This document shows, piece by piece, positions 1-32,000 of a stretch of DNA of 32,000 nucleotides. Source of the DNA: an archaeon GW2011_AR10. Its GTDB lineage: Archaea; Iainarchaeota; Iainarchaeia; Iainarchaeales; GW2011-AR10. The translations under genes were made by a program, and so were the position numbers. The stretch spans positions 900,001 through 932,000 of the forward strand of contig CP010424.1 of NCBI GenBank assembly GCA_000830275.1, written 5' to 3'. The notes beneath the pieces are model-generated. The model was given only the letters and a program-made list of their open reading frames with translations. It was not told where the DNA came from and made no database searches. Position 1 is the stretch's first letter. Every line of letters starts with the position of its first letter.

Positions 1-237
1 AAACCTCCTTGTAAAACCTTTGGTTTTGCGAGGCCCGCAAAATCTATGATTTTGCTTGGGTTTTCTAAAAGGCTTAAGGCAGGGTTATCCAAACATTTAA
101 TGGACGCCATGAACCCGTCAACGCAACACTTTGTCAAAAAGAAAACAGGTGTTTTTATTTCACTTGACAAAGTGTTGAAAAGATACCGAGACCAATAACC
201 GCGACTTAAAAGCCAAGGTATCTTTTGGGTTGAATGA
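1..237. repeat. Copy A of a direct repeat of at least 237 bp (partner 7186-7422); truncated by the window start
   Basis: Base-by-base comparison at offset 7185 gives only 2 mismatches (pos 3 vs 7188; pos 215 vs 7400). Contains a perfect 14-bp inverted repeat caacactttgtcaa / ttgacaaagtgttg at 124-137 and 164-177 (26-nt spacer) and a small hairpin ttttgcg-aggcc-cgcaaaa at 24-42. Confidence 0.9.
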
Positions 238-353
238 AATAGTTGGGCAAATGGTCAAACAAACCACTTGGAACACTGCACTATGCCACACTATTGCAGA
301 CTACTAATAACAAAATATTAATAGTGGAACGCTGATTCTATTTAGGGGTTTTC

Positions 354-929
354 TTGGAAGAGGAAGCAAAGGAAAAACTGGAGAAAGCAGCAATAGTTTT
401 TGCTGTGCTGCTGCTGATTGCAATTGCATATGTAACCTACGTGCAGCCGGTTTTAGTGCAGGGTGAACCGCCAAAAGATGGAGGAAGCAATGGAACAGGG
501 CAACTTAGGGGCTGCTTTGAACTGCAGGGCTTTCTGTGCAAGGAAAACGAGAAGTGTTCTGCGGAATTGCTGCAGGCAACTGAAAGCAACTGCTGCAGCG
601 AGGCCTGCATTTCAGCTGAGCCTTATGCTGGAGGAACTTATGCTGGGGAAGGCATAGAAATTGATGGCACTGCAACCGAGGAACAGAAAGAAAAAATAAG
701 GGAATACATTCAAGAGCAGCTTTCCTCAAAGAATCCTATTGATGAAGGAAGTGAGGGCATTGAAGGAGGGGGAGGAACTGGCAGCGCAGTTGTGCTGGGC
801 ATTCCATGCGAGCTGCCAAATGGGCATCCAATATTGTACTGCGACTGCATGGACATTTGCTTGTCAGAAGAAGTTCCACAGGAAGAATGCGAGCTTATTT
901 GCTATGGCAGGCAAGTTGAGGCGAGCTAA
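354..929 (+). CDS. Membrane-anchored Cys-rich hypothetical protein with prepilin-like N-terminus
   Basis: 191-aa ORF with a TTG start a few nt after AGGGG. N-terminus ..KLEKA|AIVFAVLLLIAIAYVTYV. Two Cys-rich blocks (CFELQGFLCKENEKC..CCSEAC and CELPNGHPILYCDCMDICL..CELICYG). Its stop at 929 abuts the next ATG at 930. Confidence 0.55.
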   Translation: MEEEAKEKLEKAAIVFAVLLLIAIAYVTYVQPVLVQGEPPKDGGSNGTGQLRGCFELQGFLCKENEKCSAELLQATESNCCSEACISAEPYAGGTYAGEGIEIDGTATEEQKEKIREYIQEQLSSKNPIDEGSEGIEGGGGTGSAVVLGIPCELPNGHPILYCDCMDICLSEEVPQEECELICYGRQVEAS

Positions 930-1346
930 ATGAATTCAGTTGAAAGAGTAAAAGCGCAGGTAGCAGCAGAGTACTTGATTGTAATGGCTTTCCTGCTGGT
1001 GGCAGTTGGAGTGCTTTCAGCTTACAGTTTCATTACATTAAGCGAATCAATCAAGGCAAGGCAGGCAATCAATGCTGTTGACTCAATCGCAAACGCTGCT
1101 GACAGGGTTGGGGCATTTGGAGAAAACAGCAAGCTGATTGTGAAAGTTGAGCTGCCGGACGGAGTGCTGGCATTCAAAACAACAGGAAAAGAGGTTCAGA
1201 TTCAGATGCAGAGCTTCGGCAACACTACAGATGTTTATACAACAGCATTGTTTGATATTACTCCTGCAACGCTCTCCCCAAACAGTGGAAAAACATTATA
1301 CCTTGTTGAAGTGGTTGACTCAAACGTTGTTGTTTCACCAGCGTAA
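930..1346 (+). CDS. Archaeal type IV pilin-like protein (class III signal peptide), putative minor pilin
   Basis: 138-aa ORF. N-terminus MNSVERVKA|QVAAEYLIVMAFLLVAVGVL has a basic residue plus Ala, then the Q...EYL motif and a hydrophobic helix, typical of archaeal prepilins. Confidence 0.75.
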   Translation: MNSVERVKAQVAAEYLIVMAFLLVAVGVLSAYSFITLSESIKARQAINAVDSIANAADRVGAFGENSKLIVKVELPDGVLAFKTTGKEVQIQMQSFGNTTDVYTTALFDITPATLSPNSGKTLYLVEVVDSNVVVSPA

Positions 1347-1355
1347 GTGTTTTGA

Positions 1356-1718
1356 ATGAATGGAAAAGGCCAAGTGGAAGTAGAAGCAGTGGCAGCAGTA
1401 GGAGTTGTGCTTCTTTTCTTTGTGCTTGGAATGGTTTTAGTGACGATAAGGAACAATGAAGTTAATGCTCTGCAGGAAGTGCAGTTCAAAGAAGCGCAAT
1501 GCAGGAAAGTGTCAGAAATAATCGGGTTCCTCAATGCAAGGCAGGGCAGCCAAGAGATTTTTTTCCGGCTGAACGAGGATGCCAACATCTCGCAGGGAGA
1601 AGTGATTGTTGGAAGCGTTTTCTGCAGGCATTTGGGAAGCGCTGCTGAAGCGCAGCTTTCAAGCGGAAAAGTGAAAGCAAGCGAAGTGAACGGAGCTGTT
1701 GTGCTTGAAAACGTTTGA
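1356..1718 (+). CDS. Pilin-like protein (class III signal peptide), putative minor pilin
   Basis: 120-aa ORF. N-terminus MNGKG|QVEVEAVAAVGVVLLFFVLGMVLV. Lies 9 nt after the previous gene. Confidence 0.65.
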   Translation: MNGKGQVEVEAVAAVGVVLLFFVLGMVLVTIRNNEVNALQEVQFKEAQCRKVSEIIGFLNARQGSQEIFFRLNEDANISQGEVIVGSVFCRHLGSAAEAQLSSGKVKASEVNGAVVLENV

Positions 1719-2208
1719 CCTGAATGAGAGCGGGCAAACAATCCTTGTGGACCTGACTTTTGCGCTGCTGATTTTTCTGCTGGTGTTCAATTCAATTAAT
1801 GCAGCATACATTTCCTCTGTTGCAAGCGTTAAAGAAAGAAGCCGGCTGAACGAAATGCAGCTCAAGGCAACGCAGGCAATTGAAAGCCTTGTAAGCTTTG
1901 AAGGAACTCCAAGCAACTGGGAGGAACTGCCGCTGCAGCAGGTTCAAGAAATTGGTTTGGCCGATGAAAGCAAAACAATAAACGAGGCAAAGCTTAACGC
2001 ATTCAAGAACCTTTCAGCAGACTACAATTCAACCAAAGTGCTGCTAAACCTCGGCTTGTTTGATTATTTTTTCAGCCTGAAAGGAGCAGATGATGTCAAT
2101 GCAGGGCTGCCTGCAACAACAAATGCAACACAAGTGCAAGTGAAAAGAATTGTAACATACAAGGGAGAGGAAGCAATTGTTGAATTCACGTTATACTCGC
2201 TGTCATGA
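1699..2208 (+). CDS. Pilin-like hypothetical protein
   Basis: 169-aa ORF. N-terminus ..LNESG|QTILVDLTFALLIFLLVFNSI. No in-frame ATG precedes the hydrophobic helix, so the start is TTG at 1699 or 1705 (GGAG at 1692-1695). Overlaps the upstream stop at 1716-1718. Confidence 0.6.
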   Translation: MCLKTFDLNESGQTILVDLTFALLIFLLVFNSINAAYISSVASVKERSRLNEMQLKATQAIESLVSFEGTPSNWEELPLQQVQEIGLADESKTINEAKLNAFKNLSADYNSTKVLLNLGLFDYFFSLKGADDVNAGLPATTNATQVQVKRIVTYKGEEAIVEFTLYSLS

Positions 2209-5011
2209 AGGAAGCGGGCGAGGAAAGGGCTTTGTCAAAACCTTTTCAACAAAAGGTTTACGAAAAGAGGAAAAAAGAGGCTTTGCCTTTTCCACTGATG
2301 CAGTAATTGCAACTGTTTTGGTGGGGGCAGCGCTGGCGTTGCTTGCAGTGCAGCCTTCAATAAACACAAGCGTTTCAGGGCTTTCACTGAAGCAGGCAAG
2401 CGATGACGTTTTTCTTTCAATGCAGAGAAGCGGGTTCATGCTGTTAACGATTGACTCAAATGCTCCAAGCGAAGCTGTTGCGCAAATACGCTTAAAGGCA
2501 TTGGGCCTGCTGCCTGAAAACACGGAATTGTTTGTTGAATTGAAACAGTTTGACTTGAATATAGAGGAATGCAGGGCAAACAAAACTTTTAACGCGTGCT
2601 TTGAAAGCGTTGCAAGCGTCAACTCCGGCCCCGCAATTCCAAGCGGAAAAGAAGTTGTAGGGGGAACAACATACTTTTTCAAAAAACAGGGTTCAAGCGA
2701 CTGCAACTTAAGCTACCTCGAGTTAAAAGAATTTGAGGGAATGCATGAGGATTACGGCAGTGAACTTTTTTTTTCTGAACAAAAGCCCCTTGAACTATTC
2801 TTTCAAGAAGAAGGAGGGGGAGAAGACCTGAACATAAATTTTGATGTCAACGTTTCACCAAGCGAAAGCATTTCATGCGATGAAAACGTTACAGTAACTT
2901 TGAGTGTTAGCGTTCCAGAAAACGTCAGAACGCCGATAGATGTTGTGCTTGTTCTTGACCGCAGCGGCAGCATGTCATGGAACGGCTATGTTAGCACTAG
3001 CTCTGCAAACTCTGTTTGGGGCAATGACGGAAATTACGTTTTTGTGGGAGATGGCAGTGCCGGAGTCAGGGCAATTGACGTAAGCAACCCAAGGCTCCCC
3101 GTAATTGTTGACACTATTGACCCTGGCAGTGTCAATGATGTGTATGGGGAGGGCAACTATTTGTATGCAACTGAAACAGCATCAGATGACGAGCTTATAG
3201 CGTATGACGTAAGCAATCCAAGCGACTTGCAACAGCTTGACCGGTTAATTTTTTCAAGCGTTTACGGGGTTTTTGCATTGAATGATTTTGTTTTTGTTGC
3301 AGGTGACAGGTCAGGAGGCGGAAACAATCGGGGCCTTTACATTGTGGATGCAAGCAATAAAAGCGACTTAACCAACAGGGGGAGAGCAAACCAGAATTAT
3401 GCAAGGAGCTCATTCGTTGTAGGCAATACTGCATTTCTTGCAATTGGTTCCAACGGCTTTGCAACAGTTGATGTAACAAACAAGGATGCGCCGGTTGTGC
3501 TTGACACTTATGATACAAGCGGCTATGGCTGGAGCACATTAATTGAAGGGAATTACGGTTTTGGTGCTGATGGGGAAGCAGGCCTGCAGGTGTTTGACAT
3601 AAGCAATTTGAACAACATCCAGCTGGCAGACAATTTTGATACACCGGATTACTCTTACAGTGTTTTTGTTTTAGGCAACAAGGCATACGTAGCAGATTAT
3701 TCGTCGCTTCAAATTCTTGATGTTAGCGATCCAAACAACGTAGTGTTTGAAAAAAGTTTTTCGTCTCCATACGAATACCAAGACCTTTTTGTGAAAGACA
3801 ACTTTGCTTTCCTTGCGGCAGGAAGCATTGGTTTCATTACGCTTGACCTAATCAACGGCCCGAGAATCGACAACGCAAAACAAGCAGCAAGCGAATTCGT
3901 TGACTTCAACGGATGGAGCCTGCCGCCTGACCAGATTGGAGTGGTTTCATTCAATACCAGTGCAACGCTTAACCAGCAGCTTACCACAAACAAAACTGAC
4001 TTGAATTCGGCGATTTATTCTCTTGTTGCTTCAGGCGGCACCAACATTGAGGAGGGAATAAGGAGTGCCACAACAGAGCTAACTTCCGTGAGAGCAAACC
4101 CAAATGCGCTGCATTTCCAAGTTGTTTTATCGGATGGCCAGTCAAATTCCGGGAATTCGCTTTTGGCAGCACAGGATGCAGCTGATGAAGAAATTGTGAT
4201 TTACACTGTTGGGTTTGGTGCTGATGCAAGCGAAGCAGAGCTGACAGCAATAGCAGAAGCAACAGGAGGCAGCTATTATTTTGCCGAAGACGACAATGCT
4301 TTGTCGGAAATATTTAATTTGATTGCAGAGCAAATTGAAGAGCTTGCAAATGATTCAAACGTGAATGTTCCAATTGGCGGGGGCGCATTAGTTTCCAATC
4401 CGGGTTCGGGCAGCATTGTTGACGGCAACCTTCTGTTCAATTCTGGCTCAATTACGCCTGATACGCCTTGGAGCGCATCCTACATTCTTAATTTCCCCTG
4501 CTCGAATGCTTTCAACTGCTCGATTGACGCTTTAAGCTTTCCAGGGGAAGGAAGCTACTTTGAATACGTTGACGTTAACGGCATAACACGGAGAGTTGAC
4601 TTCAATGTAAGCACAACCCTTGATTTTTTGAACAGGGATTTAACGGTTGACATTTATGGTGCGGAGCTTGTGGGGGAGAGTTCAGCAGAAATTGATGTGA
4701 ATGTTGCAAATGTAGGGGATTTGAATTCAGGCGAAACTTTACTGAACTTTTACCTTGACGATATCAATGGAACACTGCTTGACTCAAAAAATGTTCCGGA
4801 ACTGTGCGGCTTGAATGATTCAGTGTGCACTTCAACGCGGTTCACTGTTTTCTCTCCTGTTTCAATCAGCCAAGAGGGAGTTATTTACGCGGTTGTGAAC
4901 GACAACAATTCGGTGAGTGAGTGCCCGAACAACAACTTTGATGCAGTTAACTGCTTTGGCGGGCCGGCAACAGAATATTATGCATTAGAGTACAGGGTGT
5001 GGAGGGAATGA
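2177..5011 (+). CDS. Modular pilin-adhesin: prepilin-like N-terminus, vWA domain interrupted by a 7-repeat LVIVD beta-propeller, C-terminal CARDB-like domain
   Basis: 944-aa ORF. TTG start at 2177 sits 7 nt after GGAGAGG, and there is no in-frame ATG before the TM helix. N-terminus ..KEEKRG|FAFSTDAVIATVLVGAALALLAV. MIDAS motif DRSGS at 2957-2971. Seven repeats of the type N[YF]xFVxDGxxGhxhhDVSNPxxP span ~3025-3862. The vWA then resumes (NAKQAASEFVDF..IGVVSFNTSA..ASGGTNIEEGI..VVLSDGQSN..IYTVGFG..GGSYYFA) to ~4346. A CARDB-like segment follows at ~4636-4990. Confidence 0.9.
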   Translation: MLNSRYTRCHEGSGRGKGFVKTFSTKGLRKEEKRGFAFSTDAVIATVLVGAALALLAVQPSINTSVSGLSLKQASDDVFLSMQRSGFMLLTIDSNAPSEAVAQIRLKALGLLPENTELFVELKQFDLNIEECRANKTFNACFESVASVNSGPAIPSGKEVVGGTTYFFKKQGSSDCNLSYLELKEFEGMHEDYGSELFFSEQKPLELFFQEEGGGEDLNINFDVNVSPSESISCDENVTVTLSVSVPENVRTPIDVVLVLDRSGSMSWNGYVSTSSANSVWGNDGNYVFVGDGSAGVRAIDVSNPRLPVIVDTIDPGSVNDVYGEGNYLYATETASDDELIAYDVSNPSDLQQLDRLIFSSVYGVFALNDFVFVAGDRSGGGNNRGLYIVDASNKSDLTNRGRANQNYARSSFVVGNTAFLAIGSNGFATVDVTNKDAPVVLDTYDTSGYGWSTLIEGNYGFGADGEAGLQVFDISNLNNIQLADNFDTPDYSYSVFVLGNKAYVADYSSLQILDVSDPNNVVFEKSFSSPYEYQDLFVKDNFAFLAAGSIGFITLDLINGPRIDNAKQAASEFVDFNGWSLPPDQIGVVSFNTSATLNQQLTTNKTDLNSAIYSLVASGGTNIEEGIRSATTELTSVRANPNALHFQVVLSDGQSNSGNSLLAAQDAADEEIVIYTVGFGADASEAELTAIAEATGGSYYFAEDDNALSEIFNLIAEQIEELANDSNVNVPIGGGALVSNPGSGSIVDGNLLFNSGSITPDTPWSASYILNFPCSNAFNCSIDALSFPGEGSYFEYVDVNGITRRVDFNVSTTLDFLNRDLTVDIYGAELVGESSAEIDVNVANVGDLNSGETLLNFYLDDINGTLLDSKNVPELCGLNDSVCTSTRFTVFSPVSISQEGVIYAVVNDNNSVSECPNNNFDAVNCFGGPATEYYALEYRVWRE

Positions 5012-5970
5012 GTAAAGGAATACTGTTAAGCCTGCTGACGCTTTTTCTTCTCTTGAATTTGATTGCATTGAACCAGATTGCAGTTCAATCGGACAGCTCG
5101 GCAAGTGAAAGCATTGCGGGCATTTCTGCTTTGACTGCTGCAAGCGACAAGCTTGAATTAGTTGCGGAGAACATTGTTTTCCTGCACCGCTTCGGGGCAG
5201 CGGAAAGCATTGCGGAAAGGGCGCTTCCGTTTTCCTTTTCGTTGGATTCCAACAGGTTTGAGGCAAGGCAGCGGCTGCCAGTAAATGCAGACACATTGAA
5301 TGGCTTCTTTGACTCAATCAATTCTTTCCGGGTTTTTGTTTCTGACACCAACTACTCAAACGCGTTTGATGGTTTGGCGGTTGACGCAAACACAATTGAA
5401 AACGATTCATGGAATGGGAACTCTGAAAGAATTTCGTTCCTGGTGAAACCTCAGTGCCTTGAATTCTTTGTCAAGGACTTAAACATTGCGGGCTTTAATG
5501 CAGGAAACTGTGATAGCGAATTCGACATTAACAGCGTTAAGCGATTTGACTTAAATGTTCTGGTTCCTTCAACCGAGGACTTCAATTCAGTGCAGTGCAG
5601 TTTTGACGGCAGCATTGGGTGCCCTTCAGCTGAATTCAACCCCGGCGCGCAGGGAAACTTTGTTGAAATAAACCTGCTGGATGAGAACTGTTCGAACTGC
5701 TCCATTCCTGCGGGTCAGAAAAAAATTTCAGCATACTATATTGCAAGCGCAGACAACAATGTAACAATAAGCTGCACCGGCATCTGTAACTCTGAGCCAG
5801 TAGTAATCAGCGTTGGGAAAGGCCTGACAGTTGAAAGCAGCGGCAACCGCATTGAATTCGTTTTTTCCGCACTGTTTGATTCCCCAGTTAAACAGTTCAA
5901 GTTCAACGACTTTAATGTAAGCGTTTCAAACAAGAATGCAGGGGTTAGCGCTAGGTATGGGAATGGATAA
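5008..5970 (+). CDS. Pilin-like hypothetical surface protein
   Basis: ATG at 5008 lies directly after GGAGGG and forms an ATGA overlap with the upstream stop (5009-5011). The ORF track starts at GTG 4999. N-terminus MSKG|ILLSLLTLFLLLNLIALNQIAV. Confidence 0.7.
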   Translation: MSKGILLSLLTLFLLLNLIALNQIAVQSDSSASESIAGISALTAASDKLELVAENIVFLHRFGAAESIAERALPFSFSLDSNRFEARQRLPVNADTLNGFFDSINSFRVFVSDTNYSNAFDGLAVDANTIENDSWNGNSERISFLVKPQCLEFFVKDLNIAGFNAGNCDSEFDINSVKRFDLNVLVPSTEDFNSVQCSFDGSIGCPSAEFNPGAQGNFVEINLLDENCSNCSIPAGQKKISAYYIASADNNVTISCTGICNSEPVVISVGKGLTVESSGNRIEFVFSALFDSPVKQFKFNDFNVSVSNKNAGVSARYGNG

Positions 5971-7129
5971 AGCAAGCTTGTTTTATTTGGCCGTGATTGC
6001 AACGGCAATTGGAATTGCATTCCTTTTTGCTGCAGGCTTTGAGCCTGAAATGCCGAAAACGCAAGAGCAACTGCGCTTAACTGTTTTTGAAACGCAAAAA
6101 CAGCAGATAGCTGAAGGGGAAGAGCTAGTGGTTAGAGTTGAAGCACAGGGCACAGGAATTGCAAGCATCGGCATATCGTTGAATGGGAAACAGGTGGAGG
6201 AAGTGGAATGCGGGCAAACGCCCTGCAGCCACGAGTTCAGAAAAATTGTTTCAGACATTGGAGCATACCAGCTGGCTGCATTTGCTTTTAGCGCTGAAGG
6301 GAAGCGCGTTGAGGAAAGCAGGGTTGTTTACGTTGCGCCGCAGGAAAACACCTGCATTGACAACTCAAGGTATGGCAGCTGCGGGAAAGAGAAGCCGTTT
6401 TACTGCCTTGAAGGAAAGCTCGTGGAAAAGTGCAGTGAGTGCGACTGCGATTCCGGCTTTGAATGCGTTGAGGAAAAGTGCAGTGCAAGTTCGCTTCCAC
6501 TAGAAATTGCTTCACTTAACGCAGGCTCCAGTTTCATAAAGCCCGGAACATACATTGATGTTTTCTTTGAACTGCAAAACAATACTGAGGAAATTGCAAG
6601 AGCCGGGGCACATTACACAATTGAAGTGGTTTTTTATTCCCCTTCAAATGAGCAGAGGTTCACTGAAAGCATCCAACTGGAACAGGAACTGCTCCAAGGA
6701 AAGCGTGCAGCAAAAAAGGTTTCAGGGAAAGAGTTTGTGCTTGAAGAAGGAAACTACTCGCTGAGTGCCGCGCTTCTTGATGCCAGTGAAAACATTGTAA
6801 GCAGGTTTGAATCCTTAGAAAAAATCGTTGCAAGGGATGATTTTAGTGCACCTGCAGCACCTACAGGCGTTAGTGCAGTGTTTGTGCAGGGGAAAGCCCT
6901 GCTTTCATGGAATCAGAACAGCGAGGACGACTTCGCTGCTTACAGGGTTTACAAAAGCAGTGAAGTGCAGGCAACTTTCATTAGTTACTCTTTCTCCCTT
7001 GAAACAAACTTGAATTCAGTTGAAATCACAGGTCTTGAGGGCGGAAAGCACTTCTTTGTGGTTACTGCATTAGACCACTTCGGCAACGAATCAGTTTTCA
7101 GCGATGTTGTGTCAGTTGAGGCAAGCTGA
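5957..7129 (+). CDS. Membrane-anchored or pilin-like surface protein with Cys-rich knot, beta-sandwich and C-terminal fibronectin type III-like domain
   Basis: In-frame ATGs at 5957 and 5963 overlap the upstream stop (5968-5970). N-terminus MGMDKA|SLFYLAVIATAIGIAFLFAAGF. Cys-rich block CIDNSRYGSCGKEKPFYCLEGKLVEKCSECDCDSGFECVEEKC. FN3-like tail APTGVSAVFVQGKALLSWNQNSEDDFAAYRVYKS...FFVVTALDHFGNES (~6847-7100). Confidence 0.8.
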   Translation: MGMDKASLFYLAVIATAIGIAFLFAAGFEPEMPKTQEQLRLTVFETQKQQIAEGEELVVRVEAQGTGIASIGISLNGKQVEEVECGQTPCSHEFRKIVSDIGAYQLAAFAFSAEGKRVEESRVVYVAPQENTCIDNSRYGSCGKEKPFYCLEGKLVEKCSECDCDSGFECVEEKCSASSLPLEIASLNAGSSFIKPGTYIDVFFELQNNTEEIARAGAHYTIEVVFYSPSNEQRFTESIQLEQELLQGKRAAKKVSGKEFVLEEGNYSLSAALLDASENIVSRFESLEKIVARDDFSAPAAPTGVSAVFVQGKALLSWNQNSEDDFAAYRVYKSSEVQATFISYSFSLETNLNSVEITGLEGGKHFFVVTALDHFGNESVFSDVVSVEAS

Positions 7130-7185
7130 GGGGCATTTTTGTGAATGACGCCCTCCCCTGCCTAAAGGCGCAGCCTCTTTTTCGC

Positions 7186-7422
7186 AAGCCTCCTTGTAAA
7201 ACCTTTGGTTTTGCGAGGCCCGCAAAATCTATGATTTTGCTTGGGTTTTCTAAAAGGCTTAAGGCAGGGTTATCCAAACATTTAATGGACGCCATGAACC
7301 CGTCAACGCAACACTTTGTCAAAAAGAAAACAGGTGTTTTTATTTCACTTGACAAAGTGTTGAAAAGATACCGAGACCAATAACCGCGACTTAAAAGCCG
7401 AGGTATCTTTTGGGTTGAATGA
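7186..7422. repeat. Copy B of the direct repeat of at least 237 bp (partner 1-237)
   Basis: See copy A. The 14-bp inverted repeat lies at 7309-7322 and 7349-7362. The ORFs crossing it (7141..7383 plus strand, 7098..7445 minus strand) have no recognisable protein features. Confidence 0.9.
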
Positions 7423-7496
7423 TAATTTAAATAATGGAAAGACAAATAACTATAGCAAAATGCTTAGTTATTTGAACAAAAATCGCGTTTTGCAAC

Positions 7497-7555
7497 TAGC
7501 AAACAGCAAATTAAGTGTTCAAGAATTAAAGCTGTTTGCTATAATATAATAAATG
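7497..7555 (+). promoter_or_regulatory. 11-bp perfect inverted repeat abutting a TATA-like box upstream of motor operon 1
   Basis: tagcaaacagc (7497-7507) and gctgtttgcta (7531-7541) are exact reverse complements with a 23-nt spacer. The 3-prime arm occupies the BRE position directly before ataatataataaat (7541-7555). GAGGGG lies at 7574-7579 and the TTG/GTG start at 7585/7588. Confidence 0.4.
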
Positions 7556-7584
7556 AAGGCAAAGCGGGAAAACGAGGGGTTGAA

Positions 7585-8160
7585 TTGGTGAAGAAAAAGG
7601 TTTCAAAAGCAAAAACAAAACCAAGGAAAAGCAAGCGAGCAAAAAAGGCAGCAAAGCGGCTTGAGAGCACGCAGGAGAAGCCAGTGCAGCAGGCAAGCCA
7701 AATAACTGAACATGCTGGAGAAGAATCCGAGGGCGAAATTTTCAGGGTTAGGGGTTTTACCGAATCAGCCAAAAAAGTGGAACAGCTGAAAGGCGTTCCA
7801 GTTGAATTAAAAGAACACAAAATTGTAACGGCTTTTGACCAAGTGTATGATTTAGTCAAGAAAACAAAGCGGATTAAGCTTGGCTCAATTGCAAAGGAGC
7901 TGGGCTTGAGCAGGAAAGCCGTGGAGGACTGCACTAAAATCCTGGAGGACGAAAACTTGGTGGAAGTGGAGTACCCTGCAATTGGAGATCCATTGATTGA
8001 AATAGTTGAGTACAGGGAGTGGAAAAAACAGCACGATTTAGAGGAAGAAGAGACGAAAAAACTTGGAAAAGAAAAAGAAATCCTGAGAAAGCAGAAGGAA
8101 CAGGAATTGCAAAAGCTTAAGAAGAAAAAGTGGGTTCCTTTTATCGGGAAAAAGAAGTGA
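7585..8160 (+). CDS. Basic-tailed winged-helix (wHTH)-like protein, stand-alone homologue of the N-terminal extension of ATPase 29680..31560
   Basis: 191-aa ORF with a Lys/Arg-rich N-terminus (VKKKVSKAKTKPRKSKRAKKAAKR). The segment KIVTAFDQVYDLVKKTKRIKLGSIAKELGLSRKAVEDCTKILEDENLVEVEYP (~7819-7977) aligns by eye with IEELMTIVVQKKKASVKEIASSLGWSQKQVEEVAKVLEKQGVVDVVYP of the second ATPase. The tail is E/K-rich. Confidence 0.75.
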   Translation: MVKKKVSKAKTKPRKSKRAKKAAKRLESTQEKPVQQASQITEHAGEESEGEIFRVRGFTESAKKVEQLKGVPVELKEHKIVTAFDQVYDLVKKTKRIKLGSIAKELGLSRKAVEDCTKILEDENLVEVEYPAIGDPLIEIVEYREWKKQHDLEEEETKKLGKEKEILRKQKEQELQKLKKKKWVPFIGKKK

Positions 8161-8164
8161 AGTT

Positions 8165-9673
8165 ATGGCGGACAAGCTGTTAAAGGAGTACAAGGTTGAA
8201 GCAGACAAGGTTGAAGTAAGCGTTAAAATTGCTGAACGGGAAGGCGAGTTTGTCAGAAGCTATTTGCTTGACATCCCGCAGTATGGAAGAGGCACTGAAG
8301 CACTGCTTGACTCAATGAAGAGAACACTTATTGCTGACACCACCCTGAAAGCCGACAAAATGCTTGACACGCAGTTCATTGGAGAAATTAAGAAAAAGTT
8401 CAGGGAAAAATCAGAGGTCATTCTCGAGAAAACCCTTTCAGGCGTTACAGCAGAGGACAGGGGAGCATTGATTGGAATTCTCATCCAAGAAATGCTTGGC
8501 CTGGGAAAAATCGAATTTTTGCTGGCTGACGGAAACCTTGAAGAAATTGTGGTGAATTCCGCAAAGGAGCCAATATGGGTTTACCATAAGGAATTTGGAT
8601 GGCTTAAGACAAACATTTCAGTTGAAAGCGAAACTGAAACGCAGAACTATGCAAGCATTATTGCGAGAAGGGTTGGAAAACAGATAACAGTGCTTGACCC
8701 GCTGCTTGACGCGCACCTAATAACAGGGGACAGGGCAAATGCAACTTTGTTCCCGATAAGCGGGAGAGGCAACACCATTACAATCAGGCGTTTTCGAAGG
8801 GACCCTTGGACGGTTACAGACTTAATTAAAAACAAGACAACAAGCAGCGAAGTAATGGCCCTTATTTGGATGGGAATGCAGTACGAGCTAAACCTGATTT
8901 TAAGCGGCGGCACTGGCAGCGGGAAAACATCTTTCCTGAATGTTTGCCTGCCGTTCATTCAGCCAAACCACCGAATATTGTCTATTGAAGACACGAGGGA
9001 ACTTTCGCTGCCATCTTTCCTTCACTGGATTCCAATGACAACAAGGGAACCTAACCCTGAAGGGAAAGGGGCTGTGGAAATGCTGGACTTGCTGGTTAAC
9101 AGCTTGAGGATGAGGCCGGACAGAATAATTGTGGGTGAAGTTAGGAGGCAGCGGGAAGCAGAAGTTATGTTTGAGGCAATGCACACAGGGCACTCTGTTT
9201 ACACAACACTGCACGCAAACACTGCTGATGAAACAATAAGGAGGCTTGTCAACCCGCCAATTGAAGTGCCGACAACGATGCTGGAAGCAGTGCACTTGAA
9301 TGTTGTAATGTTCAGGAACAGGAAAATCGGGGTTAGAAGAGTGCTTGAAATAGCAGAATTTATTCCAGAGAAAAGAGGAGAAAGGCAGTCAATCAGGGCG
9401 AACGTGTTATACAGGTGGAAGCCGGCTGCTGACGCAATTGAAAAGTCAGCTGAAAGCATCAGGCTGTTTGATGAGCTTTCCCTTCACACTGGCCTGACAA
9501 TTGATGAAATGAGGAAAGAGCTTTACACAAAGCAAAATATTCTGGAGTGGATGGTGCAAAACAACATAAGAGAAGTTGAAAGCGTTGGAAAAATCATGGC
9601 AAAATACTACGTTGAACCAGAAGAAGTTGAAAAGGCAATTTCCAAAAACAAGGTTCCTGAGTGGTTTGGTTGA
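8165..9673 (+). CDS. Type II/IV secretion-family assembly ATPase (archaeal FlaI/PilB/TadA-like)
   Basis: 502-aa ORF. Walker A GGTGSGKT at 8906-8929, Asp box SIEDTRE, Walker B RPDRIIVGEVR, His box HTGHSVYTTLHA. Confidence 0.95.
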   Translation: MADKLLKEYKVEADKVEVSVKIAEREGEFVRSYLLDIPQYGRGTEALLDSMKRTLIADTTLKADKMLDTQFIGEIKKKFREKSEVILEKTLSGVTAEDRGALIGILIQEMLGLGKIEFLLADGNLEEIVVNSAKEPIWVYHKEFGWLKTNISVESETETQNYASIIARRVGKQITVLDPLLDAHLITGDRANATLFPISGRGNTITIRRFRRDPWTVTDLIKNKTTSSEVMALIWMGMQYELNLILSGGTGSGKTSFLNVCLPFIQPNHRILSIEDTRELSLPSFLHWIPMTTREPNPEGKGAVEMLDLLVNSLRMRPDRIIVGEVRRQREAEVMFEAMHTGHSVYTTLHANTADETIRRLVNPPIEVPTTMLEAVHLNVVMFRNRKIGVRRVLEIAEFIPEKRGERQSIRANVLYRWKPAADAIEKSAESIRLFDELSLHTGLTIDEMRKELYTKQNILEWMVQNNIREVESVGKIMAKYYVEPEEVEKAISKNKVPEWFG

Positions 9674-10560
9674 AAACTGTTACAATTCCGTTCAGCCCTT
9701 TCCCTTTCCCTGTTCTGCTCGGCATAAGCAGCCACTTGAAGGGCATTGGTTCAAAAATATCAAACATGTTCCCTTACTTGGAGCTGGAATTAAGGCAGGC
9801 TGAAATTGATTTAAGCGCTGAAGAGTACGGTTCCGTAATGTTTTTTTTGTTCGCTTTTTATTTCTCGGTTTTTTCCAGCATAGTTTACCTTTTCATGTTA
9901 AAGCTTTCGCCTCCAAATGCCCTGATTGCAGCCTTAACCTTTGGCGGGCTTTTTTCGCTGATGGTTTTCGTGCAGTTAAGCGTTTACCCTAAAATCAAGG
10001 TGAAGAGAAAAGTAAGGGACCTTGACAGGAACCTCATTTTTGCCCTTAGGACAATACTAATTGAAATAAAATCCGGCGTTTCCCTTTTTGACTCGATTGG
10101 GTTGATTGCACAAGGAGAATTTGGCTCTGTAAGCAAGGAATTCAGGAATGCATTGGAGAAAATAAATTCCGGCACCCTTGAAGAAGCAGCGCTGGAAGAA
10201 ATCGCAACATACAACCCATCTCTTTTTTTCCGCAGGACAATATGGCAGCTAGTGAACGGATTAAAGGCAGGGGCAGAGGTAAGCGTTGTGATGAAGTCGC
10301 TGGTTGAAACTCTTTCCAAGGAACAGAGAAACCAAATAAGAAAATACGGTTCCTCACTCAGGCTGCTTTCACTAATGTACATGATGCTCGGCATAATTGT
10401 GCCTGCATTGGGCCTGACTTTCCTAATAATCCTTGGTTCTTTTCCGCAGATTTCAATTGAGGAATGGATGTTCTGGGGCCTGCTGGTGTTCGTGGCAATA
10501 GGCCAGTTCATGTATCTTGGCATACTTAAGACGAACAGGCCGAGCCTGCTGGGTGGTTGA
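9661..10560 (+). CDS. FlaJ/TadB-like polytopic membrane protein (single T2SS-F-type domain)
   Basis: 299-aa ORF. GTG at 9661 overlaps the ATPase stop. The N-terminal region is conserved with paralogue 28796..29683, which supports the long start. Cytoplasmic helical domain ALRTILIEIKSGVSLFDSI..FRNALEKINSGTLEEAALEEIA..LVNGLKAGAEVSVVMKSL is flanked by TM helices. Confidence 0.85.
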   Translation: MVWLKTVTIPFSPFPFPVLLGISSHLKGIGSKISNMFPYLELELRQAEIDLSAEEYGSVMFFLFAFYFSVFSSIVYLFMLKLSPPNALIAALTFGGLFSLMVFVQLSVYPKIKVKRKVRDLDRNLIFALRTILIEIKSGVSLFDSIGLIAQGEFGSVSKEFRNALEKINSGTLEEAALEEIATYNPSLFFRRTIWQLVNGLKAGAEVSVVMKSLVETLSKEQRNQIRKYGSSLRLLSLMYMMLGIIVPALGLTFLIILGSFPQISIEEWMFWGLLVFVAIGQFMYLGILKTNRPSLLGG

Positions 10561-11562
10561 ATGGGAATTTACTCCAGAGTTTCAGGGATGCTGCCAAAAA
10601 GCATTACAAGAGCATTCAAAAGGCAGCTTGACTATTTGGGCATTGAAATAGGGGAGAAACGGGTTGTAGGGTTTCTTTTCCTTTACGGTTTCCTGCTTAG
10701 TTTGGGGCTTGCATTCAACATTTCGTTCATGTTTGGAATCAACGCCTTATTCACCTTTGCTTTCTTTTTCGGTTTGTTTGTCGGGGGAACTTATCTCTGG
10801 CTGAATGTCACTGCTGAAAGCAAGGGAAGGTTTGTTGAAACAATTCTTCCTGATGCACTGCAATTGGTTGCATCAAACGTCAAGGCAGGCCTGACAACTG
10901 AAAGGGCACTGCTTGTTTCAGCAAGGCCGGAATTCGGGCCATTAGAGAAAGAGCTTAGGAAAGCAGCGAAAAGGATTTCGGCAGGAGAAACAGTGGTTGA
11001 AGCGCTTGCAGGAATTTCTGAGAAAATAAAGTCAAAAACACTGGAGAAAACGATTTGGCTGATAAGCGAGGGCATTAGAAGCGGCGGGGAAATAGCTGAT
11101 TTGCTCATTGAACTGGCGGATGACTTGCGGGAACAGCAGGCGCTGGAAGCGGAAACAGCTGCAAACATTTCAATGTACATTCTCCTGATTTTTTTCTCGG
11201 CTGCAATTGGAGCGCCAATGCTGTTCGGGATAAGCAGCTTCATTGTGCAGATTCTTGCAGTCCAATCAGCCAGCACAGCTTCACTGGAGGTTGGCGAAGC
11301 AGCAAACATCCCGGCAAACATTCAGGGGGTTACGGCAATGATAACAGGAAAAGGCAATGCTTTGTCGCCTGATTTCATCATTTTCTTTACAATGATTTCA
11401 CTTGTCATTACTTCAATCTTTGCTTCACTCACAATTGGAGTAATAAACAACGGCTCAGAAAAATCAGGGGTGAAATTCATTCCAGCAATTCTGTTCGTTT
11501 CATTCAGCCTCTTCTTCATAATCAGGATAGTGCTCACAACACTGTTCGGATCGCTACTGTAA
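10561..11562 (+). CDS. FlaJ/TadC-like polytopic membrane protein (single T2SS-F-type domain)
   Basis: 333-aa ORF with its ATG immediately after the upstream TGA. Domain LPDALQLVASNVKAGLTTERALLVSA..LRKAAKRISAGETVVEAL..ISEGIRSGGEIADLLIELADDL is flanked by TM helices. Paralogue of 27777..28796. Confidence 0.9.
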   Translation: MGIYSRVSGMLPKSITRAFKRQLDYLGIEIGEKRVVGFLFLYGFLLSLGLAFNISFMFGINALFTFAFFFGLFVGGTYLWLNVTAESKGRFVETILPDALQLVASNVKAGLTTERALLVSARPEFGPLEKELRKAAKRISAGETVVEALAGISEKIKSKTLEKTIWLISEGIRSGGEIADLLIELADDLREQQALEAETAANISMYILLIFFSAAIGAPMLFGISSFIVQILAVQSASTASLEVGEAANIPANIQGVTAMITGKGNALSPDFIIFFTMISLVITSIFASLTIGVINNGSEKSGVKFIPAILFVSFSLFFIIRIVLTTLFGSLL

Positions 11563-11563
11563 A

Positions 11564-11592
11564 TCAAAAGAAAAAAAAAGAAAAGAAAGAAG
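11564..11592 (-). terminator. Oligo-T tract (minus strand) just downstream of the pilin gene
   Basis: The plus strand reads tcaaaagaaaaaaaaagaaaagaaagaa, so the minus strand carries long T runs beginning about 13 nt after the pilin stop (11605-11607). Archaeal termination typically uses oligo-T. Confidence 0.4.
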
Positions 11593-11604
11593 GAGCTAAT
11601 AGGC

Positions 11605-12018
11605 TTAAGAAACTGAACCGCTGCAAGTAGTTAACTCTGTCTTGGCTAAACCGCTGCCGGAAGTGTATGCTACTGTAACTGTTTCATTGATGTTTCCGGT
11701 CAAAGCACAGCCTGTGACTGTGAAAGTGTTTTCATCGGTTGCTCCAAGAGCAGGTGAAGTTGCATTGGTTGTACACAAAGGCGTAGAAACTGTTATGTTG
11801 GTAATTCCATCACCAGTTCCATTCTGCAGTGCTAACTGAACTTGCGTGGGAGTGCCTGCATAATCCTTTAACAACAAGCTTCCAGACATTGGCGAACACT
11901 TGAATGGCGTGCTGAATAGGCCGAATGCAAACAGGGCCGCAACAACAACAACTATTACAACCAGTGCCCAGCCGTAAGTCATTAGGTACTCCAAAGCAGA
12001 TTGACCTCTTTTGTCCAT
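11605..12018 (-). CDS. Archaeal type IV pilin (class III signal peptide), candidate major pilin of module 1
   Basis: 137-aa ORF. N-terminus MDKRG|QSALEYLMTYGWALVVIVVVVAALFAFGLF is the canonical archaeal prepilin Q.S.EYL motif. The body is Thr/Gly/Ser-rich. GGAGGT lies upstream at 12024-12029 (minus strand). Confidence 0.9.
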   Translation of the reverse strand: MDKRGQSALEYLMTYGWALVVIVVVVAALFAFGLFSTPFKCSPMSGSLLLKDYAGTPTQVQLALQNGTGDGITNITVSTPLCTTNATSPALGATDENTFTVTGCALTGNINETVTVAYTSGSGLAKTELTTCSGSVS

Positions 12019-12194
12019 CGTTTACCTCCTTTCAGATTTTATAATAAAAAATAATGCCTCCCGCCAACAATTTTTGCCGAGAGTTTACTCTTACAATACA
12101 AGTTATTAGTAATATTTAAAGGTTGTGGTGGAAAATATGCTGCGTAATTTACAAAAAAAATAGTTTTATTAAGGGGTTTTCCGATATATTGTCT

Positions 12195-12338
12195 ATGGCT
12201 TCTTCTAAAACGGTTGCTATTCCAAAAGAAGAGTATTTGCGCTTGAAAAGGCACGAGCAAATAGATGTTGAGCTTTTAAAGAGCCTTGTAAGAAGTTTAG
12301 AGGACATTAAAGCCGGCAGAGTAATAAGAGTAAGATAG
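12195..12338 (+). CDS. Small antitoxin-like protein
   Basis: ATG at 12195 inside track ORF 12123..12338. Product MASSKTVAIPKEEYLRLKRHEQIDVELLKSLVRSLEDIKAGRVIRVR (47 aa). Ends in TAG at 12336-12338. Its position upstream of a RelE-like gene and the ..DIKAGR.. tail are typical of small archaeal antitoxins. Confidence 0.55.
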   Translation: MASSKTVAIPKEEYLRLKRHEQIDVELLKSLVRSLEDIKAGRVIRVR

Positions 12339-12349
12339 GGGTGTGAAGA

Positions 12350-12532
12350 GTGGCTGAAGCAACATTAAAGCAAATTTACTCAAAACTAAATGAGATTGAC
12401 CAAAAAGTTAATTCGTTGCTCGTGAAGGAAGAAAAACCAACTAAAAGTGAATTGAAAGCAATCAGAGCCGGCAAAAAACAGTTTGCACAGGGAACATTTC
12501 GTTCCTGGGATGAAATTAAAAAGACTATTTGA
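12350..12532 (+). CDS. Second small antitoxin-like protein
   Basis: 60-aa ORF with a GTG start. The tail ..LKAIRAGKKQFAQGTFRSWDEIKK resembles the ..DIKAGR.. tail of the preceding gene. It ends 12 nt before the toxin reading frame. Confidence 0.5.
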   Translation: MAEATLKQIYSKLNEIDQKVNSLLVKEEKPTKSELKAIRAGKKQFAQGTFRSWDEIKKTI

Positions 12533-12543
12533 AGTGACAAATT

Positions 12544-12816
12544 TTGGCTGAGTTTAAGGTTTTTCTCTCAAATAATGCTGAGAAAGGTTTGAGAGATGCA
12601 TAGCCAAAACCAAGAATGCGCATGAAAGAAGCAATTGAATTGCTGAAAACAAATCCTGTTCCAACACAATATTTTGACGTAACAAAAATTTCTGGAAGTT
12701 CATCAAACTACCGCATCAGAATTGGACAATATAGAATTTTGTACATAGTTCTATGGCAGGAAAAAATAATCAAAGTGTTCGACATTGACAGAAGAGATGA
12801 AAACACTTACAGTTAA
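12544..12816 (+). pseudogene. RelE/ParE-family toxin interrupted by an in-frame TAG at 12601-12603
   Basis: Manual translation from TTG 12544 gives (M)AEFKVFLSNNAEKGLRDA*PKPRMRMKEAIELLKTNPVPTQYFDVTKISGSSSNYRIRIGQYRILYIVLWQEKIIKVFDIDRRDENTYS. This matches the RelE/ParE layout (F.V.LS..AEK.L..LPK..R.RI.EAIE.L..NP.P....K..G....YRIR.G.YRI.Y.V) across the stop. The track only reports the 66-aa remnant 12616..12816. Confidence 0.7.
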
Positions 12817-12844
12817 CAGCGGTATAAAGAATTTGCGAAAGCTT

Positions 12845-13327
12845 TTATTGCCCGATTTTGGTTTTAAGCATTTTTTCAACGGGCTTTGGGACAAACCCGG
12901 AAACGTTTCCGCCCAAAGAAACGATTTTTTTTACAACGCTTGAACTGATGTAAAAGTGGTCCTCGTTGGTCATAACAAAAACCGTTTCAAGGCCAGGGGA
13001 AAGCTTCCTGTTCACAATTGCCTGCTGGAATTCAGCAGAAAAATCGCTCATTTCCCTTAAGCCGCGCAGAATCAAGCCACAGTTTTCTTTTTTCGCAAAA
13101 TCAACAAGCAGGCCGGAAAAGGACTTCACTTTAATGCTGCCAAGGCCCTTAACGGTTTCCTCTATCAGTTCAACCCTTTCCTTGGCAGAAAAAAATGTTT
13201 CTTTATGCGGGTTTGCTGCAACCGCAACAATGAGTTCGTCAAACAGTTTGCTGCCGCGCTCAATAACATCCAAATGCCCAAAGGTTATTGGGTCAAAAGT
13301 GCCGGGATAAATTGCTTTACGGGGCAT
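12845..13327 (-). CDS. coaD: Phosphopantetheine adenylyltransferase, bacterial type
   Basis: 160-aa ORF. AIYPGTFDPITFGHLDVIERG (T/HxGH nucleotidyltransferase motif), ..RGLR..SDF..EFQ....NR.L....ETVF.MT......ISSS.VK. Collinear with bacterial CoaD along its full length. Confidence 0.95.
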   Translation of the reverse strand: MPRKAIYPGTFDPITFGHLDVIERGSKLFDELIVAVAANPHKETFFSAKERVELIEETVKGLGSIKVKSFSGLLVDFAKKENCGLILRGLREMSDFSAEFQQAIVNRKLSPGLETVFVMTNEDHFYISSSVVKKIVSLGGNVSGFVPKPVEKMLKTKIGQ

Positions 13328-13916
13328 TGCCTAAAATCTCCTTGAAAACTTTTTCTGTCAGCTTCCTTGTTCTGGCAGCAGAACCACTATTATCAATTGC
13401 AAAGTCAGCCATTTTAACCTTTTGGCTTAAAGGAATCTGCGCCGAAATCCTTGCGAGAGCTTCCCTCCTAGAAAGGTTCCTCTCCCGCAGCCTTTGAAGC
13501 TGCTGTTCTTTGGAACAGTAAACTACAACTGTTTTTTTCAACAAAGGCAGCGCTTTTCTTGACTCAAAAAGCAGCGGCACCACAACAACAATCAGGCGTT
13601 GGTTCTTTTTCTTTAACGCGGACAACTGATTATTAATTTCCAAGAAAACTAATGGATGCACTAAGCGGTTTAGTTTTCTGAGTTCAGCGCGGTTTGAGAA
13701 AACAATTTGCGCGAGCTTTTCCCTGTTTATTTTTCCTGATTTGGTCAGAATTTCTTTTCCAAAATTTTTTGAAAGCAAGCGCCTGACTCTTTGCTTTTTG
13801 TAGAGCGCTGAAACAATTTTGTCCGCGTCAATTATTTTTGCGCCAAGCTCCCGAAATTGCTTTGCAGCAAGCGATTTGCCGGAAGCAATTCCTCCAGTCA
13901 AGCCGACAACAACCAT
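13317..13916 (-). CDS. coaE: Dephospho-CoA kinase, bacterial type
   Basis: 199-aa ORF. P-loop VGLTGGIASGKS followed by IIDADKI. Typical CoaE length. Its 3-prime end overlaps the coaD start by 11 nt. Confidence 0.92.
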   Translation of the reverse strand: MVVVGLTGGIASGKSLAAKQFRELGAKIIDADKIVSALYKKQRVRRLLSKNFGKEILTKSGKINREKLAQIVFSNRAELRKLNRLVHPLVFLEINNQLSALKKKNQRLIVVVVPLLFESRKALPLLKKTVVVYCSKEQQLQRLRERNLSRREALARISAQIPLSQKVKMADFAIDNSGSAARTRKLTEKVFKEILGNAP

Positions 13917-14043
13917 AACAGAATTGCTTCAAAAAACAATAAAAAATGCTGGTTTTGAAAGGCAGGGCAAGAAAGAAAACCGATTCTGAAAAATGGAATG
14001 GCCGCAGTTATTCTTAAATACACGGCCAAAGAATAGTATTATT

Positions 14044-14190
14044 ATGTTCCAGAAAACTGTTGAACGGGAAAAGCCTTATTCTAAGACAGACATAGCCGAA
14101 TTGAAGAAAATTGGCAGAGAGATAAAGGAAGCAAAGAAAAATCCAGAGTATAGGCGGGCTATTGATAATTTCATAAAAGCCACTACTTAA
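14044..14190 (+). CDS. Small hypothetical protein (48 aa)
   Basis: ATG at 14044 within track ORF 13993..14190. A TATA-like ttcttaaata at 14011-14020 would place a transcript start near this ATG. The product is a charged helical peptide, MFQKTVEREKPYSKTDIAELKKIGREIKEAKKNPEYRRAIDNFIKATT. No recognisable family. Confidence 0.3.
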   Translation: MFQKTVEREKPYSKTDIAELKKIGREIKEAKKNPEYRRAIDNFIKATT

Positions 14191-14683
14191 GCAGTTTTTT
14201 GAATTGTTCTAATAAAAAGCAGGCAATTTTCATCACCCAAAAATTAGACAAGGTTTTAAACCGCAACAAATAAATACTTCCCAAGCCTTTACTTTTTCAT
14301 GCCCAGAAAAATCAGAAAAGCTGCCAAAACAGTTGCCAATGCAGCGAGAAGAACAAGGCTTTTTAATCGGAGGAAAACTGGGAGAAGGCAGGGAAAAGAA
14401 ACAAGGCTTGAGATGCCTCCAAGTTTTAAGGAAAGACACGGTTTTCTGAACTTGGACCTGAAAACAGTTGGAAATCTCCATAGAAAAGGAAGAAAGGCGA
14501 TCGGGGACAGCCCCACTTGGGGAGGCCCTCAAGGAGTAATATTTGCGGATTTGCGAGCAGGCAAAGAGCGCAGAAAAAACCAGTCTCCAAAGAAAAAAAC
14601 ACAAAAGTAGTTTTTTAATTGCTTTTAATTCAATTTCTTTCATGCCAAAGGCAAATTTTCGCAAACCTTTTTCTAAAAGGTTT

Positions 14684-16081
14684 ATGAAGCTGCCGCAAGA
14701 AATTTTCAGGGAATACGACATTAGGGGCCTTGTTGGAAAACAGCTGAATGAGGAAGCAATGGAGCTGCTTGGAAAAGGCTTTGGAACATTCATTCAGAAT
14801 AAAAGTGGCAAACGGGTTGTTGTTGGGAATGACAGCAGGGAAAGCTCCGAAAAATTCAGGAAATCATTCATTAAAGGCTTAACAAGCACTGGGTGCAGTG
14901 TTACAAGCATTGGCCTTGCAACAACGCCGATGCTTTACTTCGCGGTTAACCTGCTTGAAGCTGATGCAGGGGTTTCGGTTACTGCTTCACATAACCCTAT
15001 TGAATTCAACGGCATTAAGCTGACTGAGAAAAAGGCTTTCCCTGTTTTCGGGAAAGAAATACAGGAAATAAGGAAAATAATTGAAGGAAAAAACTTTGCT
15101 GCGGGAAAAGGAAGCGTTGAGGAAAAAAGCATTAAAAAAAACTATTTGGAGATGCTGAAACAAAAAATCAGGCTGGGAAGAAAGAAACTCAGGGTTGTTG
15201 TTGACACAGGCAACGGAACAGCAGGAATTGTTGCAGGAGACGCGTTAAGGCAGTGGGGCTGCGAAGTAATTGAATTGTTCACGGAGCTTGACAGCAGTTT
15301 TCCAAACCATTTGCCTGACCCAACTGTGAAAGAAAACCTGCAGGAATTAATCGCTAAAGTAAAAGAAGAAAAAGCTGACATCGGAATCGGGATTGACGGC
15401 GATGCTGACAGAATCGGGGTTGTTGACGGTAAAGGAAGCATCGTGTGGGCGGACAAGCTTCTGGCAGTTTTCGCAAAAGAGTTCCTCCAAAAAAACTTTG
15501 GCAAAAAAGTTTTGTTTGACGTTAAATGCAGCGAGGCAGTAGTGGAGGTTGTGAAAGCAAATGGCGGAAAACCAATAATATGGAAAACCGGGCACAGCCT
15601 CATTAAATCAAAAATGAGGGAAGACAACATTTTGCTTGCAGGGGAAATGTCAGGGCACATCTTCTTCAAGGACGAATTTTTTGGATTTGACGATGCGGTT
15701 TATGCAGCTGGAAGGCTGCTGAGAATTCTCTCCAACTCTGACAAGAGCTTAAGCGAAATTGAAGCAGAAATTCCGCAATACGTTAACACTCCGGAGCAGA
15801 GAATTGACTGCGAGGAAACGGAGAAGGAAAAAATCGTGCAAGAAGTCGCAAAGCACTTCAAGGAAAAATACCCTGACTCAATTACAATTGACGGAATACG
15901 CATAAAGTTTAGCGATGGCTGGGGCTTGGTGAGGAAAAGCAACACCCAGCCAAAGCTGATTCTGAGGTTTGAGGCAAAAAGCGAAAAGGAACTGGAAAAA
16001 ATTAGAAAAGAAATTGCTGAAAAACTGAAAGAGTTCAAGGCCGTAAAAGCAGAGCAGCTGCGCAACGCTAGTTCAGCATAA
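14684..16081 (+). CDS. Phosphoglucomutase/phosphomannomutase family protein (alpha-D-phosphohexomutase)
   Basis: FREYDIRG near the N-terminus, catalytic TASHNP (~14978-14998), DTGNGTAG, metal loop GIDGDADR (~15390-15413), sugar loop GEMSGH, and the phosphate-binding RKSNTQP. Start chosen at ATG 14684 (MKLPQEIFREYDIRG); ATG 14642 and the track start 14543 are alternatives. Confidence 0.93.
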   Translation: MKLPQEIFREYDIRGLVGKQLNEEAMELLGKGFGTFIQNKSGKRVVVGNDSRESSEKFRKSFIKGLTSTGCSVTSIGLATTPMLYFAVNLLEADAGVSVTASHNPIEFNGIKLTEKKAFPVFGKEIQEIRKIIEGKNFAAGKGSVEEKSIKKNYLEMLKQKIRLGRKKLRVVVDTGNGTAGIVAGDALRQWGCEVIELFTELDSSFPNHLPDPTVKENLQELIAKVKEEKADIGIGIDGDADRIGVVDGKGSIVWADKLLAVFAKEFLQKNFGKKVLFDVKCSEAVVEVVKANGGKPIIWKTGHSLIKSKMREDNILLAGEMSGHIFFKDEFFGFDDAVYAAGRLLRILSNSDKSLSEIEAEIPQYVNTPEQRIDCEETEKEKIVQEVAKHFKEKYPDSITIDGIRIKFSDGWGLVRKSNTQPKLILRFEAKSEKELEKIRKEIAEKLKEFKAVKAEQLRNASSA

Positions 16082-16110
16082 GCCTTATTTATAACTAATT
16101 GTAATAATAA

Positions 16111-18900
16111 ATGGCAATGAAACTGCAAAAAGTATTGCTGATGCTGGTGTTCGCTCTGCTTTTTTCAGCAACTGCTTTTGCTGCTGAAACAGTTTACTGG
16201 CTTAGGGGCAATGCTTCCGATATCGCGCTTTACTTGGACACTGAGCACAGAATGATTTCAACTGCACCAGGCTCTGGCGCAACTGAAGCTGATTTCACCA
16301 CCACAACTGTTGCCGGAACAAATGATTGGGGGGTATGGCACTCTGACTCATTGGCGGAAAACTTCACCATAACAGGCACTGTTTATGTGTGGTTTTCCTA
16401 TCTTAATCTGAGCGGTGGAAGCGGCCAATTCCGCTGGACACTATGGGATTATGATGAGGAAAGCGGCTCAATAACGTACATTGCGCAGTCAGCGTGGGCT
16501 GACTTTCCCAGCGCAGCGCAGATTGAAACATTTAAGACTCTTGACAACAATTACACTGTTGCTGCAGGCAACAGGTTGGGCCTCAGGCTGGAGTATAATT
16601 CGGCAAGCAGCGGCAGCACTGCCTCGCTGAAGGTTGACTCTGCCAGCGCAGGCAGCAGCGTAACATGGAATGCTTCAACAGGCGGCACTTACACTGCCAG
16701 CAATGTGAGCAGGGCAGCAGCAATTCTCTTCAACCCCCAAACAGTAAGCATTTCTTGCAGTAGCGATTCTGACTGCGATGACAGCAACAGCTTGACTGGG
16801 GATGTATGCATTAATTCCGGCACGGCACAGTCTTTTTGCTCTAACCAGGGCTGCTATGTTGCATGCTACAGCAGCAGTGACTGCGATGACGGGGTTGCGG
16901 AAACAGTTGACACCTGCTTGGGTGCTGGAACCTGCTCTTCGAGGTGCCAGAACCTTGAGGAATTTTCAGCGCTGTGCAGCAGCAACTCTGACTGCGATGA
17001 TGGTAACCCGTTAACAATTGACTCATGCAATAACCCGGGAACAGCTTCTGCGGGGTGCTCAAACATTTCATGCACTCCAACGTGCAGCAGCAGCTCTGAC
17101 TGCGATGACAGCGACGCAAATACAACTGATGTTTGCGCTGGGGCAGGAAGGTGCACTGCAACCTGCTCTAATTTGGCAAGCTGCGGTAACGGCGTGTTAG
17201 ATTCAGGCGAAACCCCCTGCAATTGCCCAACGGATGCGGGCACATGCGAAGGCATTGTTGGAACCTGTTTGGAGAATGCATGCATTGGAACATCATGCGA
17301 GGTAACAATTGCTCTCGGCTGCTGTGGAAACAATTTCTGCGAGTTCAAGGAAGATTACAGCAACTGCGCGGTTGACTGCAAGCCGAAAGAAATTTCCATT
17401 GAGGTGACAGGAATAAGCGAGGAAAGCAGCTTTCTCCGCGGGGAAGAAGTTAAATTGGTTGCAGCGGTTGAAGCAGATGGATTGGAGGTAAGGGAAGCAA
17501 AGGTTTTTGCGAAAGGTTTTTTTGGGGAAATAGTTTTGTTCAACGACGGCAAGCACAGCGATGGGACAAGGAACGATAACTTGTATGGGAACAGTTTTTT
17601 TGTTGGTGAAACATTAAAGGAAGGCGCATACCCTGTCACAATTGAGGCAAGCTTTGCCGGCAGCACAGGAAAGACTGTTAAGAACCTTAATTTTAAGCCT
17701 GCACTTGAGGTTTCAATTGCAACTGACAGGGAAGCTTACGCTTTAGGCGACATAATCAGGGTTTCAGGCACTATAACAAAGAAAGGCAAAGGAATTGCAA
17801 GGGAAATTGACCTAAACATTTCAGTTGAAGGAAAGCTTGTAACTGAAGCTGATTTGAATTCCAAGGCTGATGGGAGCTATTCTTTTGAATACCATTCAAG
17901 CAATTTTGAGGATTCGGGAAGCTGGGAGATAAGCATTCTAACATCTGACGAGCAAGGCAACATTGGAGCTAAATCAAAGAATGTGGTGGTTGCAGAACAA
18001 GAAATAACTGCCTCGCTTTCACTTGAACTTGAGAGAGAAATCCTTGCAGCTTACGCAAGGAATGAAACCATTGCAATTGAAGTTAGGGTAAAGAACCTTG
18101 AAAACAAATTAGTGGAACAGGCATCAGTTCAGGCACTGATGCCTGATGGGGAGATTGTTTCATTCGCGGAAACAAGCACTGGCCTCTACGGGGCGGCCTA
18201 TTTGATTAAGCCTAACGTTCCACTCGGAGAGCAGGAAATAAAAGTCGTGGCCTCAAAGTTTGACGGCAACAATGTTATGGGCGGGAGCCTTGCATTCATC
18301 TTTGAAGTAAAAGCAATAAGCCTTATTGTTGAAGTGCTGGAGCCAACCAATAAAAGCGTTCAGGTTGGAGAGGACCTAAAAATAAGGGTTGCAGTTTCCT
18401 ATCCTGACAATGAGCCTGTTGTTGGTGCAGATTTCAATGCACTTGTGAACGGAAAAAAAGTTGAATTGAAGGCAGTTGAGAAAGGGGTCTATGAGGGAAC
18501 GCACTTCATTGACGAGTCAGAAGCACAGGGCATAAAAGCAGCAATTAGTTTTGATGACTCATTCGGGAACAAGGGCACAGCAGGGTTTGAAGTTGATGTA
18601 AGGGGCACATCCATTGTTTTTTACTTGAAAAAATATACTGTAAGCATTGCGCTTGCATTTCTTGCTGCAGCGCTTGCAGCAACCCTCATTGCACTCCAAG
18701 TAATGAACAGAAACAGGTATGCGGGCTTCAAGAGAAAGGAAAAGGAACTAATTGAAAAGCTGAAGAACATTCAGGTGCAGTATTTCAGGGAGGGTAGCCT
18801 CGACAGGAAAAATTACGACCAGTTAATGCAAAAATATGAGGCAGGCCTTGAAGAAGCCCGGAAAACCATTGCGCAGATGGAGAAGGAAAAGAAAAAGTGA
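16111..18900 (+). CDS. Large type I membrane surface protein (paralogue 1): Sec signal, YWLRG N-domain, four Cys-rich DCDD modules plus a CGNG module, Ig-like repeats, TM helix, SHOCT-like cytoplasmic tail
   Basis: 929-aa ORF. Signal MKLQKVLLMLVFALLFSATAFA|AE. Cys-rich region at 16756-17379, with tctgactgcgatga recurring about every 108-111 bp. Repeated ~90-100-aa beta-sandwich-like units. TM helix VSIALAFLAAALAATLIALQV (~18640-18705). Tail ..LIEKLKNIQVQYFREGSLDRKNYDQLMQKYEAGL. Confidence 0.9.
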   Translation: MAMKLQKVLLMLVFALLFSATAFAAETVYWLRGNASDIALYLDTEHRMISTAPGSGATEADFTTTTVAGTNDWGVWHSDSLAENFTITGTVYVWFSYLNLSGGSGQFRWTLWDYDEESGSITYIAQSAWADFPSAAQIETFKTLDNNYTVAAGNRLGLRLEYNSASSGSTASLKVDSASAGSSVTWNASTGGTYTASNVSRAAAILFNPQTVSISCSSDSDCDDSNSLTGDVCINSGTAQSFCSNQGCYVACYSSSDCDDGVAETVDTCLGAGTCSSRCQNLEEFSALCSSNSDCDDGNPLTIDSCNNPGTASAGCSNISCTPTCSSSSDCDDSDANTTDVCAGAGRCTATCSNLASCGNGVLDSGETPCNCPTDAGTCEGIVGTCLENACIGTSCEVTIALGCCGNNFCEFKEDYSNCAVDCKPKEISIEVTGISEESSFLRGEEVKLVAAVEADGLEVREAKVFAKGFFGEIVLFNDGKHSDGTRNDNLYGNSFFVGETLKEGAYPVTIEASFAGSTGKTVKNLNFKPALEVSIATDREAYALGDIIRVSGTITKKGKGIAREIDLNISVEGKLVTEADLNSKADGSYSFEYHSSNFEDSGSWEISILTSDEQGNIGAKSKNVVVAEQEITASLSLELEREILAAYARNETIAIEVRVKNLENKLVEQASVQALMPDGEIVSFAETSTGLYGAAYLIKPNVPLGEQEIKVVASKFDGNNVMGGSLAFIFEVKAISLIVEVLEPTNKSVQVGEDLKIRVAVSYPDNEPVVGADFNALVNGKKVELKAVEKGVYEGTHFIDESEAQGIKAAISFDDSFGNKGTAGFEVDVRGTSIVFYLKKYTVSIALAFLAAALAATLIALQVMNRNRYAGFKRKEKELIEKLKNIQVQYFREGSLDRKNYDQLMQKYEAGLEEARKTIAQMEKEKKK

Positions 18901-18904
18901 AAGA

Positions 18905-21430
18905 ATGAACAGAAGGATTTTATGTTGCGCAGTTTTTTTGCTGTTGGTTTCCTTGCTTGGAAACGTAAGCGCGACAAGTGCAATTTACTGGCTTAGGGGA
19001 AGTGACGTTGCTGCAAGGTTTGAGGGAACTGAAGCATACTTCATGTCTGGAACCCCGCCTAATGCATCCTCAACTGGAACAATAGTTGCTGCTGAAGTTT
19101 CAGGCGGAACACACGAGTTTGGAAGATGGTACTCTGTTGCTTTCCCGCAGGACTCAATTGTTTCAAACGAGGTTTTTTTTTGGGTTAACAAGCTTAGCCA
19201 AGGCAACGGCAACGCAAGGTTTCGCTTCACTTTGTATGAGTTTGTTGCGGACAGCCGGGAAAGCAGGGAAATTGTGCAGTCTGAATGGCTTGATTTTCCT
19301 GCAGGGGAAAAAGAATTCAAAGCAGAAATACTGGAACCATATGCTATCAGCAAGGGAAACAGGCTGAAGCTTGCGCTTGATTACAATGCTGTGGAAGCAG
19401 GCGGCGAAATAAGGCTTGTGCTGGATGAGTCAACAGGTTTTGGTGTTTCAGTGTGGAATGTTTCAAACAATCAGACTTACAGTGCTTCAGGTGTTGCCGG
19501 CACTGCAGCATTGCTTGTCAACTCCTGCACTGAAAGCGCAATTGCTTGCACAACTGATGCTTACTGTGATGATGGTTTGGCTTTAACCCTTGACAGGTGT
19601 GAGAACCCTGGAAGCTGTGCTGCTGAATGCGTTGCAGAAACATGCACGCCGGAGTGCACTTCAAATGCGCAGTGCGATGACAAAAGCTATTTAACAATTG
19701 ATGTTTGCGAGAACTCAGGAAAATGCGATGCTGCATGCAGCAACAATGAATGCAGTGTTTCATGCAGCTCTGACACCGAGTGCAGTGACGGTTTGCCAAG
19801 CACTTTGGACCAATGCATTAATGCAGGAACCTGTTTTGCTTTCTGCGAAAACAGGGTTTGCGTTGGAGAGGAATGTGATTCGGTTGCGAGAAACGAGTGC
19901 GGCAATGGCTTGTGCGAATTCAATGAGGCGTGCAGCGCAGACTGCAATGAAACAACAATTGAGCTTTTGGGGGTTAAGGAAGGAGAGTATTTTCTAAGAG
20001 GCGAGCAGATAATTATTGAGGCAAAGCCTGTTGGCTTTACTAAAGTGGTTGAGAGAGTTAATGCAGAGGGTTTTTTTGGGGAGCTTGAACTGAAGGACAA
20101 TGGAAGAAGCCCTGATAAGAAGGCCTCTGACGGAATTTACACTGCAGCTGTTGAAATCGCCAGCGAAACAATGCAAGGGGTGCACGCTGTCACGTTAACC
20201 TCTGAAAGCGCCTCTGAGAAGGCTGAGCTGGTGAAATACTATGTTGTGTGGCCTTTTCTTGAGGCAACCATTGATGTGCCGCTGCAGCTTTCAAGGGGGG
20301 GAGTGCTGCGAGTTTCAGGCACGCTAAACAAGAGGGGCGTTCCACTGGATGAACAGGTTTCCTTAAGAATTTCTTCTGCAGGAAAAACAATTGAGAGCTC
20401 TTCCGTTGAAGTAAACCAGTACGGCTGGTTTTTTTTCTCTTATCGGAGCAGCCAGCTAGACCCAATAGGAAAATGGGGTGTATCGGTTAGAGCTCTTGAC
20501 AAGGAAGGCAATGAAGCATTAATTGAGAAAGAGGTCATAGTTGTTTCCGGCCAAGCAAGCTCTGAAATAACAGTTGAGGTACTGGAACCAGCTGCAGGAG
20601 AAATTGAGCGTGGAGAAGAACTCATTGCAAGGGTAAAGGTTTTAGAGGAAGGGGAAGCAGTTGAAGGGGCAATTGTGAAAGCTTTAACCCCGCTTCGTGA
20701 AACCATTGCACTGAAAGAAGTGGCTGCAGGGGTTTACGAGGGAAAAATCTTTCTTTCTTTCCGGGAACCATTGGGAGAGCAGCGGCTCATTTTTATTGTT
20801 TCTGTTTCAGGTGAAAATGAAGCAAGGCAGGCTGAATCACAGCAGGAAATTGTTGTGCAGCCATCCAAATTGCTGGTTGGAGTTGATGTTGAAGAGGAGT
20901 CAATGAAAGCAGGGCAAAACGGAATTGCGAGAATCAGCATTAATTATGCAAACGGAGAGCCTGTTGAAAATGCAGTTGTTTCAGTTGAAGGGAACGGAAA
21001 AGAATTTGAGGTAAGGAGAGAAGGCCATGGATTTGTTGCCTCAAGGCAGCTGGGGGCAGATGAGAGAGGCACGATAAGCCTTGTCGTTGAAGCAATGGAC
21101 TCTTTTGGCAACGAAGGAAAAAAGGAGGTTGAAGCAGAGGTCGGGGCAGCACCGCTATTTGTTTTTTCTTGGGGAGCATTTCTTTTAGTGCTGGCAGTTT
21201 TGGCAGGAATTGTGCTGGCAATTTGGGCGAGCAGGTTTGTCTTTTTGAGTTTTAAGGGCAGGGAAGAGTTGGTTGAAAAAGAGCAGCTCTTGCTGAAAGA
21301 AATTTCTGAACTCCAGAAACGCTATTTCCAAAAACACTTGATGAAAAGCAAGGAATACTACGACTTAATGAATAAATACGAAAACGAGTTAAATAGTATA
21401 AGACAACAACTTAAAAGAGAGAAAAAATGA
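18905..21430 (+). CDS. Large type I membrane surface protein (paralogue 2)
   Basis: ATG at 18905, 5 nt after the upstream TGA; the track start 18836 overlaps the previous gene. Signal MNRRILCCAVFLLLVSLLGNVSA|TS, then AIYWLRG. Cys-rich region at 19526-19945. Ig-like repeats. TM helix ~21155-21230. Tail ..LLKEISELQKRYFQKHLMKSKEYYDLMNKYENEL. Confidence 0.9.
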   Translation: MNRRILCCAVFLLLVSLLGNVSATSAIYWLRGSDVAARFEGTEAYFMSGTPPNASSTGTIVAAEVSGGTHEFGRWYSVAFPQDSIVSNEVFFWVNKLSQGNGNARFRFTLYEFVADSRESREIVQSEWLDFPAGEKEFKAEILEPYAISKGNRLKLALDYNAVEAGGEIRLVLDESTGFGVSVWNVSNNQTYSASGVAGTAALLVNSCTESAIACTTDAYCDDGLALTLDRCENPGSCAAECVAETCTPECTSNAQCDDKSYLTIDVCENSGKCDAACSNNECSVSCSSDTECSDGLPSTLDQCINAGTCFAFCENRVCVGEECDSVARNECGNGLCEFNEACSADCNETTIELLGVKEGEYFLRGEQIIIEAKPVGFTKVVERVNAEGFFGELELKDNGRSPDKKASDGIYTAAVEIASETMQGVHAVTLTSESASEKAELVKYYVVWPFLEATIDVPLQLSRGGVLRVSGTLNKRGVPLDEQVSLRISSAGKTIESSSVEVNQYGWFFFSYRSSQLDPIGKWGVSVRALDKEGNEALIEKEVIVVSGQASSEITVEVLEPAAGEIERGEELIARVKVLEEGEAVEGAIVKALTPLRETIALKEVAAGVYEGKIFLSFREPLGEQRLIFIVSVSGENEARQAESQQEIVVQPSKLLVGVDVEEESMKAGQNGIARISINYANGEPVENAVVSVEGNGKEFEVRREGHGFVASRQLGADERGTISLVVEAMDSFGNEGKKEVEAEVGAAPLFVFSWGAFLLVLAVLAGIVLAIWASRFVFLSFKGREELVEKEQLLLKEISELQKRYFQKHLMKSKEYYDLMNKYENELNSIRQQLKREKK

Positions 21431-21589
21431 AAAAGTTTTGGTCAACTAGCCAATCAAGAATTAATAAGGGGTTGAACGCAGTGAAACCCCTTGATATACG
21501 CGCTGTCAACTGGCGCACTCAGTTGAAAGAGAGAAAAAATGAATCATGAAAATATTTATGAGGGTTCAAAGAACCCCCGAGGTATTCAG

Positions 21590-22825
21590 ATGTCAACTGG
21601 CTGTGGCAGTTGGAGGAATGCTTTCTTGCTTCTGGCTGTTCTGCTGCTGGCATCAGATGCCATTGCGCTTACTATTCTAACCGACAAGCTGTCTTATGTG
21701 AAAGGAGATGTCATAGCGATAAGCGGTGCATGCAGTGCGGGAAACCAGAACCTTGTCATCGGTTTAAATGGGGAGAAAAAAATTTTTGAGGAAGACATTG
21801 AGTGCTCTGAGGAAGAGGAATTCAGCTTTGATTATCAGTCAAGCTTTCTTGACCCTGAAGGAAACTGGGAGCTCAGGCTTTCAACTCCTGAGGAGTCAGC
21901 CAAAATAAATGTTGTAGTGGAAAACAAGAGGGAGGCCGGGTTTTATTTCATTAAAGTGCTTAACCCAACAATAGGCAAGTACAGCAGGGCAGAAAAACTG
22001 GATTTCAGCGTGGAAGTAACTGATGCAGGAACACTTGTAGCTGATGCAAGGGTAGTGCTTTGGGGGGTGAAAGGGGAAAGGATTGAGTTCAGGAATTCCG
22101 GCAGCGGAGTATACAATGTTGAATACACTGTGCCTGTTGATGCGCCTCTTGGAAGCTGGAAAGTGCTTTTGCTTGCTGAAACCGTGCGCGGGCAGGAGCG
22201 AATAGGGGGCAGAAACAACGAATTGGAAATGGTAATAGAAAAGGCACCGATTTCAATTGATGTGCTGGAGCCAAAAACAACCACCTTTGAGCTGGGAACA
22301 AGGATTCCTGTAAGGATTAATGCAACATACTTTAATGGAAGCGGGCTGCCGGAGGAAAGCATTGCAACAGCCAGGGTGGATGGGAAAGAGATAACGCTTT
22401 CAAGGATTTCTTCAAGCGAGTTTGCTGGCATGATTGAAATTGAGCAGAGTGGAAGTCTTGAGGTGGAGATAACAGTTGATGACCAGTCTGAAAACATTAC
22501 AACCAAAACATTGAACCTTGTTGCAGGGTGCTCGGTTACGTGCCTTATAACAAACTATGGCTTATACATAATTGCTGTTGTTTTGGTGGGCCTTGTTGCC
22601 TTCAAGCTGTTTGTTGGAAAGGTAAGCTATGGCTCAGAGCTCAGCAAACTGGAGAAGGAAAAGCAGAAAAACCTTGAATTAATTGTTTCACTGCAAAAAG
22701 AATACTTCAGCAAGGGAGTGATGCCTGCCAACTCATACAAGAAGAATCTGGCAGAATACAAGGCAAGGCTTGCTGAACTTGAAGAAAAAATAAGAGAGCT
22801 TAGGAAAAAGCAGGAAAACGAGTAA
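21590..22825 (+). CDS. Shorter type I membrane surface protein (paralogue 3; lacks the YWLRG and Cys-rich parts)
   Basis: ATG at 21590 sits 6 nt after GAGGT; ATG 21539 is an alternative. Signal MSTGCGSWRNAFLLLAVLLLASDAIA. Ig-like repeats. TM helix ~22558-22615. Tail ..LELIVSLQKEYFSKGVMPANSYKKNLAEYKARL. Confidence 0.85.
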   Translation: MSTGCGSWRNAFLLLAVLLLASDAIALTILTDKLSYVKGDVIAISGACSAGNQNLVIGLNGEKKIFEEDIECSEEEEFSFDYQSSFLDPEGNWELRLSTPEESAKINVVVENKREAGFYFIKVLNPTIGKYSRAEKLDFSVEVTDAGTLVADARVVLWGVKGERIEFRNSGSGVYNVEYTVPVDAPLGSWKVLLLAETVRGQERIGGRNNELEMVIEKAPISIDVLEPKTTTFELGTRIPVRINATYFNGSGLPEESIATARVDGKEITLSRISSSEFAGMIEIEQSGSLEVEITVDDQSENITTKTLNLVAGCSVTCLITNYGLYIIAVVLVGLVAFKLFVGKVSYGSELSKLEKEKQKNLELIVSLQKEYFSKGVMPANSYKKNLAEYKARLAELEEKIRELRKKQENE

Positions 22826-22831
22826 TGGCAC

Positions 22832-22846
22832 AAAATTTTTATATTT
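22832..22846 (+). promoter_or_regulatory. TATA-like box upstream of the 792-aa gene
   Basis: aaaatttttatattt lies 7 nt after the stop of the preceding gene and about 155 nt before ATG 23001. Confidence 0.3.
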
Positions 22847-23000
22847 CAAAAACAAACTCTATACGACGTCCTACCGCACTGAAGTGCGAGGTTTTCCAAT
22901 GGACGTCAATTTACAGTCAACGGAAAATGAAGCCGAGCAAAAACCCCGCCATAAATGGCGAGGCTTCATTTTGGGTTGGTGAATTGCTTTTGGTGCCTTG

Positions 23001-25376
23001 ATGGATGAAAAAGAAAAGCTGATAATGTCTTCAATCGGCAAGCTGCTGCAAGAAAAAGCTGAGGACGACGAAATAATTGATAGCCTGACAGGGCTTGGCT
23101 TAAGCGAGGAGGAAGCAAAACAGTACCTTGCGGAAGCAAAGAAGCGCATTGAGTCAGGGCAAGGAGAATATGCCTCAGAGGATGATTCGCTTGAAAAAAT
23201 AATCAGTGATTCCTCAAAAGAGCAAATGCAAGAAATTGGTGAAGGGCCAGAGGAAAGAGCAGGAGCTTTAGGGGGAACAGACCAAGGCGGTTTTGAAACT
23301 ACGCCTGAAGCAAAACCCATTCAAAGTGAAAAAACTGGTTTACTTGAAAGAATTCTTGGAAAAAAACCCGCAGCAAAAGCCGGAGAAAAAGAAAAAGCAG
23401 GAAAAGAAAAGGTTAAAGCGCCTGAAAAAGAAACCTTGGAAAAGCCTGGCTCTTTTTGGGAGGCAAAGCCAGGAAAATATTGGGGGGAAACAGAAAAGGC
23501 TTCCAAAAAAAAATCAGGGTTATTTGACTCGCTCAAAAAAATGGCCGGAAAAAAGAAGCAAGTTGGTGGTTTGGAGCCTGAGCTTTCAGGAAAGCGGGAG
23601 CCAGTAAAGGAGATAAGAGTTAAGTCTGCTCTTGAGGAAACGCTTGAAGGAGGCAAAGAAACAGAAGAAGCTGCAGGCAAATATGAGGAAACAGAAGAAA
23701 AGCCCAAACAGCAGAAGCCTGTTGAAGAAGATGGAACAATGCAGGAAAGCGTTTCTTCGGTTGGAGAAGAGCTCGGTGCAGGCCTTCTGGAACTGGAAGA
23801 GAAAACAAAAACAGGCAGGGAAAAACGCACACCCTCAAAACAGGGGAAGGAAAAAAAGGAAACCGGAAAAACACTGAGAGCACAAGAGCAAAAAGCAAGG
23901 GAAACAGAGAAGCCTGCCGCAGTTCAGGTTAGGCCAAGGCCAAGGGGAAAGCTGACTCTGCTCATTATCCCAAACAGGGAGTACTCGAGGAGCATCGGCG
24001 TTATTGCAAAGTATTTGTCTGACAATTACTCCAAAGTCGCATACATAAGCTTAAACGAGTTGTATGATACGCTTCAAAGCAATCTTAAGGCAAACAAAGT
24101 TGATGTTGACCGAATGATTTTTGTTGACGCAATAACTAGGACCGCGCAAACCAGGATACAGAAAACAAGCAACTGCACTTTTGTTACCTCCCCGAATGAC
24201 TTGGTGGAATTAAGCCTTGCAATTACTGATGTGCTGAACAAAGGGAATGTTGATGCACTGCTTTTTGATTCGCTTTCAACGCTGCTGATTTACGAGAAAG
24301 AAAAAACTGCAACCAAATTTATCCATTCACTTATCGGAAAAATAAAGGCTGTTGGTGGTGACTCGGTTTTAACTGCACTTGAAGGGGACGCAAACAGAGA
24401 AGCAATCAGGAACCTGCAAATGTTTGTGGATGAAGTTCTTACAATGAGCCAGTTCCAGATAAACAACCTGCAGCAGGGCTACGATGAGCTTGATGTCAAG
24501 CAAGAAGAGCCAGCAGAGCCCATAGGAAAGGCATTGATGGGAGCACTTAAGGAGCTTGAAATTTCAAGGCCTGCAGTGAAAGCTGTTGCGAAAAGAGGGA
24601 ACGAAAAAGAAATCATTGGCCAGCTTGGCGAGCTGAAAAAACAGTTAAGCGGCATTGAAGCACGGCCTTCGCATGAAAATGAATTCAAAAAGTTTGAGGA
24701 GCAGCTGAAAAAACTTGAAGCAAGGCCAAAGCCAGTTGAAGCTGCGCCAGCGATACAGAAAGAGCTAAGGGAGCTGAAAAAGCAGCTGAAAAAAATTCAG
24801 GGAAGACCAAAAGTAAAAGTTATTGATTCGAGGAAAGCAGTCAGGGAGGCCCTCAAAAAAATTGAGGAACGGCTGGCAAAAATTAAGCCAAAACAGCAGA
24901 AGCAACAGCCAGTGAACCAGCTTAAGAAAGAGTTGAGAAAGCTTGCTGAAAAAATTCGCGGGATTTCAGGAAAGGGGGAGAAAGAGAAAACATCAAAGAT
25001 TATAGAGAAGGAATGGGGAAAGCTGGAGAAAAGGTTCAAAAAAATCGAAAAACAGCCTGGTTTCCACAAAGAACTTAAGGGGCTGTCTGAAAAGATAGGA
25101 AAAATCAAGGCAAAACCGTTGCCTAAAAAGTACCTCAAAAAAATTGAGGAGCGATTTGACCGAATGGAGAAAAAAATTGGAAAAGACGATAAAATGCACC
25201 GCGCGGAAATGAAAAAACAGCAGAGAATCCAGGAGACGAAAGACAAAGCGGAAAAGCAGGTTAAGGCCCTTGAAAGAAAGCTCTCACTGCTTAACAAAAG
25301 CTATTCTCTGGGGGTAATAAGCGAGGGAGCTTATCTAAAAGACAAATCGCGCATTGAAAAGCTGCTGAAAAAATAG
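23001..25376 (+). CDS. Degenerate KaiC/RecA-like protein (no Walker A) with shared N-terminal helical domain, E/K-rich linker, K-rich ..RP repeats and SHOCT-like C-terminus
   Basis: ATG at 23001 (MDEKEKLIM..). The N-domain ..IIDSLTGLGLSEEEAKQYLAEAKK parallels ..VVGSLKDIGLSEEEAHSLLEKAKG of 25922..27100. The RecA-like core KLTLLIIPNREYSRSIG...DALLFDSLSTLL...SVLTALEG has PNREYSRS where the paralogue has GGAGTGKT (23951-23999). C-terminus LERKLSLLNKSYSLGVISEGAYLKDKSRIEKLLKK. Confidence 0.85.
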   Translation: MDEKEKLIMSSIGKLLQEKAEDDEIIDSLTGLGLSEEEAKQYLAEAKKRIESGQGEYASEDDSLEKIISDSSKEQMQEIGEGPEERAGALGGTDQGGFETTPEAKPIQSEKTGLLERILGKKPAAKAGEKEKAGKEKVKAPEKETLEKPGSFWEAKPGKYWGETEKASKKKSGLFDSLKKMAGKKKQVGGLEPELSGKREPVKEIRVKSALEETLEGGKETEEAAGKYEETEEKPKQQKPVEEDGTMQESVSSVGEELGAGLLELEEKTKTGREKRTPSKQGKEKKETGKTLRAQEQKARETEKPAAVQVRPRPRGKLTLLIIPNREYSRSIGVIAKYLSDNYSKVAYISLNELYDTLQSNLKANKVDVDRMIFVDAITRTAQTRIQKTSNCTFVTSPNDLVELSLAITDVLNKGNVDALLFDSLSTLLIYEKEKTATKFIHSLIGKIKAVGGDSVLTALEGDANREAIRNLQMFVDEVLTMSQFQINNLQQGYDELDVKQEEPAEPIGKALMGALKELEISRPAVKAVAKRGNEKEIIGQLGELKKQLSGIEARPSHENEFKKFEEQLKKLEARPKPVEAAPAIQKELRELKKQLKKIQGRPKVKVIDSRKAVREALKKIEERLAKIKPKQQKQQPVNQLKKELRKLAEKIRGISGKGEKEKTSKIIEKEWGKLEKRFKKIEKQPGFHKELKGLSEKIGKIKAKPLPKKYLKKIEERFDRMEKKIGKDDKMHRAEMKKQQRIQETKDKAEKQVKALERKLSLLNKSYSLGVISEGAYLKDKSRIEKLLKK

Positions 25377-25446
25377 ATTCGAGGTGCAGAAAACTTTATA
25401 AACGATAATAACAATACTTAATAAGTTAATTTAGCCAAGGAACAAC

Positions 25447-25854
25447 ATGAAGAAAAAAAGGAAAGCAACAGGCAAAAGCAAGGCAAAGAGAGCAGGCAGA
25501 GGAAATAGAAAAGCCCCGAGAAAAGCCAAAAGGAAAACTGTTAAAGTGGCTTCTGCAAGGGAAAGCGTGAAGAAGCATGGCCTGCTTGAAAACGCTTTAA
25601 GGGAAATAGAGAAAGAGCTTGACTCTCTGCGCGGACAAAAGCTTGACACTGAAAAAGAACTAGGTGGGCTTGCATCCAGTATTTCCTACACACAAAACAA
25701 GGAGCTGGAGCTTAAAAACACGGTACAGAAGCTTGTGGCAAAAGAGGAGCAGCTGAACCTCAAAAGGGAAAGGCTACAAGAGCAGATCCAAAAAGTAAAG
25801 GAAAAGATTACAAAGATAAGCCAGCTTGAAGCTGAAATGGAAGAAATTTCTTAA
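25447..25854 (+). CDS. Basic-tailed coiled-coil protein (hypothetical)
   Basis: 135-aa ORF. N-terminus MKKKRKATGKSKAKRAGRGNRKAPRKAKRK, followed by heptad-like E/K/L-rich sequence to the end. Confidence 0.6.
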   Translation: MKKKRKATGKSKAKRAGRGNRKAPRKAKRKTVKVASARESVKKHGLLENALREIEKELDSLRGQKLDTEKELGGLASSISYTQNKELELKNTVQKLVAKEEQLNLKRERLQEQIQKVKEKITKISQLEAEMEEIS

Positions 25855-25921
25855 GCAACTAGTTTCTATAAATCCAATTTTTGTTCAAATACATAAACAG
25901 TTTGCTTTACTTCTTCACCCT

Positions 25922-27100
25922 TTATTCTTCTTCCCTGAATATTTCTTGGTTGATGTAAATCTCAAAGCCGTGGTCAGTAATAGTGTATGGGGTGATTTTT
26001 CTGACATGGGAGGAACTCCTCAACTTCAGGATTTCAAGCGCTCTCTGCCTTGTATTGTGAATCTGAATATTGTAGAAAACCACAACCCCGTCTGCCAGAA
26101 ACTCTTCAATGCCTGAACGAGAGTATGTTCTTGGGCTCTGCTCCGTTTCACCGAAAACAAGGTTGCATGAATTGAACCTCTCCAGGGTTTCAAAAAGGTG
26201 GCGCAAGTACTGCCTGTAACCCTGCTCGTTTTCCATGAACGCAATGGAAAGAGCGGAAAGTGAATCAACGACAACCCTGTCTGGCTTGAAAGGCAAGTCA
26301 AACTGGAAAGGCAAGTCGAATTCCTCAAACTCGATGTAGAGTCCGCCCCTCTCCTTGGTTAACATTGCTTCAACTGCCCTTGCAATTGTTAGGGGATCAA
26401 TTTTAATGATTGCAAGGTTTTGCTCTTCCTCCATTTTTTCTAAATCCCAGTTAAAGTTTTCCATCATGTTCTCTTTTATCTTTGAAGCTGTTTCCTCCAA
26501 GGTAATGTACAGGCCTTTTTCTCCGTTCAATGCGCCATTGTAAATGCTCTGCATTCCAAAAGTTGTTTTGCCTGTTCCAGCTCCACCAGAAAGAAGTATT
26601 GTGTCGCCGCGCTTGAGACCGCTTCTTCCAATCAACTTGTCAAAGTCTGAAACCCTCACCGGAAGAACCTCGCGGAAAACTACTTTGCCAGACCTTTTTT
26701 GGAGCATTGCGGATTCCTTAATGCGCCAATCTCCACTGCTCTTATTTGTTGCTTCAAACGAGCCCCTGCCGGATGTTGAAGCCCTTTCAGCACCAAGAAT
26801 GCCGCTAATCATTGCCTGGGAGGAAGCTGGGCTGGCATCTCTTCTGCCAAAGAATTCATCATAAGAAGAACTCCAAAACTCGTTGCCTGAACTGCTTGGT
26901 TGCTCTTTTCGGTGTTCAGCTGAAGGTTTTTTGCTTGACCCTTCAGGAGTGGAAGAGCCCTTGGCCTTTTCGAGCAGGGAATGCGCTTCCTCCTCGCTTA
27001 AGCCAATGTCCTTCAAACTACCCACAACATCGTTATCGGAGAGTTTGTCTGCAACCATTCTTTTGGCTGCGTCAAGCAGCCTCTGCTTTTTTGCGTCCAT
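25922..27100 (-). CDS. KaiC/RecA-superfamily ATPase (FlaH/ArlH-like) with N-terminal helical domain and Ser-rich linker
   Basis: ATG at 27100 (MDAKKQRLL..); the track start is GTG 27109. Walker A GGAGTGKTT at 26561-26587 (minus strand). Walker B-like RVVVDSLSAL. C-terminal ..ALEILKLRSSSHVRKITPYTITDHGFEI is typical of KaiC-like single-domain ATPases. Confidence 0.93.
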   Translation of the reverse strand: MDAKKQRLLDAAKRMVADKLSDNDVVGSLKDIGLSEEEAHSLLEKAKGSSTPEGSSKKPSAEHRKEQPSSSGNEFWSSSYDEFFGRRDASPASSQAMISGILGAERASTSGRGSFEATNKSSGDWRIKESAMLQKRSGKVVFREVLPVRVSDFDKLIGRSGLKRGDTILLSGGAGTGKTTFGMQSIYNGALNGEKGLYITLEETASKIKENMMENFNWDLEKMEEEQNLAIIKIDPLTIARAVEAMLTKERGGLYIEFEEFDLPFQFDLPFKPDRVVVDSLSALSIAFMENEQGYRQYLRHLFETLERFNSCNLVFGETEQSPRTYSRSGIEEFLADGVVVFYNIQIHNTRQRALEILKLRSSSHVRKITPYTITDHGFEIYINQEIFREEE

Positions 27101-27184
27101 GAACCCCACAAATAGTAGGTTTTAGAGTTTAAAAACGTTTCAGAAAACAGAAAAAGGAGAAAAGCAAAATGAACTAATGATTCG

Positions 27185-27658
27185 TTAAGTGCACACGCCC
27201 ACAAGCGGCCTGATTCCAACTTGGGTTAGGTTAAGAGTGCTGCCGCCAACTGTTCTGCTGTAAGAAATGTTCACATCATAACTGTATGGGTCGGTGGAGT
27301 TACCGCAATCAATTGCTGTTGCGTTTACGGCGCTCTTCTCTGATCCGCCAGTAAACTCTGTGTCAGTGGTGGCAAGAGAAGTTGAGGTAAGCCTTATATC
27401 GGTTAAAGTCAACTTGTTGGATGTCTGGTTTCTGAGAACAATTATTGGTGCAGTGCTGCCGTCAGAGAACACCTCATACTGTGTCATTGCAAAAGGTGAA
27501 GTGCTTGCCCAATAAGCCTGGCTCTGGCTTTGCGTAATGCCTGTTCCAACTCCAGGAATCCAGCCAAGAACACCCACCACAATCAATGCAATTACAATTA
27601 TTACTGCAAGAATTATTAGGTACTCGGTTGTACCCTGGCCCTTCCTGTGAAGCATCAT
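27185..27658 (-). CDS. Archaeal type IV pilin (class III signal peptide), candidate pilin of module 2
   Basis: 157-aa ORF. N-terminus MMLHRKG|QGTTEYLIILAVIIVIALIVVGVLGW. Thr/Ser-rich body. A TATA-like acatttaaatacc lies upstream (~27706-27718, minus strand). Confidence 0.88.
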   Translation of the reverse strand: MMLHRKGQGTTEYLIILAVIIVIALIVVGVLGWIPGVGTGITQSQSQAYWASTSPFAMTQYEVFSDGSTAPIIVLRNQTSNKLTLTDIRLTSTSLATTDTEFTGGSEKSAVNATAIDCGNSTDPYSYDVNISYSRTVGGSTLNLTQVGIRPLVGVCT

Positions 27659-27776
27659 TAAACCTCTGGAATCTGAAAAAATAAATTCTACTTAATAAGA
27701 TGCATTTAGGTATTTAAATGTTTGCCTGTCATTCCTGCAACCATGACTTACGTGCAAAGCCCGATCACTGTTTTTT

Positions 27777-28796
27777 TTAGGCAGTTAATTTTAGGATTCC
27801 TGAAAGCACGGCTGTTGAAACAAAAAACAAGGCAAATGAAACAATAACCATTAATGGAAAATAGCGCAGGCCAAGCTTTTCCTTGCCGGTTTCAAGCAAC
27901 CCGATGAAAAGGCTCCCCATAAAAGAATTCACTGCCAGAAGAAAGAATGCAATCAAACGCATGAAGTCGGTGGAAACCAGCAGCTCGCTTGAAAGAAAAC
28001 CTATTTGCCCCACTGCAGTTGGAGCCACTGTAATCTGGCTCTGCACTTGGTTAATCATTTCAAGGAAAAGAACTGAAACGCTCAAAAGAAGCGGGGTTGC
28101 AACGAGCACAACGAAAACAACAAACAAAACATACATCCGAGTGCTTGACTGGAGCTCCTTTTTCAGTGCCTGGTTTCTGCGCAGGTCATTGGAAGTGGTT
28201 TCAAGAAGCTTTGCAATATGCCCGCCAGAACGGATTGACTGCGCAAAGAAGGAAACTGTTTCGGATAGGTTGCGGGAGCGAATCCTAATGCTTAACTCCC
28301 TCAGCGCATGAGTGAAGGACTCAGTCCCCAAACTCTTTGAAGTTGCAATCTTCACTTCCTCCGCCAAGGGGCCGAACTCGTCCATTGAACTCTGCCTGAA
28401 AGCAGAAAAGGGAGTCATCCCGGCGCGGATATTCGAAGCAACCAGCGAAAGAAAATCCGGGAGGATTTCTTCAACACGCTGGCTTCTTCCCTCAATTACG
28501 TAAAACAAGTGAAGGTAAAAAATCGTAATGGCCAGAACTGAAAAAAGAACAAACAAAAACAAGGAAAGAAAAATTACATGGTATGGTTCAAGAAAAACAA
28601 CTTGGAAAAAGTTTAGAAAAGTTAATGGAAGCAGGAAACCAATCAAACCGAAAAGCACCGAGAAAAGAATTTTCTTGCCAAGCCAGATGTCAAAGTCTTC
28701 GCTGATTCCGGCAAACTCTAGCATCGGGTAAATTCTCTCTTTCCTGAACTCTTTTGGAGTTAGCTCAGCCAAGGAATTGCTTATCCTCTCAAACAC
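27777..28796 (-). CDS. FlaJ/TadC-like polytopic membrane protein (single T2SS-F-type domain), paralogue of 10561..11562
   Basis: 339-aa ORF. GTG start overlaps the upstream TAG by 1 nt. Domain LPDFLSLVASNIRAGMTPFSAFRQSS..GPLAEEVKIATSKSLGTESFTHAL..FFAQSIRSGGHIAKLLETTSNDL. Confidence 0.9.
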   Translation of the reverse strand: MFERISNSLAELTPKEFRKERIYPMLEFAGISEDFDIWLGKKILFSVLFGLIGFLLPLTFLNFFQVVFLEPYHVIFLSLFLFVLFSVLAITIFYLHLFYVIEGRSQRVEEILPDFLSLVASNIRAGMTPFSAFRQSSMDEFGPLAEEVKIATSKSLGTESFTHALRELSIRIRSRNLSETVSFFAQSIRSGGHIAKLLETTSNDLRRNQALKKELQSSTRMYVLFVVFVVLVATPLLLSVSVLFLEMINQVQSQITVAPTAVGQIGFLSSELLVSTDFMRLIAFFLLAVNSFMGSLFIGLLETGKEKLGLRYFPLMVIVSFALFFVSTAVLSGILKLTA

Positions 28797-29683
28797 TACA
28801 AGTACACCTTCGGAATTCTTGTCCTAACAAAGCCAATCAAAACAACTTGGAAGACAATCCCAAGCCCAACAATCAGTGAAATAATTTCTGGCCCAATAGA
28901 GCTGCCGCCCAAAGCCGAAAGAATCACAAAAAAAGTTATGCCGAGAGTCGGAATTGCAGCTGCAAACAGCAAGTAAAGCAGAATCCAGAGATTTAATTCA
29001 GCAGCATAGTTTTTTATTGCACGCTGCTGCGCTGCAGTAAGCGAGTCCACAACCGTGTTAAGCGCGCCTGACAGAGAGGCACCGCTTCTGAGTGAGGAGA
29101 GAAGCTGCCACGAGGTTTTCTTCAGGTACTCTGACTTGGTTTTCAGCGCAAGCTTTTCCAAGGCCCTTGTTTCAGGTGTGCCAGAATTTATATCCCTGAT
29201 AACCCCCTTGAATTCCTCCGATACAACTCCATAATTTGATTTTGAAACATTAATCATAGCATCATAAAGGCTTATTCCTGATGTAACCTGAATCAGCATG
29301 CTCTTCACCGCAAAGGTTAGGCTCTGGTCAATGCCTGAAGCAACCTGGTAGGAAATAATTCTCGGGTACACTAAATGCAGAAAGAAAAAAATTGCGAAAA
29401 AAACCGCGCCGATTAAAACTGAAAGCAGAATGTTCTCCTGCAAAAATTCCGAGTCCTTCAAATAGAGAACACTGTTGAAGAAAAGAAAGCCAACCAAGCC
29501 GTAAACCAAGGCTGAAAGCAATGCAGCAACAAGGTAATGCTCGGCTTCGATTTCTAGCTCGGCTTTTTTCAGGTCATACTTTAAGCCGTAAAAAATTTTT
29601 GCAAGGAAACCTCCAAGCCAAGGAAGCCTTTGGCCAATGCTCTTTGAGAACCCAATCGAAAAAAGGAGAAAGCGAACCCTCAT
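28796..29683 (-). CDS. FlaJ/TadB-like polytopic membrane protein (single T2SS-F-type domain), paralogue of 9661..10560
   Basis: 295-aa ORF. ATGA overlap with the ATPase stop (29680-29683). Domain FAVKSMLIQVTSGISLYDAMINVSKSNYGVVSEEFKGVIRDINSGTPETRALEKLA..LLSSLRSGASLSGALNTVVDSL. Confidence 0.85.
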   Translation of the reverse strand: MRVRFLLFSIGFSKSIGQRLPWLGGFLAKIFYGLKYDLKKAELEIEAEHYLVAALLSALVYGLVGFLFFNSVLYLKDSEFLQENILLSVLIGAVFFAIFFFLHLVYPRIISYQVASGIDQSLTFAVKSMLIQVTSGISLYDAMINVSKSNYGVVSEEFKGVIRDINSGTPETRALEKLALKTKSEYLKKTSWQLLSSLRSGASLSGALNTVVDSLTAAQQRAIKNYAAELNLWILLYLLFAAAIPTLGITFFVILSALGGSSIGPEIISLIVGLGIVFQVVLIGFVRTRIPKVYL

Positions 29684-31560
29684 TGCTCCAACCCCAGAAA
29701 CCTTTTAGGGGAAACGCCCTTTTCAGCTGCAGCCATGATTGAATCAGGCTCAGAGTAAAAAAGCCTCATGATGGCTCCGACTTGATCCATTTCACTAATC
29801 CTGTTGTCGAGCATCCACTCCAGAATCTTTGCCCTCGAAAAAACATCCTCGCCAATTTCCTTCTGCGTTAAACCAGTGTGGAGGTTAAGGTTCTGGATAA
29901 GCTTTGAAGGCTCATTCACCTTATCCCAGTCATCTTCCCTCGGCCTCCAGCGGTAAATCGTGTTAACAGCCAGCTGCTCTGCCGAAACCCCTGATTCAAG
30001 CTCGGCTATTTCATAGGTGCGCCTAAGGTTTGTCCTGCGGTCACGGAACTGCACCAAAATTAGGTCAAGTGCTTCAACCTCAAGCGGTGGCACATTTATC
30101 GGCGGCTCAATAAGGCGCCTTAAAACCTGCTGGCCTGAATCAGCGTGAATGGTGGAGTAAACAGAGTGGCCTGTGTGCATTGCCTCAAAGAGAACCTCTG
30201 CTTCTCTCTGCCTGCGCATTTCTCCGAGAATGATTCTGTCCGGGCGCATCCTCAAAGAAGAGTGGAGCAGGTCAAGCATTCCAACTTCTCCTAAACCCTC
30301 TGGGTTAGGGTTCCTTGTTGTGAGAGGCACCCAGTTCCAGCGCATGTAGGATGGAAGCATTATTTCCCTTACGTCCTCAATTGAAATAATCCTGTGATAG
30401 GCCGGAATAAAAGCGCACAAAGAATTTAGGGTTGAAGTTTTACCTGAAGCAGTGCCGCCTGCAATCAGCACGCTCATCTCGTAATGCATTGCCATCCAAA
30501 GCAGTGCAGCCATTTCAATGCTCATAGTGTGCTTTTCGCCAATGAAATCAACAATAGTCCAAGGCCTCCTAGAGAAACGCCTGATTGTGATTGTGTTGCC
30601 GGAAGAGGAAACCGGGAAAAGGGTTGCATTAACCCTGTCGCCGGTAATAAGGTGTGCATCAAGAATCGGGTTAAGCGTTGTTATCTCTCTCCCAACCTTT
30701 CTTCCAATCTGTGAAGCAAAGTTTGCAATTTTTTCCTCTGATTCAAGGTAAATGTTGGAGCTTGCCCATCCGAAAACACGGTGGTAAACCGTTACAGGAG
30801 TTTTGCTTGAATTGATTGCAATCTCTTCCAAAGAATTGTCTGCCATCAGGAGCTCGATTCTGCCCAAACCATACATTGAATGGAGGAGCCTTCCGGCAAG
30901 GAGGTTAAGGTTTTTCTCGTCAATGCCCGGAATATGCGCTTGGAGCTCTTGCTTTGAAACATTGAAAAACTTTTCCTTCAGCTGGATGCTTTTCTTTTCA
31001 TCCGTTATTTCAGCCAGCTCAACAGGAATTTTTTCCGCAATCTCTTCCCTCAGCTGCTCCAAAAAAGCGTGGGTGTATGGCCCGACAAAAGGAGTCTTAA
31101 TCTCGTAAATAGTGCTGTTTTCCTTCCTTGACTTGAAGAGCGTGGCATGCACCGGAATAAAATCAGCAAAGAAATCGTATTGCTGCAAAACAAGGCCGTC
31201 AACTTTTTCCTGCGGTTCAATCTGCAGCTCTTTAAGCAGAACAACTGAAGGGCTTGAAATGACCGAGGCAGGGTAAACCACGTCAACAACGCCTTGCTTT
31301 TCCAAAACCTTTGCAACTTCCTCAACCTGCTTCTGGCTCCAACCAAGAGATGATGCAATTTCCTTAACCGATGCCTTCTTTTTCTGTACAACTATTGTCA
31401 TCAGTTCTTCAATGCCAGTTTTGATGGGAGCGTAATCAAAAGCAGGTTTCGAGTGTTCTTTTTTTAAGTGCTGTCCTTGCGCTGGCTTCTCAAGATTAAA
31501 AGCCCACTTTGCAGGAGACTTCATGGCATTGTCAAATTCAGCAACTGAATCATTCGGCAT
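29680..31560 (-). CDS. Type II/IV secretion-family assembly ATPase (FlaI/PilB/TadA-like) with fused N-terminal wHTH-like extension
   Basis: 626-aa ORF. Walker A GGTASGKT, SIEDVRE, RPDRIILGEMR, HTGHSVYSTIHA. Collinear with 8165..9673, with well over half of core positions identical by eye. The extra ~120 N-terminal residues contain the wHTH-like segment (~31271-31413). Confidence 0.95.
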   Translation of the reverse strand: MPNDSVAEFDNAMKSPAKWAFNLEKPAQGQHLKKEHSKPAFDYAPIKTGIEELMTIVVQKKKASVKEIASSLGWSQKQVEEVAKVLEKQGVVDVVYPASVISSPSVVLLKELQIEPQEKVDGLVLQQYDFFADFIPVHATLFKSRKENSTIYEIKTPFVGPYTHAFLEQLREEIAEKIPVELAEITDEKKSIQLKEKFFNVSKQELQAHIPGIDEKNLNLLAGRLLHSMYGLGRIELLMADNSLEEIAINSSKTPVTVYHRVFGWASSNIYLESEEKIANFASQIGRKVGREITTLNPILDAHLITGDRVNATLFPVSSSGNTITIRRFSRRPWTIVDFIGEKHTMSIEMAALLWMAMHYEMSVLIAGGTASGKTSTLNSLCAFIPAYHRIISIEDVREIMLPSYMRWNWVPLTTRNPNPEGLGEVGMLDLLHSSLRMRPDRIILGEMRRQREAEVLFEAMHTGHSVYSTIHADSGQQVLRRLIEPPINVPPLEVEALDLILVQFRDRRTNLRRTYEIAELESGVSAEQLAVNTIYRWRPREDDWDKVNEPSKLIQNLNLHTGLTQKEIGEDVFSRAKILEWMLDNRISEMDQVGAIMRLFYSEPDSIMAAAEKGVSPKRFLGLEQ

Positions 31561-31570
31561 GCGCGCACCC

Positions 31571-31585
31571 TTAATATATATAAAG
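31571..31585 (-). promoter_or_regulatory. TATA-like box of motor operon 2, consistent with a leaderless or very short-leader mRNA
   Basis: The minus strand reads ctttatatatattaa, centred about 20 nt upstream of the ATG at 31560. No SD-like sequence lies between them. Confidence 0.4.
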
Positions 31586-31652
31586 CACTATAGAAAAGAA
31601 TTTCCCCAATAAAAGCCTTATGCTTTCCGATCCGGGTTTCGCTGAAGGCACA

Positions 31653-31721
31653 TTTTGATAAAACTTTTCCTAAAAGTTTTTGGCGGAGCCCCTTTTTGAT
31701 AAAACTTTTCCTAAAAGTTTT
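31653..31721. repeat. Two perfect 28-nt direct repeats, each containing a 9-bp-stem palindrome
   Basis: ttttgataaaacttttcctaaaagtttt occurs at 31653-31680 and 31694-31721. Within each copy, aaaactttt / aaaagtttt are reverse complements separated by cct. Confidence 0.85.
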
Positions 31722-32000
31722 CACCTATTAAAATTTTTCCAGAAGAGTTAACGTCTGCAACAGAAAAATTTAGGTCAGCATCGTAAAACCAGTACAGATT
31801 GTCAGAAGACGATGGGACAACTGCTCTAACCGAAATCGATGACCTGGTTGCAGCATTGTCAAAGCTTTCGCTGATGCGCAATGCTTTCTGGCTGCCTTCA
31901 ATTGCGCCAATTTCAACTGAAAAAGAATCATTCGGGTTTCCGGAATAATTGAAAGTGAAAGTGTTAAGGGTGCTTGAATCAAGCTTTCCGGAGCTGGTAA
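31711..32000 (-). CDS. 3-prime end of a hypothetical Ser/Asn/Asp-rich (probably secreted) protein; 5-prime end lies outside the window
   Basis: Manual translation of the minus strand, in a frame not in the ORF track because it has no start in the window, is open from 32000 to TAG at 31713-31711. It reads ..TSSGKLDSSTLNTFTFNYSGNPNDSFSVEIGAIEGSQKALRISESFDNAATRSSISVRAVVPSSSDNLYWFYDADLNFSVADVNSSGKILIGENF*. The composition looks more protein-like than track ORF 31770..31982. Confidence 0.45.
   Translation of the reverse strand, partial: TSSGKLDSSTLNTFTFNYSGNPNDSFSVEIGAIEGSQKALRISESFDNAATRSSISVRAVVPSSSDNLYWFYDADLNFSVADVNSSGKILIGENF

What the first reader, a model, noticed from the sequence alone, without database searches (positions are those of the whole stretch)
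1..32000. Window-scale hypothesis: a composite attachment island of two pilus motors, a KaiC-like active/pseudo pair and SHOCT-like-tailed adhesins
Apart from a ~4-kb TA/CoA/sugar-mutase insert, every gene is a pilus motor part, a pilin, a giant surface protein or a KaiC-like or coiled-coil cytoplasmic protein. Two diverged copies of the same motor cassette flank three adhesin paralogues and a KaiC-like ATPase with its Walker-A-less partner. The adhesin tails and the pseudo-ATPase C-terminus share a motif, detailed in a separate finding. This suggests one co-functioning system in which a type IV pilus-like machine is coupled through KaiC-like proteins to transmembrane adhesins, for example for host or partner-cell attachment in an episymbiotic archaeon. 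No prepilin peptidase (PibD/FlaK/EppA-type) lies in the window, so processing must be supplied from elsewhere in the genome.
Basis: inference. Interest (0 to 1): 0.7.

Follow-up and report, generated by a model that had tools for sequence, protein, structure and literature searches.

The report
Pilus, surface-protein and KaiC-like gene island
This stretch of a tiny groundwater archaeon (phylum Iainarchaeota) holds two pilus machines and three large surface proteins, and comparison with about 130 related loci shows that pairs of an active and a disabled KaiC-like ATPase are what recur beside both, though not that all of it is one machine.

Summary
The gene inventory is real. There are two paralogous type IV pilus cassettes, three paralogous single-pass surface proteins, a KaiC-like ATPase and a partner with a KaiC fold but no Walker A.

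- The block of surface proteins, pseudo-KaiC, coiled-coil protein and KaiC is present in all 16 non-redundant Iainarchaeota loci.
- In other DPANN lineages, pseudo-KaiC (DUF7504) and KaiC pairs sit directly beside pilus cassettes in 8 of 38 loci.
- In another 8 of those 38 loci they sit beside unrelated giant membrane proteins that carry the same cytoplasmic tail motif. No locus has both.
- The KaiC pair is therefore the common denominator. A direct pilus-to-adhesin coupling is not shown.

Several details need correcting.
- CoaD, CoaE and the sugar mutase are not an insert. They are syntenic across the phylum.
- The adhesin tails are not SHOCT-like (0 of 21 match in Pfam). Only the pseudo-KaiC C-terminus weakly is.
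- The tail-to-KaiC linkage persists where that C-terminus is absent.
- The island runs past the window end, with five more pilin-like genes and three more KaiC-family genes.
- General synteny in this phylum weakens the linkage argument for cassette 1.

The parts
1..237 (+). Copy A of a 255-nt direct repeat, cut by the window start. It lies upstream of the minor-pilin operon.
   Evidence: The two copies are 98-99% identical. Copy B, the copy folded, gives z = -4.7 on the + strand. No Rfam family matches.
7186..7422 (+). Copy B of the same repeat, upstream of the wHTH/ATPase1 operon.
354..929 (+). 191-aa Cys-rich membrane-anchored protein. It is the first gene of the cassette-1 accessory block.
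   Evidence: One TM segment and 12 Cys. No Pfam hit.
930..2208 (+). Three small pilin-like proteins (138, 120 and 169 aa) with KAQ/KGQ/SGQ class-III-like N-termini.
   Evidence: Sequence. Each has an N-terminal TM segment. Orthologues lie in L128, L088 and L114 next to pilus genes.
2177..5011 (+). 944-aa pilin-like protein with LVIVD repeats, a VWA domain and a CARDB domain. Candidate pilus tip adhesin.
   Evidence: Pfam LVIVD 7e-23, VWA 7e-21, CARDB 7e-6. The N-terminus has KRGF followed by a hydrophobic stretch.
4999..7129 (+). Two further N-terminally anchored accessory proteins (323 and 397 aa).
   Evidence: Orthologues lie upstream of ATPase1 in L105 and L129-L132.
7585..8160 (+). 191-aa winged-helix plus coiled-coil protein. 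It is the split-off equivalent of the N-terminal domain of ATPase 2.
   Evidence: HTH_24 at 6.5e-4. 37% identical to ATPase2 residues 48-98, E=5e-9.
8165..9673 (+). Pilus assembly ATPase 1 (FlaI/PilB-type, 502 aa).
   Evidence: T2SSE 5e-35. The NCBIfam FlaI model gives 274 bits against a cut-off of 550.
9661..11562 (+). Split TadB/TadC (FlaJ-like) membrane platform of cassette 1 (299 and 333 aa).
   Evidence: T2SSF 5e-14 and 3e-17.
11605..12018 (-). Major-type pilin (137 aa, MDKRGQSALEYL...).
   Evidence: Sequence. Conserved next to CoaD in L022, L025, L026, L028 and L055.
12123..12816 (+). Three small ORFs forming a toxin-antitoxin-like stretch. The last is ParE-like. This is the only lineage-specific insert in the region.
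   Evidence: ParE_toxin 9e-6, covering profile positions 32-88 of 89. The stretch is absent in L026 and L028, where the gaps are 140 and 67 nt.
12845..13916 (-). CoaD (bacterial-type PPAT) and CoaE. These are housekeeping genes that are syntenic with the island.
   Evidence: TIGR01510 at 191 bits against a cut-off of 103. CoaE at 2e-49. Synteny.
14642..16081 (+). Phosphohexomutase (PGM/PMM/GlmM-like). It lies immediately upstream of the adhesins on the same strand in the window and in 10 of the GTDB-genome loci, and again in the metagenome and look-up loci.
   Evidence: Four PGM_PMM domains. PgmG model at 507 bits against 600. Synteny.
16111..18900 (+). Long surface protein 1 (929 aa). Order of parts: signal sequence, jelly-roll head, Cys-rich repeats, Ig/MG2-like stalk, TM segment, conserved cytoplasmic tail.
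   Evidence: Head model pLDDT 93.6 with a jelly-roll fold.
18836..21430 (+). Long surface protein 2 (864 aa, or 860 as called by the source). It is a paralogue of surface protein 1.
   Evidence: 32% identity. Tail HMM E=2e-16.
21539..22825 (+). Short surface protein (428 aa, or 411 as called). It has the stalk, TM segment and tail only. It is always adjacent to pseudo-KaiC or KaiC.
22998..25376 (+). Pseudo-KaiC (792 aa). Order of parts: 50-aa N-terminal helical domain, K/E-rich linker, Walker-A-less KaiC-fold core (DUF7504), long coiled coil, SHOCT/GvpG-like C-terminus.
   Evidence: DUF7504 9e-10 and KaiC 3e-5. AF2 pLDDT 86.6, and Foldseek top hits are PH0284, KaiC and FlaH. Alignment.
25447..25854 (+). 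135-aa basic coiled-coil protein. Its presence co-varies with the long C-terminal extension of pseudo-KaiC.
25922..27109 (-). KaiC-like ATPase (395 aa). It has a single RecA-type domain with a Walker A motif, plus the same N-terminal helical domain as pseudo-KaiC.
   Evidence: PF06745 2e-48. Closest PDB sequences are KaiC at 5e-49. N-terminal domain shared with pseudo-KaiC: hhalign probability 96%, E=1e-9.
27185..27658 (-). Major-type pilin (157 aa, ...RKGQGTTEYL...).
   Evidence: Class_IIIsignal 1.4e-4. Orthologues lie next to pseudo-KaiC in L007, L008, L015 and L116.
27777..29683 (-). Split TadC/TadB membrane platform of cassette 2 (339 and 295 aa).
   Evidence: T2SSF 6e-15 and 4e-16.
29680..31560 (-). 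Pilus assembly ATPase 2 (626 aa) with a fused N-terminal winged-helix domain.
   Evidence: T2SSE 2e-30 and HVO_A0114/TrmB-type HTH.
31711..32000 (-). 3' end of a 286-aa pilin-like gene. Cassette 2 continues beyond the window.
   Evidence: Mapping of L044 onto the window.

Best explanation
The window is the central 32 kb of a roughly 40-kb surface-structure region. The region is conserved in Iainarchaeota (Diapherotrites, DPANN) and consists of three separable modules.

(A) A type IV pilus locus: accessory and minor pilins including a VWA tip-type protein, a wHTH protein, the ATPase, a split TadB/C platform and a major pilin.

(B) A trio of single-pass surface proteins. Each has a jelly-roll head (in the two long ones), a Cys-rich spacer and an Ig-like stalk. 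Their conserved juxtamembrane cytoplasmic tails are served by a cytoplasmic complex of the KaiC-like ATPase, its Walker-A-less paralogue and a small coiled-coil protein.

(C) A second pilus locus that carries its own KaiC-like ATPase.

Proposed mechanism (inferred, not shown):
- The active and inactive KaiC-fold proteins form a mixed RecA-type ring through their cores and their shared N-terminal domain.
- The ATP or phosphorylation state of that ring sets the assembly, clustering or conformation of the tail-bearing surface proteins. Signalling could run inside-out or outside-in.
- Related KaiC/DUF7504 pairs do the equivalent job at pilus motors, as ArlH does at the archaellum ATPase.
- The pili and the surface proteins are probably co-regulated parts of one attachment or envelope programme rather than one physical machine.

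Shown: gene content, paralogy, folds, topology and conserved adjacency. Inferred: physical contacts, direction of signalling and the adhesive role.
For: Gene content and folds
- Gene content and paralogy are established.
- The pseudo-KaiC core has a KaiC/RecA fold (AF2 pLDDT 86.6; Foldseek PH0284 TM 0.67, KaiC, FlaH).
- Loss of Walker A is family-wide: 2 of 146 DUF7504-like ORFs have the motif, against 90 of 92 KaiC-like ORFs.
- An N-terminal domain is shared only by the KaiC395 and pseudo-KaiC families (hhalign probability 96%, E=1e-9).

Conserved adjacency in Iainarchaeota
- The module of adhesins, pseudo-KaiC, cc135 and KaiC is present in 16 of 16 non-redundant Iainarchaeota-type loci.
- The short adhesin lies 0-47 nt from a KaiC-family gene, in two orientations of the triad.

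Evidence from other DPANN lineages
- An HMM of the adhesin tails finds the same TM-plus-tail motif in unrelated giant membrane proteins next to KaiC/DUF7504 genes. The named records are Woesearchaeota and Aenigmatarchaeota MAGs, and the rest are unclassified archaeal or unlabelled metagenome contigs. This holds in 8 of 38 loci, and 5 of the 8 tail-bearing ORFs in the GTDB-genome loci are within 3 nt of a KaiC-family gene.
- DUF7504/KaiC genes directly abut pilus cassettes in 8 of 38 other loci. Two of these are single-strand operons, L114 and L116.
- Cassette 2 in this genome is headed by a third KaiC-like ATPase.

Precedent
- KaiC-family ATPases are associated with archaeal pilus loci (PMC4858521).
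- CirA, a KaiC-like protein beside the arl genes, represses motility (PMC10983859).
Against: - No experiment or complex prediction links tails to KaiC proteins.
- In the 38 non-Iainarchaeota loci, pilus cassettes and tail proteins never co-occur. The two associations may be independent uses of a generic regulator.
- One adhesin orthologue with an intact tail (L128) has no KaiC-family gene within 10 kb.
- Five Iainarchaeota species have a pseudo-KaiC without the C-terminal extension and lack cc135, while their adhesin tails are unchanged. Part of the proposed scaffold is therefore dispensable.
- Gene order in this phylum is conserved beyond the island. Within-phylum linkage, especially of cassette 1 across CoaD/CoaE, may be inherited order rather than function.
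- The genome-wide frequency of tail-motif proteins could not be measured, because the reverse-anchored search returned one hit.
Confidence: 0.55

Rival explanations
1. One reading: this is a single integrated machine. Both type IV pilus motors are mechanically or allosterically coupled through the KaiC-like pair to the transmembrane adhesins, for attachment to a host cell.
For: - Adhesins, the KaiC triad and cassette 2 stay adjacent in the window and in L015/L127, even though the triad is inverted between them.
- The cassette-2 pilin sits next to pseudo-KaiC in L007 and L008.
- Cassette 1 is linked in 7 of 7 loci that reach that far.
- The stray adhesin orthologue in L128 lies beside a minor-pilin/VWA block.
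Against: - 0 of 38 other DPANN loci combine a pilus cassette with tail proteins.
- At least 11 Iainarchaeota species have no cassette 2 next to the module.
- Cassette 1 is separated from the adhesins by CoaD, CoaE and PGM, and general synteny is high.
- The proposed shared-motif link is weak, and the linkage persists without the pseudo-KaiC C-terminus.
- A host-attached lifestyle is not established for this phylum (PMC8561730).
Confidence: 0.2
2. The three 'adhesins' are cell-envelope (S-layer-like) structural proteins of Iainarchaeota rather than host adhesins. The KaiC pair controls their assembly or turnover, and the neighbouring pilus loci are unrelated neighbours kept by inherited gene order.
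For: - Copy number (one short plus one or two long) and gene order are fixed across the whole phylum. That is more typical of housekeeping envelope proteins than of fast-evolving host adhesins.
- The proteins are built of Ig-like domain arrays with a C-terminal TM anchor.
- A sugar mutase is always immediately upstream.
- Synteny extends into housekeeping genes.
Against: - The head domain is a jelly-roll of the galactose-binding-like or CBM-like kind. It matches the C-terminal domains of CocE/PepX and, more weakly, phage fibre and TNF-like heads, which suits ligand binding.
- N-glycosylation sequons are not enriched: 6-12 per 1000 aa, against 29-35 in the pilins.
- Tail-bearing proteins in other phyla have quite different ectodomains.
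- An extra paralogue sits by a pilin block.
Confidence: 0.2
3. The region is an archaellum-like motility locus, or a mobile or defence island.
For: - The ATPases score best against the FlaI model, and KaiC-like proteins recall ArlH.
- A ParE-like ORF and a 255-nt direct repeat are present.
Against: - The FlaI model gives 274-286 bits against a cut-off of 550, and the ArlH model 24 bits against 215.
- No archaellin or ArlC-G/X family was detected.
- No integrase or transposase was found.
- The block is vertically conserved across the phylum.
Confidence: 0.03

Closest known systems
KaiC-family ATPases encoded in archaeal type IV pilus loci (Makarova, Koonin & Albers 2016, PMC4858521)
   Same: KaiC-like single-domain ATPases lie in or next to operons of a FlaI/PilB-type ATPase, a TadC-type platform and pilins. 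They were predicted to be regulators, and that paper noted that a 'second component' is usually unknown.
   Different: - A Walker-A-less KaiC-fold paralogue (DUF7504) recurs as the partner.
- The same pair is also linked to single-pass surface proteins that carry a conserved cytoplasmic tail.
- DPANN genomes were not mentioned in that paper (0 occurrences of 'DPANN' or 'Diapherotrites').
ArlH (FlaH)-ArlI of the archaellum, and CirA of Haloferax volcanii (PMC10983859)
   Same: A KaiC-like RecA-fold protein works with, or regulates, a FlaI-type ATPase. The pseudo-KaiC core model superposes on FlaH 4yds.
   Different: - KaiC395 fails the ArlH model (24 bits against 215) and is closer to KaiC CI.
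- No archaellins or ArlCDEFG/X are present.
- The locus has an active/inactive pair with long extensions, and membrane-protein partners.
Bacterial Tad/Flp pilus with a TadG-type VWA pseudopilin
   Same: Both have split TadB/TadC-like platform genes, a set of small pseudopilins and a large VWA-containing pilin-like protein.
   Different: - The signal peptides are archaeal class III.
- The ATPase is FlaI-like and carries a wHTH domain.
- There is no secretin and no TadZ.
- LVIVD and CARDB domains occur in the VWA protein.
Analogy only: integrin-type inside-out signalling, and the Mycoplasma mobile gliding machinery (tandem giant surface proteins driven by internal F1-like alpha/beta ATPase paralogues). 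This comparison is from my own knowledge.
   Same: Tandem surface proteins with short cytoplasmic tails lie next to a cytoplasmic pair of an active and an inactive RecA-fold ATPase.
   Different: There is no homology, and no evidence here of force generation or motility. The comparison is purely architectural.

Membership tests
Archaeal type IV pilus (Tad-like) system | PilB/FlaI-family secretion ATPase (T2SSE) | tested here: met
   PF00437 at 5e-35 and 2e-30.
Archaeal type IV pilus (Tad-like) system | Polytopic TadC/FlaJ-type platform protein (T2SSF) | tested here: met
   Four T2SSF genes at 5e-14 to 3e-17, with 4-6 TM segments each. The platform is split into two genes per cassette.
Archaeal type IV pilus (Tad-like) system | Pilins with a class III signal peptide | tested here: inconclusive
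   PF04021 matches only the 157-aa pilin, at 1.4e-4 (22.1 bits against 23.7). KGQxxxEYL followed by a hydrophobic N-terminus is seen by eye in the 137- and 157-aa proteins, with weaker versions in 930-5970.
Archaeal type IV pilus (Tad-like) system | Prepilin peptidase (PibD/EppA/FlaK, Peptidase_A24) | tested here: not met
   No hit in the window ORFs or in the called genes about 2 kb upstream and 10 kb downstream. It may be encoded elsewhere; the rest of the genome was not searchable.
Archaellum | FlaI/ArlI equivalog, ArlH, archaellins and ArlC-G/X | tested here: not met
   FlaI model at 274 and 286 bits against a cut-off of 550. ArlH model at 24 bits against 215. No archaellin or Arl accessory family appeared in any Pfam scan.
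KaiC family (PF06745), single-domain archaeal type | RecA-type domain with Walker A and B that scores above the family threshold | tested here: met
   KaiC395 scores 165 bits against 26.6. The GAGTGKT motif is present. The top PDB matches are KaiC at 5e-49.
Circadian KaiABC oscillator | Double-domain KaiC with KaiB (and KaiA) partners | tested here: not met
   There is a single KaiC domain. circ_KaiC scores 101 bits against 546. No KaiB or KaiA family was found in the window or flanks.
DUF7504 (PF24336) | Score above the gathering threshold | tested here: met
   39.8 bits against 27. The core sequence has 1713 representative relatives, most of them 170-200 aa stand-alone proteins.
SHOCT domain (PF09851) | A match of the adhesin tails to the SHOCT profile | tested here: not met
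   0 of 21 tails match at E<=10, and none of the three window tails matches.
SHOCT domain (PF09851) | A match of the pseudo-KaiC C-terminus to the SHOCT profile | tested here: inconclusive
   6 of 18 homologues match, best E=6.8e-5 (significance relative to the Pfam threshold was not returned). GvpG matches 18 of 18. The window protein itself does not hit SHOCT.

The most novel reading that the evidence does not exclude
KaiC-like/pseudo-KaiC hetero-rings form a DPANN-wide, previously undescribed class of cytoplasmic ATP-driven engines or switches. They dock onto a conserved juxtamembrane tail (LQxxYFxxxxhxxxxY) of giant single-pass surface proteins. This would give these wall-less nano-archaea an integrin-like, or Mycoplasma-gliding-like, way to control or power cell-surface attachment from inside the cell, working alongside type IV pili during contact with partner cells.
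Probability: 0.15. Interest if true: 0.85.

Novelty: new variant of a known kind. Interest (0 to 1): 0.55.

Why it matters
How DPANN archaea hold on to surfaces or partner cells is largely unknown, and most of their surface proteins are unannotated.

If the KaiC/pseudo-KaiC pair really acts on the conserved tails of these surface proteins, three things follow:
- It would name the missing 'second component' of archaeal KaiC-like signalling hubs.
- It would give a function to the sizeable DUF7504 family (1713 representative clusters).
- It would define a simple sequence tag for finding regulated surface proteins in uncultured archaea.

It also offers concrete, testable protein pairs for interaction studies in a phylum that has no cultured member.

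Tried and rejected
- **Reverse-anchored test.** A profile of 21 tails searched against 5.8 billion proteins gave one hit. The motif is too short for that database size, so the genome-wide frequency of tail proteins stays unknown.
- **SHOCT assignment of the adhesin tails.** Rejected.
- **PDB sequence search with the whole pseudo-KaiC alignment.** It returned only coiled-coil proteins. The fold had to be shown through AF2 and Foldseek.
- **hhalign of the pseudo-KaiC core against the KaiC395 core.** Only 31% probability. It is suggestive on the Walker B region but not decisive alone.
- **Glycoprotein idea for the adhesins, prompted by the upstream sugar mutase.** Sequon density is not enriched.
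- **Bacterial promoter and terminator scan.** Uninformative for an archaeon.
- **Rfam.** No family matches the window or the 255-nt repeat.
- **Archaellum and mobile-element readings.** Rejected (no integrase; vertical conservation).
- **Literature.** No paper mentions DUF7504. Makarova et al. 2017 on KaiC hubs is not held, so I cannot exclude that inactivated KaiC partners are discussed there.

Full report
**What is in the window**

ORF listing and Pfam/NCBIfam scans give a dense, mostly co-directional gene set.

On the + strand, in order:
- A Cys-rich anchored protein (354-929).
- Three small pilin-like proteins (930-2208).
- A 944-aa pilin-like protein with LVIVD, VWA and CARDB domains (2177-5011).
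- Two more anchored proteins (4999-7129).
- A winged-helix/coiled-coil protein (7585-8160).
- A T2SSE ATPase (8165-9673) and two T2SSF genes (9661-11562).

On the - strand follow a KGQSALEYL-type pilin (11605-12018), then CoaD and CoaE (12845-13916). Three small toxin-antitoxin-like ORFs lie between the pilin and CoaD.

The + strand then carries:
- A phosphohexomutase (14642-16081).
- Three large surface proteins (16111-22825).
- A 792-aa DUF7504/KaiC-like protein (22998-25376).
- A 135-aa coiled-coil protein (25447-25854).

Converging on these, on the - strand, are a KaiC-like ATPase (25922-27109), a second pilin (27185-27658), two T2SSF genes (27777-29683) and a second ATPase with a fused winged-helix domain (29680-31560). 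No tRNA and no Rfam family were found.

*The two motor cassettes.*
- They are true paralogues. The ATPases are 47% identical, and the platform halves 30% and 35%.
- The separate wHTH protein of cassette 1 corresponds to the fused N-terminus of ATPase 2 (37% identity, E=5e-9).

*The three surface proteins.*
- They are paralogues at 32% and 24% identity.
- Each has a signal sequence, one C-terminal TM segment and a 60-70-aa cytoplasmic tail carrying LQxxYFxxGxMxxxxY.
- The head of the long forms models confidently (pLDDT 93.6) as a jelly-roll. It is closest to the C-terminal domains of CocE/PepX-type hydrolases (TM about 0.6), with weaker matches to phage-fibre and TNF-like heads.

*The KaiC pair.*
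- The KaiC-like ATPase has a Walker A motif and is closest to KaiC CI domains (5e-49). It is not ArlH (24 bits against a cut-off of 215).
- The 792-aa protein has no Walker A.
- Its core models (pLDDT 86.6) as a RecA/KaiC fold. The top Foldseek hits are PH0284, KaiC, FlaH and PH0186.
- So the 'active/pseudo pair' is real.
- The two proteins also share a roughly 50-aa N-terminal helical domain. Its profile similarity holds across orthologues (hhalign probability 96%, E=1e-9). In the sequence searched, the domain occurs only in these two families.

*Prepilin peptidase.* No such family was hit in the window or in the called genes about 2 kb upstream and 10 kb downstream.

**Corrections to the observation**

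*The tails are not SHOCT-like.*
- 0 of 21 adhesin-type tails match SHOCT in Pfam at E<=10.
- The pseudo-KaiC C-terminus (LEKKLxxLNxxYxxGxISxxAYxKxKxxIExLLKK, nearly invariant) matches GvpG in 18 of 18 homologues and SHOCT in 6 of 18. All matches are below threshold.
- A profile-profile comparison of tails against that C-terminus aligns the expected register but is weak (P=0.002, probability 14%).

*The window cuts the island.* The source contigs continue past position 32000 with:
- five pilin-like genes (286, 143, 166, 132 and 599 aa);
- a third KaiC-like ATPase (397 aa, 32% identical to the first);
- a divergent pair of a small KaiC (235 aa) and a small DUF7504 protein (219 aa; 28% identical to the pseudo-KaiC core, E=5e-21).

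**Where it comes from**

The exact proteins occur on groundwater metagenome contigs of up to 153 kb, and on one contig longer than 1 Mb. Homologues of the pseudo-KaiC and of the adhesins are almost all labelled Candidatus Diapherotrites or Iainarchaeum. The literature treats this phylum as metabolically rich DPANN that may be free-living (PMC8561730). 'Episymbiotic' is therefore an assumption.

**Neighbourhood analysis**

I fetched 37 species-level genome loci and 80 metagenome loci, all anchored on the pseudo-KaiC core. I added six loci anchored on adhesin orthologues. All ORFs were scored with the window's proteins and with an HMM of the adhesin tails.

*Within Iainarchaeota.* The order is:

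[accessory proteins - wHTH - ATPase1 - TadB1 - TadC1] - pilin(-) - CoaD(-) - CoaE(-) - mutase - long adhesin(s) - short adhesin - pseudo-KaiC - cc135 - KaiC(-) - small KaiC - small DUF7504 - coiled-coil(-) - DHH.

- All 16 non-redundant Iainarchaeota-type loci of at least 8 kb contain the adhesins, pseudo-KaiC and KaiC.
- The short adhesin is always 0-47 nt from pseudo-KaiC or from KaiC.
- Every locus that reaches far enough upstream has cassette 1. These are the window, L026, L028 and L129-L132, which makes 7 of 7.
- So CoaD, CoaE and the mutase are not an insert. Only the ~0.8-kb toxin-antitoxin-like stretch is lineage-specific.

*Cassette 2.*
- In this genome it sits between KaiC395 and the small KaiC pair.
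- In L015/L127 it is again adjacent to the pseudo-KaiC/cc135/KaiC triad, but the triad is inverted.
- In L007 and L008 only the cassette-2 pilin accompanies pseudo-KaiC, with housekeeping genes upstream.
- At least 11 species lack cassette 2 at this position.

**Evidence from outside the phylum**

Among the 38 other non-redundant loci of at least 8 kb:
- 25 have a KaiC-like ATPase near the DUF7504 gene.
- 8 have a pilus cassette directly adjacent.
- 8 have a giant membrane protein with a different ectodomain but the same TM-plus-tail motif.
- None has both a pilus cassette and a tail protein.

Among the pilus-adjacent loci:
- In L114 the order on one strand is ATPase-TadB-TadC-DUF7504-KaiC-KaiC, with a 3-nt gap before DUF7504.
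- In L116 the order on one strand is DUF7504-KaiC-pilins-ATPase-TadB-TadC-KaiC.

Among the tail-protein loci:
- One protein is LamG-like and carries three tail repeats.
- Five of the eight tail-bearing ORFs in the GTDB-genome loci are within 3 nt of a KaiC-family gene.
- The named records are Woesearchaeota and Aenigmatarchaeota MAGs. The rest are unclassified archaeal or unlabelled metagenome contigs.

Walker A is present in 90 of 92 KaiC-like ORFs and in 2 of 146 DUF7504-like ORFs. The DUF7504 core has 1713 representative relatives. Most are 170-200-aa stand-alone proteins, so the long Iainarchaeota form is a local elaboration.

**What this means**

- The recurrent element is the KaiC/pseudo-KaiC pair.
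- It associates with two kinds of envelope structure: type IV pili, as already noted for KaiC ATPases in PMC4858521, and tail-bearing surface proteins, which I could not find described.
- The window's lineage has both side by side.
- The tail-to-KaiC linkage does not depend on the pseudo-KaiC C-terminal motif.
  - Distant lineages have only the roughly 200-aa core.
  - Five Iainarchaeota species have short pseudo-KaiC proteins and lack cc135, yet keep the adhesin tails.
- The absence of cc135 exactly where the pseudo-KaiC extension is absent suggests that those two parts work together.

**Caveats**

- Synteny in this phylum extends beyond the island. DHH, a roughly 190-aa gene and a roughly 900-aa conserved gene follow in seven or more loci. 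The within-phylum linkage of cassette 1 may therefore be inherited order.
- One adhesin orthologue with an intact tail (L128, on a 719-kb contig) has no KaiC-family or motor gene within 10 kb. It does lie next to orthologues of the window's minor-pilin/VWA block.
- The genome-wide abundance of tail proteins could not be measured.
- Whether the surface proteins are adhesins or envelope (S-layer-like) proteins is open. Their fixed copy number and order favour a structural role. The jelly-roll head and the varied ectodomains of tail proteins elsewhere favour binding. Sequons are not enriched.

**Verdict**

- A conserved module couples tail-bearing surface proteins to a KaiC/pseudo-KaiC pair, genomically at least. 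KaiC pairs also accompany pilus motors.
- A single pilus-KaiC-adhesin machine is not demonstrated.
- I rate this as a new variant of the known theme of archaeal KaiC-like regulators of surface structures.

Noticed in passing
window 1-237 and 7186-7422 (255 nt in L001: 1819-2073 and 9004-9258): A 98-99% identical direct repeat lies in the two intergenic regions just upstream of the minor-pilin operon and of the wHTH/ATPase1 operon, bracketing the 7-kb accessory block. It folds into several long hairpins (z = -4.7 on the + strand, -3.8 on the - strand) and has no Rfam match. A 45-nt core of it was matched exactly only in loci of this organism. It could be a duplicated leader or promoter, a small RNA, or a recombination substrate.
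   Followed up: partly
L044 1-9850 (beyond window position 32000): The island continues with five pilin-like genes, a third KaiC-like ATPase (397 aa with a coiled-coil N-terminus), a divergent small KaiC (235 aa) plus small DUF7504 (219 aa) pair, a 435-aa coiled-coil protein and a DHH/RecJ-like gene.
   Followed up: yes
window 12845-13916: CoaD passes the bacterial-type PPAT equivalog model (191 bits against a cut-off of 103) and is paired with a CoaE-type dephospho-CoA kinase. To my knowledge archaea normally use unrelated enzymes for these steps, so this looks like an old bacterial acquisition. The pair is fixed in position across Iainarchaeota.
   Followed up: no
window 12123-12816: This toxin-antitoxin-like stretch is absent at the same position in L026 and L028. 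Its ParE-like ORF (66 aa) covers only profile positions 32-88 of 89, so it may be a truncated remnant.
   Followed up: partly
L046 16186-18621; L003 5777-7025: In some metagenome samples the pseudo-KaiC gene is called as two ORFs (611 and 192 aa), and the 397-aa accessory gene as 84 and 333 aa. These are either strain-level frameshifts or assembly errors in the same locus.
   Followed up: no
L029 15818-18517; L031 4401-6374; L033 10850-13318; L034 14031-16001: In Woesearchaeota-type loci the KaiC-like ATPase carries a 400-650-aa N-terminal extension. In the two sequences inspected (L029, L034) this contains repeated ~60-aa helical units (…EKHxYADWxAKNxxDxxLA…), and L029 also has a long P/Q/T-rich linker. 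In L029, L031 and L034 the ATPase is followed directly by a tail-bearing membrane protein.
   Followed up: partly
L036 889-5145 (-): A 1419-aa Aenigmatarchaeota protein has a sequence stretch that looks LamG-like by eye (no profile search was run), several TM segments and three copies of the tail motif. It lies immediately downstream of a KaiC-like gene.
   Followed up: partly
window 16756-17136: DNA-level repeats encode Cys-rich modules (CxSxSDCDDGxxxTxDxC) in the long adhesins. The same module alone accounts for hits to many unrelated giant proteins from other organisms (15% query coverage).
   Followed up: no
window 31637-31718: A tandem 41-nt repeat (83% identical) lies in the intergenic region just upstream of ATPase 2. 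It might be a promoter or operator duplication.
   Followed up: no
L128 13816-19262 and L001 747-1658: A DUF553/CEPT76-peptidase-like (transglutaminase-like) gene lies next to the minor-pilin/VWA block, both in this genome and in a distant relative where the motor genes are absent. It may belong functionally to the pilus accessory set.
   Followed up: no

Follow-up and report, generated by a model that had tools for sequence, protein, structure and literature searches.

The gene at nucleotides 2177-5011 (+ strand) of the window, by which we mean the whole 32,000-nucleotide stretch of DNA that was analysed, encodes a 944-aa pilin-like surface protein with vWA, propeller and CARDB parts, in which a complete seven-bladed LVIVD beta-propeller (aa 269-561) interrupts the vWA domain within its beta1-alpha1 loop. 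The segments that flank the propeller, aa 254-268 and aa 562-724, are two sequence pieces of one vWA fold. Across the protein family the same loop is an insertion hotspot, which is either empty or carries modules of up to about 1,570 residues. We think it fairly likely that the gene product acts outside the cell, as a pilin-like adhesin belonging to a Tad/Epd-like type IV pilus of Candidatus Iainarchaeum (Diapherotrites, DPANN), whose specificity would come from the insert beside the MIDAS.

Organization of the gene and the encoded protein

According to the ORF list the gene has a TTG start, and it overlaps the upstream ORF by 32 nt. Its product is identical to P0001, a protein called on the JGI contig Ga0209211_10000144. 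Ahead of the vWA domain AF2 placed conserved beta-strands (aa 218-253, nucleotides 2828-2935, + strand), of which those in aa 221-245 had pLDDT values of about 90; this segment contains the motif FDVNVSPS..CD.N and the invariant C234. The vWA domain is followed by a beta-rich region (aa 725-815, nucleotides 4349-4621, + strand), where AF2 built strands with pLDDT values of 80-90 and alignment A2 revealed the invariant cysteines C775 and C781. The C-terminal beta-sandwich (aa 816-944, nucleotides 4622-5008, + strand) is CARDB-like, as the original prediction had it: Pfam CARDB (PF07705, cut-off 22.7 bits) matched aa 820-920 with 26.6 bits (E 7.1e-6) in the full protein and with 30.9 bits in the C-terminus alone. 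The sandwich has conserved Cys pairs and a terminal Y.VWR motif. In all, the protein has 14 N-x-S/T sequons and 10 conserved cysteines, which are apparently paired.

Two separated segments form one vWA domain

The N-terminal vWA piece (aa 254-268, nucleotides 2936-2980, + strand), delimited by conservation, Pfam and AF2, consists of beta1 and the MIDAS motif DxSGSMSW. It includes VVLVLDRSGSMSW (aa 256-268, nucleotides 2942-2980), in which the codon of D261 begins at nucleotide 2957. The C-terminal piece (aa 562-724, nucleotides 3860-4348, + strand), defined by Pfam VWA and AF2, extends from alpha1 to alpha6 and contains the MIDAS residues T622 and D653. Near its start lies IDNAKQAASEFVDF (aa 564-577, nucleotides 3866-3907), followed by IGVVSF (aa 587-592), GGTNIEEGI (aa 620-628), LSDGQSN (aa 651-657) and VGFG (aa 678-681); nucleotide 4346 falls within aa 724, at the end of the last vWA helix. 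The original prediction held that a seven-bladed LVIVD propeller splits the vWA domain right after a DxSxS motif whose D is encoded from nucleotide 2957, and that the domain resumes with these four motifs. The position of the D261 codon and the presence of the four motifs were confirmed, and the split itself was borne out by a Pfam search with a chimera, by AF2 and by relatives that lack the insert.

On the native protein the Pfam VWA model (PF00092) matched aa 562-714 (E 6.7e-21), covering profile positions 15-173 only. Because the match starts at profile position 15, the C-terminal part lacks beta1 and the DxSxS motif; with matches beginning at position 15-18, there is no complete vWA domain that starts after nucleotide 3860, the case that would have refuted the original prediction. 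In an in-silico chimera, in which aa 240-270 were joined to aa 562-730, the match extended over profile positions 1-173 of 174 and the score was 93.5 bits, compared with about 75.8 bits for the native protein. Positions 1-14 of the profile were covered by the N-terminal piece. When compared with solved vWA domains, the chimera gave an unbroken alignment that included beta1 and DxSGSM, and the E-values gained 3-5 orders of magnitude (from 8e-6 to 2e-10 with CLCA1, 6pyo, and from 2.7e-8 to 8.8e-12 with 4rck).

The DxSGSMSW segment (aa 254-268) is the most conserved part of the protein, with 78% mean pairwise identity. The five MIDAS residues, D261, S263, S265, T622 and D653, were invariant in the 19 homologues of alignment A1, and the family alignment showed invariance of D261, S263, G264, S265, M266, S267 and W268, as well as of T622, D653 and G654. 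In an alignment of 40 homologues built on the aa 250-730 construct, D12, S14, G15, S16, M17 and T373 (D261, S263-M266 and T622 of the full-length protein) were invariant, and D404 (D653) was kept in at least 90% of the sequences. The motif residues of the predicted MIDAS metal site are intact.

In the AF2 model of the full-length protein beta1 is followed by 28 strands and then by alpha1 to alpha6, with pLDDT values above 90. The construct comprising aa 250-730 alone was predicted with a pLDDT of 94.4 and a pTM of 0.90, and in it beta1 was still a confident strand despite removal of the preceding strands; its pLDDT exceeded 90 in both models. The elements of the C-terminal piece run from the helix at aa 563-577 through the helix at aa 706-724. 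Their order is that of the canonical vWA fold (beta1-alpha1-beta2-beta3-alpha2-alpha3-beta4-alpha4-beta5-alpha5-beta6-alpha6), with the propeller between beta1 and alpha1. How beta1 packs into the vWA sheet, and how the propeller is oriented towards the MIDAS, were deduced from topology, DSSP, pLDDT and pTM. Two homologues without an insert join the pieces directly: P0321 reads VDIMLVMDRSGSMDEDIDPGFGYRAKMDAAKDAAKAFVNLGYW, with beta1 directly joined to alpha1, and P0272 reads DRSTGALTAGERAAATAFISDANW, with alpha1 contiguous with beta1.

The inserted propeller

The insert (aa 269-561, nucleotides 2981-3859, + strand) was recognized by Pfam LVIVD, AF2 and Foldseek. Between M266 and P562 there are 295 intervening residues, and reading the sequence by eye located all seven of the repeats that had been predicted, at aa 286-308, 327-351, 370-398, 417-439, 459-481, 501-522 and 542-562. 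Pfam LVIVD (PF08309, cut-off 20.2 bits) detected six stretches (E 6.6e-23; 80-91 bits, the highest score being obtained on the insert alone). The Pfam matches to LVIVD, VWA and CARDB are all much too strong to be due to chance. AF2 folded the insert into 28 strands, that is seven blades of four strands each, and Foldseek returned seven-bladed WD40 propellers such as beta-TrCP (1e-12) and RACK1 (TM 0.71-0.73). Only very short linkers connect the two domains, with the first propeller strand beginning two residues past W268 and alpha1 six residues past the last propeller strand. As the beta1-alpha1 loop contributes to the MIDAS face, the propeller would have to lie next to the metal site.

The beta1-alpha1 loop in the family

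The insert ranged from 11 to 1,569 residues among 116 family representatives. Homologues with and without the insert, which the original prediction had proposed to look for, both exist; the seven-bladed propeller of 288-305 aa is the commonest insert class (37 of the 116). Further classes comprise a Trp/Cys-rich module (about 120 aa) present in one or two copies, propellers that themselves harbour one or two nested DUF4082 domains, and inserts containing Laminin_G_3. That many other modules besides the propeller are found in this loop had escaped the original prediction. Two homologues encoded in operons syntenic with that of the window gene, P0133 and P0094, have inserts of 138 aa and 687 aa, respectively, and in a tree built from the chassis only, the insert classes were interspersed. 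Given this range of occupancy, the loop looks like the swappable binding head of a pilus adhesin. The insert-less family members have a degenerate MIDAS (DxSRP), which indicates that the chassis can exist without metal-dependent binding.

The N-terminus and the pilus operon

The N-terminus, KRG/FAFSTDAVIATVLVGAALALLAV (the slash marks the putative cleavage point), resembles that of a prepilin in having a basic leader, a [KR]-G cleavage motif and a stretch of about 20 hydrophobic residues. The class III (prepilin-type) signal-peptide-like motif KRG/FAFSTD and the hydrophobic helix, assigned by sequence reading, occupy aa 33-58 (nucleotides 2273-2350, + strand). The predicted leader ahead of the motif is long (35 aa). 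The family consensus is KGFxFSxDAxxAxxL, with G35 and D41 present in at least 90% of the sequences. AF2 predicted a helix at aa 40-57 and, after a low-confidence break, helices at aa 71-111 and strands at aa 116-177 with pLDDT values of about 70-84. This globular alpha/beta region (aa 59-217, nucleotides 2351-2827, + strand), a putative pilin module, is the least conserved region of the protein (29% mean pairwise identity); it contains Cys132, Cys141 and Cys176, which are invariant in the family. No pilin model of Pfam (including Class_IIIsignal) or NCBIfam matched aa 1-255, aa 59-217 had no match of any kind in these two collections, and the TadE/G-like N-terminal domain (PF13400/PF07811) had no Pfam match in the protein. 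In a second locus of the window the pilin at 27185-27658 gave a weak Class_IIIsignal match.

Upstream of the gene there are three small pilin-like ORFs (nucleotides 930-2208, + strand: 930-1346, 1356-1718 and 1699-2208) with the class III signal motifs VKA/QVAAEYL, GKG/QVEVEAV and ESG/QTILVDL; the ORF at 930 has a weak DUF7289 match. In the syntenic loci L002, L003 and L004 the homologue is likewise preceded by these three to four small ORFs. Downstream, the ORF list shows two conserved ORFs of 323 and 397 aa with N-terminal hydrophobic segments (nucleotides 4999-7129, + strand), whose counterparts in L002-L004 have 355/385, 322/408 and 315/864 aa. The small protein encoded between the pilin genes and the ATPase (nucleotides 7585-8160, + strand) has a weak winged-helix match (Pfam HTH_24, E 6.5e-4, under the cut-off); ORFs of 209 and 268 aa occupy this position in L002 and L003. 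The next gene (nucleotides 8165-9673, + strand) encodes a type IV filament assembly ATPase (Pfam T2SSE, 5.3e-35) of the FlaI/TadA-like kind, with NCBIfam matches to FlaI (2.9e-81) and the TadA family (7.5e-54) that are both under the equivalog cut-offs. Two separate T2SSF platform proteins (Pfam T2SSF, 5.4e-14 and 3e-17) follow in a TadB/TadC-like arrangement (nucleotides 9661-11562, + strand). The gene order with pilin-like ORFs, ATPase and T2SSF is conserved in Candidatus Iainarchaeum (Diapherotrites) genomes. No prepilin peptidase (A24) gene was found among the window ORFs scanned, and the operon contains no FHA or MoxR partner.

The pilin chassis of the original prediction is supported by the conserved prepilin-like motif and the operon context; it did not gain a pilin HMM match, and the pilin fold and its processing are putative.

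Function and alternative explanations

The hydrophobic N-terminus, the conserved cysteine pairs, the sequons and the CARDB domain are evidence of an extracellular location. vWA pilins and tip adhesins such as PilB, RrgA and CpaL use the MIDAS for adhesion. We infer a pilus-tip adhesin function, for which the following steps are proposed by analogy. The class III signal peptide would probably be cut by a prepilin peptidase, and the pilin-like module would then probably assemble at the pilus tip with the small minor pilins whose genes lie upstream. Propeller and metal site probably form one rigid binding head, in which the MIDAS metal and the inserted module would jointly bind a ligand carried by a host cell or a surface, the insert setting the specificity.

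The nested vWA-propeller could also be real in a protein that is not polymerised as a pilin, but is a membrane-anchored or pilus-associated adhesin with a PilY1-like role, held by its N-terminal helix or docked on minor pilins. We give this a modest chance of being right. It is in line with the lack of a pilin HMM match at the N-terminus in Pfam and NCBIfam, the lack of sequence similarity to the neighbouring pilin-like ORFs, the moderate to low AF2 confidence of this region and with P0321, in which the pre-vWA strands, the vWA domain and the C-terminal body stand behind an ordinary signal peptide/TM segment without the pilin-like module, indicating that the body works without the pilin chassis. 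However, the KG/FxFSxDA motif and the hydrophobic helix are conserved, the gene always lies between small ORFs with class III signals and the ATPase/platform genes (L002-L004), and bacterial proteins with the same layout, PilB and CpaL/TadG, are described as minor pilins (PMC8179133, PMC12607857). In line with proposals made for CpaL and PilY1, the main role could be pilus priming or mechanosensing, with the vWA domain responding to tension and the insert serving as a spacer or a handle for force; in our opinion this is unlikely. The Tad minor pilin CpaL, whose vWA domain is also split, is a proposed mechanosensory element (PMC12607857), and PilB MIDAS mutants retain pili but lose twitching (PMC8179133). 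The archaeal inserts, however, are highly diverse in type and size, ranging from 0 to 1,569 aa and including the lectin-type Laminin_G_3, a pattern better explained by changes in ligand specificity than by a mechanical role that is conserved, and they occupy the MIDAS loop, whereas the CpaL insert is described as projecting away from the MIDAS. Mechanosensing and ligand-specific adhesion are not mutually exclusive.

Two further readings are very improbable. The standard annotation, LVIVD repeats and then VWA only, hides the nesting and suggests a tandem arrangement, in which the vWA domain after the repeats is self-sufficient and the upstream DRSGSMSW arose by chance or is a vestige; the last propeller strand, FITLDLINGP, even has a superficial likeness to a beta1-DxSxS segment. 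This is contradicted by the missing profile positions 1-14 and DxSxS of the C-terminal part, the exceptional conservation of the upstream motif, the restored full-length VWA match of the chimera, the confident beta1 of the two-domain AF2 construct and the direct joining of the pieces in insert-less homologues. We regard it as hardly more credible that the protein is a vWA regulator in the cytoplasm, controlling pilus expression in the manner of ArnB and its MoxR-type partners. ArnB-type vWA proteins are linked to regulation of archaeal T4P (PMC4858521), and ArnB (8s05_A) was among the Foldseek and sequence matches. Against it stand the N-terminal hydrophobic signal, the conserved cysteine pairs, the many N-glycosylation sequons, the CARDB domain, the LVIVD surface repeat and the composition of the operon.

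If the adhesin reading is right, it bears on the biology of DPANN archaea, which have small cells and many of which must attach to other cells by attachment proteins that are mostly unknown. The family offers a concrete candidate, a conserved pilus-operon protein with an intact predicted MIDAS site and an insert that differs between orthologous loci; if the insert sets specificity, its type could predict host or substrate range from metagenomes. It is possible, and we hold this tentatively, that the MIDAS loop naturally serves to display exchangeable binding modules, with metal site and insert (propeller, propeller with nested DUF4082 or LamG, or Trp/Cys-rich module) making one composite head like a single-chain integrin head. 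By swapping modules repeatedly between orthologous loci, DPANN Iainarchaeota could then redirect their pili to other hosts or surfaces, and the loop would illustrate how a common adhesion domain can tolerate an inserted fold.

Comparison with known systems

The integrin head combines the seven-bladed propeller of the alpha-subunit and the I-like vWA domain of the beta-subunit in a ligand site, and an alpha-I domain can be inserted in the propeller. The archaeal protein shares with it a seven-bladed propeller adjoining a MIDAS vWA domain and, with the alpha-I integrins, the nesting. This is an analogy only: in integrins the topology is the reverse, with the vWA domain inside the propeller or on a separate chain, and the repeats are FG-GAP, not LVIVD. 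PilY1/PilC type IVa tip adhesins likewise unite a vWA domain with a beta-propeller in a single protein at the pilus tip, but as tandem domains (N-terminal vWA, C-terminal PilY1-type propeller); they are not pilins, and their propeller is of another family. The PilC/PilY1 propeller (IPR008707) had no Pfam match in the archaeal protein, whose propeller is internal and of LVIVD type.

The architecture had been thought undescribed. A literature search found no paper on this vWA/propeller family; a kindred split vWA domain has, however, been predicted in CpaL/TadG, and arms inserted beside the MIDAS are known from RrgA, GBS104 and PilB. In the Caulobacter crescentus Tad minor pilin CpaL/TadG vWA sequence is predicted to flank an intervening beta-rich domain (PMC12607857), and a position at the tip of the pilus, together with small minor pilins, is predicted for CpaL (PMC12607857; PMC12075869). 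Both proteins have a pilin-like N-terminal module and a MIDAS vWA domain flanking a beta-rich domain, and the loci of both are of the Tad type, with genes for a TadA-like ATPase and two separate T2SSF proteins. The CpaL insert (residues 204-384) lies about 40 residues past DxTxS, comprises two six-stranded barrels and is described as projecting away from the MIDAS (PMC12607857), whereas the archaeal insert, a seven-bladed LVIVD propeller, begins 2-3 residues past DxSGS and must abut the MIDAS face. The protein studied here also differs in coming from an archaeon and in lacking a TadE/G-like N-terminal HMM match, and its similarity to the TadG-like proteins P0199 and P0210 is generic vWA similarity only. 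The family indicates that Tad/Epd-like pili of archaea have a large vWA protein similar to TadG/CpaL of bacteria, which bears on the evolution of tip complexes; more tentatively, the archaeal Epd/Tad-like ancestor of bacterial TadG/CpaL may already have possessed a minor pilin of this kind, large and with a domain nested in its vWA part.

Streptococcus sanguinis PilB combines a pilin module with a MIDAS vWA adhesion module, in which the MIDAS is needed for pilus function and has inserted arms on its flanks, including a four-stranded sheet (PMC8179133). These arms are small elaborations, in contrast to an autonomous 290-residue domain, and PilB is bacterial, has an IPR012902-type class III motif and carries neither propeller nor CARDB. 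In the vWA domains of RrgA, GBS104 and SpaC two inserted arms form a proposed binding trench by the MIDAS, and most of the sequence variation is in the arms (PMC7893114). The pili of these proteins are unrelated and sortase-assembled, their inserts are hairpins and loops, not a folded propeller, and module swapping on the scale of the archaeal family is not reported for them. In the Foldseek search with the full model, SpaC (6m48_B) was among the top matches (1.1e-12).

Domain organization of the protein

The gene is a single ORF on the plus strand (window positions 2177..5011, TTG start), which codes for 944 amino acids and shares 32 nt with the ORF before it. Reading of the sequence placed the β1/MIDAS motif VVLVLDRSGSMSW at aa 256-268, the codon of D261 starting at nt 2957. 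Seven LVIVD-type repeats span aa 286-562, and the vWA resumes with α1 at IDNAKQAASEFVDF (aa 564-577), followed in order by IGVVSF, GGTNIEEGI, LSDGQSN and VGFG. All motifs of the original prediction, from DxSxS through the seven repeats to VGFG, were located at the positions that it had assigned to them. Pfam detected LVIVD (E 6.6e-23) and VWA (E 6.7e-21), both far beyond chance, and the CARDB-like C-terminus, also predicted, scored 26.6 bits (cut-off 22.7). The VWA match was restricted to profile positions 15-173, at aa 562-714. A faint match to VWA_CoxE was seen on aa 246-268.

The two vWA pieces form one domain

The two pieces of the vWA are one domain, on which five independent tests concur: insert deletion, comparison with solved structures, conservation, structure prediction and natural controls. 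For the deletion test a chimera was made in which aa 240-270 were joined to aa 562-730. It matched positions 1-173 of the 174 of Pfam VWA with 93.5 bits, and the C-terminal part alone matched positions 18-173 with 75.8 bits. The VWA_2 and VWA_3 profiles behaved in the same way upon deletion. A complete vWA starting only after nt 3860 was not found: the C-terminal part begins at profile position 15-18, and only removal of the insert made the VWA match full-length. Alignment of the chimera to solved vWA domains was unbroken, β1 and DxSGSM included. Against 4rck the E-value improved from 2.7e-8 before deletion to 8.8e-12 after it, and against 6pyo (CLCA1) from 8e-6 to 2e-10.

Residues D261, S263, G264, S265, M266, S267, W268, T622, D653 and G654 are invariant in 19 full-length homologues. 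An alignment of 40 sequences, numbered as the aa 250-730 construct, has D12, S14-M17 and T373 (D261, S263-M266 and T622 of the protein) invariant and D404 (D653) present in at least 90% of its members. No segment of the protein is better conserved than aa 254-268, where pairwise identity averages 78%; the average is 53% for the remainder of the vWA and 39% for the propeller.

AlphaFold2 predicted the full-length protein with a mean pLDDT of 81.9, mostly above 90 in aa 220-730. The predicted elements are E254-261, 28 strands, H563-577, E586-592, E596-603, H606-614, H624-635, E645-652, H661-670, E673-680, H686-696, E700-703 and H706-724. The modelled elements follow each other as in a canonical vWA, the propeller standing between β1 and α1. 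Because β1 could in principle pair with the strands that precede it, aa 250-730 were also predicted without those strands. The shorter construct gave a pLDDT of 94.4 and a pTM of 0.90, and β1 remained a strand (pLDDT ~93), consistent with its packing into the vWA sheet.

The search for homologues with and without the insert returned both kinds. P0321, a relative with the same strands before β1, has an uninterrupted vWA (VDIMLVMDRSGSMDEDIDPGFGYRAKMDAAKDAAKAFVNLGYWDEGDQIGLVSY), and in the homologue P0272 β1 and α1 are likewise contiguous (VDVVLTMDRSTGALTAGERAAATAFISDANW). We are close to certain that the vWA is built as a single fold with an intact, conserved MIDAS and with the whole propeller in its β1-α1 loop.

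The propeller insert

In the AlphaFold2 model the 28 strands of the insert form seven four-stranded blades. Foldseek grouped the insert with seven-bladed WD40-type propellers (beta-TrCP, 1e-12; RACK1, TM 0.71-0.73, target-normalised). With both models it returned generic WD40 propellers and vWA proteins and no PDB chain spanning the two domains, the best query-normalised TM being 0.50. Only very short linkers join the two domains: aa 270, where the first propeller strand begins, is two residues past W268, and aa 557, where the last strand stops, is six residues short of α1. Since the β1-α1 loop of vWA domains is part of the MIDAS face, the modelled propeller must sit beside the metal site. The pTM of the aa 250-730 model suggests that propeller and vWA make up a rigid two-domain unit.

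The β1-α1 loop is an insertion hotspot

Relatives were gathered by a search with the chimera and by running HMMER exhaustively with aa 30-270 on 1.84 billion representatives (123 matches). Junctions were placed in 116 family representatives with HMMs of the two flanks, built from the homologue alignment A1, and insert length was taken as the number of residues between DxSGSM and α1.

The module at this loop varies extremely across the family, making it an insertion hotspot, a feature that the original prediction had overlooked. Five representatives have 11-17 residues at this place, and in four of them, which are full-length (648-671 aa), the MIDAS is degenerate (DxSRP or DRSTGA). One, P0300 (530 aa), has 90 residues and DRGEFM at the MIDAS position. 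Inserts of 117-152 aa occur in 20 representatives, inserts of 164-196 aa in six, with degenerate MIDAS, and inserts of 234-246 aa in four. The plain propeller class (288-305 aa) is found in 37; the window protein, with 295 residues, belongs here. Longer inserts measure 379-454 aa (19 representatives), 481-596 aa (12) and 674-1,569 aa (12).

Pfam searches with representative inserts found propellers with one nested DUF4082, with two DUF4082 or with two Laminin_G_3 domains; the insert of P0094 contains Laminin_G_3 and other modules. Propellers inside the vWA that themselves enclose one or two DUF4082, and sometimes two Laminin_G_3, amount to nesting at three levels; they were seen in P0017, P0019, P0132 and P0142-P0144 and at loci L035, L055 and L058.

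Other representative inserts consist of a Trp/Cys-rich module of ~120 aa, single or doubled in place of the propeller (consensus FDVxLEW...MYIEAPDG...GTWxVxGWNDNP..Y.LTVK; P0133, P0137, P0141, loci L030, L037, L044 and L046). No Pfam family matched the Trp/Cys-rich inserts of 120-250 aa, at E up to 10 for P0133, P0137 and P0141 (single-copy, ~140-150 aa) and up to 0.01 for the others, so the module may be an undescribed domain family. A PPC-like sandwich fold considered for these inserts was dropped as an unsupported guess.

Junction residues track the type of insert: SMSW-G...GP[RK]I accompanies propellers and SM.EC...P[IV][ST]K Trp/Cys modules. In other genomes the syntenic operon of the window gene holds P0133 (138-aa insert) or P0094 (687-aa insert). 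On a neighbour-joining tree of the chassis, from which the insert had been removed, the insert classes are interspersed, which is only suggestive as the tree carries no support values.

Most insert-bearing members keep DxSGSM, the main exception being the 164-196-aa class, whereas all four full-length members that have the pilin chassis and no insert have lost it (P0231, DQSRP; P0243, DLSRP; P0258, DRSRP; P0272, DRSTG). This distribution suggests that insert and metal site are coupled in function. In P0231 the MIDAS Thr is apparently lost too.

Three bacterial proteins with an NHL, EPTP or PD40 propeller and a vWA (P0086, P0106, P0147) were rejected as examples of nesting because their vWA is intact and the two domains stand in tandem.

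N-terminus and operon context

The N-terminus, KRG/FAFSTDAVIATVLVGAALALLAV, is conserved in the family as KGFxFSxDAxxAxxL. The pilin chassis claimed in the original prediction is supported by this motif and by the pilus-operon setting, but not by profile searches: no Pfam or NCBIfam pilin family matched the N-terminal 255 residues. Neither did any match the neighbouring small ORFs, and BLASTP revealed no paralogy among the N-terminal module and all neighbouring ORFs. The fold of aa 59-217 was predicted with only moderate confidence by AlphaFold2. An extracellular location is suggested by the conserved cysteines, apparently paired, by 14 N-x-S/T sequons and by the CARDB domain.

The gene is preceded by three small ORFs that each carry a class III signal motif (VKA/QVAAEYL, GKG/QVEVEAV and ESG/QTILVDL). 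It is directly followed by two conserved ORFs without assigned function, and then by one for a small protein that weakly matches a winged helix. Further downstream come a T2SSE ATPase, whose best NCBIfam matches (FlaI and TadA-family) both fall below their cut-offs, and two T2SSF proteins encoded by separate ORFs. Homologues in GCA_016198125.1 (JACQJG010000019.1, Candidatus Iainarchaeum archaeon), GCA_974426465.1 and one JGI contig show the same gene order. The position of the gene in a type IV pilus operon is conserved.

In the GTDB species representatives ~55 loci were detected, one of them in the complete genome CP064981.1 (1.05 Mb). The label is Candidatus Iainarchaeum archaeon for most, a taxon to which NCBI formerly gave the name Ca. 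Diapherotrites (DPANN), and Micrarchaeota or 'archaeon' for a few. The contigs that carry L016, L054, L056 and L059 were binned into MAGs of Bacteroidota, Thaumarchaeota, Chloroflexi and Falkowbacteria; mis-binning of Iainarchaeota DNA, and not horizontal transfer, probably accounts for these family members.

After the pilus operon the window contains a cytidylyltransferase-like gene and dephospho-CoA kinase (CoaE) at 12845-13916 (minus strand). The same pair flanks the L003 operon and a CTP_transf_like gene the L004 operon, which supports orthology of the three loci. Just upstream of the pilin operon, beyond the left end of the window, all four loci compared have a gene with a weak CEPT76_peptidase/DUF553 (transglutaminase-like peptidase) match on the minus strand (L001 1-647, L002 6739-7362, L003 4404-5315, L004 969-1622); the gene seems not to encode a classical A24 prepilin peptidase. 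At L002 (15876-18668; Ca. Iainarchaeum, GCA_016198125.1) the pilus ATPase of the syntenic locus (930 aa, T2SSE-Intein_splicing-LAGLIDADG_3-T2SSE) is split by an intein that includes a LAGLIDADG endonuclease. At L003, in the genome with the short-insert protein P0133, an IS605 OrfB/TnpB (Cas12f-like) gene (5751-6965) directly precedes the pilin operon.

Putative function and relation to known systems

After cleavage of its class III signal peptide the protein would be seated in the pilus by the N-terminal module, probably at the tip, beside the small minor pilins encoded upstream, by analogy with PilB, CpaL/TadG and KilN. The MIDAS metal and the inserted module would then probably bind a ligand jointly, with the module giving specificity, by analogy with the variable arms of RrgA and GBS104; the propeller-vWA interface of the integrin head is a looser analogy for such a site. 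Judged from these parallels, a role as pilus tip adhesin is reasonably probable.

An adhesin that is associated with the pilus or anchored in the membrane and is not polymerised would agree with the missing pilin HMM match and with P0321, where the same body is found with no pilin-like module attached to it; we consider it possible, if unlikely. Mechanosensing or priming, the kind of role put forward for CpaL and PilY1, is compatible with adhesion, and as the main role we find it improbable. Two further readings were weighed and rejected as very improbable. LVIVD repeats followed in tandem by a self-sufficient vWA are contradicted by all five tests of the split domain, and a cytoplasmic regulator of the ArnB kind by the Cys pairs, sequons and CARDB.

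In PilY1 vWA and propeller are arranged in tandem, and in α-I integrins the nesting is the reverse of that in the window protein. Of the systems described so far, Caulobacter CpaL, which is the orthologue of TadG, comes closest (PMC12607857); in PilB, RrgA, GBS104 and SpaC the inserts beside the MIDAS are small arms (PMC8179133, PMC7893114). Neither the family nor a propeller nested in a vWA was found described in a literature search on LVIVD with VWA, DPANN or pili and on split or interrupted VWA. In a review of archaeal type IV pili, mentions of vWA are limited to ArnB-type regulators and bacterial TadG, and the nested family is absent (PMC4858521). Database names of family members are confined to 'VWA domain-containing protein' and 'LVIVD repeat protein'. 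The suggestion that the architecture is undescribed holds in part: modular vWA pilus adhesins elaborated near the MIDAS are known, but the autonomous propeller set directly in the MIDAS loop, the DPANN setting and, above all, the family-wide insertion hotspot are new.

Other loci in the window

A second type IV pilus-like locus lies on the minus strand at 25922-31560. It comprises a KaiC-type ATPase (25922-27109), a pilin (27185-27658) with a textbook class III signal (MMLHRKG/QGTTEYLIILAV; weak Class_IIIsignal match), two T2SSF proteins (27777-29683) and a T2SSE ATPase (29680-31560) that has a winged-helix region at its N-terminus. A KaiC/DUF7504-like protein of 792 aa is encoded nearby on the plus strand (22998-25376). 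At 16111-22825 (plus strand) lie the genes of three large secreted proteins of 929, 864 and 428 aa, paralogues that have Sec-type signal peptides; they match one another by BLASTP (6e-83, 2e-26), and their only domain matches, to MG2 and Big_13, are weak.

Follow-up and report, generated by a model that had tools for sequence, protein, structure and literature searches.

How might an archaeon couple the proteins on its surface to the ATPases in its cytoplasm? DPANN archaea live fixed to other cells and have genes for very large surface proteins, and a 32,000-nt stretch of archaeon GW2011_AR10 (GCA_000830275.1 CP010424.1:900001-932000; hereafter the window, from whose start all coordinates are counted) poses the question in compact form: the genes for three adhesins with cytoplasmic tails are followed by the gene for K792, a cytoplasmic relative of KaiC. 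The original prediction for this locus held that a single SHOCT-like motif recurs at the C-termini of all four proteins and that, as an oligomerisation motif, it links the surface proteins physically to the ATPase or pilus machinery inside the cell.

The locus belongs to a DPANN archaeon of the class Iainarchaeia/Diapherotrites and is a conserved operon. PGM, the adhesins A, B and C, K, a small coiled-coil protein and, on the opposite strand, KaiC follow one another in distant Iainarchaeia as well, where the K proteins share only about 30-45% identity, and adhesin genes in orthologous loci overlap by 4 nt. The adhesins and their parts are as follows.

16111..18900, plus strand: adhesin A (A929), an open reading frame of 929 aa with signal peptide, Cys-rich repeats, MG2/Ig-like domains, one C-terminal transmembrane (TM) helix and a cytoplasmic tail
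18640..18702, plus strand: TM helix of adhesin A (aa 844-864), from the hydropathy maximum
18703..18897, plus strand: cytoplasmic tail module of adhesin A (motif 18766-18849; tail HMM 85.6-92.0 bits)
18836..21430, plus strand: adhesin B (B864), an open reading frame of 864 aa (orthologues ~820 aa)
21155..21217, plus strand: TM helix of adhesin B, from the hydropathy maximum
21218..21427, plus strand: cytoplasmic tail module of adhesin B (motif 21308-21391, with H in place of the usual G; tail HMM 78.1-97.6 bits)
21539..22825, plus strand: adhesin C (C428), 428 aa, with a tandem Ig/MG-like ectodomain, TM helix and tail (AlphaFold2 pLDDT 83; orthologues P0026-P0032)
22562..22624, plus strand: TM helix of adhesin C, from hydropathy and the AlphaFold2 model, in which it runs on as a single helix (aa 333-392)
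22625..22822, plus strand: cytoplasmic tail module of adhesin C (motif 22688-22771; tail HMM and AlphaFold2)

Each adhesin has one C-terminal TM helix followed by a basic stretch, as had been described, and the K/R/E-rich tail is 65-70 aa long in all three. The MG2 match of adhesin A in Pfam is weak, and its orthologues of ~960-1020 aa occupy the equivalent position in related loci; the model of adhesin C matches complement MG domains and the SiiE adhesin in Foldseek. Adhesin B probably starts at the ATG at 18905, 5 nt past the stop codon of adhesin A, where the signal peptide MNRRILCC... begins, and it scores 29.3 against the NCBIfam model choice_anch_X (cut-off 25). That match prompted us to consider an archaeosortase-type sorting signal, i.e. 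a C-terminal TM helix plus basic tail, a reading we rejected because the tail is a conserved helical domain of 55-70 aa that is often present in tandem and is also found internally in giant proteins.

By profile similarity the three adhesin tails are one family with their orthologues: a tail HMM gives the three 78-98 bits and finds 55 non-redundant tails from related loci at E = 1e-10 to 1e-28. An exhaustive profile search extends the family to 716 representative clusters at E <= 1e-3 (132 at E <= 1e-10), hosted mostly by large to giant surface proteins, half of which are at least 1000 aa long. Each protein carries one to three modules, often two or three copies, and among 312 modules 150 begin a median of 9 aa past the TM helix while 131 are the second member of a tandem pair. 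With the 92-aa C428 tail as the sole query, a word-index homology search gave no matches, whereas a full-length query and the exhaustive profile search succeeded. No model in Pfam or NCBIfam covers the module, and the recurrent but weak Pfam matches to DUF7022 (10 of 119 tails, best E = 0.004) and Strep_SA_rep were lost on longer two-module segments, so we assign it to neither. Sequence searches of the PDB with both tail profiles, that of the adhesins and that of K792, returned designed coiled coils or an insignificant match to an MIT domain (2v6y, E = 0.07), which we regard as uninformative, and we found nothing relevant in the literature on DUF7504, DUF7022, DUF7090, DUF7125 or DPANN cytoplasmic tails. 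The tail module is widespread among large to giant surface proteins and has no entry in these domain catalogues.

Its layout, over ~55 aa, consists of a helix 1 that is continuous from the TM helix and ends in Q..YF, a 5-residue break of the pattern G-hydrophobic-hydrophobic-S/D/P-x, and a heptad-patterned helix 2 that opens with a conserved Tyr. In the AlphaFold2 model of adhesin C, which is of moderate confidence here (pLDDT 60-84), YFSK closes helix 1, GVMPA (aa 393-397) forms the break and helix 2 comprises aa 398-427, with heptads that read by eye as Y..L..Y...L..L...I..L (spacing 4,3,4,3,4,3). The Q, YF and Y positions are strictly conserved despite very different ectodomains. In the break column of the adhesin tails, Gly is no more than the majority residue, and across the wider set none attains 50%: H stands there in B864, and A, K, S or R in many other members.

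The cytoplasmic side of the locus comprises K792 and two neighbours.

22998..25376, plus strand: K792, a 792-aa cytoplasmic KaiC/ArlH-like protein (DUF7504) without Walker A and with a long coiled coil (Pfam, Foldseek; orthologues P0001-P0025)
22998..23141, plus strand: small N-terminal helical domain of K792, common to the neighbouring true KaiC (BLASTP 35% identity over 48 aa, E = 1e-9)
23949..24467, plus strand: KaiC-like (RecA-fold) pseudo-ATPase domain of K792, aa 318-490 (Pfam, Foldseek, AlphaFold2)
25239..25373, plus strand: SHOCT/GvpG-like two-helix C-terminal unit of K792, aa 748-792 (motif 25287-25373; conservation, Pfam, AlphaFold2)
25447..25854, plus strand: 135-aa protein with basic N-terminus and coiled coil, an open reading frame of conserved position (143-aa counterpart in L001-L003)
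25922..27109, minus strand: true KaiC-like ATPase of 395 aa (KaiC395), with Walker A GGAGTGKT (Pfam KaiC 165 bits)

K792 passes the Pfam model DUF7504 (PF24336; 39.8 bits, cut-off 27, E = 8.7e-10, aa 376-482), an annotation also precomputed on its orthologues, and reaches 24.0 bits with Pfam KaiC (PF06745), under the cut-off of 26.6. Its fold is of the KaiC/FlaH type: Foldseek matches the model (pLDDT ~90) to PH0284 (2dr3, E = 1.8e-6) as well as to FlaH (4yds) and KaiC CI. The Walker A motif GxxxxGK[ST] is absent from K792 and from every one of 85 K-type family members, and is present in 67 of 67 members of the neighbouring KaiC-type family, so that the portrayal of K792 as KaiC-like but lacking Walker A stands. 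The 395-aa KaiC has the same N-terminal domain as K792, and its place beside the K gene is conserved.

How SHOCT-like is the end of K792? In the AlphaFold2 model (pLDDT ~90) a long helix reaches aa 770 and is followed by the break LGVIS (aa 771-775) and by helix 2 (aa 776-791). The consensus LEKKLxLLNxxYxxGxISxxAYxKDKxxIExLLKK, with an invariant G772, is kept in 20 or more orthologues, down to ~30% overall identity. As in SHOCT, the motif sits at the very end of the protein (aa 758-792 of 792; its core is gapless across 13 aligned orthologues) and combines two amphipathic helices (muH 0.36-0.42) with a loop Gly. SHOCT has a strongly conserved Glu in helix 2; the K792 orthologues vary at the positions following GxIS (E/K/N/R, G/E/D/S), and their invariant Glu residues lie elsewhere, at E759 and E787. 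Orthologue tails score 16.4-25.6 bits with the SHOCT profile (PF09851; best E = 9.5e-6), below its cut-off of 27, and all 13 K-tail orthologues align with GvpG (PF05120) at profile positions about 24-66 of 67 (best E = 3.7e-5), with 13-24 bits that are likewise under the cut-off of 30.6. We take the C-terminal helical part of GvpG to be itself SHOCT-like in pattern.

When the SHOCT profile is run on the four C-termini of the window, on the other hand, none matches at E <= 10, neither K792 nor any of the three adhesin tails. The same is true of two sets of 43 and 119 related adhesin tails, with SHOCT as with GvpG, and the sole SHOCT match among adhesin-type tails comes from an atypical bridging protein at L060 (E = 0.055). 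The proposed resemblance therefore survives for the orthologues of K792, which come close below the cut-off, but not for the adhesin tails, which are not detectably SHOCT. Judged on sequence, the K792 C-terminus is a separate conserved SHOCT/GvpG-like two-helix unit, distinct from the adhesin tail family; we see in it a lineage-specific accessory that may be a distant relative of the tail module. The premise that SHOCT oligomerises has not fared well either, since the authors who described the domain tested it and did not find it supported (Eberhardt et al. 2013, PMC3581485), and a later analysis predicts that SHOCT-like domains anchor diverse domains to the inner leaflet (PMC11237479).

Might the two modules nevertheless be related to one another? 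All four motifs exist, at positions that the original prediction gave approximately but correctly, and they are conserved in orthologues; the single pattern said to fit all four fails at the H of B864, which stands at a required G. A gapped HMM of the three tails misses the K792 C-terminus, ranking K792 last of 25 window proteins, and an ungapped BLOSUM profile of the three tails run on all window proteins does not find it, although the latter miss is partly an artefact because the 34-aa profile window overruns the K792 C-terminus. Comparison of the two alignments by hhalign gives P = 0.0017 for 43 tails against 13 K tails and P = 0.0011 for 119 tails, at a probability of 16-20% over 25 columns and with G and Y in the expected register. 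None of 200 column shuffles reaches the real score, and when 139 windows are slid along the K family, the three best (18.2-18.6 versus at most 14.2) all lie in the K tail. However, a reversed K tail scores 18.7, level with the real one.

Further observations point to a common core. The pattern [YF]xxGx[ILMV]xxxx[YF] has 81 non-redundant matches in 413,000 residues of open reading frames, 31 of them adhesin tails and 20 K tails, and of 92 weak matches of a K-tail HMM in 150 tail-bearing proteins, 78 lie within tail modules, 42 in one register. The bridging protein (L060 3208-3615) is found by both HMMs (30.5 and 18.5 bits), and the top Pfam match of its core is SHOCT. AlphaFold2 predicts helix, 5-residue break and helix in both modules. 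Keeping in mind that Pfam and PDB searches with such helices produce many spurious coiled-coil matches, we consider the similarity between tail and K tail to be weak but apparently specific, with a reversed control just as high; the mutual similarity above background that had been claimed is borne out by the shuffles but not by the reversal.

Gene order speaks to the connection from another side. For giant proteins found by the tail profile alone, a gene of KaiC-like or DUF7504 type lies at a distance of 0-280 nt on 6 of 7 informative contigs (P0040, P0045, P0055, P0098, P0104 and P0132, with no KaiC-type neighbour for P0064; several further contigs were too short to be informative). Archaea have many KaiC-family genes, and the 6 of 7 are to be read against a background adjacency rate that we assume to be a few percent. 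In the reciprocal direction, loci from Aenigmatarchaeota, Woesearchaeota and Hadesarchaea that were seeded with K have tail-bearing genes 0-143 nt from a KaiC-like gene (L029, L034, L036, L038, L048, L050). Short DUF7504 proteins of 170-280 aa, without coiled coil or SHOCT-like tail, still adjoin surface proteins with the tail, both in other Iainarchaeia and elsewhere among DPANN (L019, L020, L022-L024, L054, L061, L064). The SHOCT-like tail of K792 is thus missing in most lineages that keep the adjacency and is therefore unlikely to be a conserved interface. Small tail-bearing proteins cluster beside giants, and ParA/MinD-like ATPases adjoin some tail-bearing genes, so that the partner could be a different or an additional one. 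Overall, that tail genes lie almost always beside genes for KaiC-type ATPases or pseudo-ATPases strongly suggests a functional link between adhesins and KaiC-type proteins; of the inside-out connection originally put forward, this conserved, reciprocal neighbourhood sustains the functional link but not the shared motif as its conserved means.

Starting from the domains observed here, from their conservation and their topology with respect to TM helices, from the lost Walker A and from the adjacency of the genes, we propose that the tails act as docking sites for a KaiC/pseudo-KaiC pair on the cytoplasmic face of the adhesins. We give this reading a probability of roughly 0.55, and we infer binding and the direction of signalling from gene context and sequence. 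Three co-translated type-I surface proteins, each ending in a membrane-proximal cytoplasmic two-helix module, would recruit the pair, with the DUF7504-type member here being K792. That Q, YF and Y are conserved across very different ectodomains suggests a protein partner. KaiC-like ATPases are said to have been proposed as archaeal signalling hubs, by Makarova and colleagues in 2017, and the ATPase or phosphorylation state of such a hub could be coupled to how the surface proteins cluster or to their conformation, or contact could be reported inward. Neighbouring type-IV-pilus machineries would be possible further partners, and the K792 C-terminal unit probably helps to place K792 at the membrane or the tail bundle instead of serving as a conserved interface. 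Rather more tentatively, and as a possibility that we would not yet favour, the same arrangement might amount to a general transmembrane coupling in DPANN archaea: an undescribed two-helix tail, possibly a far-diverged membrane-tethered relative of SHOCT and carried by large to giant host-contact surface proteins of hundreds of families, would dock a KaiC/DUF7504 pair, and an ATP- or phosphorylation-driven hub would control or sense adhesion.

There are a number of other scenarios that might explain these patterns. Suppose that adhesin tails and K792 C-terminus were the same SHOCT-type oligomerisation motif, bound each other directly and so tethered K792 to the adhesins. The fairly specific core pattern, the hhalign P of about 1e-3, reached in one register by each of two independent tail alignments, the K tail being the best segment of its own family, the concentration of weak K-tail matches inside tail modules, the bridging protein and the common helix-break-helix prediction would all fit. 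Yet most K-like proteins that adjoin tail-bearing genes lack the K tail, the reversed K tail scores as high as the real one, 0 of 162 tails match SHOCT or GvpG, every SHOCT or GvpG score remains below the curated cut-off, and SHOCT did not oligomerise when tested (PMC3581485). We therefore judge this scenario unlikely: a shared SHOCT-like motif is probably not the contact between tails and K792. Going to the opposite extreme, the resemblance might be chance or composition among K/E/L-rich helices in four proteins that are mere neighbours, in keeping with the failure of the three-tail HMM to find K792, the reversed control, the low hhalign probability and the many spurious coiled-coil matches. 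But both motifs are conserved domains and not low-complexity sequence, the register is consistent, a bridging sequence exists, the internal window control favours the K tail, and the synteny is conserved and reciprocal. We hold this to be very improbable and, where the gene link is concerned, largely refuted.

Alternatively, both modules could be independent membrane-proximal amphipathic two-helix units at the inner leaflet, binding neither each other nor KaiC-like proteins, with adjacency reflecting co-regulation. Such a role would agree with the inner-leaflet anchoring predicted for SHOCT-like domains (PMC11237479), with modules that begin ~9 aa past the TM helix and with helices that are amphipathic (muH 0.28-0.42) and mostly net positive. 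Hydrophobic-moment analysis itself did not discriminate between membrane and protein binding. The mean hydrophobicity is low, however (-0.2 to -0.5), more like that of soluble coiled coils or hairpins than of interfacial helices, a protein already anchored by a TM helix needs no membrane anchor, and the strict conservation of Q, YF and Y hints at a protein partner, all of which makes us doubt this scenario about as much as that of a shared SHOCT motif. A last option, less probable again, though not to the degree of chance resemblance, is that the tails bundle the surface proteins themselves by coiled-coil or hairpin packing, as an A-B-C heterotrimer or through the tandem modules of a giant, and that the KaiC-type genes are merely regulatory neighbours. 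A, B and C are indeed conserved as distinct orthologous groups whose order is fixed and whose stop and start codons overlap, the heptads of helix 2 are clean, many proteins have two or three modules, and smaller tail-bearing proteins accompany giants; the near-constant KaiC/DUF7504 adjacency would be left unexplained. Bundling is compatible with docking rather than exclusive of it.

If the docking of KaiC-type proteins on adhesin tails is real, it would constitute an archaeal counterpart of inside-out and outside-in signalling via adhesin tails. A conserved tail on unrelated ectodomains beside KaiC-type genes offers a concrete, testable candidate for a connection between surface and cytoplasm, and hints at what one branch of the abundant and poorly understood archaeal KaiC-like proteins may do. 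The SHOCT-like two-helix unit gains a defined context at the membrane, beside TM tails, and the tail profile provides a practical marker for DPANN surface proteins and their regulators in metagenomes.

Among known systems, SHOCT (PF09851; PMC3581485) is the closest to the last 45 aa of K792, which share its C-terminal position, its unit of ~30 aa and its two amphipathic helices with a short loop containing an invariant Gly; its full 28-position profile aligns with the orthologue tails in the expected register. The adhesin tails have the G-hydrophobic-hydrophobic-S/T...aromatic spacing and the predicted helix, break and helix. Unlike SHOCT proper, the best K orthologue stops at 25.6 against 27, K792 itself and adhesin-type tails are unmatched, the Glu strongly conserved at the start of SHOCT's helix 2 is not evidently conserved in K792 orthologues, and the adhesin module, at ~55 aa, exceeds SHOCT in length, with a long helix 1 that runs on from the TM helix and an invariant Q and YF that SHOCT does not have. 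The C-terminal half of GvpG (PF05120) aligns with 13 of 13 K-tail orthologues, but below cut-off and confined to its helical C-terminal part, and there are no gas-vesicle genes within the window.

In archaea, KaiC-family ATPases are known to accompany type IV pilus loci (Makarova et al. 2016, PMC4858521), and the KaiC-like/ArlH/FlaH proteins of pilus and archaellum loci resemble the present case in that a KaiC-family ATPase and a degenerate paralogue stand beside type-IV-pilus-like loci. With a fold matching PH0284, FlaH and KaiC CI, K792 would be expected to regulate via protein-protein contacts. Here, however, the K family uniformly lacks Walker A, K792 has in addition a coiled coil of 300 aa and an end that resembles SHOCT, and the proposed partner is a conserved tail that TM surface proteins carry in the cytoplasm, of which we found no description in the literature examined. 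Integrin-type tails with their adaptors and ATPases have no homology to these proteins and provide a functional analogy only, that of single-pass adhesins with diverse ectodomains and, in the cytoplasm, one short conserved tail to which a common intracellular partner would be recruited.

The window belongs to the Iainarchaeia/Diapherotrites group of DPANN archaea, and MAGs of that group supply the closest homologues of K792, the Walker-A-less KaiC/ArlH-like protein (DUF7504) whose gene follows those of the three surface proteins A929, B864 and C428 (adhesins A, B and C). The adhesin-to-KaiC gene group sits downstream of a phosphoglucomutase gene and between two type-IV-pilus-like gene sets, each with one T2SSE ATPase and a platform protein split across two T2SSF genes.

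Features of the window (strand where recorded)
2177-5011: 944-aa LVIVD/VWA/CARDB surface protein
8165-11562, +: pilus-like set 1 (T2SSE and two T2SSF)
16111-18900, +: A929 surface protein, ORF
18766-18849: motif in A929
18836/18905-21430, +: B864 surface protein, ORF
21308-21391: motif in B864
21539-22825, +: C428 surface protein, ORF
22688-22771: motif in C428
22998-25376, +: K792, ORF
22998-23141 (+) and 26960-27103 (-): N-terminal domain common to K792 and the true KaiC
25287-25373: motif in K792
25447-25854, +: 135-aa coiled-coil protein, ORF
25922-27109, - (opposite strand): true KaiC-like ATPase
27185-31560, -: pilus-like set 2 (class III signal pilin, two T2SSF, T2SSE)

Note that the listed B864 start at 18836 overlaps the 3' end of the A929 tail; the true start is likely the ATG at 18905 (MNRRILCC..., signal peptide), 5 nt past the A929 stop codon. 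In orthologous loci the stop and start codons of adhesin genes overlap by 4 nt, which suggests translational coupling. The 135-aa protein (25447-25854, +) combines a very basic N-terminus with a coiled coil and has only weak SMC-like coiled-coil database matches; its counterpart at the same position in the related loci L001-L003 has 143 aa.

Each adhesin begins with a signal peptide and has an ectodomain made up of Cys-rich repeats and MG2/Ig-like domains, then a single C-terminal TM helix and a charged tail of 65-70 aa. The repeats (four to five, ~35 aa each, C.S.SDCDD....T.D.C...G.....C) occupy 16750-17400 in A929 and 19500-19950 in B864, and at aa 417-440 B864 also scores above the cut-off of the NCBIfam 'choice-of-anchor X' model (29.3 bits vs 25). 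The three tails are clearly homologous in sequence. With an HMM of these tails and the L001 orthologues, 55 non-redundant tails are recovered in related loci (E = 1e-4 to 1e-28), so that the motif is conserved in orthologous adhesins and the note's refuting condition, a lack of such conservation, does not hold. All 55 are C-terminal, with a TM helix immediately before wherever upstream sequence is shown. In the family consensus, L..L..E......IK.LQ..YF..G.[ML]....Y......Y...L.E[IL], the Q, Y, F and Y are nearly invariant. An exhaustive profile search extends the family to 716 representative clusters (E <= 1e-3). Most members are large to giant, half of 146 tail-bearing representatives reaching at least 1000 aa (longest ~3800 aa), and their ectodomains are of the Laminin_G, beta-helix or Ig type. 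Among 312 tail modules, 150 start after a TM helix (median gap 9 aa) and 131 are the second member of a tandem pair; no Pfam or NCBIfam model covers the module. In the AlphaFold2 model of C428 one uninterrupted helix begins in the TM segment and ends at YFSK (aa 333-392); GVMPA forms a break, after which a second helix spans aa 398-427.

The C-terminal unit of K792 is likewise conserved, in 20+ orthologues of 27-43% overall identity (LEKKLxLLNxxYxxGxISxxAYxKDKxxIExLLKK, Gly invariant). In its AlphaFold2 model a long helix ends at aa 770, LGVIS forms the break, and a second helix covers aa 776-791 (pLDDT ~90). Several orthologues (among P0014-P0025; L001 9989-12310) carry two such units in tandem, ...AYKKGIISKNKY... 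then ...AYDSGVISKESY... SHOCT and GvpG are families already catalogued. All 13 K-tail orthologues align with GvpG in its C-terminal part (best E = 3.7e-5), four of the 13 match SHOCT along its full 28 positions (best 22.1 bits), and a tandem-unit orthologue scores up to 25.6 bits against the Pfam SHOCT cut-off of 27; judged on these matches, the K tail is SHOCT-like but below threshold. None of the four window peptides, that of K792 included, matches SHOCT at E <= 10, and adhesin-type tails match neither SHOCT nor GvpG (0/43 and 0/119). The premise of SHOCT as an oligomerisation domain is weak: those who described it tested for oligomerisation and found none (PMC3581485). In a more recent comparative analysis (PMC11237479) the predicted role of SHOCT-like domains is to place proteins on the inner membrane leaflet.

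All four peptides of the note are present and both module types are conserved; the likeness between the two types exceeds chance only modestly. Profile-profile comparison with 13 K tails gives P = 0.0017 for 43 tails and P = 0.0011 for an independent 119, both alignments covering 25 columns at 16-20% probability and placing YF..G.M....Y of the tails onto SY..G.IS...Y of the K tails. No column-shuffled K tail reaches the real score (0/200; mean 8.8, maximum 14.4), and of 139 sliding windows across the K-family alignment the top three are those with the C-terminal unit (18.2-18.6 vs <= 14.2 for other K/E-rich helices of the family). Of 92 weak K-tail HMM matches in 150 tail-bearing proteins, 78 lie within tail modules, 42 of them in one common register, and the strict core pattern is mostly limited to the two module types. 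We hold pure chance to be a very improbable account. On the other side, the K792 end escapes a profile built from the three window tails, and the reversed K tail scores 18.7, level with the real one, so that the signal may reflect a near-palindromic helical pattern and need not prove homology. A 135-aa TM protein (L060 3208-3615, -), its tail LQSQFKQGIISKDAYESL, is matched in one register by both the adhesin-tail and the K-tail HMM, at 30.5 and 18.5 bits, and is a possible evolutionary intermediate; its core is the only tail-type exception with SHOCT as top Pfam match (E = 0.055). In the protein P0086 (aa 400-458) a TM helix is joined by two tail modules, and a separate SHOCT-like stretch, LERKVEEGKITRARFVKEKVKL, lies downstream of them, so one polypeptide can hold both kinds of unit.

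Might the tails then bind the K tail directly, as originally proposed? The shared AlphaFold2 architecture of the C428 tail and the K792 end (helix, break, helix) would fit, yet we consider this unlikely. Observation and interpretation are each borne out in part: the link is probably real given the gene neighbourhood, but the K792 motif is probably not its interface. Distant Iainarchaeia keep the gene order PGM, A, B, C, K, small coiled-coil protein, KaiC, and the association is two-way. For giants found by their tails alone, the distance to a KaiC-like or DUF7504 gene is 0-280 nt in six of seven informative contigs; in K-seeded loci of Aenigmatarchaeota, Woesearchaeota and Hadesarchaea, 0-143 nt separate tail-bearing genes from one for a KaiC-like protein. 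The K-like proteins of these regions are mostly just 170-280 aa long, with neither coiled coil nor SHOCT-like end, even in Iainarchaeia retaining the A/B/C adhesins (L019, L020, L022, L023, L024). This points to the KaiC/pseudo-KaiC module as the probable conserved partner of the tails, and not to the K792 C-terminal motif. Independent membrane-surface modules, which would suit the predicted inner-leaflet role of SHOCT-like domains, are about equally doubtful; the amphipathicity of the helices did not tell membrane from protein binding. Bundling of the adhesins among themselves is less probable still.

In many Iainarchaeia a second pair lies just downstream, in which a ~240-aa KaiC-like ATPase is joined by a Walker-A-less K-like/DUF7090 protein (~200 aa) (L001 14372-15697; likewise L006, L008, L013-L015, L019, L020, L022, L024, L026); the window has a pilus locus at this position and no such pair. 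At L054 1-4893 and 7007-7747, L056 5560-6372 and L058 1-7999, tail-bearing giants also adjoin still larger genes (7420- and 8659-aa products) and, in two loci, ParA/MinD-like ATPases, a possible further cytoplasmic partner.

K792 resembles PH0284, FlaH and KaiC CI in fold. Walker A is absent throughout the K-like family (0/85) and kept in 67/67 KaiC-like neighbours. K792 aa 1-48 align with aa 3-50 of the true KaiC (35% identity, E = 1e-9) as a small helical domain of 48 aa (...IxSLxxxGLSEEEAxxxLxxAK) without a Pfam match, which could serve both KaiC-type proteins as a shared handle for docking or heteromerisation. We favour, at roughly 55%, a mechanism in which the tails, as rigid extensions of the TM helices, would dock the KaiC/pseudo-KaiC pair at the cytoplasmic face and so tie the state of the surface proteins to an ATPase or phosphorylation hub; in the lineage of the window, K792 would gain reach or membrane placement from its coiled coil and SHOCT-like end. 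Domains, conservation, topology relative to the TM helices, Walker A loss and adjacency are shown, and from them we infer tail-KaiC binding and the direction of signalling.

KaiC-family ATPases were reportedly proposed as signalling hubs by Makarova et al. 2017. Our literature search found no description of the tail module as a domain family, of its strict post-TM placement on DPANN surface proteins or of the reciprocal adjacency of tail and KaiC/DUF7504 genes. That KaiC-family ATPases are associated with type IV pilus loci of archaea is already described (PMC4858521).

Follow-up and report, generated by a model that had tools for sequence, protein, structure and literature searches.

Archaeal KaiC-like ATPases and their inactivated homologues were reportedly proposed by Makarova, Galperin and Koonin in 2017 to serve as signal-transduction hubs. 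In the archaellum motor, binding between ArlH and ArlI depends on nucleotide and on phosphorylation state. As Makarova, Koonin and Albers described in 2016 (PMC4858521), KaiC-family ATPases also associate with archaeal type IV pilus (T4P) loci, and pilus clusters carrying two kaiC copies have been described in Nanohaloarchaeota (PMC9563170). The families DUF7504 and DUF7090 are uncharacterised archaeal families to which Pfam assigns no function. The locus analysed here lies in a 32,000-nt stretch of DNA (the window) from a small DPANN archaeon of symbiotic type and encodes a predicted active and a predicted inactive KaiC-type protein, termed B and A, with the following features.

23001-25376 (start at 22998 or 23001), plus strand: A, pseudo-KaiC of 791 aa (open reading frame; Pfam DUF7504, 39.8 bits; 25 homologues in DPANN MAGs)
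23001-23150, plus strand: N-terminal three-helix module of A (BLASTP, HMM cross-matches, AF2)
23337-23366, plus strand: A linker motif GLLERILGKK, amphipathic, resembling the MinD membrane-targeting sequence (motif search)
23454-23483, plus strand: A linker aromatic motif FWEAKPGKYW (motif search)
23949-24473, plus strand: RecA/KaiC-like core of A, without a nucleotide-binding loop (AF2, Foldseek)
23970-23993, plus strand: PNREYSRS at the Walker A site of A, three residues shorter than a P-loop and without GK[ST] (profile alignment; family consensus LLIIPNKEY)
24048-24059, plus strand: SLNE of A, facing TLEE of B, with invariant Asn353 in place of the first catalytic Glu (family and profile alignments)
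24264-24287, plus strand: FDSLSTLL, the retained Walker-B-like strand of A; D424, S425, S427 and T428 invariant (family and profile alignments)
24624-25199, plus strand: eight repeats in A of ~20-27 aa each, pattern LxxLxxKIxxIExxP (pattern search)
25239-25373, plus strand: C-terminal tail of A, LERKLSLLNKSYSLGVISEGAYLKDKSRIEKLLKK, conserved family-wide
25447-25854, plus strand: small protein of 135 aa between A and B, with a Lys/Arg-rich N-terminus and a coiled coil
25922-27100, minus strand: B, single-domain KaiC-family ATPase of 392 aa with N-terminal module and linker (open reading frame, Pfam KaiC, PDB KaiC)
26249-26275, minus strand: Walker B of B, VVVDSLSAL (VVVDSLS invariant in 31 homologues)
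26492-26497, minus strand: catalytic Glu-Glu of B (E205 and E206, numbered from the GTG start; LEE), invariant in 31 homologues
26561-26587, minus strand: Walker A of B, GGAGTGKTT, invariant in 31 homologues
26849-26878, minus strand: B linker aromatic motif FWSSSYDEFF (motif search)
26957-27100, minus strand: N-terminal three-helix module of B (BLASTP, HMM cross-matches)

The assignment of B is straightforward. Its reading frame spans 25922-27109 from a GTG start, and we use the 392-aa form from the ATG at 27100 because database protein P0026 has the same length and the homologues likewise begin with 'MD.KK'. Pfam KaiC (PF06745) covers aa 152-387 with 165.2 bits against a threshold of 26.6, and in the PDB comparison the closest solved structure is KaiC (CI domain; E 5.5e-49). 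The intact P-loop lies exactly where the initial annotation had placed it, and the DSLSAL of its Walker B region is found within VVVDSLSAL. K362, R364 and H368, which sit in the last ~45 residues of the core, are invariant. By homology to KaiC CI, PH0284 and PH0186, B would be a hexameric ATPase or autokinase. The description of B as FlaH-like has to be replaced by KaiC-like: assignment to ArlH/FlaH was rejected at 24 bits against a cut-off of 215 (NCBIfam ArlH, NF052589), with FlaH models at 17-22 bits against 194-215 and KaiC models at 100-129 bits. Assignment as a bona fide circadian KaiC was rejected as well, since B has a single domain and reaches 101 bits against 546 for TIGR02655 (circ_KaiC) and 129 against 408 for NF006799.

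From N to C terminus, A consists of the three-helix module, a linker with short motifs, a P-loop-less RecA/KaiC-like core, eight helical repeats and a SHOCT-like tail. Pfam DUF7504 (PF24336), with a cut-off of 27 bits, recognizes A and most of its homologues, and Pfam KaiC scores 24 bits, slightly below its cut-off. The AF2 model of aa 310-506 has a pLDDT of 87.9, and Foldseek ranks PH0284, an ATPase of the RecA superfamily (TM 0.69, E 8e-7), FlaH (4yds), KaiC and RecA as its best matches. By themselves the A and B cores show little sequence similarity (hhalign E 2.8e-4), so that the assignment of A to the RecA/KaiC fold depends mainly on the structure model and Pfam. The loss of the P-loop through PNREYSRS, described earlier within a range that includes 23970-23993, and the retention of FDSLSTLL were both recovered, and the alignment resolves the Walker A loss as PNREY in the position of GxGTGKT with a three-residue deletion that leaves neither Lys nor Thr, in agreement with the earlier call of a probable pseudo-ATPase. 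A cryptic P-loop elsewhere in the protein, named in the initial annotation as grounds for refuting that call, was not found: a regular-expression search gave no GxxxxGK[ST] in A, and no P-loop is conserved among 25 family members. Throughout the A family, Asn occupies the position of the first catalytic Glu, and the core lacks the last ~45 residues of the B core, including the positions of K362, R364 and H368. Sequence and modelling together thus predict A to be a RecA/KaiC-fold protein without canonical nucleotide binding, having lost the P-loop, the first catalytic Glu and the end of the core. This loss is ancient and affects the whole family, as 24 A homologues and the short stand-alone forms all share the P-loop-less state.

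Profiles of the A and B families align collinearly, including the N-terminal domain and linker (probability 97.3, E 2e-11), with 'LLIIPNKE---Y' facing 'LLSGGCGTGKTTF' and 'SLNE' facing 'TLEE'. The N-terminal modules of A and B, already recognized as common to both in the initial annotation, share 35% identity across 48 aa (pairwise BLASTP E 2e-6). An HMM built from A-family sequences alone finds B of the window at E 5e-13 and recovers the B-type partner in six of seven fetched loci, the exception being L003. AF2 models the module as a three-helix bundle (pLDDT 88; helices H4-18, H23-32 and H37-51). Among 24 linkers from each family, the aromatic motif recurs in 13 of the A family and 12 of the B family, and the amphipathic motif of the GLLERILGKK type in 9 and 13, respectively; the latter may bind membrane.

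The earlier view of an active KaiC accompanied by a Walker-A-less paralogue stands as regards the pairing with a P-loop-less homologue, but to call A an inactivated paralogue of B is too simple. That A is a recently decayed copy of B was rejected because its core groups with the old DUF7504/DUF7090 pseudo-KaiC family. This core family also occurs as stand-alone proteins of ~200 aa in three DPANN phyla, the short relatives matching DUF7090 or DUF7504, and the stand-alone genes often form a tight operon with a second, shorter KaiC. The pairing of KaiC with pseudo-KaiC therefore recurs, the genes of the second pair being only 0-4 nt apart in one operon. Neither the N-terminal domain nor the tail is present in the short A forms (177-320 aa), which are nonetheless paired with B, so that both parts are dispensable for whatever the core does.

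Additional insight is gained when the pair is placed into its genomic context, for which we compared 23 related Iainarchaeota loci with enough sequence around A. A and B are adjacent and convergent, with B within 2.5 kb of A, in all 23, and they are therefore almost certainly functionally linked. The 135-aa protein lies between them in 14 of these loci. Outside the Iainarchaeota, the A-like gene is often alone. The steady neighbours of the pair are two or three single-pass surface proteins, represented in the window by three genes.

16111-18900, plus strand: surface protein 1, 929 aa, with signal peptide, Cys-rich repeats, Ig-like domains, C-terminal TM helix and cytoplasmic tail motif (18730-18879)
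18836-21430, plus strand: surface protein 2, 864 aa, built like surface protein 1, with tail motif at 21275-21418
21539-22825, plus strand: surface protein 3, 428 aa, with Ig-like domains, TM helix and tail motif at 22652-22801

These three single-pass proteins (16111-22825) are not mentioned in the initial annotation. They are probably adhesin or envelope proteins, and their juxtamembrane tails share the conserved motif LQxxYFxxGxMxxxxY. Tail-motif proteins are found near the pair in 20 of the 23 loci, and the remaining three contigs end too early. Their genes lie upstream of A in most loci and upstream of B in L004, L010, L025 and L027, from which it follows that they stay with the pair when it is inverted. 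Tail-motif membrane proteins also adjoin B-like KaiC genes in Aenigmatarchaeota (L040, L042), in a Woesearchaeota MAG (L035) and in L037, a MAG labelled only 'archaeon'. The C-terminal tail of A shows weak similarity, without a shift in register, to the tails of the surface proteins (hhalign P 0.0023, a score equalled by 1 of 200 column shuffles). The tails of A and of the surface proteins share with SHOCT, as judged by eye (PMC3581485), a conserved Gly, two short helices and the C-terminal position; Pfam SHOCT (PF09851) gave no match to either up to E 10.

Our leading reading, held tentatively, is that A and B each supply one half of a DPANN-specific KaiC-type module, which would work on the inner side of the membrane and be coupled to the surface proteins through their cytoplasmic tails. 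B would be the enzyme, a hexameric single-domain KaiC/RecA-type protein that, going by its homologues, hydrolyses ATP and probably autophosphorylates, and A would be its non-catalytic partner or scaffold. The KaiC-like core of A would contact B, and the repeat region and conserved tail would contact other components. The common N-terminal domain and the aromatic and amphipathic linker motifs could bring A and B to one place, most likely the membrane or the tails of envelope proteins. Physical contact between A and B, contact with the surface-protein tails and the direction of signalling are what we infer here. Several observations weigh against this reading: the weakness of the tail similarity, the synteny of the whole region, the wide occurrence of the N-terminal domain, the short A forms without domain or tail, and the solitary A-like genes outside the Iainarchaeota.

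It is possible, although unlikely, that B, with A as inactive partner, instead binds and regulates a FlaI-like type IV pilus ATPase, as ArlH (FlaH) binds ArlI in the archaellum motor. The window holds two pilus cassettes.

8165-11562, plus strand: type IV pilus cassette 1, a FlaI-like ATPase and two T2SSF genes, 11 kb upstream of A and within a wider conserved gene order
27185-31560, minus strand: type IV pilus cassette 2, co-directional with B, a variable rather than constant neighbour of the pair
27185-27658, minus strand: pilin of cassette 2
27777-28796 and 28796-29683, minus strand: two TadB/C-like T2SSF genes of cassette 2
29680-31560, minus strand: FlaI-like ATPase of cassette 2 with a fused wHTH

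In the window, an operon of minor pilins, T2SSE, T2SSF, T2SSF and pilin reads in the direction of B and ends 84 nt before it, and in L027 an orthologous pilus operon runs co-directionally into A. Five loci have a second FlaI-like cassette at a distance of 8-13 kb, as measured from A in the window, L003, L008, relatives of L027, and L034, and precedents exist in KaiC at archaeal T4P loci (PMC4858521), two-kaiC pilus clusters (PMC9563170) and ArlH-ArlI binding. The position of the pair directly downstream of cassette 2, as first reported, is correct for the window but is not conserved: surveying the co-occurrence of the pair with an adjacent motor cassette placed one directly beside it in the window and in L027 only, two of the 23 loci. 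Elsewhere B is followed by a second KaiC/pseudo-KaiC operon, SOD, glycosyltransferases or a DHH gene. B is moreover much nearer to KaiC than to ArlH, and a T-rich run and TTTTTAAA box ~30 nt upstream of its ATG suggest that it has its own promoter. The FlaI-like ATPases of the neighbouring cassettes score 274-286 bits against a FlaI cut-off of 550. B is not part of an arl operon with ArlI, ArlJ and archaellins: the platform protein nearby is divided between two T2SSF genes, and the neighbourhood contains no further arl genes. Control of a pilus motor is thus not the best-supported reading, because surface proteins, rather than motors, are the nearer and constant neighbours and the cassette abuts the pair in two loci only.

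We consider it improbable, if worth weighing, that A and B act independently, with the N-terminal domain a general DPANN localisation or adaptor tag and adjacency an inherited gene order. The domain is widespread beyond the pair and stands at the N-terminus of 239 representative protein clusters, mostly neither A nor B and mainly long, unrelated coiled-coil proteins, so its sharing alone is no proof that A meets B. The flanking housekeeping genes are equally syntenic, the order across these genomes being CoaD, CoaE, PGM, surface proteins, A, B, the second pair, DHH and PEP synthase; adjacency of A and B therefore partly reflects lineage inheritance rather than selection for linkage, and as convergent genes they are not co-transcribed. 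However, A and B remain neighbours where the pair is inverted and where the genes on its two sides have changed, pairing persists while A identity drops to 30-45%, and separate KaiC and pseudo-KaiC operons occur in the same genomes.

A bolder extension, which we regard as doubtful, would make the three-helix N-terminal domain a dedicated docking domain for the LQxxYFxxGxMxxxxY tail motif of DPANN surface proteins, the tails recruiting the KaiC ATPase, its dead partner and a family of long coiled-coil proteins to the inside of the envelope. Were this so, it would constitute an integrin-like outside-inside link in episymbiotic archaea, in which contact of adhesins with a host or surface is coupled to an ATP-driven switch and possibly to pili. 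That A is not a dead enzyme and uses a non-canonical site to bind nucleotide or some other phosphate ligand is very improbable, as its strongly conserved core and invariant or nearly invariant Asp424 (Walker-B-like) and Glu354 are set against the shortened loop without Lys or Thr, the lack of a P-loop elsewhere and the universal Asn at the first catalytic position.

Returning to the envelope module and its closest described relatives, T4P-linked KaiC (PMC4858521, PMC9563170) shares the placement of KaiC-family genes beside archaeal T4P operons, including in DPANN, whereas in this lineage pilus adjacency is exceptional (2 of 23 loci); a split of two KaiC genes into active and inactive is not described in either study. 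Cyanobacterial KaiC of the circadian clock has the Walker A, Glu-Glu and Walker B motifs seen in B, but B has one domain rather than two and falls far below the circ_KaiC threshold, and neither KaiA nor KaiB genes were found near B. The core of A exceeds the DUF7504 threshold and its short relatives match DUF7504 or DUF7090, to which A adds the N-terminal domain, linker, repeats and tail. ArlH shares the RecA/KaiC fold, with FlaH (4yds) among the top structural matches of A, and offers the precedent of a KaiC-like protein docking on a FlaI-type ATPase (ArlI); in contrast, B falls far short of the ArlH cut-off (24 against 215 bits), archaellum genes are absent here, and ArlH keeps its own Walker A, which A does not have.

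The KaiC signalling hubs compare most directly, with a single-domain KaiC ATPase beside an inactivated homologue in a cell-surface and signalling gene context; the hub-type arrangement, in which an active KaiC-like ATPase is accompanied by a protein with an inactivated ATPase domain, is found in 23 of the 23 loci. The pair differs from them in that A and B both carry the three-helix N-terminal domain and common linker motifs, in the long repeat region and conserved tail of the inactive partner, and in its constant neighbours being single-pass surface proteins with a cytoplasmic tail motif. As the surface proteins are constant and a pilus operon is present only sometimes, the pair looks like an undescribed variant of archaeal KaiC signalling modules at the cell envelope.

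The best-supported reading of this locus is a membrane-proximal module made of a KaiC-type ATPase and an inactive pseudo-KaiC, which would be linked to envelope or adhesin-type proteins through their cytoplasmic tails. Within such a module, protein B (392 aa, KaiC family) would serve as an ATP-driven switch and protein A (791 aa, KaiC-like and lacking a P-loop) as a non-catalytic partner or scaffold. The two reading frames, as returned by an ORF search, and the features that accompany them are the following:

16111-18900, 18836-21430, and 21539-22825, plus strand: genes for three surface proteins
22998 (TTG) or 23001 (ATG) to 25376, plus strand: protein A
23001-23150, plus strand: three-helix N-terminal domain of A
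24624-25199, plus strand: eight tandem repeats of ~20-27 residues (LxxLxxKIxxIExxP) between core and tail of A
27109 (GTG) or 27100 (ATG) down to 25922, minus strand: protein B
26957-27100, minus strand: three-helix N-terminal domain of B

The ATG starts are preferred for both proteins because they yield the 791-aa and 392-aa database proteins (P0001 and P0026) and the "MD.KK" start seen in homologues. Each of the coordinates assigned to motifs of A and B in the initial annotation was confirmed on re-checking, and the nearest relatives of both proteins come from Candidatus Iainarchaeum/Diapherotrites MAGs, which assigns the locus to a DPANN archaeon.

On the evidence of its sequence, B is a complete KaiC-type ATPase. 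It scores 165 bits against the Pfam KaiC family, and among solved structures it matches KaiC best (E 5.5e-49), along with the single-domain archaeal proteins PH0186 and PH0284. The P-loop and Walker B region of B had been described as intact, and in an alignment of 31 homologues Walker A (GGxGTGKTT) and Walker B (DSLSAL) are indeed invariant, as are a Glu-Glu pair (E205, E206) and a C-terminal K362/R364/H368 cluster. Its earlier designation as FlaH/ArlH-like is not upheld, with a score of 24 bits for the ArlH model, whose cut-off is 215, compared with 100-129 bits for KaiC models.

Protein A is a pseudo-ATPase with a fold common to B. The sequence by itself is no more than suggestive: its Pfam match is to DUF7504 (39.8 bits; cut-off 27), with KaiC slightly under its cut-off at 24 bits. 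As a search of solved structures (PDB) with the A sequence gave no significant match (FlaH at E 0.73), the fold was established by modelling. An AF2 model of residues 310-506, built from 24 homologues, is confident (pLDDT 87.9) and is structurally most similar to the RecA-superfamily ATPase PH0284 (TM 0.69), followed by FlaH, KaiC, PH0186, and RecA. Aligned profile against profile, the A and B families run collinear from the N-terminus as far as Walker B (probability 97.3, E 2e-11), and "LLIIPNKE---Y" of A comes to lie opposite "LLSGGCGTGKTTF" of B, which bears out the proposed loss of the P-loop: it is replaced by a loop three residues shorter. As "SLNE" of A faces "TLEE" of B, the first catalytic Glu is replaced by an invariant Asn, while "FDSLSTL" faces "VDSLSAL", in line with the retention of FDSLSTLL reported for A. 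Of the two objections foreseen at the outset, a core outside the RecA/KaiC fold and a cryptic P-loop, neither arises: the core models with that fold, and no P-loop pattern was found elsewhere in A or conserved across the A family. The alignments also place the end of the A core ~45 residues before that of B, without the segment bearing the invariant K/R/H residues of B. The repeat region of A differs in length among homologues, some of which carry a duplicated tail motif (aa 698-731 and 737-780 in the related locus L001).

The loss of the P-loop in the A core is old. The PN.EY loop is present in all 24 A homologues, and in Iainarchaeota, Woesearchaeota, and Aenigmatarchaeota the A-type core, identical loop included, is also encoded by itself, in genes of ~180-230 aa (Pfam DUF7090/DUF7504). 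Most Iainarchaeota loci have one such short pseudo-KaiC gene directly behind a second, shorter KaiC (~240 aa), with a spacing of 0-4 nt. Searched against the ORFs of related loci, an HMM of the A core matches the short stand-alone genes at 1e-14 to 1e-31 and does not match B at 1e-3, and hhalign of the A and B cores only gives E 2.8e-4; on these grounds the idea that A is a recent, decayed copy of B is rejected. The HMM results and the short genes behind the second KaiC together indicate that a KaiC and a pseudo-KaiC form a recurring two-gene unit. A belongs to the inactive lineage and has gained additional parts. In related genomes (L001 14372-17004, L003 16505-19232, L005 6347-8939, and L006 12611-15250), the second operon, of KaiC (~240 aa) and pseudo-KaiC (~200-230 aa), has behind it, on the other strand, a gene for a 425-450-aa coiled-coil protein with a MinD-like amphipathic starting peptide (MGFLDKLFGKDKKK); the operon and its coiled-coil protein are absent from the window.

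The N-terminal module said to be common to A and B is recovered, with 35% identity over the first ~50 residues (E 2e-6), and an HMM built from A-family sequences alone matched the B-type partner in six of the seven loci then fetched (all except L003) at 1e-9 to 5e-19. AF2 models this domain as a three-helix bundle (pLDDT 88), for which Foldseek found no PDB match under E 1; a UBA/RuvA-domain-III-like fold is therefore unsupported, its sole hint being Pfam RuvA_C at E 0.058. The domain is not exclusive to the A/B pair. Against 5.8 billion sequences a profile of 50 residues is too short to become significant, and a word-indexed search gave one fragment only; an exhaustive profile search of representatives located the domain in 239 representative clusters, nearly always at residues 1-50. 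The majority of the matches of at least 250 aa are neither A nor B. These other proteins are Pfam-negative coiled coils, 400-900 aa long, that end in a conserved "...ELDAFEKxFAxEMGL" and a basic poly-Lys tail; none is encoded in the window. P0161, P0166, P0168, P0175, P0179, and P0212 are among the carriers of the domain, and a Pfam scan of ten carriers other than A and B returned no informative family. The domain is missing from the A homologues of L004 and L007, from every short form, and from one B (L003). The linkers of A and B are of low complexity, yet both families have an aromatic motif (sFW[DE]s....[FY][FW]) and/or an amphipathic motif (G[FL][FL]xx[LF]FxKK). The latter resembles the MinD membrane-targeting helix, and by this analogy we infer a possible association with the membrane.

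Gene neighborhood was examined by scanning all ORFs of 47 related loci with HMMs built in this analysis, and the counts that follow refer to the 23 non-redundant Iainarchaeota-type loci with enough sequence beyond A. A B-type KaiC lies within 2.5 kb of A on the opposite strand in 23/23, so that the two genes are convergent. Between them, 14 of the 23 loci encode a homologue of the small basic coiled-coil protein at 25447-25854, in which a very strongly basic N-terminus (24 Lys/Arg in 45 residues) precedes the coiled coil and which has no family match; it could be a nucleic-acid or acidic-lipid binder and the output of the module. Two or three genes for signal-peptide proteins with Ig-like and Cys-rich domains, a single C-terminal TM helix, and a cytoplasmic tail of 50-65 aa are present in 20/23 loci, the contigs of the other three ending too early. 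These tails carry the motif [IL]K.[IL]Q..YF..G.M....Y...M..YE..L. The surface-protein genes precede A in most loci and B in L004, L010, L025, and L027, and so stay attached to the A-B segment upon inversion. In Aenigmatarchaeota (L040, L042), in a MAG of Woesearchaeota (L035), and in L037, a MAG whose only label is "archaeon", B-like KaiC genes likewise adjoin genes for membrane proteins that carry this motif behind the TM helix in one to three copies.

The C-terminal tail of A aligns in the same register with the surface-protein tail motif (hhalign P 0.0023), a score matched by 1 of 200 column-shuffled controls; this sequence likeness is suggestive, no more. By eye both kinds of tail are SHOCT-like (compared with PMC3581485); this assignment is not upheld, as a Pfam search of the tails gave no SHOCT match and, for A, a weak GvpG match only (E 0.024). 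The 175-nt gap before A (22826-23000) holds a TTTTTATATTT box immediately past the stop of the 428-aa gene as well as CGCCATAAATGGCG, a perfect palindrome with a T run behind it; the gap may serve as a terminator or promoter, or form a small structured element. L003 has a TnpB/Cas12f-like gene (15096-16196) between the A/B pair and the second KaiC operon, and L005 has a DHH (RecJ/Cdc45-like) gene (9060-11978) with an intein bearing a LAGLIDADG domain.

Control of a pilus motor by the pair, as proposed in the initial annotation, is a live rival with precedent in the literature: KaiC-family genes are found at archaeal T4P loci (PMC4858521), Nanohaloarchaeota have pilus clusters with two kaiC copies (PMC9563170), and ArlH binds ArlI. 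In the window, the pair does adjoin a pilus operon (27185-31560, minus strand; minor pilins, a FlaI-like ATPase with fused wHTH, two T2SSF genes, and a pilin), which is co-directional with B and runs into it. As a conserved trait this adjacency does not stand, since L027 is the only other related locus to have it; there the orthologous operon runs into A, the surface-protein genes lie on the B side, and B is only 56% identical to that of the window. Other loci have the second KaiC/pseudo-KaiC operon, SOD, glycosyltransferases, or a DHH gene downstream of B. In five loci a different FlaI-like cassette (8165-11562, plus strand, in the window) is found at a distance of 8-13 kb from A, and the presence of CoaD, CoaE, and PGM between it and the pair makes it part of a broadly syntenic region. 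It is also possible that the adjacency of A and B, constant as it is, reflects inherited gene order only. Co-transcription of B with the pilus operon is unlikely, as a T-rich run past the pilin stop and a TATA-like TTTTTAAA box ~30 nt before the ATG of B suggest, by consensus only, that B has its own promoter.

The two cassettes differ in the placement of the wHTH domain: a 191-aa winged-helix protein (7585-8160) encoded upstream of the ATPase of the first matches the N-terminal wHTH fused to the 626-aa ATPase of the second (29680-31560). Upstream of the first cassette, 1-7129 encodes a series of small proteins whose signal peptides are of class III (pilin type), and a protein of 944 aa that combines a vWA-like DxSxS motif with repeated beta-propeller-like segments; together these are probably the minor pilins and adhesin of that pilus.

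DPANN archaea rely on contact with other cells, and to our knowledge almost nothing is known of how their surface proteins signal to the cytoplasm. This locus offers a concrete, conserved, and testable module: an active KaiC-type ATPase, a partner whose inactivation is ancient, a small basic coiled-coil protein, and two or three tail-bearing surface proteins. It defines three searchable, mutable sequence elements (the N-terminal three-helix domain, the linker motifs, and the tail motif) and provides a first context for DUF7504 and DUF7090, Pfam families of unknown function. Full-text literature searches returned no description of the common N-terminal domain combined with common linker motifs, of the extended inactive partner, of the small coiled-coil protein encoded between the pair, or of the constant association with tail-bearing surface proteins. 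Clock KaiC has two domains, and B does not belong to that type. Makarova reportedly proposed in 2017 that KaiC-like ATPases and inactivated homologues act as archaeal signalling hubs, so the kind of system is already known; if the pair acts on pili or adhesins, that idea would be extended to the cell envelope of symbiotic archaea.
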